Origin: Bryobacterales bacterium
GTDB lineage: Bacteria > Acidobacteriota > Terriglobia > Bryobacterales > UBA6623
Direction of reading: 5' to 3'
Assembly: GCA_965247515.1 (NCBI GenBank)
Contig: OZ252029.1
Location: forward strand, 6,828,692 to 6,892,691
DNA: 64,000 bases
Part shown: positions 1-64,000 of the stretch, piece by piece
How positions within the stretch are numbered: the stretch's first letter is position 1
Layout of the letters: every line of letters starts with the position of its first letter
The notes under the pieces: model-generated
Database searches by the model: none
The model's input: the letters and a program-made list of their open reading frames with translations, nothing else
What the model was told of the DNA's origin: nothing
Translations under genes and position numbers: made by a program

Positions 1-338
1 CCGCGCTGGCGGTTTTCGGAATCCTGATTGCCCCCCCGATGGAAGAGATCGTCTTTCGTGGATTCCTGTTTCGCGCGGTTGAGCATTCGCACGGGGCGCT
101 GGCCGCGGTTGGCGCGACTAGCCTGGTCTTCTCGCTGTTGCACGCCCAGCAATACGGCTATCACTGGCAGATTCTGTTGATTCTCTTCGGCGTCGGAGCG
201 GCGCTGGGGGCGATCCGGGCGACTTCGGGATCGTCGAAGGCGAGCGCCATCATCCACGCGGCCTACAACGCTACTTTGTTCGCCGGATTCTTCTTGGCGG
301 ACGAACAGGCGCTCGATCAGGTAGCCTGGATTTTCTAG
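1..338 (+). CDS. CPBP-family (CAAX/Abi) intramembrane protease, C-terminal part; the gene starts upstream of the window
   Basis: Protein has the EExxFRG and FxxxH-like motifs ([10 protein letters not shown] ... LLHAQQYG). The in-frame region continues to the window edge. Confidence 0.6.
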
Positions 339-342
339 GCTC

Positions 343-1374
343 ATGGTCAACACAATCGAGTGGACGCCGGAAGGCGTGGTCATGATCGACCAACGCGTTC
401 TGCCGGCGAAAGAACTTTTCATCACCTGCCGCAACTACGAGGAAGTTGCTGAAGCGATTCGAACGATGGTCATCCGCGGCGCGCCTGCGATCGGCTGCGC
501 TGCCGCGATGGGAGTGGCAATCGGCGTTCAGAACGCCGACAAGGACAATCTCGACGAGCAATTCGAGACGATCTGCGCGACGCTTGCCGCTACCCGTCCG
601 ACGGCGGTCAATCTATTTTGGGCGATCGACCGCATGAAGAAGCTCTACCAACGCGAACGGGCCGCTGGCGCCGGTCTCGAGGCCCTGCGCAAGACGTTGA
701 TCGCCGAGGCCGAAGAGGTTTTGCGCGAAGACATCGAGATCAACAAGGCAATCGGCCGCCATGGCGCTGCCTTGCTGCCCAATGGGGCGACGGTGATGAC
801 GCATTGCAACGCTGGCGCGCTTGCGACGGGCGGTTATGGGACGGCGCTGGGCGTCATCCGAGCGGCGATCGAAGGCGGCAACCCCGTGTCGGTGCTCGCG
901 AATGAGACGCGGCCGTTCATGCAAGGTTCCCGGCTAACCGTTTGGGAGCTGCAGCAGGATGATATTCCCGTGACGCTGCTGACCGACAACATGGCCGGGC
1001 ACACGTTGAAGTCCGGCAAAGTTGGAGCCGTCGTCGTTGGCGCCGACCGCATCGCGGGGAATGGCGACGTGGCGAACAAGATCGGCACCTACGCGGTTGC
1101 TGTTCTGGCGAAGGAGAACAACGTCCCGTTCTACGTTGCTGCGCCGATTTCGACGTTGGATATGAGCTTGGAGTCGGGCGACCAGATCCCGATCGAGGAG
1201 CGGGCCGCGGATGAGGTGACCCACATCCGCGGGCAGCAGATTGCCCCCGACGGGACCGACGTCATGAACCCGGCCTTTGATGTAACGCCGAACCGGTATG
1301 TATCGGGGATTATCACGGAGAAGGGCGTGGCGCGGGCGCCGTTTACCGAGACGTTGCGGGAGATGACGGCTTAG
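343..1374 (+). CDS. mtnA: S-methyl-5-thioribose-1-phosphate isomerase (eIF-2B alpha/beta/delta-like)
   Basis: 343-aa ORF with the full MtnA architecture: TIEW..VIDQR N-terminus and a GAxxIG motif. Clear family resemblance. Confidence 0.85.
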
Positions 1375-1390
1375 ACCTTCGCCGCCAGAT

Positions 1391-1487
1391 TGCGGAACCC
1401 GCTCCCTTGCGGTCGCGGCTCCGACGTCGCGAGTCAAACGCTAACCGGAAGGCGTCAGAGCCGCGACCGCAAGGGAGCGGGTTCCGC
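1391..1487. repeat. REP-like palindrome: 30-bp perfect inverted arms (gcggaacccgctcccttgcggtcgcggctc / gagccgcgaccgcaagggagcgggttccgc) between the convergent mtnA and dnaE2. Probably a bidirectional terminator.
   Basis: Direct reading of the sequence. The same core recurs at 29620-29690, 43975-44060, 54648-54830, 56131-56185 and at the IS5-like ends. Confidence 0.8.
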
Positions 1488-1512
1488 AATCCCCAGACGC
1501 GCGTGCAGGCGC

Positions 1513-4500
1513 TCAATGGAAATCATGCGACTCCATCGGGAGCGCCATTGCTTCCAAGGGTCGCACCCAATCCGTCTTGACCGAGATTGTCCCGTCGACC
1601 TTCTGCAAAACTCCTTCGGCGAGGATGAAGGTCTCGTTCATGACGACCGCGCGGTGATCTTGGAAGATCGGCGGCGTCAGGATCAGGTTCGAGACGCCCG
1701 TCTCGTCTTCGAGCGTGAGGAAGCAGAAGCCTTTTGCGGTCCCCGGGCGCTGGCGGGTGATGACGGCGCCGGCGACACGGACGCGGTGGCCGTGGCCGCG
1801 TGTGGCCAACTCGCTCGAGCGCAACACGCTGGGGTCGTCGAGCGCTTGGCGCAGGTAGTGCATCGGGTGCGGGCCGACGGTCATGCTCGAGCCGCGATAG
1901 TCGGCGTCGAGGCGCTCGAGAGGGGTCATCGTTGCCAGAGGTCCGGCCGGCGCCTCGTCCTCTTGCTGCTCGAAAAGAGGCCCCTTTGGCTTCCAGGCTT
2001 TTTCGATTTGCCAGAGGGCTTCGCGGCGGTGCATTTCGGGGTTCAGCGAGTTCAACGCGCCGAGCTCTGCGAGGATGTCGAGCTCGTTCTTGTTGAGCTT
2101 GGTTCGCTTGACGAAGTCTTCGACCGACCGGAATGGGCGCCGGCTGACGATGCGTTCGGCGGCTTCGCCTCGCAGGCTCGAGACGTACATCAGCCCGAGT
2201 CGAACGCTTTGTGAATCGACGCGGCTCTTGACGTCTGAATCGTTCACGTCGATCGCGCGGACACGGACGCCGTGGCGCTGGGCGTCTTTGACGAGCACGG
2301 CCGGCGAGTAGAATCCCATCGGCTGGCAGTTGAGCAGCGCCACGAGGAATTCGGCCGGGTAGTGGGCCTTCAAGTACGAGCTGGCGTAGGCCAGCAGGGC
2401 GAAGCTGGCGGCGTGCGATTCGGGGAAGCCATAGAGTGCGAAGGAGGTGATCGAGCGGATGATCTGCTCGGCGCCTTCGCCTACGATGCGGTTCTTGGCT
2501 AGCCCTGAGCGTAGGCGCTCTTCGATGTCTTGCATGCGTTCGACGGAGCGCTTGAATCCCATGGCGCGGCGTAGGCCTTCGGCTTCTCCACCGGAGAATC
2601 CTGCCGCGACCATCGCCATGCGTAAGAGCTGCTCTTGGAACAGCGGCACGCCGAGGGTTCGCTTGAGAATCGGCTCAAGCGAGGGGTGCGTGTACTCGAC
2701 TGGTTCGCGACCCAAGCGCCGGTTGATATAGGGATGAACCATCTTGCCGACGATCGGCCCTGGGCGAATGATGGCGACCTCCACGACGAGGTCGTAGAAG
2801 CACGCCGGACGCAGCCGCGGCAAGGTCGCCATCTGGGCTCGGCTCTCGATCTGGAAGACCCCAACGGTGTCGGCGCGCTGGATCATCTGGTAGGTTTTCG
2901 GGTCGTCCGGAGGGATCTTGGCCAAGTCGAATTCGCCGCCTTTGGATCGGATGATTGTCGTCGCTTCTTCGAGGGCGGCCATCATTCCGAGTCCGAGGAG
3001 ATCGACTTTGATGAGCCCCAGGTCGGCGCAGTCTTCCTTGTCCCACTGGACGACGACGCGGTCGGGCATGCGGGCGTTTTCGAGCGGGACGACGGAGTCG
3101 AGCTGGCCCTGGCAAATCACCATGCCGCCGGAGTGCTGGCCTAGGTGTCGCGGTAGGCCTTGCATCTCGAGACACAGCTTGGCCAGATGCATCACGCGAG
3201 GGTGGTCGGCGTCGAAGCCGGCGACTTTGACCTGGTTGACGAGCTTGTCGTGGTCGTCGGTGTACTCGAAGCTGTGGATGCATTTCGACAGCCACGCGAT
3301 CATCTCTTCGGGGAAGCCGAGCACCTTGCCGACTTCGCGGACGGCCATCTTCCCCCGATAGGTGATGACGTTGGCAGTCATGCCGGCCCCGCGTTTTCCG
3401 TAGCGGCTATAGACGTGTTGGATGACTCGCTCGCGCTGGTCGCCGGAGGGGAAGTCAACGTCGATGTCGGGCCATTCGCCGCGTTCTTCCGAGAGAAAAC
3501 GTTCGAAGAGCAGTTCCATGCCGACGGGGTCGACGGCGGTGATGCCGAGGCTGTAGCAGACGGCGGAATTGGCCGCCGAGCCGCGACCTTGGCAAAGGAT
3601 GCCGTTGCGCTTGGCAAACTCGACCATGTCCCAGACGATCAGGAAGTAGCCCTCAAGCTCGAGCCGGCGGATGACTTTTAGTTCCTTCTCGATTTGATGG
3701 CGGGCCGTTTCGCGGTGAGGGGAGTCGCGGTAGCGCTCCATCGCGCCCTTGATGGTCATCTGGCGCAGGTAGGAGGTCGGCGTCTCGCCCGCCGGCAGCG
3801 GATATTTCGGAAATTCGTATCCTAAATTCGCCAATGTGAAGTCGAGCCGCACCCCAAGCTCATCCGTGTTGGCGAGGGCCTCGGGGATGTCGCGGAAGAG
3901 CTCGGCGATGTGTGGCGGGGGCTTGAGGTAACGCTCGGCGTTGGAATCGAGCAGGCGGCCGACTTGGTCGAGCTTCTTTTTCAGCCGCAAGCAGGTGAAG
4001 ATGTCGAACATTGGCTTGCGGCGCTCGACGGCGTAGCGGACCCCGTTCGTCGCGATCAGCGGGAGTCCGTGGCGGCGCGCGAATTCAATGCGGGCTTGGT
4101 TGTCTTTCTCTTGCTCGCGGCGGTGGTGGCGCTGGAGCTCGACGTAGACGTTGCGCCGGCCGAAGATGCCGCGAACCGGGTCTTCGTCACGCAGGTCGTG
4201 CAGTAGAGCGACCAGACCCAGGGAGAAGTCGTCGATGTCTTCCCAGGCGGCGCGCCCTTCGCCCTTGGGGGCGCGGAGGTTCATGCGCGTGAGCAGGCGG
4301 CAGAGGTTCTGGTAGCCCGTGCGGTTTTCGACTAGGACGGTCAGGCGACGGTCGAGCGAGGCGTTGGGGGTTCCCTTCTTGATTCCTGGTTGGTGGAGGG
4401 AGATCTCGGCGCCGACAAGCGGCTTGATTTTGGCCTTGCGGGCGGCTTGGAAGAATCGCGGGGCACCGGAGACCGAATCTCGGTCGCAGAGGGCGATGGC

Positions 4501-4599
4501 CTGATAGTTCAGACGAGCCGCTTCGTTGACAAGGTCTTCCGGGTCGGAGGCGCCTTCGAGGAAACTGAACCCCGAGGCTGCATGAAGTTCGACAGCCAC
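1513..4599 (-). CDS. dnaE2: Error-prone DNA polymerase III alpha subunit DnaE2 (ImuC)
   Basis: 1028-aa ORF with an N-terminal PHP domain (MAVELHAASGFSFLEGAS) followed by the Pol III alpha core. The length is typical of ImuC rather than replicative DnaE. Confidence 0.85.
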   Translation of the reverse strand: MAVELHAASGFSFLEGASDPEDLVNEAARLNYQAIALCDRDSVSGAPRFFQAARKAKIKPLVGAEISLHQPGIKKGTPNASLDRRLTVLVENRTGYQNLCRLLTRMNLRAPKGEGRAAWEDIDDFSLGLVALLHDLRDEDPVRGIFGRRNVYVELQRHHRREQEKDNQARIEFARRHGLPLIATNGVRYAVERRKPMFDIFTCLRLKKKLDQVGRLLDSNAERYLKPPPHIAELFRDIPEALANTDELGVRLDFTLANLGYEFPKYPLPAGETPTSYLRQMTIKGAMERYRDSPHRETARHQIEKELKVIRRLELEGYFLIVWDMVEFAKRNGILCQGRGSAANSAVCYSLGITAVDPVGMELLFERFLSEERGEWPDIDVDFPSGDQRERVIQHVYSRYGKRGAGMTANVITYRGKMAVREVGKVLGFPEEMIAWLSKCIHSFEYTDDHDKLVNQVKVAGFDADHPRVMHLAKLCLEMQGLPRHLGQHSGGMVICQGQLDSVVPLENARMPDRVVVQWDKEDCADLGLIKVDLLGLGMMAALEEATTIIRSKGGEFDLAKIPPDDPKTYQMIQRADTVGVFQIESRAQMATLPRLRPACFYDLVVEVAIIRPGPIVGKMVHPYINRRLGREPVEYTHPSLEPILKRTLGVPLFQEQLLRMAMVAAGFSGGEAEGLRRAMGFKRSVERMQDIEERLRSGLAKNRIVGEGAEQIIRSITSFALYGFPESHAASFALLAYASSYLKAHYPAEFLVALLNCQPMGFYSPAVLVKDAQRHGVRVRAIDVNDSDVKSRVDSQSVRLGLMYVSSLRGEAAERIVSRRPFRSVEDFVKRTKLNKNELDILAELGALNSLNPEMHRREALWQIEKAWKPKGPLFEQQEDEAPAGPLATMTPLERLDADYRGSSMTVGPHPMHYLRQALDDPSVLRSSELATRGHGHRVRVAGAVITRQRPGTAKGFCFLTLEDETGVSNLILTPPIFQDHRAVVMNETFILAEGVLQKVDGTISVKTDWVRPLEAMALPMESHDFH

Positions 4600-4808
4600 G
4601 CGTGGGGAGTTAGTTTATTCGCTAAATGTTCGCCTGTCAAGATGCAGAGCCATGGACGGAAGTCCATGGTCAGGACGCTTATGCCGCACAGATAAGACCA
4701 TGTGAGTTTGGCATTCTGAATTGGCCCCTTTCGGCGCCCTGATTTGGCCCCCCTAGAACAATCAACGGATACTCTGTTTGCGGGAATCGCCCGCAACGGA
4801 GGAACGAA

Positions 4809-6321
4809 TTGGACTGGAGGAGCAAAGTGGAACTATTCGAAGAGATTCGACGCGAGTACGAATTCGGCGTGGGGACGATCAAGGGGGTGGCGCGCAAGCT
4901 GGGCGTGCACCGGCGGATGGTGCGCGAGGCGGTAGCCAGCGCGCTGCCGCCGCCGCGCAAGAAGCCGGCGCCGGCGGTGGGGTTCATCGACCGCATTCTC
5001 AAAGAGGACCGCAAGGCGCCGCGTAAGCAGCGTCACACGGCGCACCGTATCTGGAACCGGATACGGGAGGAAACCAGTTGCGAAGTGGCCGAGCGCACGG
5101 TGCGGCAGTACGTTCAAGAGCGCAAGCGTGAGTTGGGATTGGAGAAGCGCGAGACGTTCGTGCCGCAAAGCTACGACTGGGGCCAAGAAGCGCAGGTGGA
5201 CTGGTACGAGTCGTGGGCCGAGATGGACGGCGAGCGCGTGAAGCTGCAAGTGTTCACGATGCGCTCGATGGCGAGCGGCGCGGCCTTTCATCGCGCCTAT
5301 CGGCGCGCGACGCAGCAGGCGTTTCTGGAAGCGCACGAGCTGGCCTTGGCCTACTTTGGCGGGGTGTTTCGGACATTGAGGTACGATAATCTCTCTTCGG
5401 CGGTGAAGCGGATTCTGCGCGGCGCGCGACGCGAGGAGACGGCGCGCTTCGTGGCTTTTCGTTCGCATTGGCGCTTCGCCTCCGAGTTCTGCACGCCGGG
5501 GAAAGGCAACGAGAAAGGGGGCGTGGAAGGCGAGGTGAGACGTTACCGCCGCAACCACCCCGGTGCCGCTGCCTGAAGCCAAGACGCTGGACGAGCTCAA
5601 CAGCAAGCTGCTCGAAGGCTGCCGCGAAGACGAAGCGCGCACGGTCGCCGGACGGGCGCAAACGGTCGGCGAGGGAATGCTGATCGAACGCGAGCGGCTG
5701 TTGGGGTTGGCGGCGGAAGGCTTTGAGATCGAAGTGTCGAGCTTCCCGAAGGTTGACGCGACAGGCTGCGTCAAGGTGCGCACGAACTTCTACTCGACGC
5801 CGCTGCGTCCGGGAACCAGGGCGCAGGCGAAGATCTACGCCGAGTCGGTCGAGGTCTGGCACGAAGGTCGTCGCATCGCGCGACATGAGCGCAGCTACTC
5901 TCGGCAGCAGAAGATCTTTAATTTGGAGCATTACCTCGACGTATTGGCCCACAAGCCGGGAGCGCTGGCGGGCTCGACGCCGCTGGAACAATGGCGCCAA
6001 GCCGGGCGTTGGCCGGCGAGCTACGACACGTTATGGGCGAAGTTGATCCAGCGCCATGACAAGCAAGCGGGGACGCAACAGATGATCGAGCTGTTGCAAG
6101 AGGGCAAACGCCACGGTTGGGACAAGCTGAGCGAGGCGATCGAGAAAGCGCTCGAGTGCGGCTGCTGCGATCAGGCGGCGGTGCGTTACTTGCTGACCTC
6201 GCAGTGCCTCGAACGGCTAGCTCAGCCGCCGCTGGTGGCGCCGGAGCTGGAACGCTTTGAGCGGCCCTTGCCGACGCTGACGAACTACGATCAGTTGCTG
6301 GCGGCGGAGGCGGTGCAATGA
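4809..6321 (+). pseudogene. istA: IS21 transposase IstA, split by a +1 frameshift near 5555-5575 (extra C in a caccccg run)
   Basis: Two ORFs (4809-5576, 5563-6321) together give the IstA architecture: an HTH N-terminus, the DDE region, then ..RRYRRNH | [14 protein letters not shown]. Removing one C restores the frame. Confidence 0.7.
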
Positions 6322-7106
6322 GCGCCCGCAAATCCAGCGCCCCCAACGAAAGCCTGGCGGCGCAGGCCATCCAACAACAGTGCAAGCTGCTGCGGCTGCC
6401 GACGGTGGGCGCGCAATTCGAGACGTTGGCCAAACAAGCCATACGCGAGAGACAAACGCCGGTCGGCTATCTCGAAGCGCTGCTAAGCGCGGAGTTGGAA
6501 GAGCGCGAGCGACGTACGGTGGATCGTCGCTTACGCGAAGCGCGGCTGCCTCGCATGAAGACGCTCGAGGAGTTCGACTTCTCCGAGACGAAGGCGGTCT
6601 CGGCCCCGCAGCTAACCGAGTTGGCCGAAGGCGGCTACATCGAGAGTTCGGAACCGATCCTGTTTCTCGGCGATTGCGGCACGGGCAAGACCCACCTGAT
6701 GACGGGCCTGTGCGTGGCGGCCTGCCTGCAGAAACGGCGGGTGCGCTTCACCACGGCGTCGGCGCTGGTCAACGAACTCGTCGAAGCCAAGCAGCAAATG
6801 CAGCTGAGTCGAGTGCTCGCACGCTGGTCCCGCTACGAGCTGATTGCGATCGACGAAGTGGGTTACGTGCCGCTCGCGGAGGTGGGAGCGGAGTTCCTGT
6901 TCCAAGTCATCGCTGATCGCGCGGAGAAGGCGGCGCTAATGCTAACGACCAACCTGCCGTTCTCGGAGTGGACGAAGGTGATCCCGAACACACGGCTATG
7001 TAAGGCGCTGTTGGATCGCATCACCGACCGCGCTCACATCATCGAGACGGGCGAGGAGTCCTACCGCTTTCGTAGGACGCTGGCGAAGAAGAAGCGAGGG
7101 CGGTAG
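6318..7106 (+). CDS. istB: IS21 helper ATPase IstB
   Basis: Walker A motif [10 protein letters not shown] and the DnaA-like AAA+ helper architecture. Its start overlaps the istA stop (ATGA). Confidence 0.85.
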
Positions 7107-7346
7107 CAAGGAGGGCGCTCGTTTTTGGGGACATCGTCCTGCGCTTCGCCCTTCGGGCTCCGCTCCGGACCACGTCCCCAAAAACGAAAGGAGGTGACCT
7201 GAAATCAATGACTTAGAGGCCCGTTTACAGGGGGGCCAAAATAAACCGCCGAAGTGGGCCAAGTGAAGTTGCCAAAAACAACCATGGACTTCCGTCCATG
7301 GCTCTGTTGCCGGTTGTGCGACTTTGGCCGTAGTTGCAGCGCAAAC

Positions 7347-7598
7347 TCAGCGAGCCTGGTCGCTTTCCATCATTGTTCGCAGCATCGCGTTCATACGGGT
7401 CTGATAACCCTTCCCTTTGGACTTGAGCCAGTCCAGCACGTCAGGATCAATCCGGACGTAGATACCCTTCTTAGGCACGGGCATGCGCAGTTCGGCGCGC
7501 TTCCAGAAATCTTCATCGAGCTCCGGGATATCGGAATAGTCGATGTCCTCGTCCTTGATCGCCGCGATTTCCTCAAGCCGTTCTTTCGAGATACTCAT
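7347..7598 (-). CDS. brnA: BrnA-like antitoxin (DUF4415/COG3514)
   Basis: 83-aa protein with the DYSDIPELDEDFW motif and a RHH-like C-terminus. It overlaps the upstream toxin gene by 26 nt. Confidence 0.6.
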   Translation of the reverse strand: MSISKERLEEIAAIKDEDIDYSDIPELDEDFWKRAELRMPVPKKGIYVRIDPDVLDWLKSKGKGYQTRMNAMLRTMMESDQAR

Positions 7599-7881
7599 AG
7601 TAGTCCTGCTTTTCTTTGCGGTTAGCCCTACGTGCAGAAATCAACCGGATACGCCCGCTGCGGTCCGTATGAACAACGACAATGATCACCAGCGTCCCCA
7701 GACGGCCAGTGCTGACGAACCGCTCCTCGCCGTAGTCGGTGTGTGCGTCCAGAGCAGTGAGCATTTGGCCGTCGAAGATGGCTGAAGCTTCCTCGAAACT
7801 GATGCCGTGTTTCTTTCGATTGCTTCGGTCCTTCTCCGTATCCCACTCGAAACGCGCATCCATCGAACCGGACCATGTCAT
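7573..7881 (-). CDS. brnT: BrnT-like ribonuclease toxin (DUF497/COG2929)
   Basis: 102-aa product MTWSGSMDARFEWDTEKDRSNRKKHGISFEEA.. matches the BrnT fold signature. Toxin-then-antitoxin order is typical of brnTA. Confidence 0.6.
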   Translation of the reverse strand: MTWSGSMDARFEWDTEKDRSNRKKHGISFEEASAIFDGQMLTALDAHTDYGEERFVSTGRLGTLVIIVVVHTDRSGRIRLISARRANRKEKQDYYEYLERTA

Positions 7882-7918
7882 GAGTATATACCTTCTGTGT
7901 ATACAACTAAGAGCAGGC

Positions 7919-8707
7919 CTAGAGTGAATAGCGCCAGCCGCCGTCGGGGCTGATGACTTCGCCGGTGAGATGCCGCGACCCATCCCCGAGCAAGAACAGC
8001 GACAGCTCAGCCACCCCCTCCACATCAAGGATCCCACCGGTCAAGGCCTGGCGCTCTTCGAGGTACTTCCTAACGACGGGATCGGCCTGGGCTCGTGCTG
8101 TGAGGGGAGTTTTGACGACTGCCGGAGCAATAGCGTTCACCCGGATCTTGTCGCGCGCGTAGTGAGCCGCCATGGTCCGTGTCAGCCCAATGATCGCCGC
8201 TTTGCTAGTGGCATAGGCGTGAGTCTCGAAGTGGAAGGCCGCCGGCGCCACGGCCTGGATGCTCGACATGTTCAGCACGACGCCACGTTGCCCGGTTTCG
8301 GGGAGTGGGTCCTGGTCGAGCATCGCCGCGACGGTCGCGCGGGTCAGCAGGAATAAGCTGCGAACGTTGGCCTGCATCGAGAGATCCCAGGCTTCGACGC
8401 TGCACTTGTGGATGGGGCCGTCACCCATCTTGCGGGCGCTGATTCCGGCGACGTTGTAGAGGGCGTCGATGCGTCCAAAGCGCTTGAGGCAGGCTTCGAC
8501 CGTTCGCTCTGAGGTTTCCGGCTCGGCTAGGTCTCCGGTTGTGAATGCGCTCTCGCCGCCGGCGGATTCGATTTCGTCGGCGAGGGTTTGGCAGCGCTCC
8601 TCGTTGCGGCTGACGAAGAACACCTTTGCACCCCGCGAGGCCCCAAGCTTGGCCGTCTCGGCGGCGATTCCGCGGGAGCCGCTAATGAGCAGAACGCGGT
8701 TGGTCAT
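7919..8707 (-). CDS. SDR-family short-chain dehydrogenase/reductase
   Basis: GSRGIA glycine-rich NAD(P) motif, NVAG, and YATSK (YxxxK) catalytic motif. The likely start is MTNRVLLISGS. Confidence 0.75.
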   Translation of the reverse strand: MTNRVLLISGSRGIAAETAKLGASRGAKVFFVSRNEERCQTLADEIESAGGESAFTTGDLAEPETSERTVEACLKRFGRIDALYNVAGISARKMGDGPIHKCSVEAWDLSMQANVRSLFLLTRATVAAMLDQDPLPETGQRGVVLNMSSIQAVAPAAFHFETHAYATSKAAIIGLTRTMAAHYARDKIRVNAIAPAVVKTPLTARAQADPVVRKYLEERQALTGGILDVEGVAELSLFLLGDGSRHLTGEVISPDGGWRYSL

Positions 8708-8741
8708 CGTACTGTTGTAGCCTGCCGGAGCATGCATCGCA

Positions 8742-8848
8742 GACGTGGCGTACGGCTATGCCGTGCCGCCTTGCGCTTGTAGCGCAAGGTCTCCTTGAAA
8801 CCTTGCGCTACAAGCGCAAGGCGGCACGGCATAGCCGTACGCCACGTC
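8742..8848. repeat. 49-bp perfect inverted repeat with a 9-nt loop (nested ttgcgcttgtagcgcaa palindrome) between the amidase stop and the SDR start
   Basis: gacgtggcgtacggctatgccgtgccgccttgcgcttgtagcgcaaggt - ctccttgaa - exact reverse complement. Confidence 0.9.
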
Positions 8849-8855
8849 AGTTTCT

Positions 8856-10397
8856 TCACGGGGAGGGTTCCGGCGCTGTTGGGCGGAACGTTGGCGGTTT
8901 ACGGTGATGGGTAGCCTGCTCGTAGGCGTAGGCCAGGGCGATCAGCTTCGGCTCGCTCATCGCGGGGCCGAACAGCGACAGGCCGACGGGAAGCCCGCCA
9001 ATCCGCCCCGCGGGAACGGTGATATGGGGGTAGCCCGCGCGCGCGGCTAGGCTGGCCGAGCCGAACGACGAGCTATCGCCCTTGACCAGGTCGGTCTTCC
9101 AGGCCGGGCCGGTGCTGGGGGCGACGATCGCGTCGAGCCCGTATTCTTCGACTGGGTCGTCGATGCCGGTTTTCGCGACACGCTGGGTCAGCTCGAAGGC
9201 CTCCAGATACGCCGCGTCGGTCAGAGGCCCCTTCGCCTCGGCCTGTTCGAAAAGCTCCTGGCCGAAGTGCGCCAGCTCGCGATCGCTGTTGAGCTCGTTG
9301 AACTCGATGGCCTCGCGCAGGCTGTTGATCGCCGTCCCTGGACGAGCGGCGAGGTATTTGTTGAGCCCGTCTTTGAATTCGTAGAGCAGCACCTCGAGCG
9401 GCGCCCGCCGGAAATTCTTCGCAGTGGGGATGGCCCCTAGCTCGATCAGCTCGGCCCCGGCTTGTCGCATCACATCCAGCGCGGATTCGATCAGCGAGTC
9501 GACTTCTTCGAGATAGCCGAACATCCCCCGAGCGACTCCAACGCGCGCTCCCGACAGCACTCCCGCATCCAGGAATTGCGAGTAGTCCGTGGGCGGCGCC
9601 AGGGCCGACAGCAGGATGGCCGCGTCAGCCACCGTGCGCGCCATCGGTCCGGCCGTATCTTGGGAGTGCGAGATCGGAATGATTCCCGCCTGGGGGACGA
9701 GTCCAACGGTTGGCTTGATCCCAACAATGCCGTTGATCGACGACGGACAGATGATCGAGCCGCTGGTCTCGGTCCCGATCGCGACGGCGCAAAGATCCGC
9801 CGCAACGGCCGCTCCCGAGCCCGAGCTCGAGCCGCAAGTGTTGTGGTCGAGCGCGTAGGGGTTACGGGTCAACCCGCCGCGGGCGCTCCAGCCGCTGGTG
9901 GAGTTTGACGACCTGAAATTCGCCCATTCGCTTAGGTTGGTCTTGCCAAGGATTACCGCCCCGGCCCTGCGCAACCGTGCGGCGACAGCGGAGTCCCGCG
10001 GCGCTGGAGCTCCAACCAGCGCTAGTGATCCGGCGGTGGTCTGCATGCGGTCGCCGGTGTCGATGTTGTCCTTGATGAGGATGGGGACGCCATGCAGAGG
10101 ACCGCGGGGTCCCTTCGATCGCCGCTCTTGGTCAAGCTCGTCCGCAATGGCCAAGGCGTCCGGGTTAACCTCGATCACGGAGTTTAGGCTAGGCCCGGAT
10201 CGATCAATCTCCTCAATGCGCTCGAGGTAGCGCTCGACCTGAGCTCGCGCCGTCTCACCGTCGAGTTGGGCGGCGGGCTGTTCCACGGGGCCTTGCCAAG
10301 CGCAGCCAACTCCCCCGGCGGCGCTAAGTTGTACAAACGTTCGACGAGACCACAAGCGTATCACTGCGAGTAATTGTACCGCCGCTGTATTTCTCAT
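8856..10397 (-). CDS. Amidase-signature family amidase, secreted (Tat/Sec-like N-terminus)
   Basis: GGSSSGSGAAVAA amidase signature, a Ser-cisSer-Lys family motif, and a signal-like N-terminus. Confidence 0.75.
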   Translation of the reverse strand: MRNTAAVQLLAVIRLWSRRTFVQLSAAGGVGCAWQGPVEQPAAQLDGETARAQVERYLERIEEIDRSGPSLNSVIEVNPDALAIADELDQERRSKGPRGPLHGVPILIKDNIDTGDRMQTTAGSLALVGAPAPRDSAVAARLRRAGAVILGKTNLSEWANFRSSNSTSGWSARGGLTRNPYALDHNTCGSSSGSGAAVAADLCAVAIGTETSGSIICPSSINGIVGIKPTVGLVPQAGIIPISHSQDTAGPMARTVADAAILLSALAPPTDYSQFLDAGVLSGARVGVARGMFGYLEEVDSLIESALDVMRQAGAELIELGAIPTAKNFRRAPLEVLLYEFKDGLNKYLAARPGTAINSLREAIEFNELNSDRELAHFGQELFEQAEAKGPLTDAAYLEAFELTQRVAKTGIDDPVEEYGLDAIVAPSTGPAWKTDLVKGDSSSFGSASLAARAGYPHITVPAGRIGGLPVGLSLFGPAMSEPKLIALAYAYEQATHHRKPPTFRPTAPEPSP

Positions 10398-10526
10398 CTA
10401 AACACTTCGAAATAAACAAAAAATTGTCGCGTAAATAAAACCACAATTAGTAAGAAATACTGAGATTTACATGAGACAATAGTACCGGTACGAATTGATC
10501 GGCCGTCTAGGCCCTTTTGAAAAACC
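10398..10526. promoter_or_regulatory. AT-rich divergent intergenic region between the amidase and the hutI-like gene
   Basis: Local GC drop (aaataaacaaaaaattgtcgcgtaaataaaacc). Probably carries divergent promoters. Confidence 0.3.
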
Positions 10527-11766
10527 ATGATCTTCCTCCGCGGGGCGAAACAGCTCGTCACCATGCGCGGACCGGCGCCTCGACGCGGCGCTGAGTTGCT
10601 GGATTTAGGGGTAATCCAGGATGGTTCGGTCCTGATCGACGGGGGCCGGATCGATGAGGTGGGCTCCACCCGCAGGATCGAGAATCTTGCCAAGGCCCGC
10701 GGGGCGAAGTTAATCGACGTCAGCGGGAAGGTGGTTCTCCCCAGGGTTCGTCGACTCGTATACGCGCTTGATCTTCGGCGCTCCTCGGCTTGAAGAGTTC
10801 GAAGCCCAGGCTTCGGGAGTGCGGCGGGCAGAGGCAGGGGAGGCCGCCTTGCGCGGGAAATCATCGAATGCCTTGCGGGCGCAGGCGCGGCGCTGGGCCT
10901 ACTCCTCCGCGTCCTATGGGGCGACGACGGCCGAGATCCGTTCCGGTCATGAAAGCTCATGGGAAGTTGAAGCGAAGGGACTGAGGGCGGCCCAAGCCCT
11001 GAACGGAGACCCCTTGGAAATCGGCGTTTCGCTGATTGTGGGCGCCGCGCTGGCGGGGCGGGGCGATGAAGAGATCGCCAGTGCTCTCGGTCACCTCTCC
11101 CGCCGGAAACTGGCTTACGCCTGCGAAGTAGACTTTGGAGCCCTTTCACCCAGCAGGGCGAAGGCGGCTCTGGAGGCGGCCAAGGATTTGGGGCTCGAAC
11201 GTAAAGTGTGGGCGATGGCGCCGGGTGCGGTCGAGTTGGCGGTCAGCTCCGGCGCACTGAGCGCGGACGGGCTGCGCGGGATCACCGGGGTTGAGATCGA
11301 TCGGCTGGCGTCTTCCGATACTATTGCCACTCTCCTGCCCGGACTCACCTACCACGCGGGCCTGGCTCCTCCCCCCGCACGCCAGCTCGTTGATCGCGGT
11401 GCTGTGGTCGCGATCGCCAGTGGTTTCGGTCCGGAGTGCCCGACGCTGAGCATGCCGCTGACGGTGGCCGCCGCCTGCCGGAGCCTGCACTTGACGCCCG
11501 AGGAAGCGCTGGCTTGCGCGACGATCAACGCAGCGGCCGCGGTTGGGCGCGCGGGTGAGATCGGGTCCCTCGAACCGGGCAAACAGGCCGACATCGCTGT
11601 ATTCGACGTGAGCGACTACCGCGAGATCCCTTACTATTTGGGTGTGAACCTTTGTTCGCTCACGCTGAAACGCGGCCAAGTGATTTACCGGGCAGGGGCG
11701 CTGCCGCCGGTTCCGAAAAAAGTTCCGAGCCGTCACATTCGCCGCCGTGGTCCCATTGCGGCTTGA
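10527..11766 (+). CDS. hutI: Imidazolonepropionase-like amidohydrolase (HutI family), with an apparent 1-nt frameshift near 10738-10745 (ctcccc run)
   Basis: The first part ends ..GKVVLP. Shifting +1 gives PGFVDSYTRLIFGAPRLEEFE, the HutI metal-binding region. The second part has HutI-like EIRSGHE, ASGFGPECPTLSMPL and GSLEPGKQAD blocks. Confidence 0.6.
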
Positions 11767-12782
11767 TGGAACGCCGGGGATTGAGCCCCGAGCCGGCGGC
11801 TCGAGGTGGCGGCGCCAAACCGAGCGATCGATGTGACAACCCAACGTCAACCGGTGACACGAGCGACGGCCCCCCGAGCCACCGGCTCGGGGCTCAATCA
11901 AAACAAGACTGGGTCGAATGTGTCCCGAATTTCTCCGAAGGGCGAAACCCAAAAACGCTCGACGCCATTGAGACGGCCATCCGCGGAGCCGGCGTGTTGC
12001 TGCTCGACCGAACGAGCGATGCCGATCACAACCGGTCGGTGTTTACGTTCGTAGGTCCGCCGGCCGCCGTCGGCGAGGCTGTGGTCGCGGCGGCGGCAGT
12101 CGCGGTCGAGCGGATAGACCTGAGGATGCACTCGGGCGTCCATCCCAGGCTCGGGGCGCTCGACGTGGCGCCGCTGATCCCGCTGGGCGACGGGCGCTGG
12201 GAGCCTTGCTTGACGCTGGCGAAAAAAGTTGGGGCTAGCCTGTGGAACCAGTTGAGCCTGCCTGTGTACTTCTACGGGCGGGCGGCCGCATCACCACACC
12301 GCGAACGACTCGAATCGGTTCGCCGCGGCGGTTTCGAGAATGCCGAAATGGCGCCGGACCTAGGCGGGCCCAAACTGCACCCTTCGGCCGGAGCCGTCGC
12401 GGTAGGGGTCCGCCAGTTTCTGATCGCCTACAACGTCAACCTGAAGACCTCTGACCTCAGCATCGCCAAGCGAATCGCGCGGTCGGTTCGCGAGTCATCA
12501 GGTGGGTTGCCCGCTGTGAAAGCCCTCGGGCTCGCGCTCGAGACCAAGGGCGTCACGCAGATTTCGATGAACTTGGCGGACTTCGAACGCACTCCCATCC
12601 ACGTTGCGTTTGAACGTGTGCGGCGCGAAGCTGGTTCGCTGGGAGTCGAAGTGGCGGGCGCGGAAATGATCGGCCTTGCGCCGCGGCGGGCGTGGGAGCT
12701 GTCCCGAGGTCGTGATGTGGGGCTGAGCGGGCGTGAGAGCTTCATTCTCGAAGACCGAATTGCCGCCCGATGTGAGTCGTGA
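11766..12782 (+). CDS. Glutamate formiminotransferase-like protein (formiminotransferase domain)
   Basis: ECVPNFSEGR signature near the N-terminus. The ATG overlaps the hutI stop (TGATG). It carries a low-complexity N-terminal extension, so the true start may be internal. Confidence 0.6.
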   Translation: MERRGLSPEPAARGGGAKPSDRCDNPTSTGDTSDGPPSHRLGAQSKQDWVECVPNFSEGRNPKTLDAIETAIRGAGVLLLDRTSDADHNRSVFTFVGPPAAVGEAVVAAAAVAVERIDLRMHSGVHPRLGALDVAPLIPLGDGRWEPCLTLAKKVGASLWNQLSLPVYFYGRAAASPHRERLESVRRGGFENAEMAPDLGGPKLHPSAGAVAVGVRQFLIAYNVNLKTSDLSIAKRIARSVRESSGGLPAVKALGLALETKGVTQISMNLADFERTPIHVAFERVRREAGSLGVEVAGAEMIGLAPRRAWELSRGRDVGLSGRESFILEDRIAARCES

Positions 12783-13267
12783 TGGAGTGCAACAACTGTG
12801 GCGCGCCAATGCGCCTTGCCGACGCCGGAGCCTATCTATACTGTGAATACTGCTCGAGCCTACGGTTCGTTAGCGAGACCGATGAGGGCGTGGTTTCGAG
12901 CGGCGTGGGGGCCGGGGAGGACTGTCCGATCTGCACTGTGGAGCTAGAGGCGGCGTCGGTGGAGGGACAGGACATTGCCTACTGCGTGCTGTGTCGAGGG
13001 ATTCTGCTCAAGTCGGCCGTCTTTCGTCGAATCATCGACGCGAGGCTCAAGCGAGGATGTGCTCGTGAGGTGGCGGCGCGACCGGCCGCCGACGACGCCG
13101 TGCCGCGACATGACTGTCCGCGCTGTGGCGTTGAGATGTCACGTCATCCCTACTACGGCCCGGGCGACGCGGTGATTGACTGCTGCGGGGAATGTTTCCT
13201 ACTGTGGCTGGACCACCCCGAGCTGACGGTGATCGTGAAAGCGCACCAACGCGAAAGTAGGCCCTAG
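12779..13267 (+). CDS. Zinc-ribbon protein with six CxxC pairs (zf-TFIIB-like)
   Basis: CNNC..CEYC / CPIC..CVLC / CPRC..CCGEC motifs. Start overlaps the upstream stop. Confidence 0.4.
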   Translation: MMECNNCGAPMRLADAGAYLYCEYCSSLRFVSETDEGVVSSGVGAGEDCPICTVELEAASVEGQDIAYCVLCRGILLKSAVFRRIIDARLKRGCAREVAARPAADDAVPRHDCPRCGVEMSRHPYYGPGDAVIDCCGECFLLWLDHPELTVIVKAHQRESRP

Positions 13268-13318
13268 GCCCAACACTGTCGAGTCAGGCGTCGAGACCGC
13301 GACCCGGAGCCGCGACTA

Positions 13319-15220
13319 TAAGGGGCCGTGAAGAAAACCTATTGTCGCGTCGGCGCGCGGGAGCGCCAAGCGCACGCCAAGCTCAGCGCTGCCGAACGCC
13401 GCCCCTGCCGAAACCGCAACTTCTGCGCCTCGACTCCTGATTGACCGCCTGAGCGGCCCGGAAACGGTCGTTTCGGGCCGTTTCCCGGCCCTTTTCGCCC
13501 CCCGAACCGCCGCTACGCCGCCGCTTGCGCCGCCAGCCCGCACTCCGGCCCACGACGCCAGACCAGCCGGATCCAAGCCGCAATGTTGTACGCCAAAACC
13601 CCCCACAAAAGCTCCGATCGCGCCTTCCGCAGCCCTCGTACTCGAAACTTGCGCACCCCCAATCGCTCTTTCAACCAGGCGTTCGGAAACTCCGCCGTCT
13701 CGGACCGCTTGCGATACGCCGCCCGCCCACGCTCGCTCTCCATCCAGCGCCGATGTTTCGCCATCACCGCGTTCTCTTCGCTGCGGCTCAACGTTCGATG
13801 ACCGCTCTTGGGGCAGCACTTGTGTCGCTGTGCGCATTCGCGACAATCAGATGCTTTTGCCTGATACTGCCGATATTTGCGCTTCCGCTTCAGCGACGAT
13901 CGCTGATACGTCAAGGTCCGCTGGGCCGGACACAGAAACGTGTCCGTCGCCTCGTCGTAGATGAAAAACTTCGGCGCGTAGCGCGGCCCAATTCCCGCCG
14001 CTTTCAACGCCGCCTTCGAGCCCTTGTCCGGCGCCGGCGCCGGCGTCGCGTATTCGATTTCAGCGGCTGCCAGCGCCTCGATGTTGGCCTGGTTGGCGTA
14101 GCCCCCGTCCGCTAACACTTGCTTCGGGGTTCGCTCGAAGCGCCCTTCCACATCGTCCAGCGTCGGGGTCAGCTGGCCCGCATCGGAGGCGTTGTTGGTC
14201 AACTCCACGCCGACCACGATCTTCTCTTTGGCTTCGGTCGCCAGCTGCGCGTTGTAGCCGAGTCCCCAACCGCCGTTGGATTCGTGTTGCGGGCGCGCTT
14301 CCGGCTCGCTCTCGCTCACCCGCGCCTGGCGTCGTTGCTCTTCGTCGCGCTTGCCCGCTTCGACCTTGGGCAGTTCCTCCAGCGCCTGCTCCATCCGCTC
14401 GACTCGCTCCCGCAAGGTCCGCTTACGCGCCGCCTGACGCCGCCGATTCGAACCCTCGTCGTCGGCTTCTTCCGAGAGTTGACGCACCGCTTCGCGCGCT
14501 TGTTCGAGATGCCGCTCGAGCGTCGGACGCCTGCGTTGCGACCCGCCCGAGGCTTGCGCCCGGATCCGCGTGCCGTCGACGGCCACCTGCTCGAGATCCA
14601 CCAGCCCCTCTTGACTCAGCAGCGCCAATACCTGTGTCAACAAGTTCTCGAGAGCTTTTGAGTGGAATACCCGAAAATCCGAAAGAGTGTGATGATTGAC
14701 GACCGCCATGCCGCACAACCACTCCAACTCCGGCCGATAGCGGCTTTGACGCGCGATCTCACGCGCCGAGCTCATCCTTTCCGAATACGCCCAGATCCAG
14801 ATCGCGACCAGCAACCGCGGATCCCATGCCGGCCGCCCGGCGGACTCCTTGCGGGTTTCCAGATGAGCAGCGAAGCCGGACAGGTCGAGCATGCCGCTCA
14901 GCTCCCAGATGGCGCGCACCAGATGGTCGGCCGGCACGAGCCGTTCGACGTCGATCGCGGCATAGGTGAATTGGTCGCGATTGGGCTGTCGCAGCTGCAG
15001 TTGGTCAACGGGCACGGCTTGGCGCGGCTTGGCGGGGCGTTGCTCGAGCTCGACTAAGACCTGTTGTTCGCCCATATAATAAGGGCGTTGGACGCCGCCG
15101 CCAAGTTATCCGAACATTCGTTTGCCCTCATGTTTTATCCCATTTTGATCCACTCGCGCCATTCCGAACCGCCCCAGGGGAGCTTCGGCGGCCACGACGG
15201 GTTTATTTCACAGCCCCTCA
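13319..15220 (-). mobile_element. IS5/IS1182-like insertion sequence, copy 1 (about 1.9 kb)
   Basis: Terminal inverted repeats TAAGGGGCTGTGAAATAAACC / TAAGGGGCCGTGAAGAAAACC. Both ends abut REP-like sequence. Near-identical to copy 2 at 46877-48778 in inverted orientation. Confidence 0.8.
13513..15075 (-). CDS. IS5/IS1182-family DDE transposase (520 aa)
   Basis: N-terminal DUF772-like region, DDE core (GYNAQLA..DGGYAN) and a C-terminal Cys cluster. 99% identical to the 47022-48584 ORF. Confidence 0.8.
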   Translation of the reverse strand: MGEQQVLVELEQRPAKPRQAVPVDQLQLRQPNRDQFTYAAIDVERLVPADHLVRAIWELSGMLDLSGFAAHLETRKESAGRPAWDPRLLVAIWIWAYSERMSSAREIARQSRYRPELEWLCGMAVVNHHTLSDFRVFHSKALENLLTQVLALLSQEGLVDLEQVAVDGTRIRAQASGGSQRRRPTLERHLEQAREAVRQLSEEADDEGSNRRRQAARKRTLRERVERMEQALEELPKVEAGKRDEEQRRQARVSESEPEARPQHESNGGWGLGYNAQLATEAKEKIVVGVELTNNASDAGQLTPTLDDVEGRFERTPKQVLADGGYANQANIEALAAAEIEYATPAPAPDKGSKAALKAAGIGPRYAPKFFIYDEATDTFLCPAQRTLTYQRSSLKRKRKYRQYQAKASDCRECAQRHKCCPKSGHRTLSRSEENAVMAKHRRWMESERGRAAYRKRSETAEFPNAWLKERLGVRKFRVRGLRKARSELLWGVLAYNIAAWIRLVWRRGPECGLAAQAAA

Positions 15221-15327
15221 GCGGGCGGTTGCTTGAGAATGGGAGCAAATTGCGATTCCTCAAGCAACCGGTCCCTGACCTGGACGAGCCGGAACCCAAA
15301 GGTCAAAGGTTCGCGCCTTTTCCGAGC

Positions 15328-15412
15328 ACCCTGCGTGAGGTGAGCGGGGTGTATTATTCTTACTTTCGCGGCCGTCGCCCGGGTTGTGGGAAGACACCCC
15401 GCTCACGCAGGG
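15328..15412. terminator. 25-bp inverted repeat downstream of the DapA-like gene
   Basis: gagcaccctgcgtgaggtgagcggggtg .. caccccgctcacgcagggtgctc. Confidence 0.4.
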
Positions 15413-15524
15413 TGCTCGGAATTCCTGCCGGATTTGTGCAGGAATCGTTTACAAAGGTACTTGCGGTCTCGGGCTCCGGGTCCATCCGCCTGGCATGGCG
15501 TTGCCTAAGTCGACAGTATTGGCC

Positions 15525-16505
15525 CTAGGCCCGAAAGTACGGCTTCAGGGCCTCGAGGTTGAAGTCGATCTCGGCCTTCTGCGCCGCGTTGTAGGTGTAC
15601 TCGCCGCGCCTGAAAATCGTAGTCTTGAACAGGCCGCGTTTCTTGAACACATAGTTCCTCGTACCGGGGATCTGTTGGTCGAGGTTGATCATCAACAGGA
15701 GCTTCGAAAACACCTCGCGAATCTTCTCGCGGTCGTTCTTCTTGTGCAGTTCCCATAGCAGGGCGTAGATATCCGAGAACATCGCCCCCGGCATGGTGCC
15801 GTCGAAGCCAAGCCGCATCTCGTAAGTCCAACCTTTGCCGGCCGCGCCGCTGAAAACGGCCTTGATCACCTCAGGTCGGTGCTTGGCCATCGCCGACAGC
15901 CTCTCGATCACGGGTTTGAGCTCTTCTTTGACGTACCCAAAGTTGGGATACTTCCGCGCCAAGTCGATGATGAACTCGACGCTGGGCTCGATGTCAGGCG
16001 CGCCGCCGGTCGTCTGGATGAAGACGGGGCGCTTGGCCAACTCGCACAAAGACGAGTAGTAGCTGCGGTAATCCTCGATCGATTTCGCCTTCTTAGGCGG
16101 CATCGCGATCAGGGCGTCCGGCCCGAGCGACTCGGCGTGTCGCGCAAAGCTCATCATCTGGTTCTCGGTCTCGGCTTGAACGCCGAGGACCAAGGCGGGC
16201 TTCTTGCCCTTCGCGGCTTTGGCGAGAACTTCCATGCCGCGCATCCGTTCGTCTTCCTTTAGGTAGGCGTACTCGCTGGCCATCTGCGGCCAGACCATGC
16301 CTTGCACGCCGCACTTGTCAAGGAATTCGACCTCCCCCGCAAGGTCTTCGTAGTCGATCTGCTTGGCCTCTGTATAAGGCGTCGCCATGATGATGAACGC
16401 CCCTTCCATGGGCTTCTTCGAAGCCGCCGGTGTCGCCACGCTGCCGAAGGCTGCGGACGCCCCTAAAGCTGCAATCCATTCACGACGGGTGTACGAACCG
16501 TTCAT
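15525..16505 (-). CDS. Dihydrodipicolinate synthase/N-acetylneuraminate lyase-family protein with a Tat-like signal
   Basis: RREWIAALGASAAFG twin-arginine-like N-terminus. DapA/NAL-family TIM-barrel pattern. Confidence 0.6.
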   Translation of the reverse strand: MNGSYTRREWIAALGASAAFGSVATPAASKKPMEGAFIIMATPYTEAKQIDYEDLAGEVEFLDKCGVQGMVWPQMASEYAYLKEDERMRGMEVLAKAAKGKKPALVLGVQAETENQMMSFARHAESLGPDALIAMPPKKAKSIEDYRSYYSSLCELAKRPVFIQTTGGAPDIEPSVEFIIDLARKYPNFGYVKEELKPVIERLSAMAKHRPEVIKAVFSGAAGKGWTYEMRLGFDGTMPGAMFSDIYALLWELHKKNDREKIREVFSKLLLMINLDQQIPGTRNYVFKKRGLFKTTIFRRGEYTYNAAQKAEIDFNLEALKPYFRA

Positions 16506-16534
16506 GGCCGCGCATTATAGACGAAAATGAATCG

Positions 16535-17206
16535 ATGGCCGAGGTTTCTCAAAACGACTCGCTGGCGCTTTCGGTCGAGACGGCGCGCGGCAAGGGAGTG
16601 CTGCATGAGCTCACGGGTGTGATCTTGCGTCATGGCGGCGATATCACCGCGGTCGCGATCCTAGACGTAGGGCTCGAAGTCGAGACGGTGGCGTTCGAGA
16701 TTCACGAAGTCGGCCACCATGATGAATTGATTGCTGACCTGAAGTCGATTGACTTCGTGCGCGAAGTCTCCGAGAGCCGCACCTTGAAACGCATCTTCGG
16801 CAAGCGACTGATCATCATGGGCGGCGGCGCGCAAGTCGGCCAAGTCGCGATTGGCGCGGTAGCCGAGGCGGATCGGCATAACCTTCGGGGCGAGCGAATC
16901 TCGGTCGACACGATCCCGCTGATTGGCGAAGAGGCCCTTGCGGAAGCCGTTCGGGCGACCGCTCGCTTGCCGCGGGCTCGCGCCGTGGTTCTGGCCGGTG
17001 CGCTGATGGGCGGGGACATCGAGAGCGCTGTCCGCGAGGTCCGTGAGAAGGGCCTGTTGGTGATCTCGCTGAATATGGCGGGGTCGGCGCCCGAGGCGGC
17101 TGATCTCGTTGTGACGGATCCGGTGCAGGCGGGCGTGATGGCGGTGATGGCGATTTCCGACACGGCGCAGTTCGACCCGAGTCGATTGAAGAAGCGGGTG
17201 TTTTAA
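16535..17206 (+). CDS. ACT-domain-containing protein (COG2150-like)
   Basis: N-terminal ACT-like segment followed by a conserved IIMGGGAQVGQ..VLAGALMGGDI region. Confidence 0.4.
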   Translation: MAEVSQNDSLALSVETARGKGVLHELTGVILRHGGDITAVAILDVGLEVETVAFEIHEVGHHDELIADLKSIDFVREVSESRTLKRIFGKRLIIMGGGAQVGQVAIGAVAEADRHNLRGERISVDTIPLIGEEALAEAVRATARLPRARAVVLAGALMGGDIESAVREVREKGLLVISLNMAGSAPEAADLVVTDPVQAGVMAVMAISDTAQFDPSRLKKRVF

Positions 17207-17222
17207 TGCACTCGAACGACTA

Positions 17223-17711
17223 CTAAGGTCTTGCAAACGACGTCTGCTGTTCGAACACGTCGACCGGCTTCCACATGCGTTTCTCTTTGTACTCGCGGTA
17301 CTTCGCCGGGTCGGCATCCGGGTTCGGAGTCGGCATTTGGGCGCCGACGGACTTGCGCCAGTCGTGCAATTTGGCTTGCAACTCCCGGGCCTTGTCAGAC
17401 ATCGACTCGGCCAGGTCGCGCGTCTCTGAGATGTCTTCGCGCAGGTCGTATAGCTCCAAGTGGCCGTCCTCGTAAAACTCGAGTAACTTGAACGGCCCCT
17501 CGCGGATGGCCCCATAAGGCGTGCAAGTCTCGACCGGCGTGTGGGCGTTGTAGTGCGGGTAATGCCAATAAATGGGGCCGCGTTCGAACCCCGGCTCGCC
17601 GGTCAGGGCAGGGACCAGGCTCTTGCCGTCGACCTTCGCCGGAGAGTCTACGCCCGCTACTTCGAGTAGGGTCGGGAACAGATCCACGCTCATCGCGGGT
17701 TCGTCGATCAC
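17223..17711 (-). pseudogene. Sulfatase C-terminal fragment (N-terminal catalytic part absent)
   Basis: DLFPTL..GKSL..WHYPHY..LYDL..DP.E..NLA is typical of arylsulfatase C-termini. There is no sulfatase N-terminus upstream. Confidence 0.65.
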
Positions 17712-18205
17712 TGCGGGAGCCTTGCCCGGCTCTCGACCCCGTGAGCCTGCGAGCTCGACCTGTTTTCGGTTGAGACGACTCGTAAACTTGCGATGTGCCG
17801 ACTCTAATCGGCGTGAACCGGACGAAGAATAATGTCGACGCTGTTCCTCGCGAGGATCGAGGCTCCTTTAGGGGCCTCTACATTTTGGAGGTAGACCCCA
17901 AGGTCCCCCTTGGTGCGCAGGGCGGCTAAGTAGGCGCTGCGGATACTTGGCCCCATGGCGGCGAAAACCGGCAAAAATCGGTGTTTTCCCGTGGCGCCGG
18001 GAGAGGGGTGGGTCCCCAATTCTAGGTTAAGGCATGGGGGCTAGGGTTTCAGGTGGGGGCGGCCCTAAGTGATTGAAATGACTTGAGAAAACTGGTTGAG
18101 ACATGGTGTGACGGGGTACGGAGCCGGCGTCGTGACGTTGGACGCTTGGACCAGACCCAAGCGGTCGACTGCTGCAAGAACGATATTCTAGCCCACGGCT
18201 TCAGC

Positions 18206-20192
<1,987 letters not shown>

Positions 20193-20316
20193 GGGACTGG
20201 AGTTTCTACATTTGCGGACGGGGGAGGGCCATGGTTGAGGTAGGTCGGTAGATGGTTATTGACATACCGATAGGATTGAGCTATTCTGTTCTTGGCCCCG
20301 CTCGGCGCCGCTGCCT

Positions 20317-20649
20317 ATGCCCGACGATCTCCGCGATACTCTTCTGGAAACCCTAGAATCAGCCCTCGATGCTCAGCTGCGCGCCGTTCGTCGGCTGCGA
20401 TCGAAACCCCCTCCCCGGCCCAAGCGCCCTTCGCCTCAAGGTATGCCTCAGGTCGATATGGCCCATGACATACTCGCCGGAGCCGAGCGTCCGCTGCATA
20501 TCGCGGAGTTGATCGAGGGCATTCAGGCCAGGTTTTCCCGTGCGGTTGACCGCGAAAGCCTCGTCTCGGCGCTGTCGAAGAAGATCGCTCGCGGCGACCG
20601 TTTTGTGCGCACCGCGAAGAACACTTTCGCGCTGCGTAGCCCGGATTAG
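20317..20649 (+). CDS. IS-internal small ORF (HTH-like accessory protein)
   Basis: 110-aa ORF inside the IS boundaries, upstream of the transposase. Confidence 0.3.
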   Translation: MPDDLRDTLLETLESALDAQLRAVRRLRSKPPPRPKRPSPQGMPQVDMAHDILAGAERPLHIAELIEGIQARFSRAVDRESLVSALSKKIARGDRFVRTAKNTFALRSPD

Positions 20650-20686
20650 CTACGCGGCCCGGATTAGCTGTCCCCTGGAGGTTCCC

Positions 20687-22063
20687 ATGCTGCTTCCTCA
20701 GTTCCTGTCGATCAGCGCTGATTGGAGGCGCGCCTTTCCCCAGCAACGCACGCATCGACGCGCGGTGCGCCAAGGCCTGGGAGGCCTGGTTTGCCTGGGC
20801 CGCCGCACGCTTTCGCGCATTATTTGGACCAACGGCGGCGAGCAAAACAGCTGGAGCGCGGACTATTTTTTGCACGAGCGCTGCAAGTGGCGTCCGCAAG
20901 AGTTGTTCGCGCCGGTGTGGAAGCGCGCCTTGGGGTTTTGCCGCTCACGGTTGGTGGGCGTGGCGATCGACGACACGCGCTTGCGCAAGACGGGGCGTAG
21001 GATCAAGCAGGCGTTTTATCAACACGATCCGCTCTCGCCGCCGTTTCACGCGAACTTGATGCTGGGGTTGCGCTACTTGCAAGCGTCGTTGTTGGTTCCC
21101 TTCGATCGCGGCGGCAAGACCGGCGCGCGGGCCTTGCCGGTGCGTTTTGAATGTGCGCCGGTTCCCAAGCGTCCCGGCAAACGCGCCGGCGACGCCGAGC
21201 GAGAGCAGTACGAACAAGCGCGCAAGCGCTGTCGCATCTCGCAACGTTTAGTCGACATGATGGCGCCGCTGCGGGCTGCGCTGGATGCCGCCGGCGGGAT
21301 CGCCAAGAAGATGGTGTTGTCGCTTGACGGCAGTTTCAGCAACCGCACCGTTTTCCTGGCGCCGCGCGATCGCACCGAGCTCATCGCTCGCACGCGCCTG
21401 GACGCTGTGCTGTGCAAAGCCGCGCCGACCGGCTCGCGACGCTTCTATGGGGTCGAAAAGTTCCGCCCCGAACAGGTGCGCCGCGACGAGACGATCGTCT
21501 GGAAAACGACCAAGCCATTCTACGGCGGCAAGCGCCGCAAGATCCGTTATAAAGAGGTCAACGAGGTGTACTGGCAGGGCGGGGCGCGGCGCACGCCGTT
21601 GCGTTTGTTGGTGGTCGCGCCGACCCCCTATAGCAAGCGCCTTTCGAGCAAGATGTACTACCGCCAGCCGGCGTATCTACTCACGACGGACCTCGCCAGC
21701 CAGGCGCGCGAGCTGTTGCAGATCTATTTCGACCGTTGGCAGATCGAGGTGAACCACCGCGAAGAGAAGGACACGTTGGGCGTGGGACAGGCGCAGTTAT
21801 GGAGCGAGACGGCGGTCCCGAAGCAACCGGTATTGGCGGTGGCGGCGTACAGCGCTTTGCTGCTGGCGTCGTTGCTGGCGTATGGTCCGGGGCGCGGAGA
21901 GGCCTATGCGCCGCTGCCGAAATGGAGGGAAAAGGCAAAGAGGCCTTCTTGTCTGGATCTGGTGGCGCTGTTGCGGAAAGAAATGGTCGAAAACCCCGAT
22001 TTGCTGGCTCCGCTGGGGCTCAAACCCTCCTGGCAGGCCTTCGGCGCCGCCGCTGACGGGTAA
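20687..22063 (+). CDS. IS4-family DDE transposase
   Basis: VAIDDT and LSLDGSF acidic residues, plus a perfect Y-(2)-R-(3)-E-(6)-K signature (YFDRWQIEVNHREEK). Confidence 0.8.
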   Translation: MLLPQFLSISADWRRAFPQQRTHRRAVRQGLGGLVCLGRRTLSRIIWTNGGEQNSWSADYFLHERCKWRPQELFAPVWKRALGFCRSRLVGVAIDDTRLRKTGRRIKQAFYQHDPLSPPFHANLMLGLRYLQASLLVPFDRGGKTGARALPVRFECAPVPKRPGKRAGDAEREQYEQARKRCRISQRLVDMMAPLRAALDAAGGIAKKMVLSLDGSFSNRTVFLAPRDRTELIARTRLDAVLCKAAPTGSRRFYGVEKFRPEQVRRDETIVWKTTKPFYGGKRRKIRYKEVNEVYWQGGARRTPLRLLVVAPTPYSKRLSSKMYYRQPAYLLTTDLASQARELLQIYFDRWQIEVNHREEKDTLGVGQAQLWSETAVPKQPVLAVAAYSALLLASLLAYGPGRGEAYAPLPKWREKAKRPSCLDLVALLRKEMVENPDLLAPLGLKPSWQAFGAAADG

Positions 22064-22207
22064 AATATGTAGAAACTCCAGGGGCCGGCTACGCTGGCCT
22101 CTCGGGGTCTTTGAGCCAGCTCTCGCTACTTTTGGCGGCGTGCGAGAACCATTCCCAAGAACGCGGCATCAGGGCGATCGGAAAATCCGCCGCCATTCGG
22201 GCCCAGT

Positions 22208-23047
22208 TCATGTCTCGTAGCGCCCAACGGCTGACCTGACGCCGGCAGGCCGCCTTCTGCGCCGGCGTGAGCGGCCCCCCCCCGCTACAGCCCTGCGATA
22301 CTCGCTAAAGATGCGCCAATGGGGCAGGACGCGTTTGCCGGCCTGCGCGGGGTCGAACCAAGCCACTCGCATGTGGTGCGCCGGGTTCGCGCGCACGCTG
22401 CGATCCTGATGGTCGCGGTTGAAGAAGAGCAACTCGGGAAGAATCACGTAGCGTCCGCGGAGCCCAATCTCGGCGCGTAGGATTCGGTCGGAGGCGACGT
22501 AACGGTCGAGCAGGCGGGTCTGGCGAAAGACGTCCATGCGGAACAGGCCAAAGACCTCGTAGCACCAGCGGTCGTAGCGCAGCAGGTCGCCGAATCGTTC
22601 GACTGGGTCCGGGGAGGAGGCGTACTCCGCGGGGTAGCGGAGCTCGGTTAGCGGGTCGCCGGTGTCGTCGATGATTTGGACGTCGGAATGGCAGCCGGCC
22701 ACTGTTGGGTCGTCACTTAGGACCGCGACGCATTTCGCCAAATAGCTCGGGGCCAAGACATCGTCATGCGCGGCCCAGCGAAAGAACTCTCCCTGGGCCA
22801 GCTCCACGCTCAGATTGAAATTCCTCGAGGCGCCGAGGTTCGCCTCATTGCGGTGATAGCGAACGCGCGAGTCGGCGGCCTCGTATCCGCGGCAAATCCC
22901 CTCGGTCGCGTCGGTCGAGGCGTTGTCGCAGATGATTAGCTCGAAGTCCGCGTACGTCTGGCCGAGGATGGAATCGATCGCCAGGCGCAAGAAGCGCTCG
23001 CCGTTGTAGACGGGCAAACCGATGCTGACTGGTACGCGAGGTTTCAT
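22208..23047 (-). CDS. Family 2 glycosyltransferase
   Basis: VSIGLPVYNGERFL..ICDNASTD..AHDD GT2 motifs. Confidence 0.8.
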   Translation of the reverse strand: MKPRVPVSIGLPVYNGERFLRLAIDSILGQTYADFELIICDNASTDATEGICRGYEAADSRVRYHRNEANLGASRNFNLSVELAQGEFFRWAAHDDVLAPSYLAKCVAVLSDDPTVAGCHSDVQIIDDTGDPLTELRYPAEYASSPDPVERFGDLLRYDRWCYEVFGLFRMDVFRQTRLLDRYVASDRILRAEIGLRGRYVILPELLFFNRDHQDRSVRANPAHHMRVAWFDPAQAGKRVLPHWRIFSEYRRAVAGGGRSRRRRRRPAGVRSAVGRYET

Positions 23048-23967
23048 CGGCGTCGATAGCGGATCATGACTGGGCTCTTTGGCCGATTGGGATGCGGGCC
23101 CGCCAACGGCTCTGGTTCCCCATCTGCCAACTCCAGCCCGAAGCGGCTTAGTAGCGTGCCCAAGGCGAGCTTGATCTCGAGTTTGGCGAACTGCTCGCCG
23201 ATGCAGCGGCGATGACGGCCTCCGAAGCCGATCAGTGCGTAAGGTTGACGATGCTCCTCGCGGCCAGGCCCGAAGCGAGTGGGGTCAAAGCTGTCAGGGT
23301 CGCTGAAGACTTTCGGATCTCGCTGGGCGACGGCGGGCGAAATTAGCGTCTGCCAGCCCTTCTCGACGCGAAATCCGTCAATCTCGTACGGCTCGACCGT
23401 CAGGCTCCCAATCACCAGAACGGGCGGGCGCAGCCGCTCAGCCTCCAGCACTGTCCACTCGACAGCCGGAACGTTGGACATATCGTCGGCAGAGAGGCCT
23501 CGGGTTTGCTCGCGGAGTTCGCCGAGCCAGGCCTGATTCTGGAGCGCCAGCACGATCGCCCAGGACAGTTGACCCCACATCGTGGCGTGCCCGCCCCAAA
23601 TCAGCCCTAAGGCCAGGTCGCAGATGTCTTCGTCCGTGAACGCCCGCCCGTCGGGCGGCGTCGTTTCGAGCAGCGTTCGGAGGTTATTATGGGAGGCGGG
23701 CGCTCGGCCTTGACGGCGGCCCTCCAGCGCCGGCGCAATGAGCTCGTGAAGTCGGCTGCGCGCCTGAGCTTTGCTCATGCTGGGGAATAGGGCGCGAATC
23801 CTTCGCAAGATGTGGTGGGAGTCGCCTTTTGTCAGCACGCCGATCAAGGAACGGATCTCCTCCGTGTGCGGCAGCAGGTCGGCGCCGAGCAGCGTTCGGA
23901 CGCCAATCCTGAACGTCAAATTGCCGATCGCCTCAGTTAGCTCGAACTCGCCATCCGACCCCAGCAA
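23044..23967 (-). pseudogene. Cytochrome P450, lacking roughly the first 100-130 residues
   Basis: Heme-binding loop FGGRHRRCIG, K-helix ExxR (EAERLRPP) and an I-helix-like GGHATM. The ORF begins mid-protein with no P450 N-terminus upstream. Confidence 0.65.
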
Positions 23968-23975
23968 GCTGAGCC

Positions 23976-24191
23976 ATGTTTCGACTTCCTCGATGGCCGG
24001 GCGTGTTCGACTATATTCAAGGCGACGAAACGGTGTGGGAGCGCGAGCCGCTCCAGCGCCTGAGCGAAGACGGGCAACTGATGGCCTACCGCCACGAAGG
24101 GTTCTGGCAATGTATGGATACGGCTCGCGAGCGCGATGAGCTGGAGCAGCAGTGGCAGTCGGGCCGAGCGCCCTGGAAGGTGTGGGACTAA
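23976..24191 (+). pseudogene. Glucose-1-phosphate cytidylyltransferase (RfbF/DdhA-like) C-terminal fragment
   Basis: ..AYRHEGFWQCMDT.RE...L...W.SG.APWKVW matches the RfbF C-terminus. The N-terminal ~200 aa are missing. It sits head-to-head with the truncated P450. Confidence 0.6.
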
Positions 24192-24192
24192 C

Positions 24193-25254
24193 TTGACGCG
24201 CGTTCTCCTCAGCGGCAGCCAGGGGTACGTCGGCTCCGTGCTGGGTCCGGTTCTACGAGCCGCCGGCCACGAAGTCGTTGGCCTGGACTGCGACCTTTTT
24301 CGAACTTGCAGCTTCGGCGCGGAGCCGCCTCGGCCTACCCACTCGAGAAACGACATCCGCGACGTCAGGGCCGCGGACTTGGAGGGATTTACGGCCGTCA
24401 TCCACTTGGCTGGCCTGTCGAACGACCCCCTCGGCGATCTGGATTCCGAGTTGACTGCCGAGATCAACGAGAGAGCGACGGTGGCTTTGGCTCAGGCTGC
24501 GCGCGAGGCCGGCGTCGAGCGATTCCTTTTCGCCTCCTCGTGCAGCAACTACGGGGCCGCGGGCGACGAGCTGGTGGACGAGGAGTCCGCACTTCGGCCG
24601 CAAACTCCCTACGCCGTCTCAAAAGTTCGCGCCGAAGAAGCGCTCGCGCGGCTTGCCGGCCCGTCCTTCAGTCCCGTGTCACTGCGTAGCGCCACCGCCT
24701 ACGGCATGTCGCCGCGGATTCGCTTCGATTTAGTCGCCAACAATCTAACGGCCTGGGCCACCGCCACCGGGAAGGTCCGACTCAAGAGCGACGGCATGGC
24801 TTGGCGCCCGCTCGCGCACGTGGAAGACATGGCGCGCGCCTTCCTGGCCGTGCTCGAAGCCCCACGGGACGCTATCCACGCGGAGACCTTCAACGTTGGC
24901 CGAAGTGACGAGAATCTTCGCGTCCGAGATCTTGCGGGGATTGTAAACAAGGCGGTTCCGGGCTCATCGATCGAGTACGCCGAAGGGGCCGCGCGAGACG
25001 AGCGCTGCTACCGCGTGAGCTTCGACAAGATTCGTTCGCGAATCCCGGCCTTCCGGCCGCGCTGGACCGTGACGGAAGGCGTCCGCGAGCTGTACGACGG
25101 CTTGCTAGGGCGCGGGTTGACGGTCGACGACATCGAAGGACGCCGCTACAATCGCGTCAATCACGTCCGTTGGCGGATGGAGCGGGGAGACTTATCCTCG
25201 GATCTTCGATGGAAACGAACCGATGTCGGCGATCCAGTCGAAAGCGCGGCCTGA
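24193..25254 (+). CDS. NAD-dependent epimerase/dehydratase-family protein (deoxysugar pathway)
   Basis: Rossmann motif LLSGSQGYVGS. Probable TTG start overlapping the rfbF-fragment stop. Extended SDR architecture. Confidence 0.6.
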   Translation: MTRVLLSGSQGYVGSVLGPVLRAAGHEVVGLDCDLFRTCSFGAEPPRPTHSRNDIRDVRAADLEGFTAVIHLAGLSNDPLGDLDSELTAEINERATVALAQAAREAGVERFLFASSCSNYGAAGDELVDEESALRPQTPYAVSKVRAEEALARLAGPSFSPVSLRSATAYGMSPRIRFDLVANNLTAWATATGKVRLKSDGMAWRPLAHVEDMARAFLAVLEAPRDAIHAETFNVGRSDENLRVRDLAGIVNKAVPGSSIEYAEGAARDERCYRVSFDKIRSRIPAFRPRWTVTEGVRELYDGLLGRGLTVDDIEGRRYNRVNHVRWRMERGDLSSDLRWKRTDVGDPVESAA

Positions 25255-26378
25255 CTCGATTTATCGCGTCGAAGCCGCCTGCCGCTCGTGCGGAGGTCGA
25301 GGGCTGACAGCGCTGCTCTCCCTCGGGGAAACACCGCTCGCGGATCGCCTCAGGACCGCGGCCGAGCTTTCGGATCCGGAGCCGTGTGCGCCGCTCGATC
25401 TCATTCTGTGCCGCAATTGCTCGCTGGTGCGCTGCACCATTGCGGTTCGTGCGGCTTCGTGTTCAACGCGGCGTTCGACTCCGGCTTGGTTCGCTACGGA
25501 GAAGGATACGAGGAAACTCAGGGCTACTCGGCGACGTTTCGAGAGTTTGAGCGTCGACAGGCCGAGCTGCTAATCGAGCGCCACAACCTTCGTGGCAAGC
25601 GGATCATCGAGATCGGCAGCGGCAAAGGGGACTTTCTGGCGTTGCTCTGCCGGCTGGGAGAAAACGAAGGCGTCGGCTACGATCCGTCGTTTGCGCCGGC
25701 CCGGCGTCCTGCTGATTCAGCCGGCGTCCGATACCTTGCGGAAAACTTCGCCGAACACAACGCCGACGGCGACGCCGACCTGATCTACTCCAAGATGACG
25801 CTTGAGCACGTCGCGGCTCCTGGACGTCTGCTGAAAGCGATCCGCGGCGCGATTCCAGCGGGGCGGAGTCCGGCAGTCGTCATCGAAGTTCCAAACTGGG
25901 AGCGCATCGCGTCCGAATGCGCCTTCTGGGACGTCTACTACGAACACCGCTCGTATTTCAGCGCCGATTCGCTCGCAGCCGCGATGAGCGCGCCGGCGAT
26001 CACCTTCCGGCCGGAGTAGGTTTTCCACAGAAAATACGGCAATGGCGCGACGCCGTAAGGACCGCTGCCGAGAAAGGCCCAGTCGCACTATGGGGCGGCG
26101 GGTCGAAGGCGGTGTCTTTCTTGACCACGCTGGGTTTGACTCACGAGGTCGGCGCGGTGGTCGACATCAATCCTTACCGCCAAGGCGCCTATTTGGCCGG
26201 ATCCGGGCATCTGATCTTCGCCCCGGAGGCGTTGGTCGAACTGCGGCCGGCAACCGTCTTCATCATGAATCCGGTCTACGAATCAGAGATTCGCAAAAGC
26301 CTCGATGCGATGAATGTCGAGGCCGAGACGACGGCCCTGAGCCCCGATATTTACATCGAGGTTCAACCACCGACCTAA
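25223..26378 (+). CDS. Sugar C-methyltransferase (Zn-binding N-domain + class I SAM MTase + C-MT C-domain), broken into three frames
   Basis: CRSCGG...CRNCSLV zinc domain, IIEIGSGKGDFL SAM motif and a C-terminal LWGGGSKAV..VVDINPYRQG domain. Each lies in a different frame. Confidence 0.55.
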
Positions 26379-26394
26379 AGGTCGGGGCTCAGGG

Positions 26395-27524
26395 TCATTG
26401 CTGTACGACTAAAGTCACGGTTGCGTTTGGAGAGCGGCTGAGCCCGTCGCTGACCGCCCACGCGAAACTGTCCGTGCCTGTGAAGCCTTGCTCGGGCGTG
26501 TAGAGGACGTCGTTGTCGGTTCCGTCGAGCGTGCCGTGTTCTGGGGGCTTGCGGATCGTCCAGAAGTGCGGCCCGGGCCCGTCGGGATCGGTGTAGCGCA
26601 GGTTGATCAGCTCTTCGCCCCCGGCTTGGACCCTGACGCGCTGGTGTTCAACCTGCGGCCGCGCGTTCTCGCCCGAGGCGTTCGCGTAGATCACGACCGC
26701 GGCCGTATTCGACTGCCACCCGTCCCCGACGGCACGCCAGCCGAAGCGGTCCTCACCGGTGAAGCCCGTGGCGGGGGTGTAGACACGGTCGGGGCCGACG
26801 CCGCTGACGCTCCCATGACTTGGGGGATTGACGATCTCAACGTCGTAAGTCGCCGGCGGATCGGCGTCCCACAAGGCAAGCTTGATTTCGACAGCCGCTC
26901 CCCGAAGCGAGCGCGCCCGGGCCGAAGCTGCCGACGGTGGAGACGGCTTCGGATCTTGAGCGATAACGCGGACGGCCCAGTCTTGCTCATCCGGCGCCGC
27001 TAGCGCGAGCTTTTGGCCCGAGATGCTTTGTTCGTCGAGGAAGCGGCCGGCGCGAGGGTCGTACCAGGCAACGTCATAGCTTCCCTCTGGCGCGTCGAGA
27101 GCCACTGCGCCCCTGCGGGTAGATACACGCCGTAGGCCGCGCCGGGCTTGGCCAGACAGAATCCGGACCCGTCGCTCAACAGCCAGTTTGCCGGGAACAT
27201 TTCCTCAAACGGCATGGACTCGACGAATCGCCTCGCCGCGGCCAACTCTGCCCACAGCGGCTCGTGGACCGCGAAGCTGTCAGGGGCTTCCATGATCGGC
27301 TCCCACAATCCACGCGCCATATAGACCGCCCAAACGCTGCGGCGATCATCGGCCGGCCGGGCCTCATCGAAATTCACGACCAGCGGCCGCCGGCCGCGCG
27401 CCATGGAAGCTTCGGCCCAAGCGATCCCAAGCTCGTTCAGCCGCGCGGGGCTGGTCGGCCAGGTCTGGATGCTCGTCAGGTCTAGCTCGTCGGTGTCGAC
27501 ATATTTTGGGGTCGGCATGCGCAC
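26395..27524 (-). CDS. Secreted protein with Ig-like/cadherin-like repeats, DUF4038/DUF5060-like (frameshifted near 27040-27100)
   Basis: ..AYGVYLPAGAQW.. then, in another frame, ..SYDVAWYDPRAGRF.. followed by repeated VLYTPEQGFTGTDSFAW..ATVTLVV Ig-like units. Confidence 0.4.
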
Positions 27525-28284
27525 GTTGTGGATGGCGCGGGTGATCGTAGGGGTCGATCGACGCCAAGTGGATGGACGCGGTGGCGTAGGAGTAGCCGCC
27601 TCCAGGCTCGACCCAAAGCGTCTTAGTGGTCACGGCTTCGCCGCGGTTCTCCCCATCCTCGGCGCCGATTACGATCGGATCATACATGCCCTGCCAGCCG
27701 TCGGGACCGGCCGGGTGGAGGATGACCTCTCGGCCGTCGACGATGCCGGGGTTGTTGCCACGCACGCCCGCCGACATGGCCAGGAGCTGGCCGAGCTTGA
27801 TGTCTTTCATCCGAGGGTCGCGCAAGGGGAATAGCTTCTCCGGGAAGTAGTCCCGCGTGAACACCTTCTGATCCAACCCGTCGGGAAACAATTCCGGCCG
27901 CTCCGCCATGAGGATTCCGATGGCGATCGAGGTGTAGGATTTGCCGACCGAAGCGTGGTTAGGGTTGGCGTCGCGGTGCGCCCGGCCGAAATATCGCTCG
28001 TATACGAGCCGGCCGCGGCGGGCGACCAGTAGGCCGCCGTTTTTCGTCGTGGCCTTGATGAATTCGAAGGCTTTGTCGAGCTCGGCTTGGTCGACGCCGT
28101 CGACACGCAAAGCCTCGGCGGCATTGGCCGGCCCCCGCCACCCGCCTTCCCGATCGGGCGGCGGGAAGTAGTCATCTACACCGGCGCAGGACGCTAGAAG
28201 AATCAAGAAAACCAATAACGCTCGCACGATCAAAATCTGTGGCTGCTTGATTCTACCCCCAGGGCACGGCAGCAGCGCAGACAA
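27364..28284 (-). CDS. Beta-lactamase-related serine hydrolase (the 3' tail of the ORF is probably out of frame)
   Basis: Signal/TM N-terminus and the SxxK motif ASVGKSYTS. The C-terminal 60 aa are low-complexity, which suggests a frame error. Confidence 0.55.
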   Translation of the reverse strand: MSALLPCPGGRIKQPQILIVRALLVFLILLASCAGVDDYFPPPDREGGWRGPANAAEALRVDGVDQAELDKAFEFIKATTKNGGLLVARRGRLVYERYFGRAHRDANPNHASVGKSYTSIAIGILMAERPELFPDGLDQKVFTRDYFPEKLFPLRDPRMKDIKLGQLLAMSAGVRGNNPGIVDGREVILHPAGPDGWQGMYDPIVIGAEDGENRGEAVTTKTLWVEPGGGYSYATASIHLASIDPYDHPRHPQRAHADPKICRHRRARPDEHPDLADQPRAAERAWDRLGRSFHGARPAAAGREFR

Positions 28285-28444
28285 TCATAGCCACGGGGGA
28301 TTTATCCCTGGAACTCGGAAGCGCCGGCGCCTCCTCTGACACCCCTTTTCTGGACAATCCGCGCCCGTTGGGTGCGGATTGCATCGGTTCTCCACGATGC
28401 CGCCGAACGGGCCCTGTGGGGGCGAGCGGACCCCGCCGGGGTTT

Positions 28445-28535
28445 TGGAGGAGAGTGAGGGAATCGAACCCCCGCGTGCGTCTTCGGCACGTCACCGGTTT
28501 TCGAAACCGGAGCCTTCCCGCTCGGCCAACTCTCC
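28445..28535 (-). tRNA. tRNA-Ser(CGA), class II
   Basis: Hand-folded: acceptor ggagagt/actctcc, anticodon loop ttCGAaa, long variable arm, T-loop ggttcgattcc. Confidence 0.7.
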
Positions 28536-28540
28536 AAATT

Positions 28541-28631
28541 TGGCGGAAGGAGGAGGAATCGAACTTCCGTGGGTTTCTCAACCCAGCCTTGCCTTAGCAG
28601 GGCAGCGCCTTACCGCTCGGCCATCCTTCCG
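28541..28631 (-). tRNA. tRNA-Ser(GCT), class II
   Basis: Hand-folded: anticodon loop ctGCTaa, long variable arm, T-loop gttcgattcc. Confidence 0.65.
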
Positions 28632-28636
28632 TCGAG

Positions 28637-28745
28637 CTGGAGCCCCCTGGGTGGAATCGAACCAGCGGCGATCCCCAACATTCAGCACCACCGAGCAGCG
28701 AGTTTACAGCCCGCTTCCGCGCCATGCGGTACGACCCAAATCAAA
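28637..28745 (-). pseudogene. tRNA-like chimera/pseudogene: a Tyr(GTA)-like 5' half joined to an unrelated T-arm/acceptor 3' part
   Basis: 5' part folds as acceptor–D arm–anticodon arm gcggg-ctGTAaa-ctcgc. The 3' part has ttcgatt with a mismatched T-stem, and its acceptor is not complementary to the 5' end. Confidence 0.4.
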
Positions 28746-28748
28746 GCT

Positions 28749-28826
28749 TGGTACCCCGCCCAGGAGTCGAACCTGGAACAACCGGTTTCTAAGACCGGGG
28801 CGTATGCCAATTCCGCCAGCGGGGCA
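28749..28826 (-). tRNA. Class-I tRNA with anticodon UAG (a Leu codon reader on a short-variable-arm body); noncanonical
   Basis: Acceptor gccccgc/gcggggt, anticodon arm ccggt-ctTAGaa-accgg, 5-nt variable loop, T-arm ccagg-ttcgact-cctgg. Confidence 0.5.
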
Positions 28827-28833
28827 TGAGACT

Positions 28834-28910
28834 TGGTAGCCCTGGAAGGATTCGAACCTTCACTTCTCCGCTCTTGAGGCGGACGCCTCTGCCGATTGGG
28901 CTACAGGGCT
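28834..28910 (-). tRNA. Class-I tRNA with anticodon CAA (a Leu codon reader on a short-variable-arm body); noncanonical
   Basis: Acceptor agccctg/cagggct, anticodon arm tccgc-ctCAAga-gcgga, 5-nt variable loop, T-loop ttcgaat. Confidence 0.5.
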
Positions 28911-28915
28911 GATCG

Positions 28916-28991
28916 TGGTAGGCCCGGAGGGAGTTGAACCCCCAACCTCCCGGGTAAAAGCCGGTTGCTCTGCCGGTTGAGCTACGGACCT
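28916..28991 (-). tRNA. tRNA-Lys(TTT)
   Basis: Anticodon loop ctTTTac (C38 is unusual), D-stem gctc/gagc, T-loop ttcaact. Confidence 0.6.
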
Positions 28992-28998
28992 ACGAAAC

Positions 28999-29072
28999 TG
29001 GTGGACCCGGCGAGACTCGCACTCGCATTCTCCCGCTTGCAAGGCGGGGGCTCTGCATTGAGCTACAGGCCC
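28999..29072 (-). tRNA. tRNA-Ala(TGC) with an atypical T-loop TGCGAGT
   Basis: G3·U70 pair present (gggcctg/cgggtcc), anticodon loop ctTGCaa. The T-loop lacks the canonical TTC. Confidence 0.55.
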
Positions 29073-29073
29073 G

Positions 29074-29148
29074 TGGTGGGTTCGGAAGGATTCGCACCCT
29101 CATCGTGATGATTAAGAATCACCTATTCTGCTGTTGAACTACGAACCC
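29074..29148 (-). tRNA. tRNA-Lys(CTT) with T-loop TGCGAAT
   Basis: Acceptor gggttcg/cgaaccc, anticodon loop ttCTTaa. Confidence 0.6.
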
Positions 29149-29158
29149 AGGTTGAAAT

Positions 29159-29236
29159 TGGTCAGGGCGGTTGGATTTGAACCAACGGCATCCCGCGTCC
29201 GAGGCGGGAACTCTGGCCGGACTGAGCTACACCCTG
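29159..29236 (-). tRNA. tRNA-Pro(CGG)
   Basis: C1-G72, anticodon arm cccgc-ctCGGac-gcggg, T-arm gttgg-ttcaaat-ccaac. Confidence 0.65.
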
Positions 29237-29242
29237 AAAATA

Positions 29243-29317
29243 TGGAGAGTCCTGCGGGATTCGAACCCGCACCCTTTGGTTGGAAGCCAAACATGCTGCC
29301 GTTAACACCAAGGACTC
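29243..29317 (-). tRNA. tRNA-Gly(TCC)
   Basis: Acceptor gagtcct/aggactc, anticodon arm tttgg-ctTCCaa-ccaaa, T-arm gcggg-ttcgaat-cccgc. Confidence 0.65.
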
Positions 29318-29324
29318 TCAGAAC

Positions 29325-29401
29325 TGGCGGACCGTATGGGATTCGAACCCATGACCTCTCGGCTGACAACCGAGCGCGCCACCGGACTGCGCCAACGGTC
29401 C
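29325..29401 (-). tRNA. tRNA-Asp(GTC)
   Basis: Acceptor ggaccgt/acggtcc, discriminator G, anticodon arm ctcgg-ttGTCag-ccgag. Confidence 0.7.
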
Positions 29402-29410
29402 GCTTAAACT

Positions 29411-29450
29411 TTGGATCGGAGACCTGGAATCGAACCAGGATCTGGCGTAC
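29411..29450 (-). pseudogene. tRNA 3' fragment (T-arm + acceptor 3' strand + CCA) with no matching 5' half; it abuts the REP/MITE
   Basis: cctgg-ttcgatt-ccagg tctccga t cca; no complementary tcggaga upstream. Confidence 0.45.
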
Positions 29451-29467
29451 TGGAGCCGCGACCGTGA

Positions 29468-29617
29468 GGGGCTGTGAAAAAATGTCGGGGATCCACTTCC
29501 GGCAAGACGGGCTTGGCATGCCAAGCCCCTACGTCGTTGAAAACAAACGATCGTCCGTAGGGGCGAGGCATGCCTCGACCGTCTTTCGCGCTCAACGGGT
29601 GATTTTTTCACAGCCCC
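29468..29617. mobile_element. 150-bp MITE carrying the IS5-like terminal repeats (GGGGCTGTGAAAAAAT ... ATTTTTTCACAGCCCC). Flanked by a TGA duplication and inserted into one arm of a REP palindrome.
   Basis: Ends match the IS5-like element ends at 15206-15217 and 46880-46895. Both flanks read tga. Removing it restores a 27-bp-arm REP (ggagccgcgaccgtgagggagcggttg / caaccgctccctcacggtcgcggctcc). Confidence 0.75.
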
Positions 29618-29620
29618 TGA

Positions 29621-29689
29621 GGGAGCGGTTGCTGGGATCGTTGACGGCCTACCTTTGACAACCGCTCCCTCACGGTCGCGGCTCCAGTC
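29621..29689. repeat. REP-like palindrome (right arm and loop), the target of the MITE
   Basis: gagggagcggttg ... caaccgctccctcacggtcgcggctcc. Confidence 0.7.
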
Positions 29690-29690
29690 T

Positions 29691-29766
29691 TGGCCGGCAG
29701 GGGAGGACTCGAACCTCCATCCCCCTGACTAACAATCAGGCGCCTTGCCGATTAGACCACCCGCCG
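29691..29766 (-). tRNA. tRNA-Asn(GTT) (loop ttGTTag)
   Basis: Anticodon arm cctga-ttGTTag-tcagg, T-arm ggagg-ttcgagt-cctcc, discriminator G. Confidence 0.55.
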
Positions 29767-29773
29767 GCAAACT

Positions 29774-29851
29774 TGGCGGCCGCGGCTGGAATCGAACCAG
29801 CACTGGCTCCGGGCTTCAACCGGACGCTCTACCGCTTGGAGCTACACGGCC
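29774..29851 (-). tRNA. tRNA-Phe(GAA) (G37 in loop ttGAAgc)
   Basis: Acceptor ggccgtg/cgcggcc, D-arm gctc-caagcggta-gagc, T-arm gctgg-ttcgatt-ccagc. Confidence 0.65.
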
Positions 29852-29860
29852 GCGACAAAC

Positions 29861-29936
29861 TGGAACCGGAGGCAGGAATTGCACCCGCATCACTCAAGTT
29901 CGAAGCCCAGGGCCCTATCTGTTGGACGACTCCGGC
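29861..29936 (-). tRNA. tRNA-Arg(TCG)-like with a weak anticodon stem (1 Watson-Crick + 3 G·U + 1 mismatch) and T-loop TGCAATT; possibly a pseudogene
   Basis: All other arms fold canonically. The anticodon loop is ctTCGaa. Confidence 0.4.
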
Positions 29937-29954
29937 ATGACAAGTGAAAGGTGT

Positions 29955-30028
29955 TGGTTGCGGGAGGCGGAATCGAACCGCCCTTGCTGGCTTATGAGAC
30001 CAGACTGGAGCCACTCCAGCTATCCCGC
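29955..30028 (-). tRNA. tRNA-Met(CAT), elongator or Ile2-type (G1-C72)
   Basis: Acceptor gcgggat/tcccgca, anticodon arm ctggt-ctCATaa-gccag, T-arm ggcgg-ttcgatt-ccgcc. Confidence 0.65.
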
Positions 30029-30081
30029 AACAACTGCGTACGCATATTCAGTTGTCAAGGAGCAATGGCACGGACCGTGCC

Positions 30082-30157
30082 TGGCACAGGGTGGAGGCCT
30101 CGAACCCCCACTTGCGGGTTTGGAATCCGCCGTGCTGCCCGCTTACACCAACCCTGC
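30082..30157 (-). tRNA. tRNA-Trp(CCA)
   Basis: Anticodon loop ttCCAaa, discriminator G, T-loop ttcgagg. Confidence 0.5.
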
Positions 30158-30493
30158 GCGGACCACCGCCTCAACCCAGGCGGGCGCAAGGCCCCCTCAG
30201 ATCGAAAGCAAGTTCTTCTTTTTAGGCGAGTTGTTACCGGCTCAGGGATCTGAGCCAGGGATCCTCGAAGCGCATGAGGATCGAGCCGTTGTGTTCGCCT
30301 GATTTCGTTGGCATCTTTTGCTCTTTCCTCCTTTTGGTTCGAGAAGTTGTAAGCACCACTGAGTAGAGGGTAACGCTAGTTTGGGGAGCTGTCAAGAAAA
30401 AAACGTCGATTTGTCAGCACCAGGTAGAAATGCCCCGCCGAGGCCTCTTTTCCAATCCAATAGAGGACGGTGATCGGGTGAAACAGGCGTAGA

Positions 30494-31060
30494 ATGAGGG
30501 CCATGAGCGCGACCACAACACTGCTGAGCGTCGAAGAGTACGCCGAGCTTCCCGACGAGGAGTGGCGCAAATGGGAGCTCAGCGACGGCGAGCTGGTTCC
30601 GCGATACGGAGACGAGATGGGGGCCAGAGTCAATCACAACGATGTACGCGGCGTGGCTGAGTATCGCCTGCGTCACTACTTCCTCCAGAACAAGCTCGGC
30701 CGGGTATTGGCCGAGCAGGACTTCCGCCTCGCCGAAGGCGTCGTCCGTCGACCCGACGTGGCCGTCATCTTGAAAGCAAACTCTCACATCCTCGACGACA
30801 ACCCGCCGATCGTACCGGGCTGTCCCGACATCGCGATCGAAGTCGTCTCGCCCAGCAACCGCACCGAGGATACCGAACGCAAGATTGGGCAGCTGCTCTC
30901 GGCGGGCGCAGCGGAAGTGTGGTTGCTGTATTTGGCGCTGCGCAAGGCCGTGGTTCGAACCAAAGACGGTCTGCGAGAAGTGAGCGAGCAGGGCGCTCTC
31001 GAAGCCCCGGATCTGCTACCGGGCTTCCGGTTGCCTTTGGCGGAACCGTTTGACGAGTGA
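30494..31060 (+). CDS. Uma2-family (DUF820) PD-(D/E)xK endonuclease
   Basis: LSVEEYAELPDEE..WELSDGEL..PDIAIEVVSPSN..D is the typical Uma2 signature. Confidence 0.7.
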   Translation: MRAMSATTTLLSVEEYAELPDEEWRKWELSDGELVPRYGDEMGARVNHNDVRGVAEYRLRHYFLQNKLGRVLAEQDFRLAEGVVRRPDVAVILKANSHILDDNPPIVPGCPDIAIEVVSPSNRTEDTERKIGQLLSAGAAEVWLLYLALRKAVVRTKDGLREVSEQGALEAPDLLPGFRLPLAEPFDE

Positions 31061-31119
31061 CCAGGGGCCGGCGAACCGCCGACCTTCGCTGGGTTGTCGG
31101 GCCGCTTTGGCTGCGCGTT

Positions 31120-31273
31120 CCACGCTTCGAAGCCCGTCCAGGAACTCGCCAAGCCCGGGTCGTCGATAGACAAAGTATCCATGGCAGAGGAAGTCGCATG
31201 GACAGTCGAGCACCTTGGAGGACGCATGGACAAGCGTCTCGTCGAGATCAAGAATCACCAGGAGGCGCTTCAA
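31120..31273 (-). pseudogene. NIF/FCP1-like HAD phosphatase N-terminal fragment (about 50 aa)
   Basis: LVILDLDETLVHAS...DF......V..RPGLGEFL is the NIF signature. It then diverges and is overlapped by the Uma2 3' end. Confidence 0.45.
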
Positions 31274-31444
31274 GACTTGCCGGGAGCTGCCCGGAACATC
31301 TGAACAAACGAGTCAAGTTTCGCGCGATGCCTCGTCGGTTTGAGGGCGCAGCCTTCACTCGGAACTCATCATCCACCATACTCGGCATGCGCATCGTGGG
31401 CCGGCGCGCGATTACGCCGGCCCCCTCCGCCGATCCGTCCTCCA

Positions 31445-32557
31445 TCAGTCGGACTGGATCTGCACCGTGCGCTCCAAGAGCGCATTCATTCCGCCGACCA
31501 CGGTGATCTTGTCCACCTTGTCGGCGATTCGCTCCAGCGACTCGAGCTCCTTGAGCCGCACCAGGATGGGGTTTTCGCCCATCAGCTTGGCCGTGTTGAG
31601 CAACGAACGCGTCGAAGCCACCTCTTCGCGCCGGCGGATCAAGTTGGCCTGCGCCTGCTTCTCCGCCGTCACGACCTGGTTCAGGATGTCCCGAACATCG
31701 CCGGGCAGCACAACGTCCTTAAGGGCAATCAAGCCCACGCGAACGCCGAACTGCTCCATGTCTCGCCGGACGGTTTCCGCCACCGCCGCGTCAAGGTCGG
31801 TCTTCTCCGCCAGCATCTCCTCCAGAGTCCGCTTGCCCAGGTACTGGCGAACGGCGATCTGGAGCGTCCGGTACAGGTGCTCGTGGACGTCAACCACACC
31901 AGCTCGCGCCGCCGCGGCGTCGACCACATCGAACACCGCCGAGACGTTCACTCGGATGGCGACCTTGTCGGCCGTGAGGATCTCCTGACCGGTCACCTCG
32001 ATCGTCTGACGCCGCAGTTCCGTGAGCGTGACCTTCGGCTGCGCAACGGCAGTCCAGAAGGCGTAAGCCCCCGGATCCAGCTCACGGATCAGCCGGCCGT
32101 CGAGATGCACCAGGCCGCGCTTGCCATCGTCCACCAAAGTGAACAAAGCCAGCGATGCCTGCCCGAGCCGCGCAAGCGAAGCCACCAGCCGGGCCGGGAC
32201 TTTCGGCTCCGCCACGACGTCAATCCGCTCGAACGTTACCTCAACCGAAGCCCGCCAGTAGAGCACGCGCTCACCCGGGCCCACGACGCGTCCGAGCTTG
32301 CCGTCGAACGAAACCACCGCGACCTCGGCGTCGCCCGTTTCGACCACGGTGAAGTGGGCCGCGGCGACTTCCGGCCGCTGCGTCGCGATGAAGTCAGCCC
32401 ACTCGCTCGTCAGTTCGGGATGCAGGGTATTGTGCGTCTCCGCCTCGACCCCACGGCCGAAGACCCAGTGGACGCCCGGCTCGAGAATCGACTCAAAGCG
32501 CCGCTCACGAATCAGCAACACTCGCTCGTTATCACCAACTACAATTCGACGAATCAT
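31445..32557 (-). CDS. SPFH/band-7 (slipin/stomatin-like) family protein
   Basis: 370-aa protein with an SPFH core and a coiled-coil C-terminus. Confidence 0.7.
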   Translation of the reverse strand: MIRRIVVGDNERVLLIRERRFESILEPGVHWVFGRGVEAETHNTLHPELTSEWADFIATQRPEVAAAHFTVVETGDAEVAVVSFDGKLGRVVGPGERVLYWRASVEVTFERIDVVAEPKVPARLVASLARLGQASLALFTLVDDGKRGLVHLDGRLIRELDPGAYAFWTAVAQPKVTLTELRRQTIEVTGQEILTADKVAIRVNVSAVFDVVDAAAARAGVVDVHEHLYRTLQIAVRQYLGKRTLEEMLAEKTDLDAAVAETVRRDMEQFGVRVGLIALKDVVLPGDVRDILNQVVTAEKQAQANLIRRREEVASTRSLLNTAKLMGENPILVRLKELESLERIADKVDKITVVGGMNALLERTVQIQSD

Positions 32558-32795
32558 TTCGCACCTCCTCTCATTCCAAAACTGATTGTTGAGATCCCCG
32601 GGCCGCGCTTCGCGCAGCCTCCGGCGGGCTTCCGCTAGAGCTGGCTGAGCCGTGGGCAGACTTCACCCACGCGAACGAACCGGCAGTTTCAACGGAAAGC
32701 TCAGGCCGAGATTGCGCTGCCCCTAGACCTCGAAGCGAGGCTTAGCGGCGGAAACACGACCCGGTTCACTGGTGTTTGAACCTGATTTGCAGTCA

Positions 32796-32868
32796 GGTGG
32801 ATAACGGGATTCGAACCCGCGTCCGTCAGCTCCTAAGGCTGATGCTCTTTCCTCTGAGCTATATCCAG
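32796..32868 (-). tRNA. Isolated class-I tRNA with anticodon UAG and a C1·C72 mismatch; noncanonical
   Basis: D-arm gctc-agaggaaa-gagc, anticodon arm tcagc-ctTAGga-gctga, T-arm gcggg-ttcgaat-cccgt, no encoded CCA. Confidence 0.45.
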
Positions 32869-33149
32869 GTGGAGCCGGAGGAATCTTTCCACGCCGGCAT
32901 ACGGTGACTCAGTGAGCCCGCACCAGTGAGGCATTGGAACCTCGACCTATTGGCGTAAATCGACATAGTGTCCTCCAGACAAGAAGACAATAACACCACA
33001 TGGTAGTGGTGTCAACAATAAAATTCAAAAATTTTCCGTCCTAGTGTAGGTCGCCAGAAATCCCGTAACATATTGCAGGGTCCGGGCACGGCGTCAATGC
33101 AGAGAGCAACATGTCGCTGAAGCGCCCAAATTGGCCTCTGGATAGTCGG

Positions 33150-33365
33150 GGTCCGAAGCCCCGTCAGGGGCGGCATAACCGTAGCCCACAGCGCGAGCTG
33201 TGGGAAATAGGACTAGCGGGTCCCTTTTACCGTCTTCAGGGCCTTTGTATTCGCGCCGAGGGCGCGAATACAAAGGCCCTGAAGAGGCGGAGCGGAGTCT
33301 TGGCGAATCAAAACCCCCAGCTTGCGCTGGGGGCTACGGTTATGCCGCCCCTTGCGGGGCTCGAA
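33150..33365. repeat. About 215-bp compound palindrome: two inverted copies of a ~100-bp unit, each with two internal hairpins, around a perfect 51-bp central palindrome
   Basis: Outer arms ggggcggcataaccgtagccc.cagcgc.agctg.ggg, central cttcagggcctttgtattcgcgcc-gag-ggcgcgaatacaaaggccctgaag. The mirror ORFs on both strands are artefacts of the symmetry. Confidence 0.8.
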
Positions 33366-33473
33366 CACGCCCGGCGCTAACTTGGCCAACTCAGCGACAT
33401 ATTGCACGTCAACGACCCGATGACGCCGTCAGGATAAGTTGCAGTCTGCTTGGCGCACTACACTAGCGCGGGA

Positions 33474-35460
<1,987 letters not shown>

Positions 35461-36174
35461 GCCGAAGCCCCGGCTCAACTCCGTCGCGCAGCGGCGTCCG
35501 CGCCGTGTTCATCACCATCGCCAGTAGCTGGTAGTACCCCATGATGCCGATCGTGTCGATCACACCCTTCTGGCCGAGATACGACAACAGCCGCGCATAG
35601 GTCGGGTCGCTGACTCCTTGGGTTCGCAGCAGCTCCATACAGAAGTCGTACACGGCCGACTCGTCGTCAGCCATGCGCTCCGGACGTCGTCCGTCGGCAA
35701 CCGCCTCGATAATCGCGGCTCCGAGTCCTTCGCTCTCGGCGATCGGAGCATGCGCGGCCCACTCGTAGTTCTGGGTCCAATGGCGCGCGGTGATCAAGAT
35801 GACGAGCTCGCTCAGGCGCGGCGGTAGGGCGCTGCTGAAGCGCACGTAATCGCCAACGTTGCGCGCCCGGCTCAGCATCTCAGGGCTTCGCAGCAGCGGC
35901 ACGAAGGGCCCGCTCAGGCCAGGTCTGTCGCGCGCCGCTTTGAACTCTTCAACGGCCGCCTTCTGTTCGGCGGTCAACTCACTCTCTGGAATCGGGGGCA
36001 TTCGGTCTTGGGCTGTAAGCGTCATAGCGCAGATAAGGAAGACTAGCGCGCCTGTGACTCGCTCGCCTATCCAAAGTACTCGTCGGTGGTAACTGGTCAT
36101 CATTGGTGTCCTTTGAAGCCAGGCACAGCGCGGTAAGCTTCGTGACGCGGGCGGACATGCCGGCCGGCCGCTAG

Positions 36175-36450
36175 TTATTTATAGAGTGTCAGCACGTCCG
36201 AATCGACCGAATCGAGGTAGTCCATCAGTTGCTTGTGCAACTCCCGCGCTTTTTCCGGTTGGGCGCCGGCCAAGTCTCTTGTTTCGCCTAAGTCGTCTTT
36301 CAAGTTGAAGAGCAGCATCTTGTCTTCGCGCCAGAACTTCACCAGCTTGTAATCGCCCACGCGGATGGCCGTGTGCGGATAGCTGTCGTTGTAGCGGTGA
36401 AACACGAGCCCGGGGTTGGGCCGGTGCACCGAGCCCCGTCCTTCATTCTC
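36175..36450 (-). pseudogene. Second sulfatase C-terminal fragment (about 90 aa)
   Basis: ..YPHTAIRVGDYKL..LFNL.DDLGETRDLA...P....L is a sulfatase C-terminus. The upstream region encodes an unrelated M23 peptidase. Confidence 0.55.
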
Positions 36451-36461
36451 CAGCAAGGCGC

Positions 36462-37160
36462 TCAAGCTCCCGCCGTCAATATCACTGGGCAGAGCCTGTG
36501 TGTAAGATGGATACAATCGCGCTGCCAGGAGCTGAATTTGTCGAAGCCTGGAGCATTCCGAATCTCGAAATGCAGATGAGCAAAGCCGCTCTCGCTGCTA
36601 CCTGTGTACCCGATCAGATCGCCCTTGTTCACAGTTGCATCCTCGACGACGACGGCTTGCGTCAAGTGCATGTAGTTGCTGTGATAGCAGCCAACGTCAT
36701 CGCACGAGGTTTGGCCCGGGCGGAAGTGACGGAGTTGAACCAGCGGGTCTGAGTAGCTGGGGTGACTGCCCGCGATGCGAACGACCCCATCCGCGATAGC
36801 AAAGACAGGCGTACCCTCCGGCGTAGCGATATCAATTCCTCGATGGAAGTCGTAGCGGTCGTCTTCTGAGGCCAGCGGTCGCGGACCGAATGGCGAAGCG
36901 ATGGGCAGATCAGCGAAGGCGGTGGCACCCCACCGCTCTGACGGACAACCGTCGGAATCGATCCAGTTTTGGGGCGGCGCCTCGCTGATCCGCCCGCACA
37001 GAGGCCACGGCGAAGTCGGATCGAACGGTTGCGGCAGCCCGACTCGGGGCCACCCGAGCAGGGCTACTGTGCAAAGACACCAGATGAAAGCAGTGCACCG
37101 AGCGTTCATCTCCATCGCCATCCATGGTGGCACAGGAGACGCCGGAATAGAATAGTACAC
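36462..37160 (-). CDS. M23-family metallopeptidase (LytM-like), secreted
   Basis: HRGIDIA (HxxxD) and HLHFE (HxH) motifs, with a signal peptide. Confidence 0.75.
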   Translation of the reverse strand: MYYSIPASPVPPWMAMEMNARCTAFIWCLCTVALLGWPRVGLPQPFDPTSPWPLCGRISEAPPQNWIDSDGCPSERWGATAFADLPIASPFGPRPLASEDDRYDFHRGIDIATPEGTPVFAIADGVVRIAGSHPSYSDPLVQLRHFRPGQTSCDDVGCYHSNYMHLTQAVVVEDATVNKGDLIGYTGSSESGFAHLHFEIRNAPGFDKFSSWQRDCIHLTHRLCPVILTAGA

Positions 37161-38331
37161 TTGTACTGAATTGCCAGTGGGACTCTAATGACTAGCGATA
37201 GCTAGCCGAGACACCCTTTGCCCAAGTCCACCGTTTCCTGCGTTGGCACAAGGGCGGCCGTGATGATCGCCGACTCGGTGCAAAGCTTGTCGTACTGCGC
37301 GGCAATGGCTTTCACTCGCCGCCGGGAGCACTCAGTAACGAAAGAAGCTCGTTTTCGAACTCCTTTCCGGCACGGGTGGACTGCCGGCGAAGGGGCGCCG
37401 TGCGAAAGCTATCGAGGGCTTGGGAGTAAGCGTTCCTGGCTTCGTCGGGGCGACCCGACAGCGTCAGAATGACGCCCCGCCGATGAAACCAACGTTCCGA
37501 GGCCATTGCAGGACGAATCTGATCGAGCCGGCCCAAGGCGCGCTCAAACCGGTTGAGCGCTAGCTCGATGTCGATTGTGAAGTTAACGAGTGTGAAGATC
37601 GGGCCCAGCCTTTCGATGCCGTCGTCCACTCCGGCTAGTGCGCGAGCGATGTGGGCCGAACCGGCCGAGATGAGGGTCTTCGCTCGCTCCAGATAATACT
37701 CGGGAGTTGGATTGTCCAGACTAGCGATAACCTTGTCGTAATCGGCGGCCGCGGCCCGCGGCTGCTCCAGCTTGGCCAGCAGCCTTGCGCGCGTTAGCAG
37801 GCCCTCGCGGTGGTCCGGCGACGCTTCCAAGAGGCGGTCAAGATCAGCCTTGGCTGCCGGCCAGCGGCCGGCCTCAAAGAACATACGCCCGCGGACGAAG
37901 GGGATTGCAGTTGAATCCGGGCTGAGCTCAGCCGCGCGCCGGTAATCCGCCAGCGCCGAGTCCCAGTCACGGTGGAGACGGTGCAACTCACCTCGCTTGA
38001 TGTAGAGATCGGCGTTGTCCGGGTCTGCGGAGATGCGCTTATCCATGTCTTTCTGGAGTGAACCCCAAGCGTGAGACAGTCGAAATCGGGACAGGTTACG
38101 ATTCACCGCAAAACGCTTGCCTTCTTCGCTGTATCGTCGCACGCTGGTCCTAGCCGGGGAAGCGGAAGCGGGCTCTGCTGGAGAGCAACCGCCAAGGAAT
38201 ACCCGGCCGCAAACTCATCAAGACGATGAGCGCCGGGGGCGGCCGCCAAGGTCGCTCCCGGCTTCTCCAACGCCGGCGATGTCTCCCTGCCCGCCCAGGG
38301 CCCATCGGATTGATAGATTTGCCTATGCCTC

Positions 38332-39290
38332 TCAAAACTCATACTTCGGATTCCTCGCTGCTGTTGCCGCCGGCCGCGCCAGCGCTTCAAACTCCGCCGG
38401 CGGACGATATCCCAACGCCGAATGCAGCCGGCGTTGGTTGTAGATCTCATCAATGAACTCGCCGATCGATGCGCGCGCCTCGTCAAGCGTGCGATAACGC
38501 TGCAACCAAACCTCCTCCGCCTTCAACGTCTTCATGAAACTCTCCGCCCGCGCGTTGTCGTAGGGGTTGCCGCGGCGGCTCATCGAGATGATCGCGCCGT
38601 GCTGCTCCAGCAGCTCGACATAGGCGCTCGAAGCGTACTGTACGCCTTGGTCGGAATGATGCATCCACCCCGCGGCAGGGCGTCTGAGCTCGAGCGCATC
38701 GCGCAACGCCCCTACAGCCAGCTCAGCTTTGAGCGTCGTCCCCAGCCGCCAGCCGACCACGCGTCGCGAGTAGGCGTCCAACACCACGGCGAGGTAGACG
38801 AACGCCTCGCGCAAGCGAATGTAGGTGATATCGGATTGCCACAACTGATCGACGCCGTCCACATTCAGGTGCGCCGCTAGATTCGGATAAACAGGTAAGA
38901 AGTGGTTCGAATCCGTTGTTAGCACGAAGCGCCGCTTGAGTACCGCCAGCAAGTTGTCCTTACGCATCATCCGCAGGACCTTTTTGTGATTGACGAGGAA
39001 GCCTTGGCGGCGCAGCTCGGCCGTCACGCGGCGGTAGCCGTAACGACGATTCTCGAGCGAAATCCGCTGCATGCGGTCACGCAATTCCATGTCGCACTCG
39101 GCGGGCGACGACACGGCGAGCCGGCGATAGAACCCGGCGCGATTCACGCGTCCGAGCTCGCAGGCGTGTTCGACGCTGAGCGAGCCTTTGGCGCTGATCT
39201 GCTCGACGATGGAGTAGATCCGCTCGCGCCACCGGCGTCGTTGGTCGGGGCTGCGAGGTTCAAGGCGCGAAAGGCTTGTCCGAAAAAATC
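38332..39290 (-). CDS. IS3 OrfB (DDE integrase core), reached by a -1 frameshift from orfA
   Basis: rve-domain motifs ..HSDQGVQYAS..NPYDNARAESF... The long ORF seen in the track is a read-through artefact that includes host sequence. Confidence 0.75.
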
Positions 39291-39587
39291 GAGCTCTGCG
39301 GCTTGTTTGCCGAGCAGTCGTTCGAGCTCTGCGATGCGTTCGTCGCGCGGATCGCGAGGGATCTTGGGCGGCGCCGAGCGGCCGGGTTTCGGCCGGCCTC
39401 GCCGCCGGCTCAAGCCGTTGACGCCTTCCTGGCGATAGGCGTCCCGCCAGCGGTACAGCAGGCTGCGCTTGACGTCCAACTCGCGGCTTAGCGCTGTGCC
39501 GCTCTGGCCGGCTAGGAGCCGCCTGGCGGCGGCTTCCTTGAACTCCACCGTGAACTCCCGCGGCTTGCGCGGCTTGAGACTTTCCAT
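39144..39587 (-). CDS. IS3 OrfA (HTH + leucine zipper)
   Basis: MESLKPRKPREFTVEFKEAAARRL.. Ends just after a gatttttt slippery run. Confidence 0.75.
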   Translation of the reverse strand: MESLKPRKPREFTVEFKEAAARRLLAGQSGTALSRELDVKRSLLYRWRDAYRQEGVNGLSRRRGRPKPGRSAPPKIPRDPRDERIAELERLLGKQAAELDFFGQAFRALNLAAPTNDAGGASGSTPSSSRSAPKARSASNTPASSDA

Positions 39588-39777
39588 CCTGGACTCCTTT
39601 CCATTCGCTGAAATTCGTCCCAAATTTCAATGTCTCATTTTTAGGGTTCACTCCATTCAGCCGCTCATGGACGCCCGCGTGGCCGTCTAACTGAACCGGC
39701 CACAGCAGGGCCACGGCCGTCATGAGGACCGAGAGGATTGCTGTTGGAGCCCTTGTCATAAAGATAGATGGTCTCGG

Positions 39778-42700
39778 CTAGAGTACGGACGCCGTGTCAG
39801 TGGTCTCCACATTGCTGCCTGGAGCATAGGTGTACCCGGCAAGCGTCAGGCTAGTGACCGTGAAGCGGAAGATGTCGCCGGATGACGCCTTCTCCTTCGA
39901 CGAGTTGACCGTAACGGCCCCGCTTCCGGAGGTCGTTCCCGAGGAGCTGCCGATCGGAGCGCTGTTGAGCTCCCATGATCCCGTTACTTGCACGCTGCCG
40001 ATCGGCGAGCCGTTCTGGTCCTCTACCGTCACCGCTGCCGCGCCCGTGAAGTTCTTGCCTTGCTGGCTCAGCGAGACAGCGATGTCGGCGACATGCATGC
40101 TCTGCCGCACGATTTCTTCGGGCGTTGCGGAAGCCTCATTCGAGGCCGCCGACTCGTTTGCGCTCGTATCCCGCGACGTGACGACATAGTAGACCGGCGT
40201 TCCCGCCGCGAGTCCAACATCGGTAAACTGACTCGCTGAAAGGCCCGACGCTACCAGGCTGTAGCCGCTGCCTGAGACGGTCGAGCGATAGACCAGGAAC
40301 TCGGCCCAGTCGGGGTCGGTTGTGTTGTCAGGCCAATCGAGGGAAACGGAGCCGGGACCCGCCGCCGCCGCCGACGCACCCGGCGCGGCGGGAGGATCGG
40401 TATCAGGCGGACCGACAGAGCATGCGCTTCCATCGATGTCCACACACGCCGCCGTTTCAACGTTGGCGTTTGGATCATAGTCGAAACCGGCGGCCGAGAC
40501 GCCCGTGACGGTGATGATGAACTGACCGGAAAGCGAACGGTCGACTCGATCGGAGTCGAATTTTACGCTTCCAGTGGCGCCGGTTAGGCCGCTCTCGGCG
40601 TCACTGGTCAGACCGCTCCATTGGGCGGTGACGCTCGCACCGTCAACTGGGGCGCCGCCTTCGTCGACGATCGAGACGACCGCGCGGGCGTATCGGCGCT
40701 TGCCGGCGTTGCGTTTAACGATTGAGATCGAGCCGACATGCATCGTCGGCGCGGCCGTCGGGTCGGTTGTCACGTTCAAGGTCCCGCTGGGGGCCGAGCT
40801 GTTCCCCGCGGCGTCTCGAGCGATGACGTGGTAACCGTAGGCCGTCGCGGCGGTGAGGCCGGAATCGGCGAAGTTTGTCGTGTCGCCAGCCGTGCTGCCG
40901 GCCAATCCGCCGTCGCGGTAGACGTCGTAGGCCGTGACCGCAACGTTGTCTGTCGAAGCGGCCCAGCTGATCGTGACGGTTGTGTCGGTCTTAGACACCT
41001 CGGTCGGCGTGCCTGGGGCGGTCGGATCTTCGCTGTCCGGCGGCGGATCGGTCGTGACCATCAGGGCCGGGCTTTGGCTCGACTCGTTGGCGGCGGCGTC
41101 GACCGCGGAAACCGTGTAGCCGTAGCTGTAATCCGGATCGAGACCGGTATCGGTGAAGGTCAAGGCCGCCGTCGTGCCGAGTTCGACCGTGTCACGGAAG
41201 ACGCGATAGTGGTCGACGCCGACGTTGTCAGCCGAGGCGTTCCATTGCAGCTCGACCTCGGTATCAGTATTCGAAACCAGCGCCAGTCCGGTCGGGATAT
41301 CGGGCGGGTCGCTATCGACGAACGCGCTGTATCGAACCGTCAGCCGCGGACGCTGCGTTGCGGTTGCGTAATCGCTGGAGCGAAAATCCAGGCCGTCGCT
41401 CGTAGCGGAGTTGGCGATGATGACGCCGTGATTCGTCGAGGGGGAGTTCACCCAGCCCTGCACCGCGGCGATCCCGTCGGCGTTGAGAATCACTTTGTAG
41501 GAACCCGCCGTTCCAGCGGTAATGCTCCCGAGAACCAGCGCTCCTCGGTCGCCCGGCCCCTGGGCTCCGGCCGTGTCCCAGGCGTTCCCGGGCGAATACT
41601 CGTTCCAGGTGGCGCCGGTCTCGAACCAGTCACGATTGAGCTGATAGATGTCGTAAACGCCGCCGCTGATGTTGAAAACCTCGATGTCGATTTCAGCCGA
41701 ATCGACGGTCGACCCGGTTGGAATCGCCGACACGTCCCACTCCATGAGCGATGCCAGATCATTGCCGCTGCCGCCGGGATCGTCGCCGTCGGCCAACAGC
41801 GTGCCGGACAATCCGAAGTTCGAGGTCGGGGCGTTCTGAGAAATGTAAGTGTCGCTCGTACCGTCGTAGCTCGCGTCCGGCGAAACCCCTTCCTGGAACG
41901 ATTCGGTCACGATGTCAATGTGGCCGAACGCGGCCTGAGAATTAGGCGCAATCGGATTGGACGACAAGTCGACGACGTTGTTGACCGTCAATGTGTAGGT
42001 GATGGCGACGCTCAGAGGCGTGACGGTCAACGTTACGACTCGGGCGGACGCATCTAGCGATGCCGCACTCACCGTGACGCCGTTGTCGATCGTGTAGTTA
42101 GCCGCCGCCTCCGCGCTGGTCTGCTCGACTCGTTCGCTGAAGTTCACGACCACTTCCGTTGCTGGGCCTTCCGACTCGACCGAAGAAATCGTCGGGAGAG
42201 TCGTGTCGGGTCCCTTCAGAATCGTGAAGTCATCCAGGACATTCGTGTTGTTGTCCAAGTACTTAACGTCGAGACGGCCGCCGTCGAAGTCGAGCACCAC
42301 CGAGCCAAGAGCGTTGAGCGAAAGGAACATGGCCGGGTGGTTGAGAGCGCCGCCACTGATCTTTCCCGACGCGCCCGCCACCGCATACACGGCCCCCTCA
42401 TGGGGAACATCCGCCGCGAACGTCTTCGAGTAGGCGCCGTCGCCTAGTTCATTGCCATCCCCAGCGTCCACTTGCATGGCCGGGATGAACGTGCCTGACG
42501 AGCCGTAATGGCCGTCAATGAGGTAGGACCGCTCGTAGGAATGGCTGTGACCCGTCAGGATTAGGTCGACGCCGTGCTGCTCCAGGATCGGCAGAGCGTT
42601 CTGACGCATGTCGATCAAGCGGCCCAGTGTCCGAATTATGCGAGCCCTTGGTGTAGGGCGGGTGGTGCCAGAACGCGATAAGCCAGGGCTCGTCGTTGGC

Positions 42701-43513
42701 CTGAAGATCCGCTTCCAGCCATGTCAGCATCGCCCCGCTGGTCGAGCGGTCGGTTTCGTAAGACTCCAGGCACACGAAGTGAATGTTGCCGTAGTCAAAC
42801 GAGTAATATGCTTCGGTCCCCGTGGCGATGCCGCCGGCTTCGGCATTCTTCGGCAACGTGAAGATGTCGTAGTAGGGCCCGCTCTGGCTTGCCGAGTCGG
42901 CTGTGTGTCCATCGTGATTGCCGAGCGTGGACCAGAGAATCGTGTTACGCAGGAACATCGGATAGGTATCGAAAACGGCGGCTTGGTACTCCGTATCCGT
43001 ACCGTCCTGGTAGGCGTTATCCCCCAACATCAGCAGGAGTTCCGGGTCCTGCGCGCCGGTGAAGGTGATGAACGCATCGCGGACAGCGCGAGCGTTGGCG
43101 TCCGCGGTCCCCGAGTCGCCTAGCACCCAAACGCGAGTCTGCTTGGGCGTCCCCGCGATTGGCGAAGTCACAAGGAAATGTTCGCTGTCGCCGCCGGCCA
43201 ACACCCCGGCCGTGTTCCCCGCCGAATAGTAGTACTTCGTGTTGGCGGTAAGCCCGCTGACCGAGACTTCGTGATCGGTGAACGCTCCCGCGACTGACGC
43301 CGACTGATTCAGGACGCCTTCCTGGACGCCATACCGCACCACGCTGTCGGTCGTGCTATTCGTCCGCCACTTGACGATCACGCTGGAGGGCGTGCCCGTT
43401 TGCAGGTAGGGCCCGCGGATCACCGACTGCGCCGCCGCGGGTGAAAAGTTGCTTGCCAGCGCAAGGAGCAGGAAAAGGAGGATCGGAAAGCAGGAGCGAT
43501 AAAAAAGGTTCAC
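39778..43513 (-). CDS. Large secreted purple-acid-phosphatase-like metallophosphoesterase with at least three C-terminal FN3 domains (single 1-nt frame break near 42600)
   Basis: N-terminal GDxG / GDNAY / GNHD motifs and GHSHSYER in the downstream frame. FN3 repeats (TVTISWAASTDNVAVTAYDVYRDG). Signal peptide. Confidence 0.65.
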
Positions 43514-43974
43514 GGTTTCGACTCGTAGAAAAGGATTCAGGTGCTCCGGCGACGAATAACACGGGTCTCTATAAGAGCTTATCAGCGGTCGCGTGATTGC
43601 CCGACACGTTGAAGGCCCGGCCGCTCCGGCTCCAGCGCACGCCCCATCCCCCGTACTCGACGATAGGCCGGTAGCTGCGGGCCTCTGCTCCGACGATCTT
43701 GTCCAAACTGAAAGTCTTCTCAGGCCACATCTACGGCGGAGTTGGTCCGATTCTTGCTGCTTTCGTTTTCGATTCTACCCGCGGGGGCGCAAGATCGGTT
43801 GCTAGTGGACTGTCTTCAACATTTCGTTACTACGCTTAGCTCTGGTAGGGGCGTAGCGTGCTACGCCCGCGGGTCGAGCACGCTCGACCCCTACAAGACC
43901 TATGATCACGATACCTCCGCGTCCGCGACAGTCCACTAGCGAAGTCTGCGACCTCAAACCGACGAGGCATCGCG

Positions 43975-44060
43975 CACCCGGAGCCGCGCGCGTAAGCAAG
44001 CGGTTGTCGGTGTCTGGGCAACCGCTTGCTTTACGCGCGCGGCTCCGGGTGACGGCGAAA
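43975..44060. repeat. REP-like palindrome (30-bp arms) in the PAP upstream region
   Basis: cccggagccgcgcgcgtaagcaagcggttg ... caaccgcttgctttacgcgcgcggctccggg. Confidence 0.8.
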
Positions 44061-44229
44061 CTTGACTCGTTTGTTCAGATGCTCCGGACGTCAGCGGGCT
44101 AGGCTTTTTCGGAGACTTCGCTCCGAAAAAGAGGCCCTGCGGGCAGTGTCGTGCCGGGCTGTAGGGGGCGACAAGTGACGCTCCTACGGACGACGCTTTG
44201 TGGTTGATAACAAATGACTTACTGAAACA

Positions 44230-44251
44230 TCGACAATTTTTTGTCGATGTT
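44230..44251 (-). terminator. Hairpin catcgacaattttttgtcgatg immediately 3' of the SSS transporter
   Basis: 8-bp stem, located right after the stop codon. Confidence 0.35.
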
Positions 44252-44265
44252 GAGGCGGCAAGCGC

Positions 44266-45993
44266 CTAGTCGTTCGCTCTTAGTGGGCCGCCGCGACGTC
44301 CGACGAAAACGGCGCTGGCAACAGCTAGTGCAAGAAGCCCCAGTCCCCCGGCAGTGTCGCCCAAGGTGAGCTTGCCGATTGCGAACAAAGAGGAGTAGAG
44401 CGCCACGCAGCTCGCCGCAAAGCCCATCACGAGCCCTTGACCGCTCGGGGAGGCGTCGCCCGCCAAAGGCTTCCACCCCAAACGACCTGGGCTCGCTCGC
44501 TGGTAGAAGGCCTCAAGGGTCTCGCTGGGTTCCGGAGGAGTCAGGTACGTAACAGCGACCCAGATCAGGGTCGTTCCGGCTACAGAGATCAGCATGAGCC
44601 ATGCGAAGTCGTTCGGGTCGCCGGTGTCGTACCCCAATCCAAGCTGGAGCCACAATGAGATCAAGGCGGCCGCCGACATGGCGGCGACTTCGCTCCATGC
44701 GTTGATCCGCCACCAGTACCAACGCAGGATCAGCACGCCGCCCGTACCGGCCCCGGTCGCGAGTAACAGCTTCCAAGCGCCGGCGATCGAATCCATGTAG
44801 AACGTCGTGATCGCGGCAAGCACGGCTAGTAGCGCGGTCGACCAGCGCCCTGCGCGAACCAAGTCCGTTTGCGAAGCCTTAGGCCGCAAGAACCTGCGAT
44901 AGACGTCGCTGACCAGATAGCTCGAGCCCCAATTCAGGTTGGTGCTCACCGTCGACATGTACGCCGCGACGAACCCCGCCAGCATCAGCCCCCGCAGAGA
45001 CGGCGGCAAGTGGTAGATCATCATTCTGACGTAGCCGATCTCGGGGTCGTCCAAACCCGGGTAGAGGACCATCGCGGCCAGGGCTGTGAGGATCCAAGGC
45101 CACGGCCGGACAGCGTAGTGCGCCACCGTGAACCAAAGCGTGGCCAGCATGGAATGCCGCTCGTCGACCGTCGAGAACATTCGCTGGGCGACGAACCCGC
45201 CCCCGCCCGGCTCCGCCCCCGGATACCAGGTCGACCACCAAACGACCGCCAGGTAAACGAACAGCGCCAGCGGCGGCATCCAGGGCGAATCGGCCGGCGG
45301 GAAGAACGCTAGCGGAGCTCCCTCGGCCTGCGACAGGGTTGACGTCAACCGGCCGATTCCGCCAGCCGCATCCACCGCGAAAACAGCGAGCACAACCGCC
45401 ATCGACATCATCAAGACGAACTGGAAAAGGTCGGCGACGAGCACCCCACGAAGCCCGGATAACGCGGACGTGCCGCAGGTCAAGGCCGTGATCGCCAACA
45501 CCACGAAGATCGCATCCACGCGTTCCAGCCCTAAGGTGAGGCCTAGCACCTTGACCATCGCCAGGTTGACCCAACCGAGCACGATGCAGTTGATCGGCAA
45601 CGCCAAGTAGAGCGCCCGGAAGCCTCTTAAAAATGCCGCCGGCCGCCCCGAGTAGCGGATCTCGGCGAACTCTACATCGGTGAGCACGTTGGCCCTGCGC
45701 CAGAGCTTTGAAAAGAAAAAGACCGTCAGCAAATTGCTGAATGCAAAGTTCCACCACAGCCAATTGCCGGCGATGCCGCCGGCCGCCACCATGCCGGTTA
45801 CCGCCAGCGGGGTATCGGCGGCGAACGTCGTGGCCACCATCGACGTCCCCGCAAGCCACCAAGGGACCGAGCGTCCGGAGACGAAAAACTCCTCGACGCT
45901 GCTGCCGGCGCGGCGGCGGTAGATCAACCCGATCGCAATCGTGACGGCGAAGTAGGCCCCGACGAAGAACCAGTCGACTGGACCCAGAAGCAT
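44266..45993 (-). CDS. Sodium:solute symporter (SSS) family transporter
   Basis: 575 aa, multiple TM segments, SSF N-terminal signature ..FFVSGRSVPWWLAGTSMVATTFAADT.. Confidence 0.8.
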   Translation of the reverse strand: MLLGPVDWFFVGAYFAVTIAIGLIYRRRAGSSVEEFFVSGRSVPWWLAGTSMVATTFAADTPLAVTGMVAAGGIAGNWLWWNFAFSNLLTVFFFSKLWRRANVLTDVEFAEIRYSGRPAAFLRGFRALYLALPINCIVLGWVNLAMVKVLGLTLGLERVDAIFVVLAITALTCGTSALSGLRGVLVADLFQFVLMMSMAVVLAVFAVDAAGGIGRLTSTLSQAEGAPLAFFPPADSPWMPPLALFVYLAVVWWSTWYPGAEPGGGGFVAQRMFSTVDERHSMLATLWFTVAHYAVRPWPWILTALAAMVLYPGLDDPEIGYVRMMIYHLPPSLRGLMLAGFVAAYMSTVSTNLNWGSSYLVSDVYRRFLRPKASQTDLVRAGRWSTALLAVLAAITTFYMDSIAGAWKLLLATGAGTGGVLILRWYWWRINAWSEVAAMSAAALISLWLQLGLGYDTGDPNDFAWLMLISVAGTTLIWVAVTYLTPPEPSETLEAFYQRASPGRLGWKPLAGDASPSGQGLVMGFAASCVALYSSLFAIGKLTLGDTAGGLGLLALAVASAVFVGRRGGPLRAND

Positions 45994-46110
45994 GGGCCGC
46001 GATTATAGCCCCAGTCGGGAACGGAGCACGTAGCCGGCAGACGAAAAAACCCGGCGGCCAGGGGCCGCCGGGTCAGGTAGGGAGAGAGAGTTGTCGCCTA
46101 CGTCAGTGGT

Positions 46111-46653
46111 TTAGATCTTTTCCACTCGGAGGTTGTTGGTCACCGCGAAGGCGCCGGAGACGCCGTTGGCCAGTATTCCGGCCACGTTCTTTTCGCTTTC
46201 ACGATTGACCACGCCTTCGAGCCGGATCTCACCGTTCTTCACAATGATGTGAATCGGCGGAACCGACCTGAATCCGTAGCGGTTCAGCACGGGGTGAGTG
46301 TAGAGCGCTCTCAGCGCGGCAATTCGAATGCGGTCGTCATGGAATGAAGTGGGCAGAACCTCGAGGTTGTTGACGACTTCATTGACGCCTTCGACTTGTA
46401 GCGCGACGCGCTCGACTGACTTGCGCATGGACGGGCGATAGACTTCGCCGTTCAGCGTCACCGTGTTGCCGTCGAGGCTAAACGTCACATTGTCAAACAG
46501 GCTGTAGAAGGGCAGCGTGACGATCTGCTTGCGTACCTTCTCGGCTACTCGAGCCTGTTCATCGGTAAATCCGTTATGGGAGGTCGCTAGAGCCGGCAAC
46601 GCGGCCAGGCCCAGTGCGAGACTCAAAATGAAAAGACGGGGCTTTTTCAGCAT
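46111..46653 (-). CDS. BON-domain (OsmY-like) periplasmic protein
   Basis: Signal peptide plus two BON-like segments. The start is probably MLKKPRLFILS. Confidence 0.65.
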   Translation of the reverse strand: MLKKPRLFILSLALGLAALPALATSHNGFTDEQARVAEKVRKQIVTLPFYSLFDNVTFSLDGNTVTLNGEVYRPSMRKSVERVALQVEGVNEVVNNLEVLPTSFHDDRIRIAALRALYTHPVLNRYGFRSVPPIHIIVKNGEIRLEGVVNRESEKNVAGILANGVSGAFAVTNNLRVEKI

Positions 46654-46876
46654 TGTTGTTTCTCCTTGCTCTTGCGTTATTGTTTTCGAACTCATGTTGT
46701 CTGTCACTTGATTGGATGCTGGAAGCAAGCAAAAAGGTACAAAAAAATTACAAACCGCTTGCGTTTGGTATTTCCCGTGTGGTATGGGCTCTCATCGGAG
46801 ATGCGGTCGTTGTCGACCATACCCTTACGGGCATGGCACGTGGAACGCGTCTGCCGTCATCCACGTGCCCCGCGCG

Positions 46877-48778
46877 TAAGGGGCTGTGAAATAAACCCGT
46901 CGTGGCCGCCGAAGCTCCCCTGGGGCGGTTCGGAATGGCGCGAGTGGATCAAAATGGGATAAAACATGAGGGCAAACGAATGTTCGGATAACTTGGCGGC
47001 GGCGTCCAACGCCCTTATTATATGGGCGAACAACAGGTCTTAGTCGAGCTCAGGCAACGCCCCGCCAAGCCGCGCCAAGCCGTGCCCGTTGACCAACTGC
47101 AGCTGCGACAGCCCAATCGCGACCAATTCACCTATGCCGCGATCGACGTCGAACGGCTCGTGCCGGCCGACCATCTGGTGCGCGCCATCTGGGAGCTGAG
47201 CGGCATGCTCGACCTGTCCGGCTTCGCTGCTCATCTGGAAACCCGCAAGGAGTCCGCCGGGCGGCCGGCATGGGATCCGCGGTTGCTGGTCGCGATCTGG
47301 ATCTGGGCGTATTCGGAAAGGATGAGCTCGGCGCGTGAGATCGCGCGTCAAAGCCGCTATCGGCCGGAGTTGGAGTGGTTGTGCGGCATGGCGGTCGTCA
47401 ATCATCACACTCTTTCGGATTTTCGGGTATTCCACTCAAAAGCTCTCGAGAACTTGTTGACACAGGTATTGGCGCTGCTGAGTCAAGAGGGGCTGGTGGA
47501 TCTCGAGCAGGTGGCCGTCGACGGCACGCGGATCCGGGCGCAAGCCTCGGGCGGGTCGCAACGCAGGCGTCCGACGCTCGAGCGGCATCTCGAACAAGCG
47601 CGCGAAGCGGTGCGTCAACTCTCGGAAGAAGCCGACGACGAGGGTTCGAATCGGCGGCGTCAGGCGGCGCGTAAGCGGACCTTGCGGGAGCGAGTCGAGC
47701 GGATGGAGCAGGCGCTGGAGGAACTGCCCAAGGTCGAAGCGGGCAAGCGCGACGAAGAGCAACGACGCCAGGCGCGGGTGAGCGAGAGCGAGCCGGAAGC
47801 GCGCCCGCAACACGAATCCAACGGCGGTTGGGGACTCGGCTACAACGCGCAGCTGGCGACCGACGCCAAAGAGAAGATCGTGGTCGGCGTGGAGTTGACC
47901 AACAACGCCTCCGATGCGGGCCAGCTGACCCCGACGCTGGACGATGTGGAAGGGCGCTTCGAGCGAACCCCGAAGCAAGTGTTAGCGGACGGGGGCTACG
48001 CCAACCAGGCCAACATCGAGGCGCTGGCAGCCGCTGAAATCGAATACGCGACGCCGGCGCCGGCGCCGGACAAGGGCTCGAAGGCGGCGTTGAAGGCGGC
48101 GGGAATTGGGCCGCGCTACGCGCCGAAGTTTTTCATCTACGACGAGGCGACAGACACGTTTCTGTGTCCGGCCCAGCGGACCTTGACGTATCAGCGATCG
48201 TCGCTGAAGCGGAAGCGCAAATATCGGCAGTATCAGGCAAAAGAAGCTGATTGTCGCGAATGCGCACAGCGGCACAAGTGCTGCCCCAAGAGCGGTCATC
48301 GAACGTTGAGCCGCAGCGAAGAGAACGCGGTGATGGCGAAACATCGGCGCTGGATGGAGAGCGAGCGTGGGCGGGCGGCGTATCGCAAGCGGTCCGAGAC
48401 GGCGGAGTTTCCGAACGCCTGGTTGAAAGAGCGATTGGGGGTGCGCAAGTTTCGAGTACGAGGGCTGCGGAAGGCGCGATCGGAGCTTTTGTGGGGGGTT
48501 TTGGCGTACAACATTGCGGCTTGGATCCGGCTGGTCTGGCGTCGTGGGCCGGAGTGCGGGCTGGCGGCGCAAGCGGCGGCGTAGCGGCGGTTGGGGGGGC
48601 GAAAAGGGCCGGGAAACGGCCCGAAACGACCGTTTCCGGGCCGCTTGGGCGGCCAATCAGGAGTCGAGGCGCAGAAGTTGCGGTTTCGGCAGGGGCGGCG
48701 TTCGGCAGCGCTGAGCTTGGCGTGCGCTTGGCGCTCCCGCGCGCCGACGCGACAATAGGTTTTCTTCACGGCCCCTTA
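46877..48778 (+). mobile_element. IS5/IS1182-like insertion sequence, copy 2 (inverted relative to copy 1)
   Basis: Same terminal repeats. The right end abuts REP sequence cggtcgcggctccggg. Confidence 0.8.
47022..48584 (+). CDS. IS5/IS1182-family DDE transposase (copy 2; a few substitutions vs copy 1)
   Basis: 520 aa, 99% identical to the 13513-15075 ORF. Confidence 0.8.
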   Translation: MGEQQVLVELRQRPAKPRQAVPVDQLQLRQPNRDQFTYAAIDVERLVPADHLVRAIWELSGMLDLSGFAAHLETRKESAGRPAWDPRLLVAIWIWAYSERMSSAREIARQSRYRPELEWLCGMAVVNHHTLSDFRVFHSKALENLLTQVLALLSQEGLVDLEQVAVDGTRIRAQASGGSQRRRPTLERHLEQAREAVRQLSEEADDEGSNRRRQAARKRTLRERVERMEQALEELPKVEAGKRDEEQRRQARVSESEPEARPQHESNGGWGLGYNAQLATDAKEKIVVGVELTNNASDAGQLTPTLDDVEGRFERTPKQVLADGGYANQANIEALAAAEIEYATPAPAPDKGSKAALKAAGIGPRYAPKFFIYDEATDTFLCPAQRTLTYQRSSLKRKRKYRQYQAKEADCRECAQRHKCCPKSGHRTLSRSEENAVMAKHRRWMESERGRAAYRKRSETAEFPNAWLKERLGVRKFRVRGLRKARSELLWGVLAYNIAAWIRLVWRRGPECGLAAQAAA

Positions 48779-49370
48779 CGGTCGCGGCTCCGGGGCGCCC
48801 GCCCGGCCGCAGCGCATCGAGATAGATACTCATACCGCGCCCGCACAACCGTATGACAGCAGGGTCCCTTGCGCCCTTTGCCAGACCCGCGGCGTCGCAA
48901 TCGACACTCATGTCAACGTAGCCCCGAGCCTTCGAGCTTCTAAGCGACTCCGCCAGCTCGTCTCTCACGTCGTCAATCAGGCGCTGGAGCTTCACCTGAA
49001 AGGCATCGTCGGTAACGGACAACTCCTGAACGAGGTTGTTGAGAGGACACCCCAGTTCCGATATCTTCTCGTCGCCGCTGCTCATCCCCTCGAGAATCGC
49101 CGCAATGCCCTCCACCGGATCCGGCGAGCTCCTCAGCGGTCCGAGCCACGCCCGATCGATATACGATCGAATCACTTCATCTACGATCGCACGACCCAGC
49201 GCCGCCTTGTTCTCGAAGTGATAATAGAACGCTCCCTTCGTCAATCCGATCCCATCGAGAATGCGATCAAGGCTTGCGGCGCGAAAGCCCAGGCGGCGCA
49301 CCTGCTCGTAACTGGCAGCGAGAATCTGATCCCGCGTCTCAGGCGTTTGAGTCGATGCTTTCGCGATCAT
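48657..49370 (-). CDS. TetR-family transcriptional regulator. Its C-terminal ~40 codons run into the REP/IS end.
   Basis: N-terminal TetR HTH ..LGFRAASLDRILDGIGLTKGAFYYHF.. Confidence 0.7.
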   Translation of the reverse strand: MIAKASTQTPETRDQILAASYEQVRRLGFRAASLDRILDGIGLTKGAFYYHFENKAALGRAIVDEVIRSYIDRAWLGPLRSSPDPVEGIAAILEGMSSGDEKISELGCPLNNLVQELSVTDDAFQVKLQRLIDDVRDELAESLRSSKARGYVDMSVDCDAAGLAKGARDPAVIRLCGRGMSIYLDALRPGGRPGAATVRGREENLLSRRRAGAPSARQAQRCRTPPLPKPQLLRLDS

Positions 49371-49826
49371 ACCGACGGGTATGATCCTATGGACGAAAGG
49401 CGTCGCGTGTCAAGTTCGAGGCTGAGCCGCCTCGATCCCCAAGGCGCGCCGGAAGAACCACTTCAGAAACCGATCGTGCCAACTCTTAAGACGAGGATGC
49501 CGCCCAATCCCGCGGCGCACCCCGCGGCGGTAAGCGGACAAGATTCGCCAACCTGGGCTCGACAGCACAAGCTCGAGCCGCTTTCGTAGGAGCCTGGCTT
49601 CGGCCTCCAGCCTGGTCTCGTCGAATTCCCGACTCGCGGGGACGTCGGCGCTGTGCCGCTCCAGCCGACGCGACGGCGCACCGACCGGAGCATTCCGATC
49701 GTGAATCGGGGCGTGCCGAGCTTCAGCAGTTAGTTCCGACATGGCTGAAAGGGGCGCCAGCAGTCGGTATCATAGCGCGATTCCCCTAAATTGGGGTGAT
49801 CGCTATAAAAATTGTCAGCAGGAGAA

Positions 49827-50255
49827 CTAGCCTTGACCGTACGGCGCCGCTTCAATCATCGCGTCCACGGCCGGCGGTATCGCTGAAGAGTGATAGGCTC
49901 CATCCTCACCCTTGGTTACGAAGACGAATGTCAGCTTCCCTCGCGCCACCTCTTCCACGCCGCGCTTAAACGAAACGACGTAGGAAAGCGACGTCGCGCC
50001 CTTCCGGCTGATCCAAAGGTGGCAGTCGAGAATGTCGCCGAAACGGGTCGGTTTGAGAAACTCGGCGCTGACCGCCACCCGGGGCGTAACGAAAAGCGAG
50101 TCATCGGGCCTGAGGCCTTTTTCGCCGAAAAGAGACAACAGGAACTCGGTCTCCGCCTCCTCCATATAACGAAAGTAGTTCGTGAAATGGATCAGCCCCC
50201 CCGCGTCGGTTTCCTGGAAATGAATCCGCCTTTTGTAGTGGAATTCGTAGGCCAT
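49827..50255 (-). CDS. Hotdog-fold acyl-CoA thioesterase (YbgC/4HBT-like)
   Basis: ..IHFQETDAGGLIHFTNYFRYMEEAE.. matches the 4HBT family. Confidence 0.7.
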   Translation of the reverse strand: MAYEFHYKRRIHFQETDAGGLIHFTNYFRYMEEAETEFLLSLFGEKGLRPDDSLFVTPRVAVSAEFLKPTRFGDILDCHLWISRKGATSLSYVVSFKRGVEEVARGKLTFVFVTKGEDGAYHSSAIPPAVDAMIEAAPYGQG

Positions 50256-51529
50256 CAGGTCACCAGCGAGCTATAGACATCGACGGTCTCACGGGCCATT
50301 CGCTCGGCCGTAAACCGTTTGAGAACAGCGCTCCGCCCTCGCTCTCCCATTCTGGCAGCTTCGGCGGGGTCGTCCATCAGCCGCTCGAGAGCGGCCTGCA
50401 ACTGGTCGATCGAACCGGGCTCAAACAGTAGGCCACCCCCTGTCGGCTCGATCAGCTCGGGGAAGATTCCAATCCGCGGTTGAACAACCGGCACGCCGCA
50501 CGCCCAAGCTTCCAACACATACAATCCTTTCGAGGCCCCGTAAGTCGTGGGCACCGACAGCACATCGATGTCCCGCAGGAGAGCGGCCTTGGCCAGGCGA
50601 GGGACGTCACGTTGCACCTGCCAACGATCCGCCAGACCTTCCGCCTCCATGAAGGCCTGAAGCTCACGATTGAAGGACGCGTCGTGCTCCGGGCTCAGCC
50701 AGCCGGCTACCCTTAGCGACGCATCGGCCTTGGCGCTAAGCCCCGCGAATGCGCGAGTGAGCAGTTCGAGGCCTTTCTCGGGGGCGATTCGCGCGACATA
50801 GCCGATCGAGAACTTCCTTCCGCCGCGGGGTGGGCCTGGGCTGAGTCCTTCGAGCGATATGCCGGGATAGACGACCCAGATGTCCTCCGCGGGACGGTTC
50901 ACCCATGGCCCAAGGGCGCGAGCGTGGTCGCGGCTGGGGGCGATGAACTGGTCCACATGGGCCGCGTTCTCAGCAAGGGTCTCGAGGCACTGACTCTGAA
51001 AGGGTTCGGGCAACCCCTTGAGGTAAACATCCTCGCCTTGCAACGAGCACACGACCGGGATGCCAAGCTCCCGCCGGATGGGCTCGGCCAGCCCAACGAG
51101 CATCGAGTTGGTGAGATGAACGATTTCAGGCCGCAGACCGCGCAGCCCGTCGATCAGCCTCTCGATCTCCTTCCCCAGCGGCCCCGCTTCTCCTTCGAAG
51201 GTCGCCAGGGTGAGCGCTCCAAGCTCCTCGGGCCGCGTCTTGACGGCGTACTTTGAAACCTGCCGCAACAAGGCTGGATGGTCGAGGACCCGGTCGAGGA
51301 ATCGCGGCAACTTGCGAAAGAGCCGATAGCGCTGTTGCAGGTAGATATTGACGCCGCCGAGGAAGACGCGCTGCTCGGACACGTCAGGCTCGTCGGTGCG
51401 GATCGGCGTGTAGATCGGCAGCAGGATGACGTCGTGGCCGAGCTTGCGCATCGCGGCCGCTAGGGCGTTGTCGCTCAGACAGTTGCCGCAAAGCGTGCCG
51501 CCCGCTCCAGCGGTGATATAGGCTACGCG
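50255..51529 (-). CDS. Family 4 glycosyltransferase (GT-B)
   Basis: GT4 C-terminal EGFG-like region ..EAWACGVPVV..E.. Probable GTG start at 51529. Confidence 0.7.
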   Translation of the reverse strand, partial: RVAYITAGAGGTLCGNCLSDNALAAAMRKLGHDVILLPIYTPIRTDEPDVSEQRVFLGGVNIYLQQRYRLFRKLPRFLDRVLDHPALLRQVSKYAVKTRPEELGALTLATFEGEAGPLGKEIERLIDGLRGLRPEIVHLTNSMLVGLAEPIRRELGIPVVCSLQGEDVYLKGLPEPFQSQCLETLAENAAHVDQFIAPSRDHARALGPWVNRPAEDIWVVYPGISLEGLSPGPPRGGRKFSIGYVARIAPEKGLELLTRAFAGLSAKADASLRVAGWLSPEHDASFNRELQAFMEAEGLADRWQVQRDVPRLAKAALLRDIDVLSVPTTYGASKGLYVLEAWACGVPVVQPRIGIFPELIEPTGGGLLFEPGSIDQLQAALERLMDDPAEAARMGERGRSAVLKRFTAERMARETVDVYSSLVT

Positions 51530-53031
51530 CACTTCGCCTCGGGGAAGAATTTTCGCAATGTAGCCCGGCTCGGGGGCTTTGTGAACAGCGAGACTCCGAC
51601 CAGGGTGACAGCTGACGAAAGGAAGATTGTCAACACAGGCATCAGGCCCATGAACAAGTAGCCGCCCTCGGCCCCGTAGCCGCTCGCGTGAAACAGCGCG
51701 AACCAGACGACTCCGGCCACCGCGATGGAGGCCATTCCTCCCGCTTTGGTCACGCCTCGCCAGTAGAGGGCGCCGCACAGGAGGGGGAACAGCCCGGTGA
51801 AGCCCGAGAAGCACCAGATCCCCATCGCAAATACGGCTCTGGGTTCGCCCAACGAAAGAAGATAGGTCACGGCAACGACGGCGACGACGAAGCCCCGGCC
51901 AAGCGCCAGGCGCGAGCGGTCGCTGATCGTGCCGTGCCTGAGCGGAGCGACCACATCATTGGCAAAGATCGAGCCCAGCGCCAGGAACTGCGAATCGAGC
52001 GAAGACATGATCGCCGCTAGTATGCCCGCGCCGAGCAGGCCGCCAATCAATGGTTCGGTCAGAGCTTCGACCATCGTAGCCAGCTCCGTGTTGGGAGCAT
52101 GATCGAGGGGAACGACCAATGATCCATCAGGCAAGGCCGCGGCCGTCGCCCAAACGCCAATCATCACCGTCGGAACCCACAGGATCATGATGAGCACGGG
52201 ATGAGCCGCGATCGTCAGCTTGAATGATTGCGCCGAGCGCGCCGTGAGCCAATGTTGAAACAGGTGCGGGAACATCGCGGCCGACAACGGAATCAGCCCG
52301 TAGGTGAGGAACTGGAGATGACTATACTCCTCGCCTCGAACAAGCCTCTCCGGATGCGCCGCCAGCACAGCTTCGGTCGCCGCCTCTGCTCCGCCGAGCT
52401 TCGAAGCGATCAGCGTGAAGGCGATCACACCAGCCACGATGAACACGAAAGCCTGGAGGGTGTTCGCCCATGCCGCCGCCCGTAGTCCGCCGAAGAACAC
52501 GTACGACAGCACGACTAGGCAGATAACGAAGCTCGTCACCGCCGGCGCCATCCCGCCGGCCGCGGGAAAAGCCTCGCGGGTCAGGGCCCGCACGACGCCG
52601 CCGGCGCCGAGTAGCCCGGTCAGCAAATACGGAATCACCAACCCGACCAGGACCGGAAACAGCAGCCAGCCGATCGCTTGACTCTCAAAGCGGTCGCGGA
52701 AGAACTGGATCTGCGTCACGTAGCCGTGGCGTTTCCCCAAGACCCACAGCGGAACGCCGATCAGCAGAAAGACGCCGGTGTGAACGATTGCCGACCACGA
52801 GGCCAGCGTCCCGAACACTCCGATTCCGCCGCGGTAGGCCTCGCCGCTGCTGCCGACCAAAGCGAAAGCGGTCATCGACGTCCCAAACAGCGACATCAAC
52901 AGCATCACCGGCCCGATCGACCGGCTGGCAACGAAGAAGTCCTGGGATGTGCCGCGAAAAAGTCGATTCGTCACCAGCCCAAGGCCGAGCACAAGGGCCA
53001 GGTAGAGGCCCATGATGACCAGTTGGGTCAT
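51523..53031 (-). CDS. Sodium:solute symporter (SSS) family transporter
   Basis: Multi-TM SSF-like transporter. Start MTQLVIMGLYL overlaps the stop of the DUF3311 gene. Confidence 0.75.
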   Translation of the reverse strand: MTQLVIMGLYLALVLGLGLVTNRLFRGTSQDFFVASRSIGPVMLLMSLFGTSMTAFALVGSSGEAYRGGIGVFGTLASWSAIVHTGVFLLIGVPLWVLGKRHGYVTQIQFFRDRFESQAIGWLLFPVLVGLVIPYLLTGLLGAGGVVRALTREAFPAAGGMAPAVTSFVICLVVLSYVFFGGLRAAAWANTLQAFVFIVAGVIAFTLIASKLGGAEAATEAVLAAHPERLVRGEEYSHLQFLTYGLIPLSAAMFPHLFQHWLTARSAQSFKLTIAAHPVLIMILWVPTVMIGVWATAAALPDGSLVVPLDHAPNTELATMVEALTEPLIGGLLGAGILAAIMSSLDSQFLALGSIFANDVVAPLRHGTISDRSRLALGRGFVVAVVAVTYLLSLGEPRAVFAMGIWCFSGFTGLFPLLCGALYWRGVTKAGGMASIAVAGVVWFALFHASGYGAEGGYLFMGLMPVLTIFLSSAVTLVGVSLFTKPPSRATLRKFFPEAKCA

Positions 53032-53255
53032 CCCTCGTCCGGCCAGGCGTACTTGGCCGCCAGAGACCAAACCACGGCGGCCGCGCAGCAATAGACAGCG
53101 TGGTAGGCGAGCCCGATGGGCATGAAGCCAAACACGAGGGTCGAGTCATTCCACCACCAAAAGTCGTGGTGCAGAATCGCCAGAAGCAAGATCAAGAGGT
53201 AGACAACCGCGCGAGGCATCGAACGAGGAGCCAGGGTAGCATCCCCGCAGTCCAT
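53028..53255 (-). CDS. DUF3311-like small membrane protein partner of SSS transporters
   Basis: 75 aa, two TM segments, HHDFWWWN motif, translationally coupled to the transporter. Confidence 0.6.
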   Translation of the reverse strand: MDCGDATLAPRSMPRAVVYLLILLLAILHHDFWWWNDSTLVFGFMPIGLAYHAVYCCAAAVVWSLAAKYAWPDEG

Positions 53256-53652
53256 TCCGCACGACTTGTCTTCAAGTCGGGAATTGGGTTCGTTTCGAAA
53301 TTAAGCTATTTTGGGGCCAAGTTTTCGATGGCAGTACTCCTGGTACGTTGATCCTGCAAGCCAAGCGAGGCGATCAAGATGTGAAGCCCCCCCGTTGTTA
53401 TGCGGGCCATTCCGGGCAAAAGCGGAAATCTGTGGGTAAGACCGTGGAAGCTGTGAGCCGTGGGCGGCCGGCCGTTGGCGGTTGGGTGGGACATGTCGGT
53501 TTTAGTATGACTTGCGTTTCGGCTCCTGCCTCGGGACGGCGAGCGCAAGTTGTTGATGAGTCGATGCTTACTTTTTTCGTAAAGCGGTGATGACAGGTCG
53601 AAGCTGACGAACAGGCGCGAATCGGGCCCCGTCCCCGCAAGCGCCCCCTGCT

Positions 53653-53964
53653 TCACTGCTGCTTGACTTTGGCGTCGTAGAGATTCATCCCGTACGCCTC
53701 TTTGACCGCGTTGATCAGGTCCGCCACCTTGACCTGTTCGGCGTCATACTTCACGACGGCTTCGTTTTTGGACAACGAAACGTCCACCCCTGCTACGCCC
53801 TTGACCGATTCGAGTGCAGACTGCACTACGTCGACGCAGGCTGTTCACGTCATCCCGATGATCTCGAGGGTCACCGTTTTCTCTTTCGCGGGCGTTTCCG
53901 CGAACGCAGCGCCGGCGAGCATGGCCGCCGCGGAAATGCTCGCCGCGAAAATACGTCTTAGCAT
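53653..53964 (-). CDS. Periplasmic HMA-domain (MerP/CopZ-like) protein with in-frame TGA at the first Cys of the GMTCxxC motif (GMT-U-TAC); candidate selenoprotein
   Basis: Signal peptide MLRRIFAASISAAAMLAGAAFA, then TVTLEIIGMT-TGA-TACVDVV...KVADLINAVKEAYG (HMA fold). A bulged-U hairpin with GUC loop lies 17-30 nt 3' of the TGA. Confidence 0.5.
53811..53832 (-). promoter_or_regulatory. SECIS-like hairpin: CG-U(bulge)-AGUGCA-GUC-UGCACU-CG
   Basis: Upper stem and loop UGCA-GUC-UGCA with a bulged U below. This resembles the E. coli fdhF SECIS apical region UGCA-GGUC-UGCA with bulged U. Confidence 0.45.
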
Positions 53965-53998
53965 GTCGTCCTGCTCTAAGGCTGAGCTTGGCTTCTTG

Positions 53999-54400
53999 TT
54001 ACATCCCCATGCGTGGCATGGTCTTGATCTGATCGGCCGTCTTGCCGGGGATGGCGCCGTCGCCGGCGTGCCAGCCTCCCTTGCATTCGTTACAAACAGG
54101 CATGTCTTTCGCGGCGTTCATACCGCACGGGCACTGGCCCATCTTTAGCGCGCAAGAGCTGCAAGCGGTCCTGAGGCAACAGGCGTACTTGCCGTCCGCC
54201 ATCGCCTGAGCTTTGACTTTTTCGATCTGAGCATCGGCCTTCTGCATGGCTTTCGGCCGATTCATCATCATTTGCTTCATCATTTCCATTTGCTTCGACA
54301 TGCCTTCGTCGCTTTGGGCGATCGCGACAGCGCCCCAGCCCGCGGTGAAAACAGCCAGCGCGAGCAGAGCGGACATGAAGAACTTGCTGCTGGGGTTCAT
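53999..54400 (-). CDS. Secreted Cys-rich protein (14 Cys; CxxC/CPC clusters); possible metal-binding partner
   Basis: Signal peptide MNPSSKFFMSALLALAVF. C-terminal ..YACCLRTACSSCALKMGQCPCGMNAAKDMPVCNECKGGWHAG.. Confidence 0.4.
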   Translation of the reverse strand: MNPSSKFFMSALLALAVFTAGWGAVAIAQSDEGMSKQMEMMKQMMMNRPKAMQKADAQIEKVKAQAMADGKYACCLRTACSSCALKMGQCPCGMNAAKDMPVCNECKGGWHAGDGAIPGKTADQIKTMPRMGM

Positions 54401-54647
54401 TTGACGCCTCCTACGCGTAACTTCTCGCGGCACGCATGCGGTTGACGGCTCCTGGTCCCGGCTCGCACAGCGCGCCTGTCGGGGTGGAACCGGACTGAAG
54501 CGGCGACAACGAACCCGGGGACCTTCGCCTCCGTTTCTTTCTCTACCTGAGTATTCGCGCCCGGCGGCAAGCCAGTTACTTCGAGCCGAAGAATTTGCCT
54601 ACGTACTCGCGGACTCCGCTCACTCGAAAACCCACTCCACCGGTCGA

Positions 54648-54830
54648 GTGCGTCGCCGCCCCGGAGCCGTGCGCGTCAGCAAGCGGTTGCCCGCGGTTGC
54701 GACAACCGCTCCCTCACGGTCGCGGCTCCTGGGCGGCCGTTTTCATCCCTTTGGGTGGGCCGTCAGGCCCATGGGGCATCGCGCCGTCAGATCAGAGCCG
54801 CGACGGCGAGGGAGCGGGGTCCGCATTCAT
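54648..54830. repeat. REP-like elements (two arms plus spacer)
   Basis: ccggagccgtgcgcgtcagcaagcggttg ... caaccgctccctcacggtcgcggctcc ... gagccgcgacggcgagggagcgg. Confidence 0.7.
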
Positions 54831-55225
54831 CATTCGAAGCTCCTCGCGAACTTCCCGTACGAGCGCTCCCTACGGTGGAAACCGTTGTCGCCCTCGGTGC
54901 GGTCGGACTGGCGTTCGCTGGTTATCGTGAGAGAACAGCGGCTCATGGAACCAACGACCCAGCGTTTCGTGCAATGGGCCGAAGAGACGGTTGTCGAAGG
55001 GGATAATGTTCATGGCTGCCTCCTTGGCGTTTCGTTCGCCACATGATGTGGAGCAAGTTGGTTGCCAAATCAGCCACGCTGAATCGCCGCTCGAGCGCGG
55101 GCGATTCGGCGGCGATCGGGGGATGACACCCATCCGGGCGAGCTGCCGCACTGCCGCATGCGCGGCCCACAACCCGTTAGCGGCCCTATAATTGCTCTGA
55201 CCCCTCATGTAAGGACCCCTTATGA

Positions 55226-56095
55226 ATGTTTAGATTCGCCGCTAAGCAGACAGCCGTCCGGATGCGCGAGCTGGATCGCCAGATCAAGCGCTGCCGGCGC
55301 ACCCAACATGAGGAGCCGATCCATGACCTACGAGTGGCGACCCGCCGCTTGCAAAGTTGCCTGAAAATTTTCGGCAAGTTGTTCCCGGCGCGGCCCGTTC
55401 GAAAGACGCTACAGCGATTGCGTCGGATGCGAGCTCTCGCCGGGACGGTGCGCGACTATGACATCGCCATTGCGCTTGCAATCGAGTCGAGTGACCGGGA
55501 AGGGCGCCTTGTCAATCATCTGCGCGCTCGGCGAAGCGAGGCGGCCGATGCGTTCGCGGCGCGGCTCAAGTCGTGGCCCAAGCCCGGAAGTATTGAGCGT
55601 TGGCGGGCCGACCTGCGGCTGGAGAGAGAGCCGGCGGCGAAAAAGCTCTCAGCGAGCGGCTGGGATGCGGGGCGCTCCGCGGCTGTAAACGCTGGGAAGA
55701 CCTTACCGCCGCTGTGCGCGAAGTTCTTCCGAGAAGGACACGAACTACTTAGAAGCTCGTGTGACGACGCCGCGCTGCATCGCTTCAGGATTCGAGCAAA
55801 GCGCTTTCGCTACACGCTCGAGATCTTCGAACCGTGCTACGGCAGGGGCCTGAGGAAGTGGGTCGACTCCCTCAAACTACTCCAAGAACACCTGGGCTGG
55901 ATCAACGACTGCCAGACAACGCAAGCGTTGATCAGCCGCGAGCAGGTCGCTTGCTTCGCGCAAGAAGCGCTCGAATTTGGTCAATTCCTCAAGTCCACGG
56001 CGCGCCTACGCCGGGCCGCGGCGGTCGAGCTCTGGGGTGACCGCTTCCGCCGCCGGAAGGTCGAGCGCCGATGGGTCCACTACCTCTCCCGCTAG
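55226..56095 (+). CDS. CHAD-domain protein
   Basis: HDLRVATRRLQSCL and repeated His/Arg-rich helices are characteristic of CHAD. Confidence 0.65.
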   Translation: MFRFAAKQTAVRMRELDRQIKRCRRTQHEEPIHDLRVATRRLQSCLKIFGKLFPARPVRKTLQRLRRMRALAGTVRDYDIAIALAIESSDREGRLVNHLRARRSEAADAFAARLKSWPKPGSIERWRADLRLEREPAAKKLSASGWDAGRSAAVNAGKTLPPLCAKFFREGHELLRSSCDDAALHRFRIRAKRFRYTLEIFEPCYGRGLRKWVDSLKLLQEHLGWINDCQTTQALISREQVACFAQEALEFGQFLKSTARLRRAAAVELWGDRFRRRKVERRWVHYLSR

Positions 56096-56130
56096 CCCCA
56101 ATACTCTTCACTTAAGGATGAGCTGGGAGT

Positions 56131-56185
56131 TTGGTCGCGGAACCCGCTCCCTTGCGACCGCAAGGGAGCGGGTTCCGCACACTCC
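56131..56185. repeat. REP-like tight hairpin gcggaacccgctcccttgcg-accg-cgcaagggagcgggttccgc
   Basis: Same arm sequence as the 1391 element. Confidence 0.8.
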
Positions 56186-56261
56186 GGCCGCGCGGTAAGT
56201 GAAGAGTATTGCCGCTATCCCGCATTTCTCGCCACTTGGTCCGCAACCGAAAGACCGGCGC

Positions 56262-56783
56262 TCACTTCCGGGCGGTCATTTGTCGGACGACATCGGCGGC
56301 ATTGCCGGTCTTGTCGAGCACGTCTAGCTGACGTCGAGCCCAGCTTGGCTCCACGGCCATCTGGCGGAGCCTTTCGAACCGCGGCGCCGTATCGGGGCTC
56401 GCGTAGCCGCCCTCCAGATCTTCGAGGAGATCGAGGAACATTTCGCGCGCCGGCCGACTCTCGTAGCTCTTGGTGTCGACGAAATTCGCGTCTAACCCGA
56501 AACGCTCAGCGCGCCACATATTCTGGCTGACCAGCATCGGGTGGCAATCGTGCTGATAGGCGCCCTCTTCGATCTGGTCGGACAGGCCGCGCACGAGACA
56601 GTGGACTAGCGTGGCCAGGGCGCACACATCCTCGAGGCTCCCTGGCATGTCACACACTCGGACCTCGACGGTACCGAAGGTGTTGTGCGGCCGCACGGTC
56701 CACCAGATATCGCGGATGGAGTTGATGAACCGGGTGTCTTCAAGGTGCTTGACCAGCCAAACGTATTCACTCCAATTCCTCAT
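56262..56783 (-). pseudogene. Carboxylate-amine ligase (YbdK/GCS2-family) C-terminal fragment
   Basis: ..FGTVEVRVCDMP....A....L...L is the GCS2 C-terminal signature. The N-terminal half is absent. Confidence 0.55.
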
Positions 56784-56872
56784 CAGCGGCGGCAGGCCGG
56801 CCGTCGGCAGCGCGTCAATAATCTTTGAGCGGTGAGACAGCAGGCCGGTGACACGGCCTTCCCACCAGGGGC

Positions 56873-57535
56873 GTGCTGGACTTGGCCGACGGAGGCACGC
56901 TGTTTCTTGACGAGATCGGCGAGCTGCAATCGCACCTGCAGGCGAAGCTCCTGCGCGTGCTCGAAGACCAATGCTTCCGGCGCCTGGGCGGGGTGAAAGA
57001 CATTCAGGTCGACATGCGCATTATCACCGCAACGAATCGAAACCTGGCGAACGCGGTGCGCAGCGGGCTGTTTCGCGAAGACCTCTTCTACCGCCTCAAT
57101 GTGATTCAGGTCTTGATCCCGCCGCTACGCGAACGCCGCGACGACATTGGGCCTTTAGCGCGGCACTTCGTGGAACATTATCGATCCAGGCTCAGGCGCG
57201 AGATTGACTCCATTTCAGACGAGGCTCTAGAGCTCATGCGAAACCACCTCTGGCCCGGCAATGTTCGCGAGCTGCGCAACGTGATCGAGCGGGCCATGGT
57301 GCTGGAGGATTCAGATCGGATTGAAGCGGCGAGTCTCGTGCTTGAACGCGACCCCTTGGCGGCGCCGTTAGAGACGGAAGCAGCCACCCCGGCCGGCACC
57401 CTCGAGGAAGTCGAACGCACCATGCTCGAAGAGGCTTTGCGCGAGTCGAACGGCAACCAGAGCGAAGCGGCGCGGCGGCTCGGAGTCTCCCGCGACACAT
57501 TGCGCTACCGGGTGAAGAAGTTCGGTTTGTCGTGA
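56873..57535 (+). pseudogene. Sigma-54-dependent activator (NtrC-family) C-terminal fragment: partial AAA+ domain plus Fis-type HTH
   Basis: [11 protein letters not shown] (Walker B), GNVRELRN and C-terminal HTH ..AARRLGVSRDTLRYRVKKFGL. No receiver domain or Walker A upstream. Confidence 0.65.
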
Positions 57536-57605
57536 GTCGCCGGAAGTTCGCTGAAGTATTGAGGAGCGCCGCCGGAGGACGGCTGCCTGAGTCCCCCCGA
57601 GTCTT

Positions 57606-57938
57606 GTGGGCCAAGTTTCCGGGAAAGGCGTCGGGCCACGGAAGCGTGTGCTGAGCGCGATCACGGCCCTCAAGACGAAGGAAGCCGAGTCCAAAACGGC
57701 AGTCCGAGACCAGCTCGACCGCACACACCGAGCGGTTGAGCGGCGACAACGGACGGTGATGTTCTGTGATCTTGTCGGCTCGACGGACCCGCCCAACCGG
57801 CTTGACCCTGAGGGCCCGCGCGGCGCGATGCGGTCTTATCACGATGCCGTGCACGCCGCCGTCACGCCTCGGGACCCCGAGGTTTTTCAGGGTTTTCCGG
57901 CGATGCACGCGAATACCTATTGCAAACGACCACCTTGA
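57606..57938 (+). pseudogene. Class III nucleotidyl cyclase-like N-terminal fragment (weak)
   Basis: ..ERRQRTVMFCDLVGST.. resembles the start of adenylyl-cyclase catalytic domains, then diverges. Confidence 0.25.
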
Positions 57939-60900
57939 CCCTGACACTGGCCTCGTGCACGACCAAACCGAGCCCGCACCACCCGCGCAACAGACACTTG
58001 AGACCTGGAAGGAGATTGCCGCCCACCTAAGGCGAGACGTGACTACTGTCCGACGCTGGGAGAAGCGAGAAGGGCTACCAGTCCATCGTCATCAACACGA
58101 CTCAGGTGTCAGCGTGTACGCCTTCCCCGGCGAACTCGATGCGTGGAGAAGAAACCGCAGACTGGCGGGAGTAAAGCCGTCGTCCACGCGCGCGTCGATT
58201 GCCAGGCGCGTGGCCGTGGCGATTGCATTTGCAGCAGCCGCCGCCGTGGTCCTCAAGGGTCCGATTTTGGACCCTCCAAACCCGAGCGCGTCCGCCGATG
58301 ACGGGCTGCAAGCCGAGCGCCTCTTTGCGGGCGCCGACATCGAAACGTTTGGATCAGTTTCTCCCGACGGCCAGTGGGCGACATTCACCGACTGGAGTTC
58401 TGGCGACTTGGCGGTTAAGGACCTCGAATCGACCCAGACCCGTCGATTGACCACGAAAAACTCATGGGACGTCAATGGGTCGTTCACGATGAACGCTGTG
58501 GTATCACCCAGCCGCACAACGGTGGCCTACAATTGGATGCTCCCAAACGGCAACTGGGAGCTTCGGGTAGTGGGGTGGGAAGGGGGACCCGGAAAAAAGA
58601 TCGCTGGAGGCTCCGAAACTCCATGGATACAGCCAATGGCTTGGGCCCCCGATGGTTCGCAGATCGCGGTTTGGGCGTCCTACGATCAAACGCGCAAAAA
58701 CCTCTCGCTCGTAACACCTGACGGCTCATCAAATCGAGTCTTAAAGGAACTCGACGCCGCTCCGAGCGCTGTCCGGTTTTCACCCGACGGGGGCCAAATC
58801 GCGCTGAGTGTCCCTGCCCAGAACTTCGAGAAGCATGACATCTTCTTTCTCTCGATTGCAGACGGAACTACGACAAAGGTTCTGTATCACCCCGCGGACG
58901 ATCGGTTCGTCGCGTGGGTTCCGGATGGCCGCGGTGTTCTATTCTTGAGCGACCGCCGCGGACCTGATTTCGATCTCTGGTGGCTGCCGGATCTTGAATC
59001 GAACGACAGACCCCGCATTGTTCATCGCTCTATCGGCCTAGTTCAACCACTGGGGATTACCGCCGCCGGCGAACTTTACTATCAGCCAAGCCAGAGTAGT
59101 TTGCAAGATCTTTACTCGGTGGAGATTGATCCCAAGTCGGGGAAAGTCTTTGGCGGCCCCGAGCCTGTATTGACCAGTCCCGTGGGTAAAACGCGGAGAG
59201 GTGATTGGTCCCCAGACGGCTCGAAGATCGCGTTTGTCGTGCAGGATGGCTATGACGTCAGGCCCGGCTGGCGGACCCTCTGGCTCTACGACGTATCGAC
59301 CGGTAGAACCAACCAAGTCCTGATGGATCTATACGGCGCTTCTACGCCTTCATGGTCGCAAGCTGCTTGTCTGGGGTGTCGACCGAGACCTGCGGAAAGG
59401 CTTCTACATCTTTGACATCGAATCGCGCACGGTGACGAATGTCGTCGCGGAGGAGCCTCAGGAGGCTATTAGCGGACGGGCCCTCTGGGATGCATCCGGC
59501 GATTCGATCTACTACGGCGTCATCGGCTTCGAAGAGCCAAGAGGTCTGAATATCTTTCGACAATCGCTCGCCGGGGGCGTACGGGAATCTGTGTATAGAA
59601 AGAATGGCCGATTGCTTGTACCGTCAATAGCGATTTCTCGCGACGGTTCTCTGATTGCGGTAGGCGCCTCGCGCTCGAACCCCGGTGACTGGGAGGTCTC
59701 AGTCGTCCCCACCGCAGGTGGTCAGTCGCGAGTGTTGGTTCGGCTCGAGATTGGAGTGAACCCCAAGCGTGAGACAGTCGAAATCGGGACAGGTTACGAT
59801 TCACCGCAAAACGCTTGCCTTCTTCGCTGTATCGTCGCACGCTGGTCCTAGCCGGGGAAGCGGAAGCGGGCTCTGCTGGAGAGCAACCCGCCAAGGAATA
59901 CCCGGCCGCAAACTCATCAAGACGATGAGCGCCGGGGGCGGCCGCCAAGGTCGCTCCCGGCTTCTCCAACGCCGGCGATGTCTCCCTGCCCGCCCAGGGC
60001 CCATCGGATTGATAGATTTGCCTATGCCTCTCAAAACTCATACTTCGGATTCCTCGCTGCTGTTGCCGCCGGCCGCGCCAGCGCTTCAAACTCCGCCGGC
60101 GGACGATATCCCAACGCCGAATGCAGCCGGCGTTGGTTGTAGATCTCATCAATGAACTCGCCGATCGATGCGCGCGCCTCGTCAAGCGTGCGATAACGCT
60201 GCAACCAAACCTCCTCCGCCTTCAACGTCTTCATGAAACTCTCCGCCCGCGCGTTGTCGTAGGGGTTGCCGCGGCGGCTCATCGAGATGATCGCGCCGTG
60301 CTGCTCCAGCAGCTCGACATAGGCGCTCGAAGCGTACTGTACGCCTTGGTCGGAATGATGCATCCACCCCGCGGCAGGGCGTCTGAGCTCGAGCGCATCG
60401 CGCAACGCCCCTACAGCCAGCTCAGCTTTGAGCGTCGTCCCCAGCCGCCAGCCGACCACGCGTCGCGAGTAGGCGTCCAACACCACGGCGAGGTAGACGA
60501 ACGCCTCGCGCAAGCGAATGTAGGTGATATCGGATTGCCACAACTGATCGACGCCGTCCACATTCAGGTGCGCCGCTAGATTCGGATAAACAGGTAAGAA
60601 GTGGTTCGAATCCGTTGTTAGCACGAAGCGCCGCTTGAGTACCGCCAGCAAGTTGTCCTTACGCATCATCCGCAGGACCTTTTTGTGATTGACGAGGAAG
60701 CCTTGGCGGCGCAGCTCGGCCGTCACGCGGCGGTAGCCGTAACGACGATTCTCGAGCGAAATCCGCTGCATGCGGTCACGCAATTCCATGTCGCACTCGG
60801 CGGGCGACGACACGGCGAGCCGGCGATAGAACCCGGCGCGATTCACGCGTCCGAGCTCGCAGGCGTGTTCGACGCTGAGCGAGCCTTTGGCGCTGATCTG

Positions 60901-61628
60901 CTCGACGATGGAGTAGATCCGCTCGCGCCACCGGCGTCGTTGGTCGGGGCTGCGAGGTTCAAGGCGCGAAAGGCTTGTCCGAAAAAATCGAGCTCTGCGG
61001 CTTGTTTGCCGAGCAGTCGTTCGAGCTCTGCGATGCGTTCGTCGCGCGGATCGCGAGGGATCTTGGGCGGCGCCGAGCGGCCGGGTTTCGGCCGGCCTCG
61101 CCGCCGGCTCAAGCCGTTGACGCCTTCCTGGCGATAGGCGTCCCGCCAGCGGTACAGCAGGCTGCGCTTGACGTCCAACTCGCGGCTTAGCGCTGTGCCG
61201 CTCTGGCCGGCTAGGAGCCGCCTGGCGGCGGCTTCCTTGAACTCCACCGTGAACTCCCGCGGCTTGCGCGGCTTGAGACTTTCCATCCTGGACTCCTTTC
61301 CATTCGCTGAAATTCGTCCCGAATTTCAATGTCTCATTTTTAGGGTTCACTCCAGATGCTTGAACGAGACAGCCTCGCTTTCTCCCCCGACGGAGCCTAT
61401 CTCTACTACTCAACGAACTTGAGCGGCAACTTCGCTCGTCCGGACCCGGCAATCTTTCGAGTCGCCGTAGACGGAGGCGAGCCCGAGAAATTGGACGTGA
61501 AACTAGATCGCCGCGCCAATGCGTTAAGGGTTCACCCGGACGGCTCGCGAATCATGTTCACGGCTCTGCAGGCAACGGGAGAGTTGTGGGTGCTTAGGAA
61601 TTTCCTCCCATCGGAGGCTGACAAATGA
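57844..61628 (+). pseudogene. Membrane-anchored HTH regulator with a periplasmic TolB/PD40 beta-propeller. It is interrupted by IS3-family copy 2 and also has a frame break near 59340.
   Basis: ..TWKEIAAHLRRDVTTVRRWEKREGLPVH HTH, a TM helix, then PD40 repeats (FSPDG..). Removing the IS and one gat restores ..VRLEMLERDSLAFSPDGAYLYY.. in frame. The C-terminus ELWVLRNFLP is typical. Confidence 0.65.
59752..61354 (-). mobile_element. IS3-family insertion sequence, copy 2 (3-bp target duplication gat)
   Basis: Same IRs as copy 1. orfA 60843-61286 and orfB 60031-60989 on the minus strand. Confidence 0.85.
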
Positions 61629-61774
61629 CCGCCGCGCTTAAGATCGCACCCGAAGCCGGCCTAATATCGCTGATGACCCTAGCGCTGATCGCGCTATGCG
61701 CTGCATTCGGCGTCCGGTAGCAAATGCGCCGATCACCTGAGCGACTAACGATGAAGAGACGGAAAGATTGAATT

Positions 61775-62227
61775 ATGCGACACGAACAAACGGTAGCCAA
61801 ACGAGCAAAGCTTCTCACTTGGACCTGCTGCATACTTGCACTCCTGGCCTTTTCTTTGGCCGGAACCACCAAACTCGCTGCTCAAAGCTTCCCCATAACA
61901 TTCAATGCGACAGCGTTGGACTCCTCCGATTTCAGTATTGATTTCGGAGCTATCGGCGGCGTTCTCCCGAATGCAGTGACGACGCTCCAGATAATGCCAG
62001 GAACTCACACTTTCACAGGCCCCGCATCTACTGCGCCGTTCAACTTCGAGGTCACTGCGGCGGGAATCGTCGACTATGACGCTTCTCTGGACGCTTTTGT
62101 GAGCGGCCGAGGCACGAGTACGCTGCCCCCCTCGGTTTCTCAACCACGATCGATGCGACGGCACTGGATGCGCAAACCTTCAGCATCGATTTTGGCTCGT
62201 CTGGCGGCGTTCTCCCGAATGCAGTGA
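61775..62227 (+). CDS. Secreted repeat protein (the ..ALDxxxFSIDFGxxGGVLPNAVTT.. unit recurs out of frame at 62150-62230)
   Basis: Signal-like N-terminus. An internal direct repeat is seen at the DNA level. Confidence 0.3.
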   Translation: MRHEQTVAKRAKLLTWTCCILALLAFSLAGTTKLAAQSFPITFNATALDSSDFSIDFGAIGGVLPNAVTTLQIMPGTHTFTGPASTAPFNFEVTAAGIVDYDASLDAFVSGRGTSTLPPSVSQPRSMRRHWMRKPSASILARLAAFSRMQ

Positions 62228-62540
62228 CGACTGGCGGGTGAGGAGGGCGGGTGACAGGCACGTAATTCGATCTTGTTCCCGTCGGACTATTGATTCTAAT
62301 ACACTTACGTTTTTCCTCTGACCACCGCTGCGTTCGCAAAGCGTGAACGTTTCAGTATAACCACCTCACTACAAACAACTTAGGTCTGAAGTCCGCGACG
62401 AATCCATCAAGCATTTCTGAGTGTCCCTGTTGGATCGGGAAACGTCGGCCCCCGCGGCGTGACGAGAGATTCGGAATAGTCTCACAGCTGTCGTAGCGTT
62501 CACCAGCTCGGGGCCTGAAGGGAAAAAGGCGGCGATCGGG

Positions 62541-62640
62541 GTAATTCCGGTGGGACGGGGCTTGGCACGCCACGGCCCTACGTCGTTGGAATCAAAGAGT
62601 ATCGACGTAGGGGCGAGGCATGCCTCGCCCTCTGCGCCCG
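62541..62640. repeat. Small repeat related to the MITE interior (cctacg..cgtagg hairpin plus gaggcatgcctc palindrome)
   Basis: ggcttggca.gcca...ccctacgtcgttg.aa.caaa....cgtaggggcgaggcatgcctcg is shared with 29521-29580. Confidence 0.6.
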
Positions 62641-62898
62641 TGTCGTCCACAGTTCATTCACACCTTCTCGGAGCCTGCTTTTGGCCGGATGTCCGATCTC
62701 GGGCTTGCCCCGCCGCTGTATCATCAGAGTATGAGGATGCGCCGCAATCGCAACGCCGACTCCGCTGCGCAGTACTGCAAGTACCAAGCTGAAAAATCAC
62801 GCCGAAAATAGTACCAAACGCAAAACGAACCCAATTTTCACCAACACGCTTAGACCGTCGGCGAATCCGCTAGCGGGCGAATTCCGGCAACAACCTGT

Positions 62899-63250
62899 CT
62901 AACACAATCCCCAGCCGGAACCCTGGGTCGCCGAACCGGCAATGCGAGATGCGTCCGCGCGGGAGTTGAGATCCGCGCGATGCTCGGTCGACTCGATTCG
63001 CCCTTCAATCGTGACCTGGGCCCCCGTCGGTAAGGGACTCAGCATCGCAAGCGCCATGTTCGCGACGGTTGGGAACCATTCCCTGCCCAGGCCGGGGAGC
63101 AGATTCAGCCCCGACGGACCCGCCAGAATGCCGAATATAACCAGCAAGGTGACGCCGGGCAACGCCGTCCCGCGACCCACGAAATGAGTAGCCAGACCGA
63201 CCAGCAGTAACGTTCCGAGAATGATCAGGAACTGTGCCTGAGTTTCCATT
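62899..63250 (-). pseudogene. Cation:proton antiporter-like N-terminal fragment (two TM segments, then divergence)
   Basis: METQAQFLIILGTLLLVGLATHFVGR..LPGVTLLVIFGILAGPSGLNLLPG resembles a CPA N-terminus. Only about 117 aa. Confidence 0.3.
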
Positions 63251-63517
63251 TCACTCGCTGTCGCAGCAACTCGTCTGCCACGGCGGCGCGCCGGCAATCT
63301 GGTCGTATTTACGGAGCAGCTCGATCAGCGCCCCGCGGCTTTGCCCGAGTGCGACCGCGATCGGACCGGCGCCGAAAGCCTCGACGGCTTCGGGACGTTG
63401 TTCGATCTCGCCTCGGCGGCGGCGGCCGTTGCGGTCTTCGACGACAAAGACGTGTTTTCGATCGGCCCAATCGATGGCCAGTAGAGCGACGAACTCGGGT
63501 TCAGGGGTTTCCGGCAT
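63251..63517 (-). pseudogene. IS110-family transposase N-terminal remnant
   Basis: ..LLAIDWADRKHVFVVED..GEIEQRPEAVEAF is the DEDD/RuvC-like N-terminus of IS110 transposases. The remainder of the gene is absent. Confidence 0.5.
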
Positions 63518-63672
63518 GTTTGCCTCCTTGAAGTTCTGACGGGACCCAAACCGCGGAAGTTGGGCTAGCGCCGCTTCCAGCCTCTTTGGGCTCGTGGATT
63601 CGGAGCACGAACGCGATATTTCGCCAGTAGACGCTTGAATCGCTCTAGATCACTGAACGTGAGGAGGTTCCG

Positions 63673-64000
63673 CTACTCGCGGTCGCGGAACTCTTCGTAC
63701 CAGTTCTGGACCACGTGGATCGCCCGGTTGAGGTTCTCTGGGCTATTGAGTGCCTCCATTACAACGAAGCGCTGCCCGTCCGACGAAACCTCGTAAGAGT
63801 GGGTCAGTTCGAAGGAATGCCTGAATAGCTTCTCCGTTGAGACAACCGTAAGCTGCTGTTCTTCGGCAAGCCTAGCCGATATCAACTGATCACCCTCAAT
63901 GTAGAAAAGCTCATCGCGACCCCAACGTGGATAACGGCCGCCGTCGGTCGAGACCAGTAGCTCGGCATCCCCCGTCGGAAACCGTCGCACGTAGACCTCG
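63673..64000 (-). CDS. PD40/TolB-like beta-propeller protein, C-terminal part (gene continues beyond the window)
   Basis: ..IHVVQNWYEEFRDRE terminal motif and PD40-like repeats. The ORF is open to the window edge. Confidence 0.5.
   Translation of the reverse strand, partial: EVYVRRFPTGDAELLVSTDGGRYPRWGRDELFYIEGDQLISARLAEEQQLTVVSTEKLFRHSFELTHSYEVSSDGQRFVVMEALNSPENLNRAIHVVQNWYEEFRDRE

Follow-up and report, generated by a model that had tools for sequence, protein, structure and literature searches.

In a 64-kb window of a Bryobacterales genome (the window being the whole stretch of DNA that was analysed), two copies of an insertion sequence (IS) and a MITE lie within short intergenic repeats. 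This raises the question of whether the repeat is a preferred landing site, entered at a fixed nucleotide as an earlier note on this DNA had proposed, or whether the elements came to lie there in another way.

Repeat arms and their occupants

The window contains about 15 repeat arms, each 27-33 nt long, with the formula CAACCGCT(C/T)(C/G)C-TNA-CG(G/C)(T/G)CGCGGCTCC(GGG). Every arm is intergenic, and all sites lie outside coding-like ORFs. The full 27-nt core, allowing up to three mismatches, occurs four times in the window and not once in 100 shuffles, and the half-arms CGGTCGCGGCTCC and AACCGCTCCCT are present six and eight times against 0.67 and 1.41 expected. The eight positions named for this family by the earlier note are all real, but its listing had left out three sites (15264-15278/15461-15480, 54797-54826 and 46866-46879), the first of these being an arm split by a 182-bp element. 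The majority of arms are paired in inverted orientation and yield strong predicted hairpins. These doublets fall into two pair types with spacers of 12 to 37 nt (window and related contigs), and alternating clusters occur as well, with three arms at L011 7809-7958 and another cluster at window 54663-54826 (L numbers denote sequences outside the window). The description of the copies as palindromes thus holds for the inverted pairs, which fold, but not for a single arm (-4.5 kcal/mol, z = -0.87). The sites are as follows, with the strand where one is assigned:

1388..1491: 'type A' REP doublet, 39-nt arms 97% complementary, 26-nt spacer; centre TTG, not TNA; unoccupied; -57.4 kcal/mol, z = -12.9; architecture shared by L008 and L009
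13303..13321: outer half-arm CCCGGAGCCGCGACTA and TAA, adjoining IS copy 1 on its transposase-distal side
13322..15217, minus strand: IS copy 1, 1896 bp, IS1182 family; transposase ORF 13513-15075, 520 aa
15218..15278: TCA, inner half GCGGGCGGTTGC, 31-nt spacer, partner-arm inner half GCAACCGGTCCC and TGA
15279..15460: 'Element C', 182-bp non-coding repeated element at the centre of the partner arm
15461..15480: TTG and partner-arm outer half CGGTCTCGGGCTCCGGG
29452..29467: outer half-arm GGAGCCGCGACCG and TGA, left of the MITE
29468..29617: MITE, 150 bp, terminal repeats GGGGCTGTGAAAAAAT, TGA at each side
29618..29685: TGA, inner half GGGAGCGGTTGC, 26-nt spacer and intact partner arm CAACCGCTCCC-TCA-CGGTCGCGGCTCC
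43977..44049: 'type C' doublet, unoccupied, arms CAACCGCTTGC-TTA-CGCGCGCGGCTCC, 12-nt spacer; -48 kcal/mol, z = -11.7; L013 and L027 carry filled sites whose right flanks match its right arm and the adjoining right-hand sequence
46866..46879: outer half in degenerate form, gtgCCcCGCGCG, with TAA, next to IS copy 2 on its transposase-proximal side
46880..48775, plus strand: IS copy 2, 1896 bp; intact 520-aa ORF 47022-48584
48776..48795: TTA and outer half CGGTCGCGGCTCCGGGG, next to IS copy 2 on its transposase-distal side; filled orthologous sites are present in L012 and L015
54660..54732: doublet without insertion, with a type C arm on the left (plus-strand centre TCA) and a type B arm on the right, 13-nt spacer; z = -4.65
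54797..54826, minus strand: lone arm of type A kind, TCG at the centre, no insertion
56136..56182: short palindrome of two overlapping type A inner halves GCGGAACCCGCTCCCTTGCG, unoccupied; z = -8.5

Arm density is ~0.15-0.25 per kb in the sequence sampled (window and related contigs). We counted 43 intact arms in 301 kb; metagenome contigs totalling 656 kb gave 208 more intact arms but a single IS junction, and an exact arm is present in at least 120 metagenome contigs. Extrapolation gives more than 1000 arms per genome. Arms account for ~0.5% of the sequence, and non-arm intergenic TNA sites are far commoner.

With regard to REPs, BIMEs and REPINs (PMC3116915, PMC3333891, PMC2817692, PMC3733652), the repeat shares short length (27-33 nt, within the 20-40 nt of REPs), GC-richness, intergenic location, high copy number (about 15 arms in 64 kb) and an organisation into inverted pairs and alternating clusters with variable loops and spacers. 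There is also one case of presence or absence of a whole doublet, as a paralogous copy of its flank at 31272-31359 lacks it (43976-44054 versus 31322/31323). In contrast to the imperfect palindrome that forms the REP unit, the single arm is no stem-loop, the GTAG tag was not seen, and no RAYT was found next to the repeat in the 1.16 Mb sampled with one query sequence; L010 contains the one Y1_Tnp gene encountered in the DNA sampled, with a palindrome of another family flanking it. Because single arms do not fold and a RAYT association was not found in that sample, the name 'REP' denotes likeness only. The repeat is very probably a REP/BIME-like family, very abundant in this genome and mostly of inverted pairs able to form 30-45-bp hairpins.

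Insertion at the central TNA of the arm

The two IS copies are 1896 bp each, inverted to one another and 99.4% identical, and both encode the transposase as one 520-aa ORF. This protein scores 403.7 bits against the IS1182 model NF033551 of NCBIfam (cut-off 270, residues 31-503) and below the cut-off against every IS5 model; its Pfam domains are DUF772 (N-terminal region) and DDE_Tnp_1 and DDE_Tnp_1_6 (catalytic region). The element, earlier termed 'IS5/IS1182-like', is thus a member of the IS1182 family and not of IS5. IS1182-family elements range from about 1.3 to 1.95 kb, which includes the length found here. The terminal repeats of copy 1 are GGGGCCGTGAAG / GGGGCTGTGAAA, and the ends GGGGCYGTGAA(A/G)(T/A)AAAC are kept in relatives.

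We fetched 32 further near-identical copies from related long-read metagenome contigs, giving a set of 34 that are each at least 98.7% identical. In all 34 the insertion point is an arm's central TNA (both junctions readable in 31), a ratio that applies to the window and to related-strain contigs picked for carrying the IS, not to one complete genome. A REP-targeting IS in the sense of Tobes & Pareja (2006) is expected to have more than 45% of its copies, with at least four copies, in the repeat and a fixed insertion point; here the share is 34/34 across the window and related contigs and the point is always the central TNA. Matched duplications are TAA/TTA at 15 sites and TCA/TGA at 3, and about a third of the copies have mismatched flanking triplets, including both window copies (copy 1 TAA/TCA on the plus strand, copy 2 TAA/TTA). 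Two copies have GAA in place of TNA. An uninterrupted paralogue at window 54663-54689 shows a single TCA where L007 has TCA-IS-TCA. The IS follows no orientation rule, both orientations relative to arm polarity being used at about 14 to 8.

Tabulation of the occupied copies, which the earlier note had called for, returned the central TNA throughout. TAA/TTA centres are favoured over TCA/TGA (occupied arms 15 TWA/3 TSA, intact arms 3 TWA/13 TSA; Fisher p = 4e-4), and no insertion was seen in ~20 arms centred TTG, TTC, TCC, TCG or TGG; arms that lack the TNA are avoided. Occupied arms show almost no variation in their right half CGCGGCTC or in the CCGC on the left. Solo arms are used as well: at least three occupied arms have no partner within the 48-50 nt of flank displayed (the L008 copy at 1678, L019 and L026).

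The MITE (29468-29617) is situated between tRNA-Asp and tRNA-Asn. It has TGA on both sides, as had been noted before, and removal of the MITE with one TGA restores the consensus arm exactly. Its terminal repeat GGGGCYGTGAA is common to the IS; the ends match IS copy 1 over 12 bases and those of L031, a relative at 62% identity, at 16/16. The shared part is restricted to these 12-16 terminal bases, the interior being unrelated to the IS. Including the window copy, we found five full copies (four in related contigs) and two truncated ones, all at an arm TNA, with the full copies at the arm-centre TNA in 5/5 cases. It is thus a small, non-coding, multicopy element with the ends and duplication of an autonomous one, as expected of a MITE, and would be mobilised in trans by such a transposase. 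Element C, in the partner arm of IS copy 1, recurs as a 178-bp copy in L014 (87% identity), with more copies in L004, L011 and L012.

The target is conserved across the IS clade, since the same arm sequence is entered in other genomes by relatives with protein identities of 68%, 62% and 48%. In L001 and L003 (66-68% identity) the TGA duplication lies within CCGCTTGC-TGA-CGTGCGCGGCTC, in L031-L040 (62%) type C arms are used in 10/10 cases, and in L045-L047 (48%) the elements are located in CAACCGCTTAC-TGA-CGTGCGCGGCTC. The controls in the window, two group II intron, two IS3-family and one IS21-like copies, are all outside arms (5/5), and of three copies of an unrelated 1477-bp IS, which makes YTA duplications, just one is in an arm.

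The proposal that the repeat is a preferred landing site with a fixed nucleotide was therefore borne out by the IS (34/34), the MITE (5/5) and relatives down to 48% identity. Its counter-case, a scarce repeat with IS copies elsewhere unassociated with it, does not hold, as the repeat is dense in the sequence sampled and the 32 copies fetched from elsewhere are all in arms. One detail requires correction: the ends of both IS copies and of the MITE were said to sit in palindromes at the same position, which does not apply to the left end of copy 2 (46879), where there is a degenerate half only. Thus, the observation itself is confirmed and its central interpretation supported.

Probable recognition of the arm sequence and proposed reshuffling of flanks

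We consider it highly likely that the IS and the MITE recognise the arm sequence itself and insert at its central TNA with a 3-bp duplication, and that recombination then reshuffles the flanks. On this view the arm would be recognised both by the IS, as an active IS1182-family DDE transposon, and by the 150-bp MITE that shares its terminal repeat; the central TNA would be cut with a 3-base stagger, and insertion in either orientation would duplicate it. We infer that the 10-13 bp to either side of the TNA are read by the transposase, with its N-terminal DNA-binding region as the most plausible reader.

A structural form of recognition, in which hairpins or cruciforms of arm pairs are targeted as in IS1272/TnSha1 of Staphylococcus and sequence conservation is incidental, appears unlikely. 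These elements share the transposase family and a liking for palindromic or hairpin-forming DNA; they enter hairpin stems with low sequence specificity, and IS1272 inserts without regard to primary sequence, part of the hairpin being lost and the target left unduplicated (PMC4923244, PMC5678879). The element studied here, in contrast, is sequence-specific, leaves the arm halves intact and makes a clean 3-bp duplication. Although most occupied arms belong to very strongly folding pairs and both orientations are used, the insertion nucleotide is constant whatever the spacer length or loop distance (the distance from the TNA to the hairpin tip varies because of the range of spacers), and arms without a nearby partner are occupied. 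Moreover, TTG-centred type A hairpins made from the same arm are unoccupied, as are the strong window palindromes 8742-8848 and 33157-33361, and no IS or MITE insertion was seen in other palindrome families of the window.

Could the elements instead enter any TNA and survive only in harmless intergenic repeats? This would agree with the intergenic location of every arm. It would also agree with the TNA duplications reported for related elements: some IS5-family groups and PIF/Harbinger, which have a related DDE fold (DDE_Tnp_1), make 3-bp TNA or TWA duplications, prefer TAA/TTA and are generally described as requiring just a short TNA. The present element differs in that an extra ~10-13 bp per side is conserved at every site. 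An absence of target preference is highly improbable given that arms, so small a share of the sequence, have all 34 copies and every relative examined at their centre, whereas the unrelated YTA-duplicating IS of the same genomes is mostly outside arms and other mobile elements of the window persist outside them. Least probable is that the arm halves belong to the mobile unit, as long composite ends, or are made by it, the repeats being a trail of IS and MITE ends: identity of the window copies does extend 23 nt past the IS end into the arm, and inverted outer halves flank copy 2 and L005, but this reading is largely refuted already by the great excess of intact single-TNA arms over occupied ones, the occurrence of the element in both polarities relative to the arm, the exact arm restored on removal of the MITE and the lack of arm-like sequence inside the IS.

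Returning to recognition of the arm sequence, the many copies in arms would permit homologous recombination between them, by which flanks would be shuffled. At copy 2, only the right flank (48776-48795) is a good arm; the left end abuts only the degenerate half gtgCCcCGCGCG-TAA, so that this copy bears two 'outer' halves, and its left flank, chimeric or rearranged, derives from a different arm. L012 corresponds to window 46879-58582 (99.76% identical over 11.7 kb), with homology and synteny ending at the IS end; L012, L015 and the window have a common right flank and three different left flanks. L017, L022 and L024 each carry two IS copies in neighbouring arms in direct orientation. Recombination among copies would account for the mismatched duplications, the outer-outer and inner-inner flanks and the synteny break left of copy 2. 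Points that weigh against the overall reading are the share of copies with mismatched triplets, the two GAA cases and the L005 copy, which carries a ~24-nt inverted copy of its own flank. Certain chimeric flanks could be metagenome assembly joins at the 1.9-kb repeat.

Relation to known REP-targeting elements

REP-targeting is known from IS1397 and ISKpn1 (IS3), IS621, ISPpu9, ISPpu10 and ISPa11 (IS110), ISRm22 (IS4), ISRm5 (IS256) and ISNm1106 (IS5) (Tobes & Pareja 2006, PMC1525189). As in those cases, nearly all copies occupy a fixed position in an intergenic palindromic repeat that is short and abundant, and the repeat is a safe landing pad whose occupants later promote rearrangements. The differences are that IS1182 is absent from these five families, that the present host is an acidobacterium (Bryobacterales), and that the element enters an inverted pair in the middle of one of its arms and duplicates the TNA there. 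The RNA-guided recombination of IS110-type elements (PMC11208160, PMC11187229) is inapplicable to the DDE enzyme found here. Some IS1182-family members target palindromic sequences (Siguier 2015, as cited by Furi et al. 2016, PMC4923244), and in the literature searched we found no paper that ties this family to REP targeting. The element is therefore an IS1182-family addition, from Bryobacterales, to a known class of REP-targeting insertion sequences, and not a surprising one, as repeat-targeting is already known from other families.

A broader reading is possible but doubtful: an IS1182 clade may have specialised on one REP-like superfamily across Acidobacteriota, keeping its target even as transposase identity fell below 50%. 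Subclades would track the variants CAACCGCT..C-TNA-CG..CGCGGCTC and GTGGTCGCAGCC-TNA-YGGCYGCGGCACC, arms that lost the TNA (TTG, TTC, TCC) would be escape alleles, and the doublet would be mobile without a RAYT. If so, such specialisation and escape would set two kinds of repeated DNA against each other in an arms race.

Inverted intergenic arms in the window

The window has a G+C content of 59-65%, and its genes, ordinary chromosomal ones, include those for an MtnA/eIF-2B-like protein, a DnaE-type polymerase, a sodium:solute symporter and a CHAD-domain protein. From the closest genome matches and one relative annotated 'Bryobacteraceae bacterium', we infer that the host belongs to the Bryobacterales. 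The 27-nt core of the palindrome family proposed in the earlier note was recovered four times (up to 3 mismatches) against none in 100 shuffles, and two core halves occurred 6 and 8 times where 0.7 and 1.4 were expected. Inspection of every position in that note together with a profile search gave ~15 arms, i.e., repeat units of 27-33 nt around a central triplet, with the consensus CAACCGCT(C/T)(C/G)C-NNN-CG(G/C)(T/G)CGCGGCTCC(GGG). All arm sites in the window lie outside coding-like ORFs. Most arms form inverted pairs (doublets) of two kinds.

Arm pairs in the window
29452-29685, outer half first
43977-44049, outer half first (type C arms)
54660-54732, outer half first
1388-1491, reverse arrangement ('type A'), TTG centre, constant 40-nt core-to-core interval

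Spacers in the outer-half-first pairs span 12-37 nt between arm ends, or 16-37 nt when measured from the arm cores. As single strands, arm pairs fold strongly (z = -4.7 to -12.9) and a lone arm does not (z = -0.87). Dyad symmetry around TNA, the sign of a site for a symmetric protein dimer, was weak or absent, amounting to CC..TNA..GG only. Other strong palindromes at 8742-8848, 11779-11899, 33157-33361 and 33233-33285 do not belong to the family.

An IS1182-family element and a MITE at arm centres

Elements sharing the 11-mer end GGGGCYGTGAA
13322-15217, minus strand, IS copy 1, 1896 bp
46880-48775, plus strand, IS copy 2, 1896 bp
29468-29617, MITE, 150 bp

Both IS copies (99.4% identity) contain an intact 520-aa ORF, whose product carries the Pfam domains DUF772, DDE_Tnp_1 and DDE_Tnp_1_6 and scores 403.7 bits against NF033551 (IS1182 family; cut-off 270), staying under the cut-off of every IS5 model. 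As judged from these profile matches, the protein is an IS1182-family transposase, and the IS5 label previously attached to the element is not borne out.

The TGA duplication reported for the MITE is indeed present on either side of it, and deleting the MITE with one TGA yields GGAGCCGCGACCG-TGA-GGGAGCGGTTG, the exact complement of a consensus arm. The arm halves adjoining the elements might instead be cargo carried by them; given this restored arm and a search of the IS that found no arm-like sequence inside it, we regard such a reading as much less likely than insertion into arms. IS copy 1 occupies the left arm of a doublet, with plus-strand triplets TAA/TCA. For copy 2, only the right side shows a good outer half, TTA-CGGTCGCGGCTCCGGGG, the left side bearing a degenerate one from a different arm; the proposal that IS ends lie inside matching arms consequently stands for the right end of copy 2 and fails for its left end.

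The right arm of the doublet hit by copy 1 is also split at its centre, by a 182-bp element at 15279-15460. This partner arm (15264-15290) had looked degenerate, a reading that we rejected since the arm is normal apart from the insertion. The element is a repeated, non-coding sequence of 178-182 bp, found also at 9636-9813 of the related contig L014 and in L004, L011 and L012, and placed at arm centres in several loci. It lacks obvious terminal inverted repeats and holds an internal palindrome, GAGCACCCTGCGTGAGCGGGGTGTC, that is dispersed elsewhere as well. The MITE and its doublet, in turn, are inserted between tRNA-Asp and tRNA-Asn of an array of 15 head-to-tail tRNA genes on the minus strand (28445-30157, within 1.7 kb); a further tRNA-Leu follows 2.6 kb away at 32796-32868.

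A scan of representative genomes returned only three relatives, all distant and from Bryobacterales MAGs. By protein search, 147 near-identical sequences were seen to cluster together; they come from long-read metagenome contigs, one of 9.1 Mb. Fetched contigs encoding cluster members supplied 32 additional IS copies (identity at least 98.7%), among them the orthologous duplicates L004/L014, L008/L021 and window copy 2/L012/L015. At every junction the IS ends against half of an arm, at the central triplet, except in L013 and L016, where the IS adjoins another IS itself placed at an arm's central triplet. The earlier claim of targeting at one fixed nucleotide of the repeat is in this way upheld across the related contigs, and all five full MITE copies likewise sit at arm centres.

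Insertion sites of the IS
Matched TAA or TTA duplication: 15 sites
Matched TCA or TGA duplication: 3 sites
Remaining sites: mismatched triplets
Orientation of IS relative to arm: ~14 : 8
No partner arm seen within the displayed flank (48-50 nt): at least 3 hit arms (the L008 copy at 1678, L019, L026)

The unbroken arm at 54663-54689 holds a single TCA and its paralogue in L007 reads TCA-IS-TCA, which confirms a true 3-bp duplication. At the level of sequence, these junctions show insertion that is site-specific, duplicates the 3-bp TNA and follows no orientation rule. L007 and L013/L027 had been considered as allelic, filled versions of empty window sites. This was rejected, since their homology extends over less than 300 nt, marking them as paralogous copies of one doublet-plus-flank unit; they are, on this comparison, good for inferring the duplication and no proof of strain polymorphism.

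Relatives of the IS (protein identity to the window IS) and their sites
L001, L003: 66-68%; ..CCGCTTGC-TGA / TGA-CGTGCGCGGCTC
L031-L040, 1860-bp IS: 62%; type C arms in 10 of 10, matched TAA or TTA in 9
L045-L047: 48%; CAACCGCTTAC-TGA-CGTGCGCGGCTC
L041-L043, L002, L048: 62%, 47% and 53%; variant GTGGTCGCAGCC-TNA-YGGCYGCGGCACC

Judged from these sites, arm-centre targeting is common to the IS clade. The 16-nt ends of the MITE equal those of the 62% relative, with 12 bases matching IS copy 1, and its interior is unrelated to either element.

Target choice and chimeric flanks

Other mobile elements of the window, none in contact with an arm
18197-20192 and 33474-35469, group II intron, two copies
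38054-39655 and 59752-61354, IS3-family element, two copies
4645-7306, IS21-like element

The 1996-nt inverted repeat formed by the first pair was considered as another IS and rejected; its 100% identical units are group II introns (Rfam RF02003 and RF00029) with an RT plus maturase ORF at 18697-20028, and they enclose 13.3 kb including the tRNA array. The IS3-family element (1602 bp, rve integrase core) has ends TGGAGTGAACCCC and 3-bp duplications TTC and GAT. The IS21-like element, directly upstream of the DnaE-type polymerase gene (1513-4599), has perfect 26-nt terminal inverted repeats and IstB at 6318-7106; its IstA-like part is spread over two ORFs (4809-5576 and 5563-6321), so it may be frameshifted.

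In the related contigs, a 1477-bp IS with YTA duplications lay in an arm in 1 of 3 copies. It is a second DUF772/DDE_Tnp_1 element (464 aa, CTA or TTA flanks), found at L013 8379-9855, in L016, and at L004 1409-2885 and 14571-16046. In L013 and L016 it forms a tandem with the IS1182 element, both placed at one arm triplet; the other two copies are not in arms, and L004 has a copy absent from its orthologue L014.

In 301 kb there are 43 intact arms, of which 22 carry a triplet other than TNA at the centre (TTC, TTG, TCC, TCG, TGG); no such centre was seen in an occupied arm. After de-duplication, intact TNA arms comprise 13 TCA/TGA and 3 TTA/TAA, against 3 and 15 among occupied arms with matched duplications (Fisher p = 4e-4); occupied arms hardly vary in their left-hand CCGC and right-hand CGCGGCTC. 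These comparisons show a TNA requirement, a preference for TAA/TTA and an apparent dependence on arm sequence rather than on a hairpin. Recognition of structure only, as in IS1272 (PMC4923244, PMC5678879), would suit the strongly folding doublets; with arms that show no partner in the displayed flank also hit and non-TNA arms untouched, it is much less likely. Selection alone, acting on insertions made with no target preference, could place survivors in intergenic arms, and the placement of every copy at an arm centre and the survival of the other elements outside arms likewise make it much less likely. We therefore favour sequence-guided insertion, in which the transposase would read ~10-13 bp either side of TNA and presumably move the MITE in trans, and IS copies would recombine afterwards.

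Such recombination between neighbouring copies would produce 'outer-outer' flanks (window copy 2, L005) and 'inner-inner' flanks (L018, first L022 copy), and so account for the mismatched triplets. L017, L022 and L024 each hold two full IS copies in direct orientation; these occupy adjacent arms of a single cluster, with 42-60 nt between them, and are likely precursors of deletions leaving chimeric flanks. L012 matches window positions 46879-58582 at 99.76% identity up to the IS end; to the right of copy 2 the flank is common to the window, L012 and L015, but on the left each has a flank of its own. An inversion between the two window copies was rejected as the cause of their mismatched flanks, because L012 upstream DNA does not recur beside copy 1 and copy 1 lies normally in its doublet's left arm, partner arm present. 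Some chimeric flanks in metagenome contigs may be assembly joins. In L005, ~24 nt of the left flank recur in inverted form after the IS. The full IS of L005 (9811-11800) and the MITE of L008 (21320-21563) have an identical 78-nt left flank; with just these 78 nt in common, the two may sit in one and the same arm.

Kinship of the repeat and its bearing on the lineage

At least 120 metagenome contigs from JGI contain the exact 26-nt arm, and among the matches listed, 656 kb of these contigs hold 208 arms and one IS junction. In its arrangement the repeat behaves like a REP/BIME family, being short, GC-rich, intergenic and abundant, with inverted pairs, alternating clusters and variable loops. 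Unlike a full REP family, its lone arm is not a stem-loop, a GTAG tag is not evident, and no RAYT was found beside it in the sampled DNA; we therefore call it REP-like. The sole Y1 transposase gene in that DNA (L010 15335-15790), used as a tblastn query, found no other RAYT-like gene. On either side this gene has palindromes of another family, the 33157-33361 type (CCCACAGC...GCTGTGGG), which may be its cognate repeat.

When filled and empty sites were compared by hand, one doublet (43976-44054) proved absent from a paralogous copy of its flanks: these (43938-44106) are found a second time at 31272-31359, in inverted orientation and directly joined at 31322/31323. This suggests that the ~80-bp doublet is or was mobile as a unit; it was the only such case among the empty sites sought.

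Families with documented REP targeting include IS3, IS110, IS4, IS256 and IS5 (PMC1525189), and palindrome or hairpin targeting is documented for some IS1182 members (PMC4923244). In the literature searched, neither an IS1182-family element that targets a REP-like repeat nor this repeat in Acidobacteria was described. IS1272, of the same family, uses a hairpin-cutting mode, whereas the present element makes a duplication and appears sequence-specific.

With more than 45 natural insertion sites sharing a ~27-bp target and non-TNA variants untouched, the element would lend itself well to work on how IS5/IS1182/Harbinger-type DDE enzymes choose their targets. It provides a rule for where the IS and MITE would land next, namely arm centres with TAA or TTA. 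IS1182 would join the families that use REP-like repeats as safe havens. For this abundant, little-studied soil lineage, the arms, MITEs and nested elements would account for much of the intergenic repeat content, including the insertion amid a tRNA gene array, and would explain many synteny breaks among close strains.

What the first reader, a model, noticed from the sequence alone, without database searches (positions are those of the whole stretch)
28445..30157. Seventeen-unit tRNA gene array containing class-I tRNAs with Leu-type anticodons (UAG, CAA), T-loop variants and pseudo/chimeric units
About 1.7 kb contains back-to-back minus-strand tRNAs with almost no spacers. Canonical units: Ser(CGA), Ser(GCU), Lys(UUU), Ala(UGC), Lys(CUU), Pro(CGG), Gly(UCC), Asp(GUC), Asn(GUU), Phe(GAA), Met(CAU), Trp(CCA).

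Noncanonical units:
- Two units fold as perfect class-I cloverleaves (5-nt variable loop) but carry anticodons UAG (28749-28826) and CAA (28834-28910). In bacteria these normally occur only on class-II tRNA-Leu bodies, which have a long variable arm.
- One unit (28637-28745) is a chimera of a Tyr-like 5' half and a foreign 3' part.
- One Arg(UCG)-like unit has an almost entirely G·U anticodon stem.
- Ala, Lys(CUU) and the Arg-like unit have T-loops TGCGAGT/TGCGAAT/TGCAATT instead of TTCRANY.
- A stray tRNA 3' fragment sits at 29411-29450.

This matches the 'tRNA gene arrays' seen on mobile elements and phages rather than a housekeeping tRNA operon.

The anticodon/body mismatches suggest either mistranslating tRNAs or tRNAs evolved to escape anticodon nucleases.
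Basis: seen in the sequence. Interest (0 to 1): 0.75.

Follow-up and report, generated by a model that had tools for sequence, protein, structure and literature searches.

The report
Decaying mobile tRNA array, short-arm tRNA-Leu
This is a horizontally acquired, partly decayed cluster of 15 tRNA genes in an Acidobacteria-like genome, and its two odd-looking "short" leucine tRNAs belong to an already described family of genuine leucine tRNAs rather than being mis-wired adaptors.

Summary
ARAGORN and Rfam find 15 minus-strand tRNA genes at 28445-30157. All 15 encode CCA, and spacers within the two runs are 1-52 nt. There is also a decayed tRNA-Tyr remnant and a 37-nt tRNA 3' fragment. The 240-bp gap is a MITE with perfect 22-bp terminal inverted repeats.

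The UAG and CAA units really are 5-nt-variable-loop cloverleaves. They are not anticodon/body mismatches. They carry Leu-type D-arms, U8, A14, G18G19 and A73. A covariance model built from 62 short-arm tRNA-Leu scores them 85.7 and 77.2 bits; the next best tRNA in the window scores 59.

Short-arm ("type I") tRNA-Leu is known. Streptomyces coelicolor tRNA-Leu(CAA) is leucylated by its LeuRS (PMC6614811). A short-loop tRNA-Leu(UAG) was noted in a mycobacterial tRNA cluster (PMC6582537). I found the type in arrays from Anabaena (4/4 Leu), Kovacikia (5/5) and a Mycobacterium plasmid (2/2), and in phage contigs.

The locus is best read as a degraded long tRNA array (L-array) of probable phage origin. 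Mistranslation is not supported; nuclease escape is untested. Two side observations:
- The three G55 T-loops co-vary with D-loops lacking GG.
- A lone mosaic tRNA(UAG) lies at 32796-32868.

The parts
30082..30157 (-). tRNA-Trp(CCA). First gene of the array in the transcription direction. CCA encoded.
   Evidence: ARAGORN. Rfam 45.2 bits. Trp is the best isotype HMM with the anticodon masked.
29955..30029 (-). tRNA(CAU), elongator-Met or Ile2 type. The anticodon stem lacks the three G-C pairs of an initiator. CCA encoded.
   Evidence: ARAGORN. Rfam 44.3 bits with permissive filters only.
29861..29936 (-). tRNA-Arg(UCG), probably decaying. Weak anticodon stem: 1 Watson-Crick pair, 3 G.U pairs, 1 mismatch. 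T-loop UGCAAUU (G55).
   Evidence: drawing. Rfam 34 bits. RNAfold z = 0.18 and the anticodon stem is absent from the centroid structure.
29774..29851 (-). tRNA-Phe(GAA). The Phe-Asn adjacency is shared with the Anabaena, Nostoc and Kovacikia L-arrays.
29691..29766 (-). tRNA-Asn(GUU).
29449..29688 (.). 240-bp MITE-like insertion with perfect 22-bp terminal inverted repeats (ACTGGAGCCGCGACCGTGAGGG) and internal palindromes. It splits the array in two.
   Evidence: the repeat finder I2. A 2-mismatch copy of the same repeat lies at 48773-48793, inside the end of the IS copy 46879-48798, and a 1-mismatch copy lies at 54711.
29412..29448 (-). Orphan tRNA 3' fragment: T-arm CCTGG-TTCGATT-CCAGG, 3' acceptor strand, then TCCA. 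It abuts the MITE, and its 5' half is missing.
   Evidence: Sequence read. Partial CM hit covering the T-arm only (29423-29440). No tRNA call.
29325..29401 (-). tRNA-Asp(GUC).
   Evidence: 64.2 bits.
29243..29317 (-). tRNA-Gly(UCC).
29159..29236 (-). tRNA-Pro(CGG).
29074..29148 (-). tRNA-Lys(CUU), elbow variant: T-loop UGCGAAU (G55) and a D-loop AACAGCA without GG.
28999..29072 (-). tRNA-Ala(UGC) with G3.U70. Elbow variant: T-loop UGCGAGU and D-loop AAUGCA.
28916..28991 (-). tRNA-Lys(UUU).
28834..28910 (-). Type I (short-variable-loop) tRNA-Leu(CAA). It has an A1-U72 pair, U8, A14, G18G19, a 3-bp D-stem, a 5-nt variable loop and A73-CCA.
   Evidence: Type-I-Leu CM 85.7 bits. LeuI HMM 55.1 against 34.6 for the next isotype, anticodon masked. 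65-69% identical to actinobacterial and Anabaena tRNA-Leu(CAA).
28749..28825 (-). Type I tRNA-Leu(UAG). It has a G1.U72 pair, a Leu-type D-arm GCGGAAUUGGCAUACGC, a 5-nt variable loop and A73-CCA.
   Evidence: CM 77.2 bits. 82% identical to the Leu(UAG) of phage contig L130. The 20-nt D-arm is shared with 24 long and 24 short tRNA-Leu in metagenome and viral contigs. The cloverleaf is the minimum-free-energy fold.
28638..28737 (-). tRNA-Tyr(GUA) remnant. The 5' acceptor strand, D-arm and anticodon arm are homologous to L-array tRNA-Tyr. The 3' part is decayed or foreign and only ends in CCA.
   Evidence: Alignment with the Anabaena and Mycobacterium array tRNA-Tyr. No stable fold, z = +0.98. 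No tRNA hit. The Tyr-Ser(GCU) adjacency is conserved in L124, L041 and L139.
28541..28630 (-). tRNA-Ser(GCU), class II with a long variable arm.
28445..28535 (-). tRNA-Ser(CGA), class II. Last gene of the array.

Best explanation
The locus is a horizontally acquired long tRNA gene array, of the kind called an L-array or tRNA array unit. It was probably seeded by a phage tRNA cluster. It sits in a mobile-element-rich stretch of an Acidobacteriota (Bryobacterales-like) genome and is partly decayed.

Fifteen co-oriented tRNA genes, all with encoded CCA and short spacers, would be transcribed as one or two polycistronic precursors. These would be cut into individual tRNAs that add extra (supernumerary) copies to the host pool.

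The two class-I tRNAs with Leu anticodons are genuine leucine tRNAs of the type I (short-variable-loop) tRNA-Leu family. LeuRS does not read the anticodon. In the systems studied it relies on U8-A14, the D/T elbow and the acceptor end, all of which these genes keep. They should therefore be charged with leucine and read UUG and CUA/CUG as leucine. That is no mistranslation.

Decay is visible in four places:
- a MITE insertion with loss of the 5' half of one tRNA;
- a tRNA-Tyr remnant;
- an Arg(UCG) gene with a collapsing anticodon stem;
- absence of the HNH endonuclease gene that usually accompanies such arrays.

Shown: gene content, folds, family membership by sequence and structure, relatedness to other arrays and to a phage cluster, and the insertions. 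Inferred: transcription, processing, leucylation by the host LeuRS and any physiological role.
For: Array: 15 tRNAs at 28445-30157, all with CCA.

Context:
- IS transposases, two 100% identical inverted group II introns and truncated genes surround it.
- The host is assigned to Acidobacteriota from MtnA homologues, 74-83% identical to Acidobacteria and Bryobacterales MAG proteins.

Relatedness to known arrays:
- The adjacencies Phe-Asn, Leu(CAA)-Leu(UAG) and Tyr-Ser(GCU) are shared with the Anabaena 7120 trn operon, a Nostoc MAG and the Kovacikia plasmid.
- BLAST alignments span two tRNAs plus the spacer.
- Phage contig L130 carries Pro-Tyr-Leu(caa)-Leu(tag)-Ser-Ser. It has an HNH endonuclease directly upstream, plus terminase, primase and helicase genes.

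Type I Leu membership:
- CM R1 scores 85.7 and 77.2 bits, against at most 59.0 for the other tRNAs of the window.
- U8, A14, G18G19, A58 and A73 are invariant in 62 family members and present in both units.
- With the anticodon masked, LeuI is the best isotype HMM for both.

Known biology:
- S. coelicolor type I tRNA-Leu(CAA) is leucylated by ScoLeuRS (PMC6614811).
- A cluster-encoded short-loop tRNA-Leu(UAG) was noted in Mycobacterium (PMC6582537).
- 23 of the 26 tRNAs of the Anabaena trn operon are aminoacylated in vivo (PMC8421152), and all four of its Leu genes are 75-78 nt.

Specific to Leu: in 70 loci with at least 8 tRNAs, Leu was 134 short and 32 long, Ser 79 long and 1 short, Tyr 33 long and 2 short.

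Decay.
Against: - The array has 15 intact genes, fewer than the 20 required by the Tran et al. definition.
- No HNH endonuclease, GOLLD RNA, att repeat or phage gene was found near it.
- No consensus sigma-70 promoter lies upstream of the Trp gene.
- No close orthologue of the whole array exists in the collections searched. The best hits are 77-85% identical over single tRNAs or pairs.
- E. coli LeuRS and one Streptomyces LeuRS do not charge type I tRNA-Leu (PMC6614811). Charging therefore depends on the host enzyme, which is not in the window.
- The anticodon-masked HMM separates Leu(UAG) only weakly: LeuI 33.0, Gln 31.2, LeuII 30.2.
- Most loci used for the counts were selected because they contain a type I Leu. 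In a less biased set, the other Leu genes of arrays were 6 short and 5 long.
Confidence: 0.85

Rival explanations
1. Mistranslating adaptors. The UAG and CAA units would be bodies of another isotype that acquired Leu anticodons. They would be charged with a non-Leu amino acid and insert it at Leu codons.
For: In Anabaena, two operonic tRNAs (Phe, Ile) migrated aberrantly in acid gels, which the authors discuss as possible misacylation (PMC8421152).
Against: - The bodies are Leu-like: the D-arm of the UAG unit matches the E. coli tRNA-Leu D-arm as I recall it, and its 20-nt core occurs almost only in tRNAs with Leu anticodons.
- The type-I-Leu CM places both units 18-27 bits above every other tRNA of the window.
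- U8, A14 and A73 are present.
- The family is leucylated in Streptomyces (PMC6614811).
- No mistranslation was detected in Anabaena (PMC8421152).
Confidence: 0.03
2. Anti-defence tRNA island. The array would persist because its tRNAs differ from the host's in ways that make them resistant to tRNA-targeting nucleases or toxins, so that translation continues when host tRNAs are cut. The differences would include loss of the long variable arm of tRNA-Leu, G55/A18 elbows and anticodon-loop changes. This concerns function and does not exclude the best explanation.
For: - Phage tRNAs evade anticodon nucleases through anticodon-loop mutations (PMC10264068) and counter retron and other defences (PMC11555353).
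- Mycobacterial arrays are now discussed as putative anti-defence systems (PMC12803027).
- The closest relative of part of this array is in a phage.
- Short-arm Leu is common in viral contigs.
- Lys(UUU), the classical PrrC target (my own knowledge), is present.
- The neighbouring Uma2 protein matches the PADLOC defence candidate PDC-S03.
Against: - No tRNA nuclease was identified in the window.
- The host's own tRNAs are unknown, so no difference from them can be shown.
- Type I tRNA-Leu is also a stand-alone chromosomal gene in many Actinomycetota, so it is not in itself an evasion device.
- A bacterial Schlafen nuclease was reported to cut a phage tRNA better than the host one (PMC13056530).
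- The array is decaying.
Confidence: 0.2
3. Silent relic. The array would be a non-functional leftover of an old phage or plasmid insertion, no longer transcribed, and simply not yet eroded.
For: - A MITE sits inside the array, with an orphan 3' fragment, a Tyr remnant and a failing Arg(UCG).
- No promoter consensus lies upstream.
- There is no HNH gene.
- The surrounding genes are fragments: P450, Big_9, beta-lactamase-like and sulfatase C-terminal pieces.
Against: - Thirteen or fourteen genes keep clean cloverleaves, scoring 44-64 bits in Rfam, and all 15 keep CCA.
- The three G55 T-loops are matched by D-loops without GG. This looks like a compensated state rather than random damage.
- L-arrays are typically silent until induced (PMC8421152, PMC10272220), so a missing constitutive promoter is expected.
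Confidence: 0.25

Closest known systems
[quoted passage not shown] Examples: the Anabaena sp. PCC 7120 trn operon on plasmid delta, arrays on Mycobacterium plasmids, chromosomes and phages, and the Acidithiobacillus ICE arrays (PMC8421152, PMC4758250, PMC5966550, PMC12803027).
   Same: - Many different co-oriented tRNA genes with spacers of a few nucleotides and no periodic pattern.
- Location among mobile elements.
- Presence of pseudo-tRNAs.
- Shared adjacencies Phe-Asn, Leu(CAA)-Leu(UAG) and Tyr-Ser(GCU).
- Arg(UCG), which Tran et al. single out as over-represented in arrays.
- All Leu genes are short-armed, as in Anabaena (4/4), Kovacikia (5/5) and the M. chimaera plasmid (2/2).
   Different: - Only 15 intact genes, against 20-43 in the described arrays.
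- No HNH endonuclease gene upstream or inside, and no GOLLD RNA.
- Interrupted by a MITE.
- The host phylum, Acidobacteriota, is listed in PMC8421152 among phyla showing only accretive arrays. I did find Acidobacteriota MAG arrays (L012, L036).
- Regulation is unknown; no TrcR-type repeats were looked for.
Type I (short-variable-loop) tRNA-Leu of Actinomycetota. The prototype is Streptomyces coelicolor tRNA-Leu(CAA) (PMC6614811).
   Same: - Leu anticodon and a 5-nt variable loop.
- 3-bp D-stem with the motif GUAGCCCAAnnGGcAGAGGC.
- U8-A14, G18G19 with U55C56, and A73-CCA.
- The CAA unit is 65-69% identical to Streptomyces and Saccharothrix tRNA-Leu(CAA).
- Both units score 77-86 bits on a CM built from the family.
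   Different: - Here the genes are array-borne and supernumerary, in an Acidobacteriota genome, rather than stand-alone chromosomal genes.
- The first pair is A1-U72 or G1.U72 instead of G1-C72.
- The UAG unit has a D-arm of the type also found on long-arm tRNA-Leu.
- Charging by the host LeuRS is untested. It needs a compatible leucine-specific domain according to PMC6614811.
Phage tRNA clusters next to an HNH endonuclease. The example here is IMG/VR contig IMGVR_UViG_3300047678_000047 (locus L130).
   Same: The order Leu(CAA)-Leu(UAG)-Ser-Ser with a Tyr nearby. The Leu(UAG) genes are 82% identical, including the unusual GGCAUACGC D-loop. Both encode CCA and have short spacers.
   Different: - The phage cluster has six tRNAs, an intact Tyr and an HNH gene, and sits between the replication and packaging modules.
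- The window has no phage genes.
- The Ser anticodons differ: UGA and GCU in the phage, GCU and CGA in the window.
Mitochondrial type I tRNA-Leu, for example human mt-tRNA-Leu(UUR).
   Same: A leucine tRNA without the long variable arm.
   Different: It has different identity rules and a dedicated mitochondrial LeuRS. ScoLeuRS does not charge it (PMC6614811). The resemblance lies only in architecture.

Membership tests
tRNA array unit (definition of Tran et al. 2016, PMC4758250) | At least 20 tRNA genes in the unit | tested here: not met
   15 intact tRNA genes plus 2 remnants.
tRNA array unit (definition of Tran et al. 2016, PMC4758250) | Density of at least 2 tRNA genes per kb | tested here: met
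   15 genes in 1713 bp, about 8.8 per kb.
L-array (Santamaria-Gomez et al. 2021, PMC8421152) | Long, non-periodic run of co-oriented tRNA genes of many isotypes with very short intergenic distances | tested here: met
   All 15 genes are on the minus strand and carry 15 different anticodons. Spacers are 1-18 nt, with three exceptions: a 52-nt spacer between Met and Trp, the Tyr remnant and the MITE.
L-array (Santamaria-Gomez et al. 2021, PMC8421152) | Common ancestry with other L-arrays, shown by a conserved central gene order | tested here: inconclusive
   Three adjacencies are shared with cyanobacterial arrays. Some alignments span two genes plus the spacer at 70-77% identity. The overall order is rearranged, and about 0.3 shared adjacencies would be expected by chance (my rough estimate).
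L-array (Santamaria-Gomez et al. 2021, PMC8421152) | HNH endonuclease gene upstream of or embedded in the array | tested here: not met
   No HNH domain was found in the roughly 30 ORFs scanned with Pfam between 20 and 42 kb.
L-array (Santamaria-Gomez et al. 2021, PMC8421152) | The genes are supernumerary and duplicate the host's housekeeping tRNA set; acquired horizontally | not testable with these tools
   Only 64 kb of the genome is available. The mobile-element context and the phage relative are consistent with horizontal transfer.
L-array (Santamaria-Gomez et al. 2021, PMC8421152) | Silent under standard conditions and induced by translational stress; the tRNAs are aminoacylated | not testable with these tools
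   This needs RNA data.
Type I tRNA-Leu (PMC6614811) | Leu anticodon on a tRNA with a short (4-5 nt) variable loop | tested here: met
   ARAGORN folds. Rfam hits are 74 nt with no insertion. The minimum-free-energy fold agrees.
Type I tRNA-Leu (PMC6614811) | U8-A14 tertiary pair, an identity element shared by both types of S. coelicolor tRNA-Leu | tested here: met
   U8 and A14 are present in both units. Both positions are invariant in 62 family members, and the search pattern did not impose them.
Type I tRNA-Leu (PMC6614811) | Canonical elbow (G18G19 with U55C56, and U54-A58) and an A73-C74C75A76 end | tested here: met
   Both units have GG in the D-loop, a UUCGAnU T-loop, and A73 followed by an encoded CCA.
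Type I tRNA-Leu (PMC6614811) | Sequence and structure similarity to family members beyond that of a generic tRNA | tested here: met
   CM R1 scores 85.7 and 77.2 bits. Other tRNAs of the window score 19-59 bits, and the generic Rfam model gives these two units 61.4 and 55.9 bits. With the anticodon masked, LeuI is the best HMM for both, though by a narrow margin for the UAG unit.
Type I tRNA-Leu (PMC6614811) | Leucylation by the resident LeuRS, which depends on its leucine-specific domain | not testable with these tools
Anticodon-shifted or chimeric (mistranslating) tRNA | The body belongs to an isotype other than the one specified by the anticodon | tested here: not met
   For the two array Leu units. 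The feature may apply to the lone tRNA(UAG) at 32796-32868, which lies outside the array.

The most novel reading that the evidence does not exclude
Loss of the long variable arm of tRNA-Leu may be a recurrent, selected hallmark of mobile tRNA arrays and phage tRNA clusters across phyla, and not a lineage quirk of Actinomycetota. The arrays examined span Cyanobacteria, Actinomycetota, Acidobacteriota and Planctomycetota. In them tRNA-Ser and tRNA-Tyr keep their long arm.

The same exact Leu D-arm occurs on both long and short bodies, which suggests repeated long-to-short conversions. The payoff could be resistance to toxins, nucleases or modification enzymes that recognise type II tRNAs. It could instead be independence from host factors.

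The co-varying A18/G55 elbow seen in three tRNAs of this array would be a second adaptation of the same kind.
Probability: 0.15. Interest if true: 0.65.

Novelty: new member of a known kind. Interest (0 to 1): 0.3.

Why it matters
The finding does not overturn anything. It removes a tempting misreading: a Leu anticodon on a class-I body does not imply mistranslation. It places the locus in two described categories, long mobile tRNA arrays and type I tRNA-Leu.

It adds three modest points.
- It is an example of such an array from an Acidobacteriota-like genome, caught in the act of decay through a MITE insertion, a Tyr remnant and a failing Arg gene.
- Across the arrays fetched here, short-arm tRNA-Leu is frequent while Ser and Tyr keep their long arm. 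The array literature I could search mentions this only in passing (one sentence in PMC6582537).
- G55 T-loops in array and phage tRNAs co-vary with D-loops that lack GG.

If the Leu pattern reflects selection, it would bear on two questions: why mobile elements carry their own tRNAs, and how LeuRS tolerance shapes their host range.

Tried and rejected
Searches that found nothing useful:
- Exact-protein look-ups to locate the source contig failed for Band7, Uma2, the group II intron RT and the IS transposase.
- BLAST of the array and of 24 kb around it against plasmids and phages gave only single-tRNA or intron-level matches, with no orthologous array.
- BLAST against all fetched loci found no close relative of the whole array.
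- No att-like direct repeat of the lone tRNA's 3' end was found, and no island borders.
- No HNH endonuclease was found and no GOLLD or other array-associated RNA.
- No PADLOC hit to a tRNA nuclease was found.

Methods that did not work well:
- blastn-short nearest-neighbour typing of isotypes was uninformative, because it was dominated by T-arm matches.
- Global-alignment nearest neighbours were biased by the excess of Leu in my loci. I replaced both with per-isotype HMMs, anticodon masked, and with a CM.
It therefore did not return the source genome and gives no frequency estimate.

Literature I could not reach:
- Alamos et al. 2017 (PMC6103686) is not held.
- Puerto-Galan and Vioque 2012 did not surface in a title search.
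- PMC8421152 has no supplementary text held. I could not establish which three Anabaena operon tRNAs are the pseudogenes.

Idea considered and not adopted: short-arm Leu evades Schlafen-type nucleases that are specific for type II tRNAs. The bacterial Schlafen studied cuts anticodon arms of several tRNAs, and no preference for type II tRNAs is reported.

Full report

Yes. ARAGORN finds 16 tRNA genes in the 64-kb window. Fifteen of them lie back to back on the minus strand between 28445 and 30157. In the transcription direction they are Trp(CCA), Met(CAU), Arg(UCG), Phe(GAA), Asn(GUU), Asp(GUC), Gly(UCC), Pro(CGG), Lys(CUU), Ala(UGC), Lys(UUU), Leu(CAA), Leu(UAG), Ser(GCU) and Ser(CGA).

Rfam's tRNA model hits 14 of them at gathering threshold with its default filters. 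With permissive filters it hits all 15, at 34-64 bits. Every one of the 15 encodes its 3' CCA. Spacers are 1-18 nt, with three exceptions: a 52-nt spacer between Met and Trp, a 118-nt gap and a 289-nt gap.

**2. The non-canonical units**

- Leu(UAG) at 28749-28825 and Leu(CAA) at 28834-28910 are 77 nt including CCA. They have a 5-nt variable loop and a 3-bp D-stem. For Leu(UAG) this cloverleaf is also the thermodynamic optimum, holding 67% of the ensemble.
- The 118-nt gap holds a tRNA-Tyr remnant at about 28638-28737. Its 5' acceptor strand, D-arm and GUA anticodon arm align with the tRNA-Tyr of the Anabaena array. Its 3' part has no complementary acceptor strand. It has no stable fold and no tRNA score.
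- Arg(UCG) has an anticodon stem of one Watson-Crick pair, three G.U pairs and a C.A mismatch. It has the lowest Rfam score, 34 bits. RNAfold does not form this stem. It is probably decaying.
- Ala, Lys(CUU) and Arg have T-loops UGCGAGU, UGCGAAU and UGCAAUU.
- The orphan 3' fragment is at 29412-29448.

It has perfect 22-bp terminal inverted repeats. A 2-mismatch copy of the same repeat lies just inside one end of an IS copy elsewhere in the window, at 48773-48793 within 46879-48798. The array has therefore been hit by a transposable element, with loss of the 5' half of one tRNA.

**3. What the class-I Leu tRNAs are**

That premise is out of date.

A literature search found Wang and colleagues (NAR 2019, PMC6614811). 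Streptomyces coelicolor has a type I (short-variable-loop) tRNA-Leu(CAA) that its single LeuRS leucylates. U8-A14 is an identity element shared by both types of its tRNA-Leu. E. coli LeuRS does not charge this tRNA. Behra et al. (PMC6582537) remark in one sentence that the tRNA-Leu(UAG) of a Mycobacterium mucogenicum tRNA cluster has a short variable loop.

I scanned one genome per species with a pattern made of three parts: a Leu-type D-loop, an NAR anticodon and a class-I spacing to the T-loop. Most hits are stand-alone 74-77-nt genes with UAA, CAA or UAG anticodons in Actinomycetota chromosomes. The rest are arrays in Planctomycetota, Acidobacteriota, Nostoc and others. The same pattern also saturated the viral collection.

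Both window units carry the family's hallmarks: U8, A14, G18G19, a canonical T-loop and A73-CCA. In an alignment of 62 family members, U8, A14, G18G19, A58 and A73 are invariant. The search pattern had imposed A73 and the GG, but not U8 or A14.

A covariance model built from these 62 sequences scores Leu(CAA) at 85.7 bits and Leu(UAG) at 77.2 bits. The next best tRNA in the window, Lys(UUU), scores 59.0 and the others score 19-53. The generic Rfam tRNA model gives the two units only 61.4 and 55.9 bits.

I also built per-isotype profile HMMs from about 1,500 tRNAs in the fetched loci, with anticodons masked. They put LeuI first for both units. The margin is clear for CAA (55.1 against 34.6) and narrow for UAG (33.0 against 31.2 for Gln and 30.2 for LeuII). 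They recover the anticodon's isotype for 12 of the 15 array tRNAs.

The 20-nt D-arm of the UAG unit, CTGGCGGAATTGGCATACGC, was found verbatim in 45 metagenome stretches and 15 viral stretches. Among the ARAGORN-called tRNAs that carry it, 48 of 49 have a Leu anticodon: 24 long-armed (82-88 nt) and 24 short-armed (75-77 nt). These are leucine tRNAs that lack the long arm, not foreign bodies with a Leu anticodon. The mistranslation reading is not supported.

**4. What the array is**

It matches the long tRNA arrays (L-arrays, or tRNA array units) described in Cyanobacteria, Actinobacteria, Acidithiobacillus and phages (PMC8421152, PMC4758250, PMC5966550, PMC12803027).

BLAST of the array against plasmids picked up a Mycobacterium chimaera plasmid array and the Kovacikia minuta plasmid array through the Leu-Leu-Lys segment. 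In both, every Leu gene is short: 2 of 2 and 5 of 5.

The Anabaena 7120 trn operon was fetched by accession, independently of my pattern. It has four Leu genes of 75-78 nt. In that operon, 23 of 26 tRNAs are aminoacylated in vivo and found on polysomes (PMC8421152). The operon is repressed by TrcR until translation is stressed (PMC10272220).

The window shares three adjacencies with these cyanobacterial arrays: Phe-Asn, Leu(CAA)-Leu(UAG) and Tyr-Ser(GCU).

The closest relative of the 3' block is IMG/VR contig L130. Its order is Pro-Tyr-Leu(caa)-Leu(tag)-Ser-Ser, and its Leu(UAG) is 82% identical to the window's. That contig is a real phage. It has large and small terminase subunits, primase, helicase, NinB and NinG, and an HNH endonuclease immediately upstream of the tRNAs.

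The short arm is specific to Leu.
- In 70 fetched loci with at least 8 tRNAs, Leu was 134 short and 32 long, Ser 79 long and 1 short, Tyr 33 long and 2 short. These loci were selected for containing a type I Leu.
- In a less biased set, the other Leu genes of 16 arrays were 6 short and 5 long. Ser was 16 long and 0 short; Tyr was 6 long and 1 short.

Short-arm Leu is therefore frequent but not universal in arrays.

**5. Context and host**

MtnA encoded at 343-1374 has its named best relatives in Acidobacteria and Bryobacterales MAGs, at 74-83% identity. One unnamed metagenome protein is 99% identical. GC content is about 62%.

The surroundings are rich in mobile elements and gene fragments:
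- two 100% identical 1,996-bp group II introns in inverted orientation at 18197-20192 and 33474-35469;
- two inverted IS copies at 13299-15218 and 46879-48798;
- DDE_5, IS3 and IS21 transposase genes, and truncated P450, Big_9, beta-lactamase-like and sulfatase genes.

No HNH endonuclease, phage gene, att repeat or GOLLD RNA accompanies the array. No consensus promoter precedes it.

**6. How it most likely works**

Shown: the gene content, the folds, the family membership, the relatedness to other arrays and the insertions.

Inferred from the Anabaena and Streptomyces work: the genes are transcribed as a polycistron, now possibly two because of the MITE. They are processed to CCA-ended tRNAs and add redundant isoacceptors to the pool. 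The two Leu tRNAs are charged with leucine, provided the host LeuRS tolerates a short variable loop.

Whether the array still functions is open. The remnants, the MITE and the failing Arg gene argue for erosion. The clean cloverleaves and intact CCA ends of the other 13-14 genes argue against long neglect.

**7. Two side observations**

First, the three UGC (G55) T-loops are not random damage. Across all unique tRNAs in my loci, 15 of 18 tRNAs with a UGC T-loop lack GG in the D-loop, against 11 of 1,360 with UUC (Fisher p = 7e-26). The D-loops instead read A-Y-A-G-N-A, which would make position 18 an A. Orthologous Glu(CUC) genes of Anabaena and Kovacikia share this state. It is a compensated A18/G55 elbow variant, and it is enriched here: 3 of 15 in this array against about 1% elsewhere.

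Second, the lone tRNA(UAG) at 32796-32868 is the only real candidate for an anticodon/body mismatch.
- It is class I, with a C1xC72 mismatch, C73 and no CCA.
- Its acceptor and T-arm are closest to an array tRNA-His.
- Its D-arm is identical to that of phage tRNA-Arg(UCU).
- Its anticodon arm is identical to that of long-arm phage tRNA-Leu(UAG).
- It does not score as type I Leu: 48.3 bits on the CM, and LeuI is not among the top four isotype HMMs.
- A near-consensus sigma-70 promoter (TTGACA-17-TATTGT with a TG extension) lies about 120 nt upstream.

Its identity is unresolved.

**8. Verdict**

The locus is a new member of known kinds. Interest is modest.

Noticed in passing
window 32796-32868 (-), promoter-like site 33015-32987 (-): A lone 73-nt class-I tRNA with anticodon UAG. 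It has a C1xC72 mismatch, C73 and no encoded CCA. It looks mosaic: the acceptor and T-arm resemble tRNA-His, the D-arm is identical to phage tRNA-Arg(UCU), and the anticodon arm is identical to long-arm phage tRNA-Leu(UAG). It does not score as type I tRNA-Leu (48.3 bits, against 77-86 for the array Leu units). A near-consensus sigma-70 promoter lies upstream. Its amino-acid identity is unresolved.
   Followed up: partly
window 28999-29072, 29074-29148, 29861-29936; also L002, L088, L122, L124, L139, L167, L180, L203, L207, L232: T-loops reading UGC (G55 instead of U55) co-occur with D-loops that lack the GG dinucleotide and read A-Y-A-G-N-A instead. The counts are 15 of 18 against 11 of 1,360 unique tRNAs (Fisher p = 7e-26). 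This looks like a compensated A18/G55 elbow variant in array and phage tRNAs. Three of the 15 tRNAs in this array have it.
   Followed up: partly
window 29449-29688; related ends at 48773-48793 and 54711-54731: A 240-bp MITE with perfect 22-bp terminal inverted repeats sits inside the tRNA array. A 2-mismatch copy of its terminal repeat lies just inside one end of the IS copy at 46879-48798; the sister IS copy is at 13299-15218 (DDE_Tnp_1_6 transposase).
   Followed up: partly
window 18197-20192 (+) and 33474-35469 (-): Two 100% identical 1,996-bp group II introns (RT/maturase ORF of 443 aa) lie in inverted orientation and bracket 13.3 kb that includes the tRNA array. Each lies next to a sulfatase C-terminal fragment, at 17223-17711 and 36175-36516. 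This suggests a recent duplication or inversion, or intron homing into paralogous genes.
   Followed up: no
metagenome and viral loci L245-L303: The exact 20-nt D-arm CTGGCGGAATTGGCATACGC occurs on 24 long-arm (82-88 nt) and 24 short-arm (75-77 nt) tRNA-Leu genes with various Leu anticodons. This suggests repeated conversion between type II and type I bodies, or recombination, within mobile tRNA clusters.
   Followed up: partly
L002 2748-2823 (Kovacikia minuta plasmid pA): The type I tRNA-Leu(GAG) of the Kovacikia array has the anticodon loop CCGAGGA, with C33 in place of the near-universal U33.
   Followed up: no
window 33157-33204 (-): A sub-threshold match to the Acido-Lenti-1 RNA motif (30.1 bits against a gathering score of 37, E = 5e-4) lies between the lone tRNA and the group II intron. 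It is consistent with an Acidobacteriota origin.
   Followed up: no
window 30494-31060 (+): A Uma2-family putative endonuclease gene lies directly upstream of the array. It matches the PADLOC phage-defence candidate PDC-S03 (E = 7e-14).
   Followed up: no
window 38054-38488 and 59752-60187: A 437-bp direct repeat at 100% identity, 21.7 kb apart. The first copy overlaps the start of an IS3-family transposase gene at 38332-39759.
   Followed up: no
window 1513-4599 (-): A DnaE2-like error-prone DNA polymerase III alpha subunit (1,028 aa) is followed by IS21 istA/istB genes at 4809-7106. This is another sign that the window is a plastic, mobile-element-rich region.
   Followed up: no

Follow-up and report, generated by a model that had tools for sequence, protein, structure and literature searches.

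The locus and its reading frame

The window (the whole stretch of 64,000 nucleotides that was analysed) carries on its minus strand a short gene with an in-frame TGA, which is predicted to encode a small exported selenoprotein, directly downstream of a gene for a Cys-rich secreted protein. The following features were assigned, all of them on the minus strand:

53999..54400, minus: upstream gene for a 133-aa Cys-rich secreted protein with a Met-rich N-terminal segment and eight invariant Cys, 34 nt from the putative selenoprotein gene
53965..53998, minus: 34-nt spacer between the two genes, with AGGA 4 nt ahead of the ATG
53653..53964, minus: predicted HMA/MerP-like selenoprotein CDS of 103 codons with Sec as codon 40; two same-frame ORFs parted only by TGA, an architecture shared by 85 orthologues
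53899..53964, minus: predicted signal peptide, residues 1-22 (MLRR, hydrophobic core, AFA), by sequence inspection
53695..53871, minus: HMA domain, residues 32-90, beta-alpha-beta-beta-alpha-beta, from Pfam, PDB alignments and an orthologue model
53845..53847, minus: in-frame TGA, codon 40, at the first ligand position of GMT-U-xx-C, from the ORF reading and the orthologue alignment
53836..53838, minus: TGC, Cys43, at the second ligand position of UxxC; Cys in 71 of 71 unique sequences (TGC 39, TGT 32)
53811..53830, minus: SECIS-like hairpin over codons 46-52 (CG, bulged U, AGUGCA pairing with UGCACU, CG), from folding and comparison

The 39-codon ORF that starts at ATG 53964 (MLRRIFAASISAAAMLAGAAFAETPAKEKTVTLEIIGMT) is closed by TGA 53847-53845, after which the same frame runs on (TACVDVVQSALESVKGV...KVKQQ) to the stop codon TGA 53655-53653. 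In this genome TGA serves as a normal stop codon; the genetic code is not reassigned, since about one in two confident ORFs is closed by TGA. The window was also screened for cases of the same type (an in-frame TGA flanked on either side by coding signal), which gave five further candidates, all weak and none convincing.

By inspection, the window protein is built like MerP, with a single HMA domain behind a predicted signal peptide, the likely cleavage site lying after AFA and before ETPAKEK. The N termini of all orthologues, assessed in the same way, are basic and then hydrophobic ahead of a conserved (A)KE.TVTL. When Cys was placed at codon 40, the domain matched Pfam PF00403 with E=3.7e-15 and 56.5 bits (gathering threshold 24.8) over profile positions 1-59 of 62, and in the PDB alignments (MerP 1AFI at 9.5e-11) codon 40 corresponded to the first Cys of GMTCxxC. 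The first-pass annotation had described a signal peptide and a complete HMA fold with an in-frame TGA at exactly this Cys, and the ORFs, the Pfam match and the PDB alignments bear this description out.

Structural comparison was carried out with the AF2 model of a Cys orthologue (P0002) that is 58% identical to the window protein. The model contains the elements E32-39, H44-56, E60-66, E71-76, H83-93 and E100-104; its confidence is limited, with a domain pLDDT of only about 70-79 and low values for residues 1-27. On this model the two ligand residues lie in the beta1-alpha1 loop (C43) and in the first turn of helix 1 (C46), which is the canonical placement of HMA ligands. It is closest to MerP (1AFI, TM 0.86, 41% identity; 1OSD, TM 0.92; identity range 37-41%).

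Conservation of the TGA and of the hairpin

The orthologue set consisted of 85 sequences (47-71% identity) from MAGs of Terriglobia, Bryobacterales and other Acidobacteriota and from JGI metagenome contigs; the source MAGs and contigs are apparently mostly from soil and groundwater. Codons and pairings were counted per column on the 71 unique sequences of this set. Codon 40 is TGA in 81 of the 85 orthologues and TGC in three, a Sec/Cys pair at the same codon, and TAA in the remaining one, a metagenome copy (L118) that looks degraded. The Cys forms include L009 and L053, both with TGC, and L053 shares 98% DNA identity with the TGA form L058, so that the two codons interchange between close relatives. 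More distant HMA homologues all have Cys at the aligned position. TGA-bearing homologues, on whose existence the earlier reading had been made to depend, are therefore abundant (81/85) and Cys forms few (3/85).

Across at least 85 sequences from Acidobacteriota, the TGA is conserved together with its flanks and with the hairpin. On the 5' side of the TGA, the residues T, V, T, L, G, M and T are 86-100% conserved while third codon positions vary freely, which argues that the region upstream of the TGA is translated in the same frame. On the 3' side, conservation reaches 99-100% for Cys43 and the residues V, A, L and G. The identical TGA recurs in over 10 assemblies of the same population that are independent of one another, and the suspicion that its A might be a base-call error can be dropped on this agreement.

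Taken by itself, the window sequence would be compatible with a pseudogene or an artefact, that is, a nonsense substitution or base-call error in a Cys-type HMA gene together with a chance hairpin, and the degraded TAA copy L118 is of a kind with this explanation. Since the TGA recurs in more than 10 assemblies and 81 of 85 orthologues share it at identities as low as 47%, and since both flanks are conserved in frame, the codon is neither a mutation nor a read error; the frames are intact on both sides, and the synonymous sites of the hairpin appear to be under selection, as described below. The explanation is exceedingly improbable, and the comparative sequence data already refute it.

In the window, the stem of the hairpin consists of 6 bp, a bulged U and 2 bp, and the apical loop GUC (53821-53819) starts 23 nt past the UGA. 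In the family it takes the form of a 7-bp helix with a G(U/G)C triloop at a spacing fixed at 23 nt. The 7-bp helix was recovered independently by RNAalifold on the alignment, with 97.6% of cells paired. Each helix pair is kept in 65-71 of the 71 unique sequences, the first loop base is G in all 71, and the closing pair shows compensatory changes (A-U 57, G-U 10, G-C 3). Covariation is modest, with one pair changed on both sides and a shuffle control of 28/500. At four-fold degenerate sites, the mean entropy is 0.40 bits in the hairpin vs 1.42 bits elsewhere in the gene (Mann-Whitney p=0.00075). The conserved peptide V-Q/R-S-A-L dictates part of the hairpin sequence, and the Cys forms retain the hairpin too. 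Judged by its frozen synonymous sites, which indicate selection, the hairpin is conserved beyond coding need.

The fold of the window sequence alone was no better than that of shuffled sequences (z=0.08, 71 nt). The significance of the hairpin thus derives from comparison (TGA in 81/85, conservation beyond the need of the protein) and not from the single-sequence fold. The original argument, that a nonsense mutation beside a chance hairpin would be unlikely, accordingly stands on the TGA count and on the conservation of the hairpin; the part of it that relied on the shape of this one sequence does not stand, the fold being unexceptional.

The published bSECIS model specifies a loop of 3-9 nt, a stem of 4-16 bp, a G in the first two loop positions, a distance of 16-37 nt from the UGA and an MFE of <= -7.5 kcal/mol (PMC13188914 Fig. 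2). The family consensus lies within these limits, with a loop of 3 nt, a stem of 7 bp, a spacing of 23 nt and a folding energy of -8.1 kcal/mol. The window hairpin is marginal in energy, the isolated 20-mer at -7.0 kcal/mol being just short of -7.5; in its 60-nt context a value of -17.9 kcal/mol was obtained. No SECIS family of Rfam was matched, either by the whole window at gathering thresholds or by 53600-54000 at E<=10.

Comparison with the fdhF SECIS of E. coli (NC_000913.3) showed cores that are one loop base apart, TGCAGGTCTGCAC in fdhF vs TGCAGTCTGCAC here, with the apical parts UGCA-GGUC-UGCAC and UGCA-GUC-UGCAC, respectively. Both elements lie just 3' of the UGA and inside the ORF, and in both the first loop base is G and the next G or U. 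They differ in that the loop is one base shorter here and starts 23 nt past the UGA, vs 18 nt in fdhF, and in that the acidobacterial consensus is an uninterrupted 7-bp helix. The SECIS-like hairpin that the first-pass annotation had placed just downstream of the TGA, and its near-identity to the fdhF core, hold up in these comparisons; the hairpin fits the published bSECIS constraints, and its synonymous sites are frozen. The bulged U, which had been counted among the diagnostic features, has to be given up as such: it is confined to the window lineage, and a C-G pair is found there in other lineages.

No tRNA-Sec was detected by ARAGORN in the 64-kb window and 43 loci, and no selA, selB or selD was found among the 54 window ORFs (by inspection) or by SelD/SelA/SelB signature scans of about 800 kb of fetched loci. 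This absence of Sec machinery from the regions scanned, together with the separate annotation of a 39-aa and a 57-aa ORF by gene callers, would suit a passage of the UGA without Sec, by near-cognate read-through (Trp, Cys, Arg) or by a stop with re-initiation at GTG 53826, the hairpin then having another purpose. The 57-aa fragment, however, is without strand beta1 and the whole metal-binding loop, and the 5' part appears to be under protein-level selection in the same frame. Moreover, the position is always aligned with Cys, the codons of which are the only sense codons that alternate with the TGA, and the hairpin conforms to the bSECIS model, its core being almost that of fdhF. Passage without Sec is on these grounds very unlikely. 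Acidobacteriota have been reported with selenoproteins, four of which were counted in 2006 (PMC1794560 Table 2). It is very probable that soil Acidobacteriota read the in-frame TGA as selenocysteine, in a small secreted metal-binding protein that resembles MerP.

Known relatives and gene context

NCBIfam models were compared with the window protein and four orthologues. The top match was NF041115 ('UxxU_metal_bind'), with 65.9 bits for the window protein and 70.2-75.2 bits for the orthologues, below the curated cut-off of 95. The likeness lies in a small single-HMA-domain protein with Sec in the metal-binding motif. The differences are that the motif there is UxxU (two Sec) and here UxxC (one Sec), the second position being Cys in 71 of 71 sequences; that the 74-position profile starts at the mature domain (position 1 = residue 26), without coverage of the signal peptide; and that the host lineage here is Acidobacteriota. 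The MerP equivalog TIGR02052 ranked second (window protein 59.6 bits, orthologues 63.4-68.3 bits), also below its cut-off (92.55). MerP (TIGR02052; 1AFI, 1OSD) shares the signal peptide, the single HMA domain and the GMTCxxC-type loop and is the best structural match; it differs in that Sec would replace the first Cys here, in that no merT, merA or merR stands beside the gene in the window, and in that the gene is mostly free-standing. Assignment as a cytoplasmic CopZ chaperone (NF033794, NF033795, NF047957) was rejected, with scores of 54.9-58.2 bits against cut-offs of 85-95 and a signal peptide present.

Selenoproteins of related kinds have been listed before. A 'Mercuric transport protein MerP' selenoprotein stands among the previously described families in Table 2 of the GOS marine survey (PMC2398784), so Sec-containing MerP-like proteins had been catalogued by 2008; this likeness is one of name only, the entry comprising two marine sequences with no motif given and 0 Cys homologues. 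HMA-type selenoproteins are also included in two reviews (PMC9312934, PMC13188914). The P-type ATPase selenoprotein ABB15669.1 is listed with a UxxC motif and the MerT/CopZ fusion NF045683 is an HMA/CopZ-type selenoprotein; in these the domain belongs to a membrane transporter, whereas here it would stand by itself as an exported protein of about 80 residues. Metal-binding (HMA-domain) selenoproteins are therefore already described, the kind is known, and no concept is changed. The proposal of an unusual selenoprotein family overstated the novelty, as NF041115, NF045683 and the above papers (PMC9312934, PMC13188914, PMC2398784) precede it; what remains of it is an acidobacterial family that scores below every curated cut-off.

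Co-transcription of the gene with the upstream gene is predicted and likely, and no terminator-like site was found between the two. A promoter scan of 53200-55300 gave no promoter-like site, and terminator-like sites were no more frequent there than expected by chance; a sigma-54-like site at 55067-55052 was discarded as a promoter because it precedes an Hsp20 remnant and not the selenoprotein operon. The 825-nt upstream region had no match in Rfam. The adjacency of the two genes in this lineage had been taken to suggest a pair for metal or metalloid handling. This adjacency is real, but the pair is not conserved elsewhere: a tblastn search with the partner against 116 orthologue and other loci gave a best E of 1.1, and no HMA gene was found near four homologues of the Cys-rich protein that lie on long contigs.

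No mer or cop operon was found within about 10 kb on either side of the gene. The neighbourhood of identical sequence (20 kb), analysed with Pfam, contains CHAD, GCS2, a sigma-54 activator, DUF3311/SSF and a glycosyltransferase, and no mer genes; the gene does not belong to a mer operon as judged by merR, merT, merP and merA. Across the 85 loci no recurrent neighbour was identified. MerR-family regulators lie 1.4-1.8 kb away in two lineages only, and suspected MerT-like ORFs in L014 and L019 had no Pfam match, so that only the MerR-family regulators were confirmed. Gene context does not support any metal specificity.

Proposed function and family annotation

We regard it as highly likely, from the comparative data, that the gene encodes a small exported HMA-fold selenoprotein closest to MerP, with a SECIS-read UGA and a Sec/Cys site for a soft metal. 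In the following scheme we infer Sec insertion itself, export, which metal is bound and any partner for its hand-off. The UGA at codon 40 would be decoded as Sec, with the hairpin inside the CDS and its G-U-C loop from 23 nt downstream serving as bacterial SECIS; by analogy with E. coli, the hairpin would recruit SelB carrying Sec-tRNA(Sec). The signal peptide would direct the protein to the periplasm, and cleavage, probably after AFA (residue 22), would leave a mature domain of about 80 residues. In this domain the beta1-alpha1 loop would contain Sec40 and helix 1, in its first turn, Cys43. The metal site of MerP is formed by Cys14 and Cys17. Sec40 and Cys43 may likewise bind a soft metal ion, Hg(II) or Cu(I), with two-coordinate geometry through selenolate and thiolate.

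A genuine selenoprotein need not be a metal-ion chaperone. The UxxC could be a redox or metalloid centre, as in a periplasmic selenenylsulfide oxidoreductase or a protein that handles selenite, arsenite or tellurite. Among the redox selenoproteins of bacteria, UxxC is the most frequent motif (PMC9312934 and PMC13188914, tables), a metal-resistance operon is absent around the gene in most lineages, and a thioredoxin/glutaredoxin-like gene occurs near one orthologue locus. The fold, on the other hand, is the ferredoxin-like one of HMA domains and not that of thioredoxin; the GMT-x-xx-C loop agrees at every residue with that of metal-binding HMA domains; among solved structures, MerP and the metal-binding domains of Cu-ATPases come nearest; and the nearest curated families are metal-binding. 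A redox or metalloid centre is thus a possible but unlikely alternative to the metal site. For the more specific proposal, that these genes form an unrecognised exported MerP-like selenoprotein family, widespread in Acidobacteriota, the selenolate/thiolate pair of which binds periplasmic Hg(II) or Cu(I), the sequence data incline us modestly towards acceptance.

To our knowledge, no HMA-type selenoprotein has been characterised experimentally. Those listed in the reviews are computational predictions only (PMC9312934, PMC13188914). The protein would be an attractive test case for Sec as a ligand of Hg(II) or Cu(I), with about 80 residues in mature form, natural Cys variants and an fdhF-like SECIS core. 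If the reading as a metal-binding selenoprotein is correct, it would provide a naturally occurring case, small and tractable, in which Sec binds a metal in a protein other than a redox enzyme, add an exported metal-binding protein to the selenoproteome of Acidobacteriota and tie selenium availability to mercury or copper handling in a dominant soil phylum.

The database copies that were found are all truncated ORFs, mostly of 56-58 aa, with the exception of one Cys form, and the selenoprotein models of NCBI miss the acidobacterial MerP-like family. If the family is real, public databases would hold it as fragments of about 57 residues because no curated model captures it. The 85-sequence alignment and the SECIS consensus can serve as the basis for a family model and for re-annotation in genomes of Acidobacteriota.

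The interrupted gene and its relatives

The selenoprotein gene and its immediate surroundings were delimited as follows.
54400..53999, minus strand: Cys-rich open reading frame (ORF) of 133 residues, 34 nt upstream of the selenoprotein gene
53964 (ATG) to the TGA at 53847-53845, minus strand: 5′ ORF of 39 codons, MLRRIFAASISAAAMLAGAAFAETPAKEKTVTLEIIGMT
From this TGA to the stop codon at 53655-53653, minus strand: 3′ part, in the frame of the 5′ ORF, TACVDVVQSALESVKGVAGVDVSLSKNEAVVKYDAEQVKVADLINAVKEAYGMNLYDAKVKQQ
53830-53811, minus strand: SECIS-like hairpin within the selenoprotein ORF

With Cys at codon 40, the 103-residue product matched the Pfam HMA domain (residues 32-90; E=3.7e-15; 56.5 bits, cut-off 24.8), and alignment to solved HMA domains placed codon 40 at the first Cys of GMTCxxC. 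The N-terminus (basic MLRR, hydrophobic core, AFA) reads as a predicted signal peptide. By ORF structure, HMA match, hairpin and Cys-rich ORF, the first-pass annotation of an HMA gene broken by an in-frame TGA, with a hairpin and an upstream Cys-rich ORF, was thus confirmed as written. TGA is a normal stop codon in this genome: about half of the confident ORFs terminate with it, dnaE2 and the group II intron reverse transcriptase among them.

With the Cys version as query, 18 protein clusters were obtained: 15 were 56-58-residue proteins starting at GTG or ATG just past the TGA, two more were likewise partial (88 and 94 aa), and the last was a full-length Cys form (P0002, 58% identical). Gene callers therefore cut the family at one place everywhere; no curated model captures this acidobacterial UxxC family, which accounts for the truncated database entries. 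The 90%-identity cluster of one 57-aa fragment (P0003) includes a 1792-aa "member" (P0020) from Logan assemblies, probably a gene call under a code reading TGA as sense. A base-call error as source of the TGA, a concern raised at first pass, was ruled out by the identical split gene in more than ten independent assemblies of the same population.

Single scans of the GTDB species genomes and of the JGI metagenome contigs yielded 85 orthologues (47-71% identity); the named genomes were MAGs from Terriglobia, Bryobacterales and other Acidobacteriota, and one bin labelled Nitrospira. The comparison of Cys with TGA forms that had been proposed earlier gave TGA at codon 40 in 81 of the 85, TGC in three and TAA in one. 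Cys forms were nested within Sec clades, and the loci L053 (TGC) and L058 (TGA) shared 98% DNA identity. Conservation of the residues 5′ of the TGA (T-V-T-L, G-M-T) was 86-100%, with free variation at their third codon positions; the 5′ part is thus translated in this frame under protein-level selection. These sequence comparisons support the window gene well as a real, previously unannotated selenoprotein gene.

The TAA locus (L118; JGI Ga0075425_100422326), aligned at window 53845-53847, carries several odd residues downstream and represents a copy in decay or a read of poor quality. One clade of metagenome contigs (L124-L126, L128) has an insertion of ~19 residues, CKLVPTERSSLPRVRPSYTRLLYM, between HMA strands beta2 and beta3, and GIT-U-SAC in place of GMT-U-xxC.

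Hairpin conservation

From the window sequence alone, the earlier claim that the hairpin exceeds chance was not borne out: a 71-nt stretch showed no gain in folding over dinucleotide shuffles (z=0.08), and the 20-nt hairpin in isolation reached only -7.0 kcal/mol. The claim stood on comparison with other sequences. The family alignment was ungapped from the TGA onward, and RNAalifold, unprompted, returned just one helix, of 7 bp and capped by a 3-nt loop (alignment columns 20-36). Among 71 unique sequences, the five inner pairs were kept in 70-71 and the outermost in 65; the first loop base was always G (71/71), the loop being GUC (66), GGC (4) or GGA (1). The closing pair was A-U (57), G-U (10) or G-C (3) and never A-C, a compensatory series, and the codon before the helix core had only A or G as third base, opposite an invariant U. 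Covariation in the strict sense was modest, with both-sided changes in one pair (shuffle control 28/500). The decisive signal, weighted above covariation, was synonymous-site constraint: four-fold degenerate third positions within the hairpin had entropies of 0 to 1.0 bits (mean 0.40; for example, Val GTG in 71/71, Ala GCA in 69/71) versus a mean of 1.42 bits at 17 four-fold sites outside it, within the same 105 nt (Mann-Whitney p=0.00075).

The hairpin, with a UGA-loop spacing of 23 nt, agrees with the published bacterial SECIS consensus: loop 3-9 nt, stem 4-16 bp, UGA-to-loop distance 16-37 nt and G in the first two loop positions (PMC13188914, Fig. 2). The reported near-identity to the E. 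coli fdhF SECIS core held when checked on NC_000913.3, where TGA-N18-GGTC-TGCAC (core TGCAGGTCTGCAC) corresponds to TGA-N23-GTC-TGCAC (core TGCAGTCTGCAC) in the window. The bulged U, put forward as a defining trait, is not family-wide; other lineages have a C-G pair there. No Rfam family matched the hairpin.

Protein family and proposed function

The best curated families were NF041115 (UxxU metal-binding selenoprotein; window protein 65.9 bits, orthologues 70-75, cut-off 95) and TIGR02052 (MerP; 59.6 bits, 63-68 and 92.55, respectively); the selenoprotein family lies close to both and belongs to neither. P0002 was modelled with AlphaFold, and the model showed the beta-alpha-beta-beta-alpha-beta HMA fold (domain pLDDT ~70-79), placing the Sec-equivalent Cys in the loop that joins beta1 to alpha1 and the second Cys in the first turn of the helix; its best solved matches were MerP 1AFI (41% identity, TM 0.86) and 1OSD (TM 0.92). 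The window protein shares the architecture of MerP (predicted signal peptide and HMA domain) but has a predicted Sec as first ligand.

HMA-type selenoproteins are already established, as predictions. "Mercuric transport protein MerP" was among the previously described selenoprotein families in the GOS survey (PMC2398784 Table 2); a UxxC cation-transporting ATPase (ABB15669.1), a MerT-type transporter and the UxxU "metal-binding protein" NF041115 are listed in reviews (PMC9312934, PMC13188914), and NCBIfam contains a MerT/CopZ fusion selenoprotein (NF045683). What survives of the proposed "unusual selenoprotein family" is the acidobacterial UxxC family, of which no description was found in the literature. 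The gene has value for annotation and as a model for experiments; it changes no concept.

Most probably, Sec is inserted at codon 40 in a SelB-dependent manner, under the direction of the hairpin inside the ORF; the protein would then be exported, its signal peptide removed, and the Sec40/Cys43 pair would capture a soft metal ion. The metal is inferred; a redox or metalloid role of the UxxC motif is a live alternative, if an unlikely one. The gene neighbourhood held no mer or cop genes, no neighbour recurred across the 85 loci, and only two lineages had MerR-family regulators nearby, at a distance of 1.4-1.8 kb.

No selA, selB or selD was found in the 64-kb window, no tRNA-Sec among its 16 tRNA genes, and none of these four in ~800 kb of orthologue and other loci. 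The only phylum-level support for Sec use is the 2006 count of three selenoprotein families and four selenoproteins in Acidobacteria (PMC1794560).

Surroundings of the gene in the window

The suggested metal-handling pair of Cys-rich and HMA proteins was not upheld: the Cys-rich gene was beside the selenoprotein gene in no other lineage, and no HMA gene was near four Cys-rich homologues on long contigs. The arrangement is thus a lineage-specific juxtaposition and, on the sequences compared, not a conserved system. The two genes are possibly co-transcribed, the 34-nt gap being free of terminator-like sites.

Further features of the window are listed below.
55067-54830, minus strand: sigma-54-type -24/-12 element TGGCAACCAACTTGCT (one mismatch to consensus), a strong Shine-Dalgarno sequence and a 47-codon ORF
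28445-30157, minus strand: array of 15 tRNA genes in 1.7 kb
32796-32868, minus strand: separate tRNA-Leu(tag), its anticodon duplicating one in the array
18197-20192 (plus strand) and 33474-35469 (minus strand): inner inverted repeat, two 1996-nt group II introns, 100% identical
13299-15218 and 46879-48798: outer inverted repeat, IS copies of 1920 nt, 99% identical, 520-aa DDE_Tnp_1 transposase
38189-39800 and 59888-61500, minus strand: two direct copies resembling, by eye, an IS3-family element

By eye, the 47-codon ORF resembles the N-terminal part of a small heat-shock protein (Hsp20), and an ERSYGKFARSFE motif follows in another frame ~100 nt downstream; the stretch looks like what is left of an Hsp20 gene after a frameshift or deletion, and it takes up a large part of the 825 nt that lie upstream of the putative Cys-rich/selenoprotein operon. 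The tRNA array (Ser, Ser, Leu, Leu, Lys, Ala, Lys, Pro, Gly, Asp, Asn, Phe, Arg, Met, Trp) is enclosed by the two nested inverted repeats, and the enclosed segment could be invertible or mobile, or an assembly symmetry. Each intron of the inner repeat carries a 443-aa reverse-transcriptase ORF. The IS3-like copies encode transposases of 475 and 473 aa with identical C-terminal parts and, together with the other IS copies, give the window an unusually high content of mobile elements.
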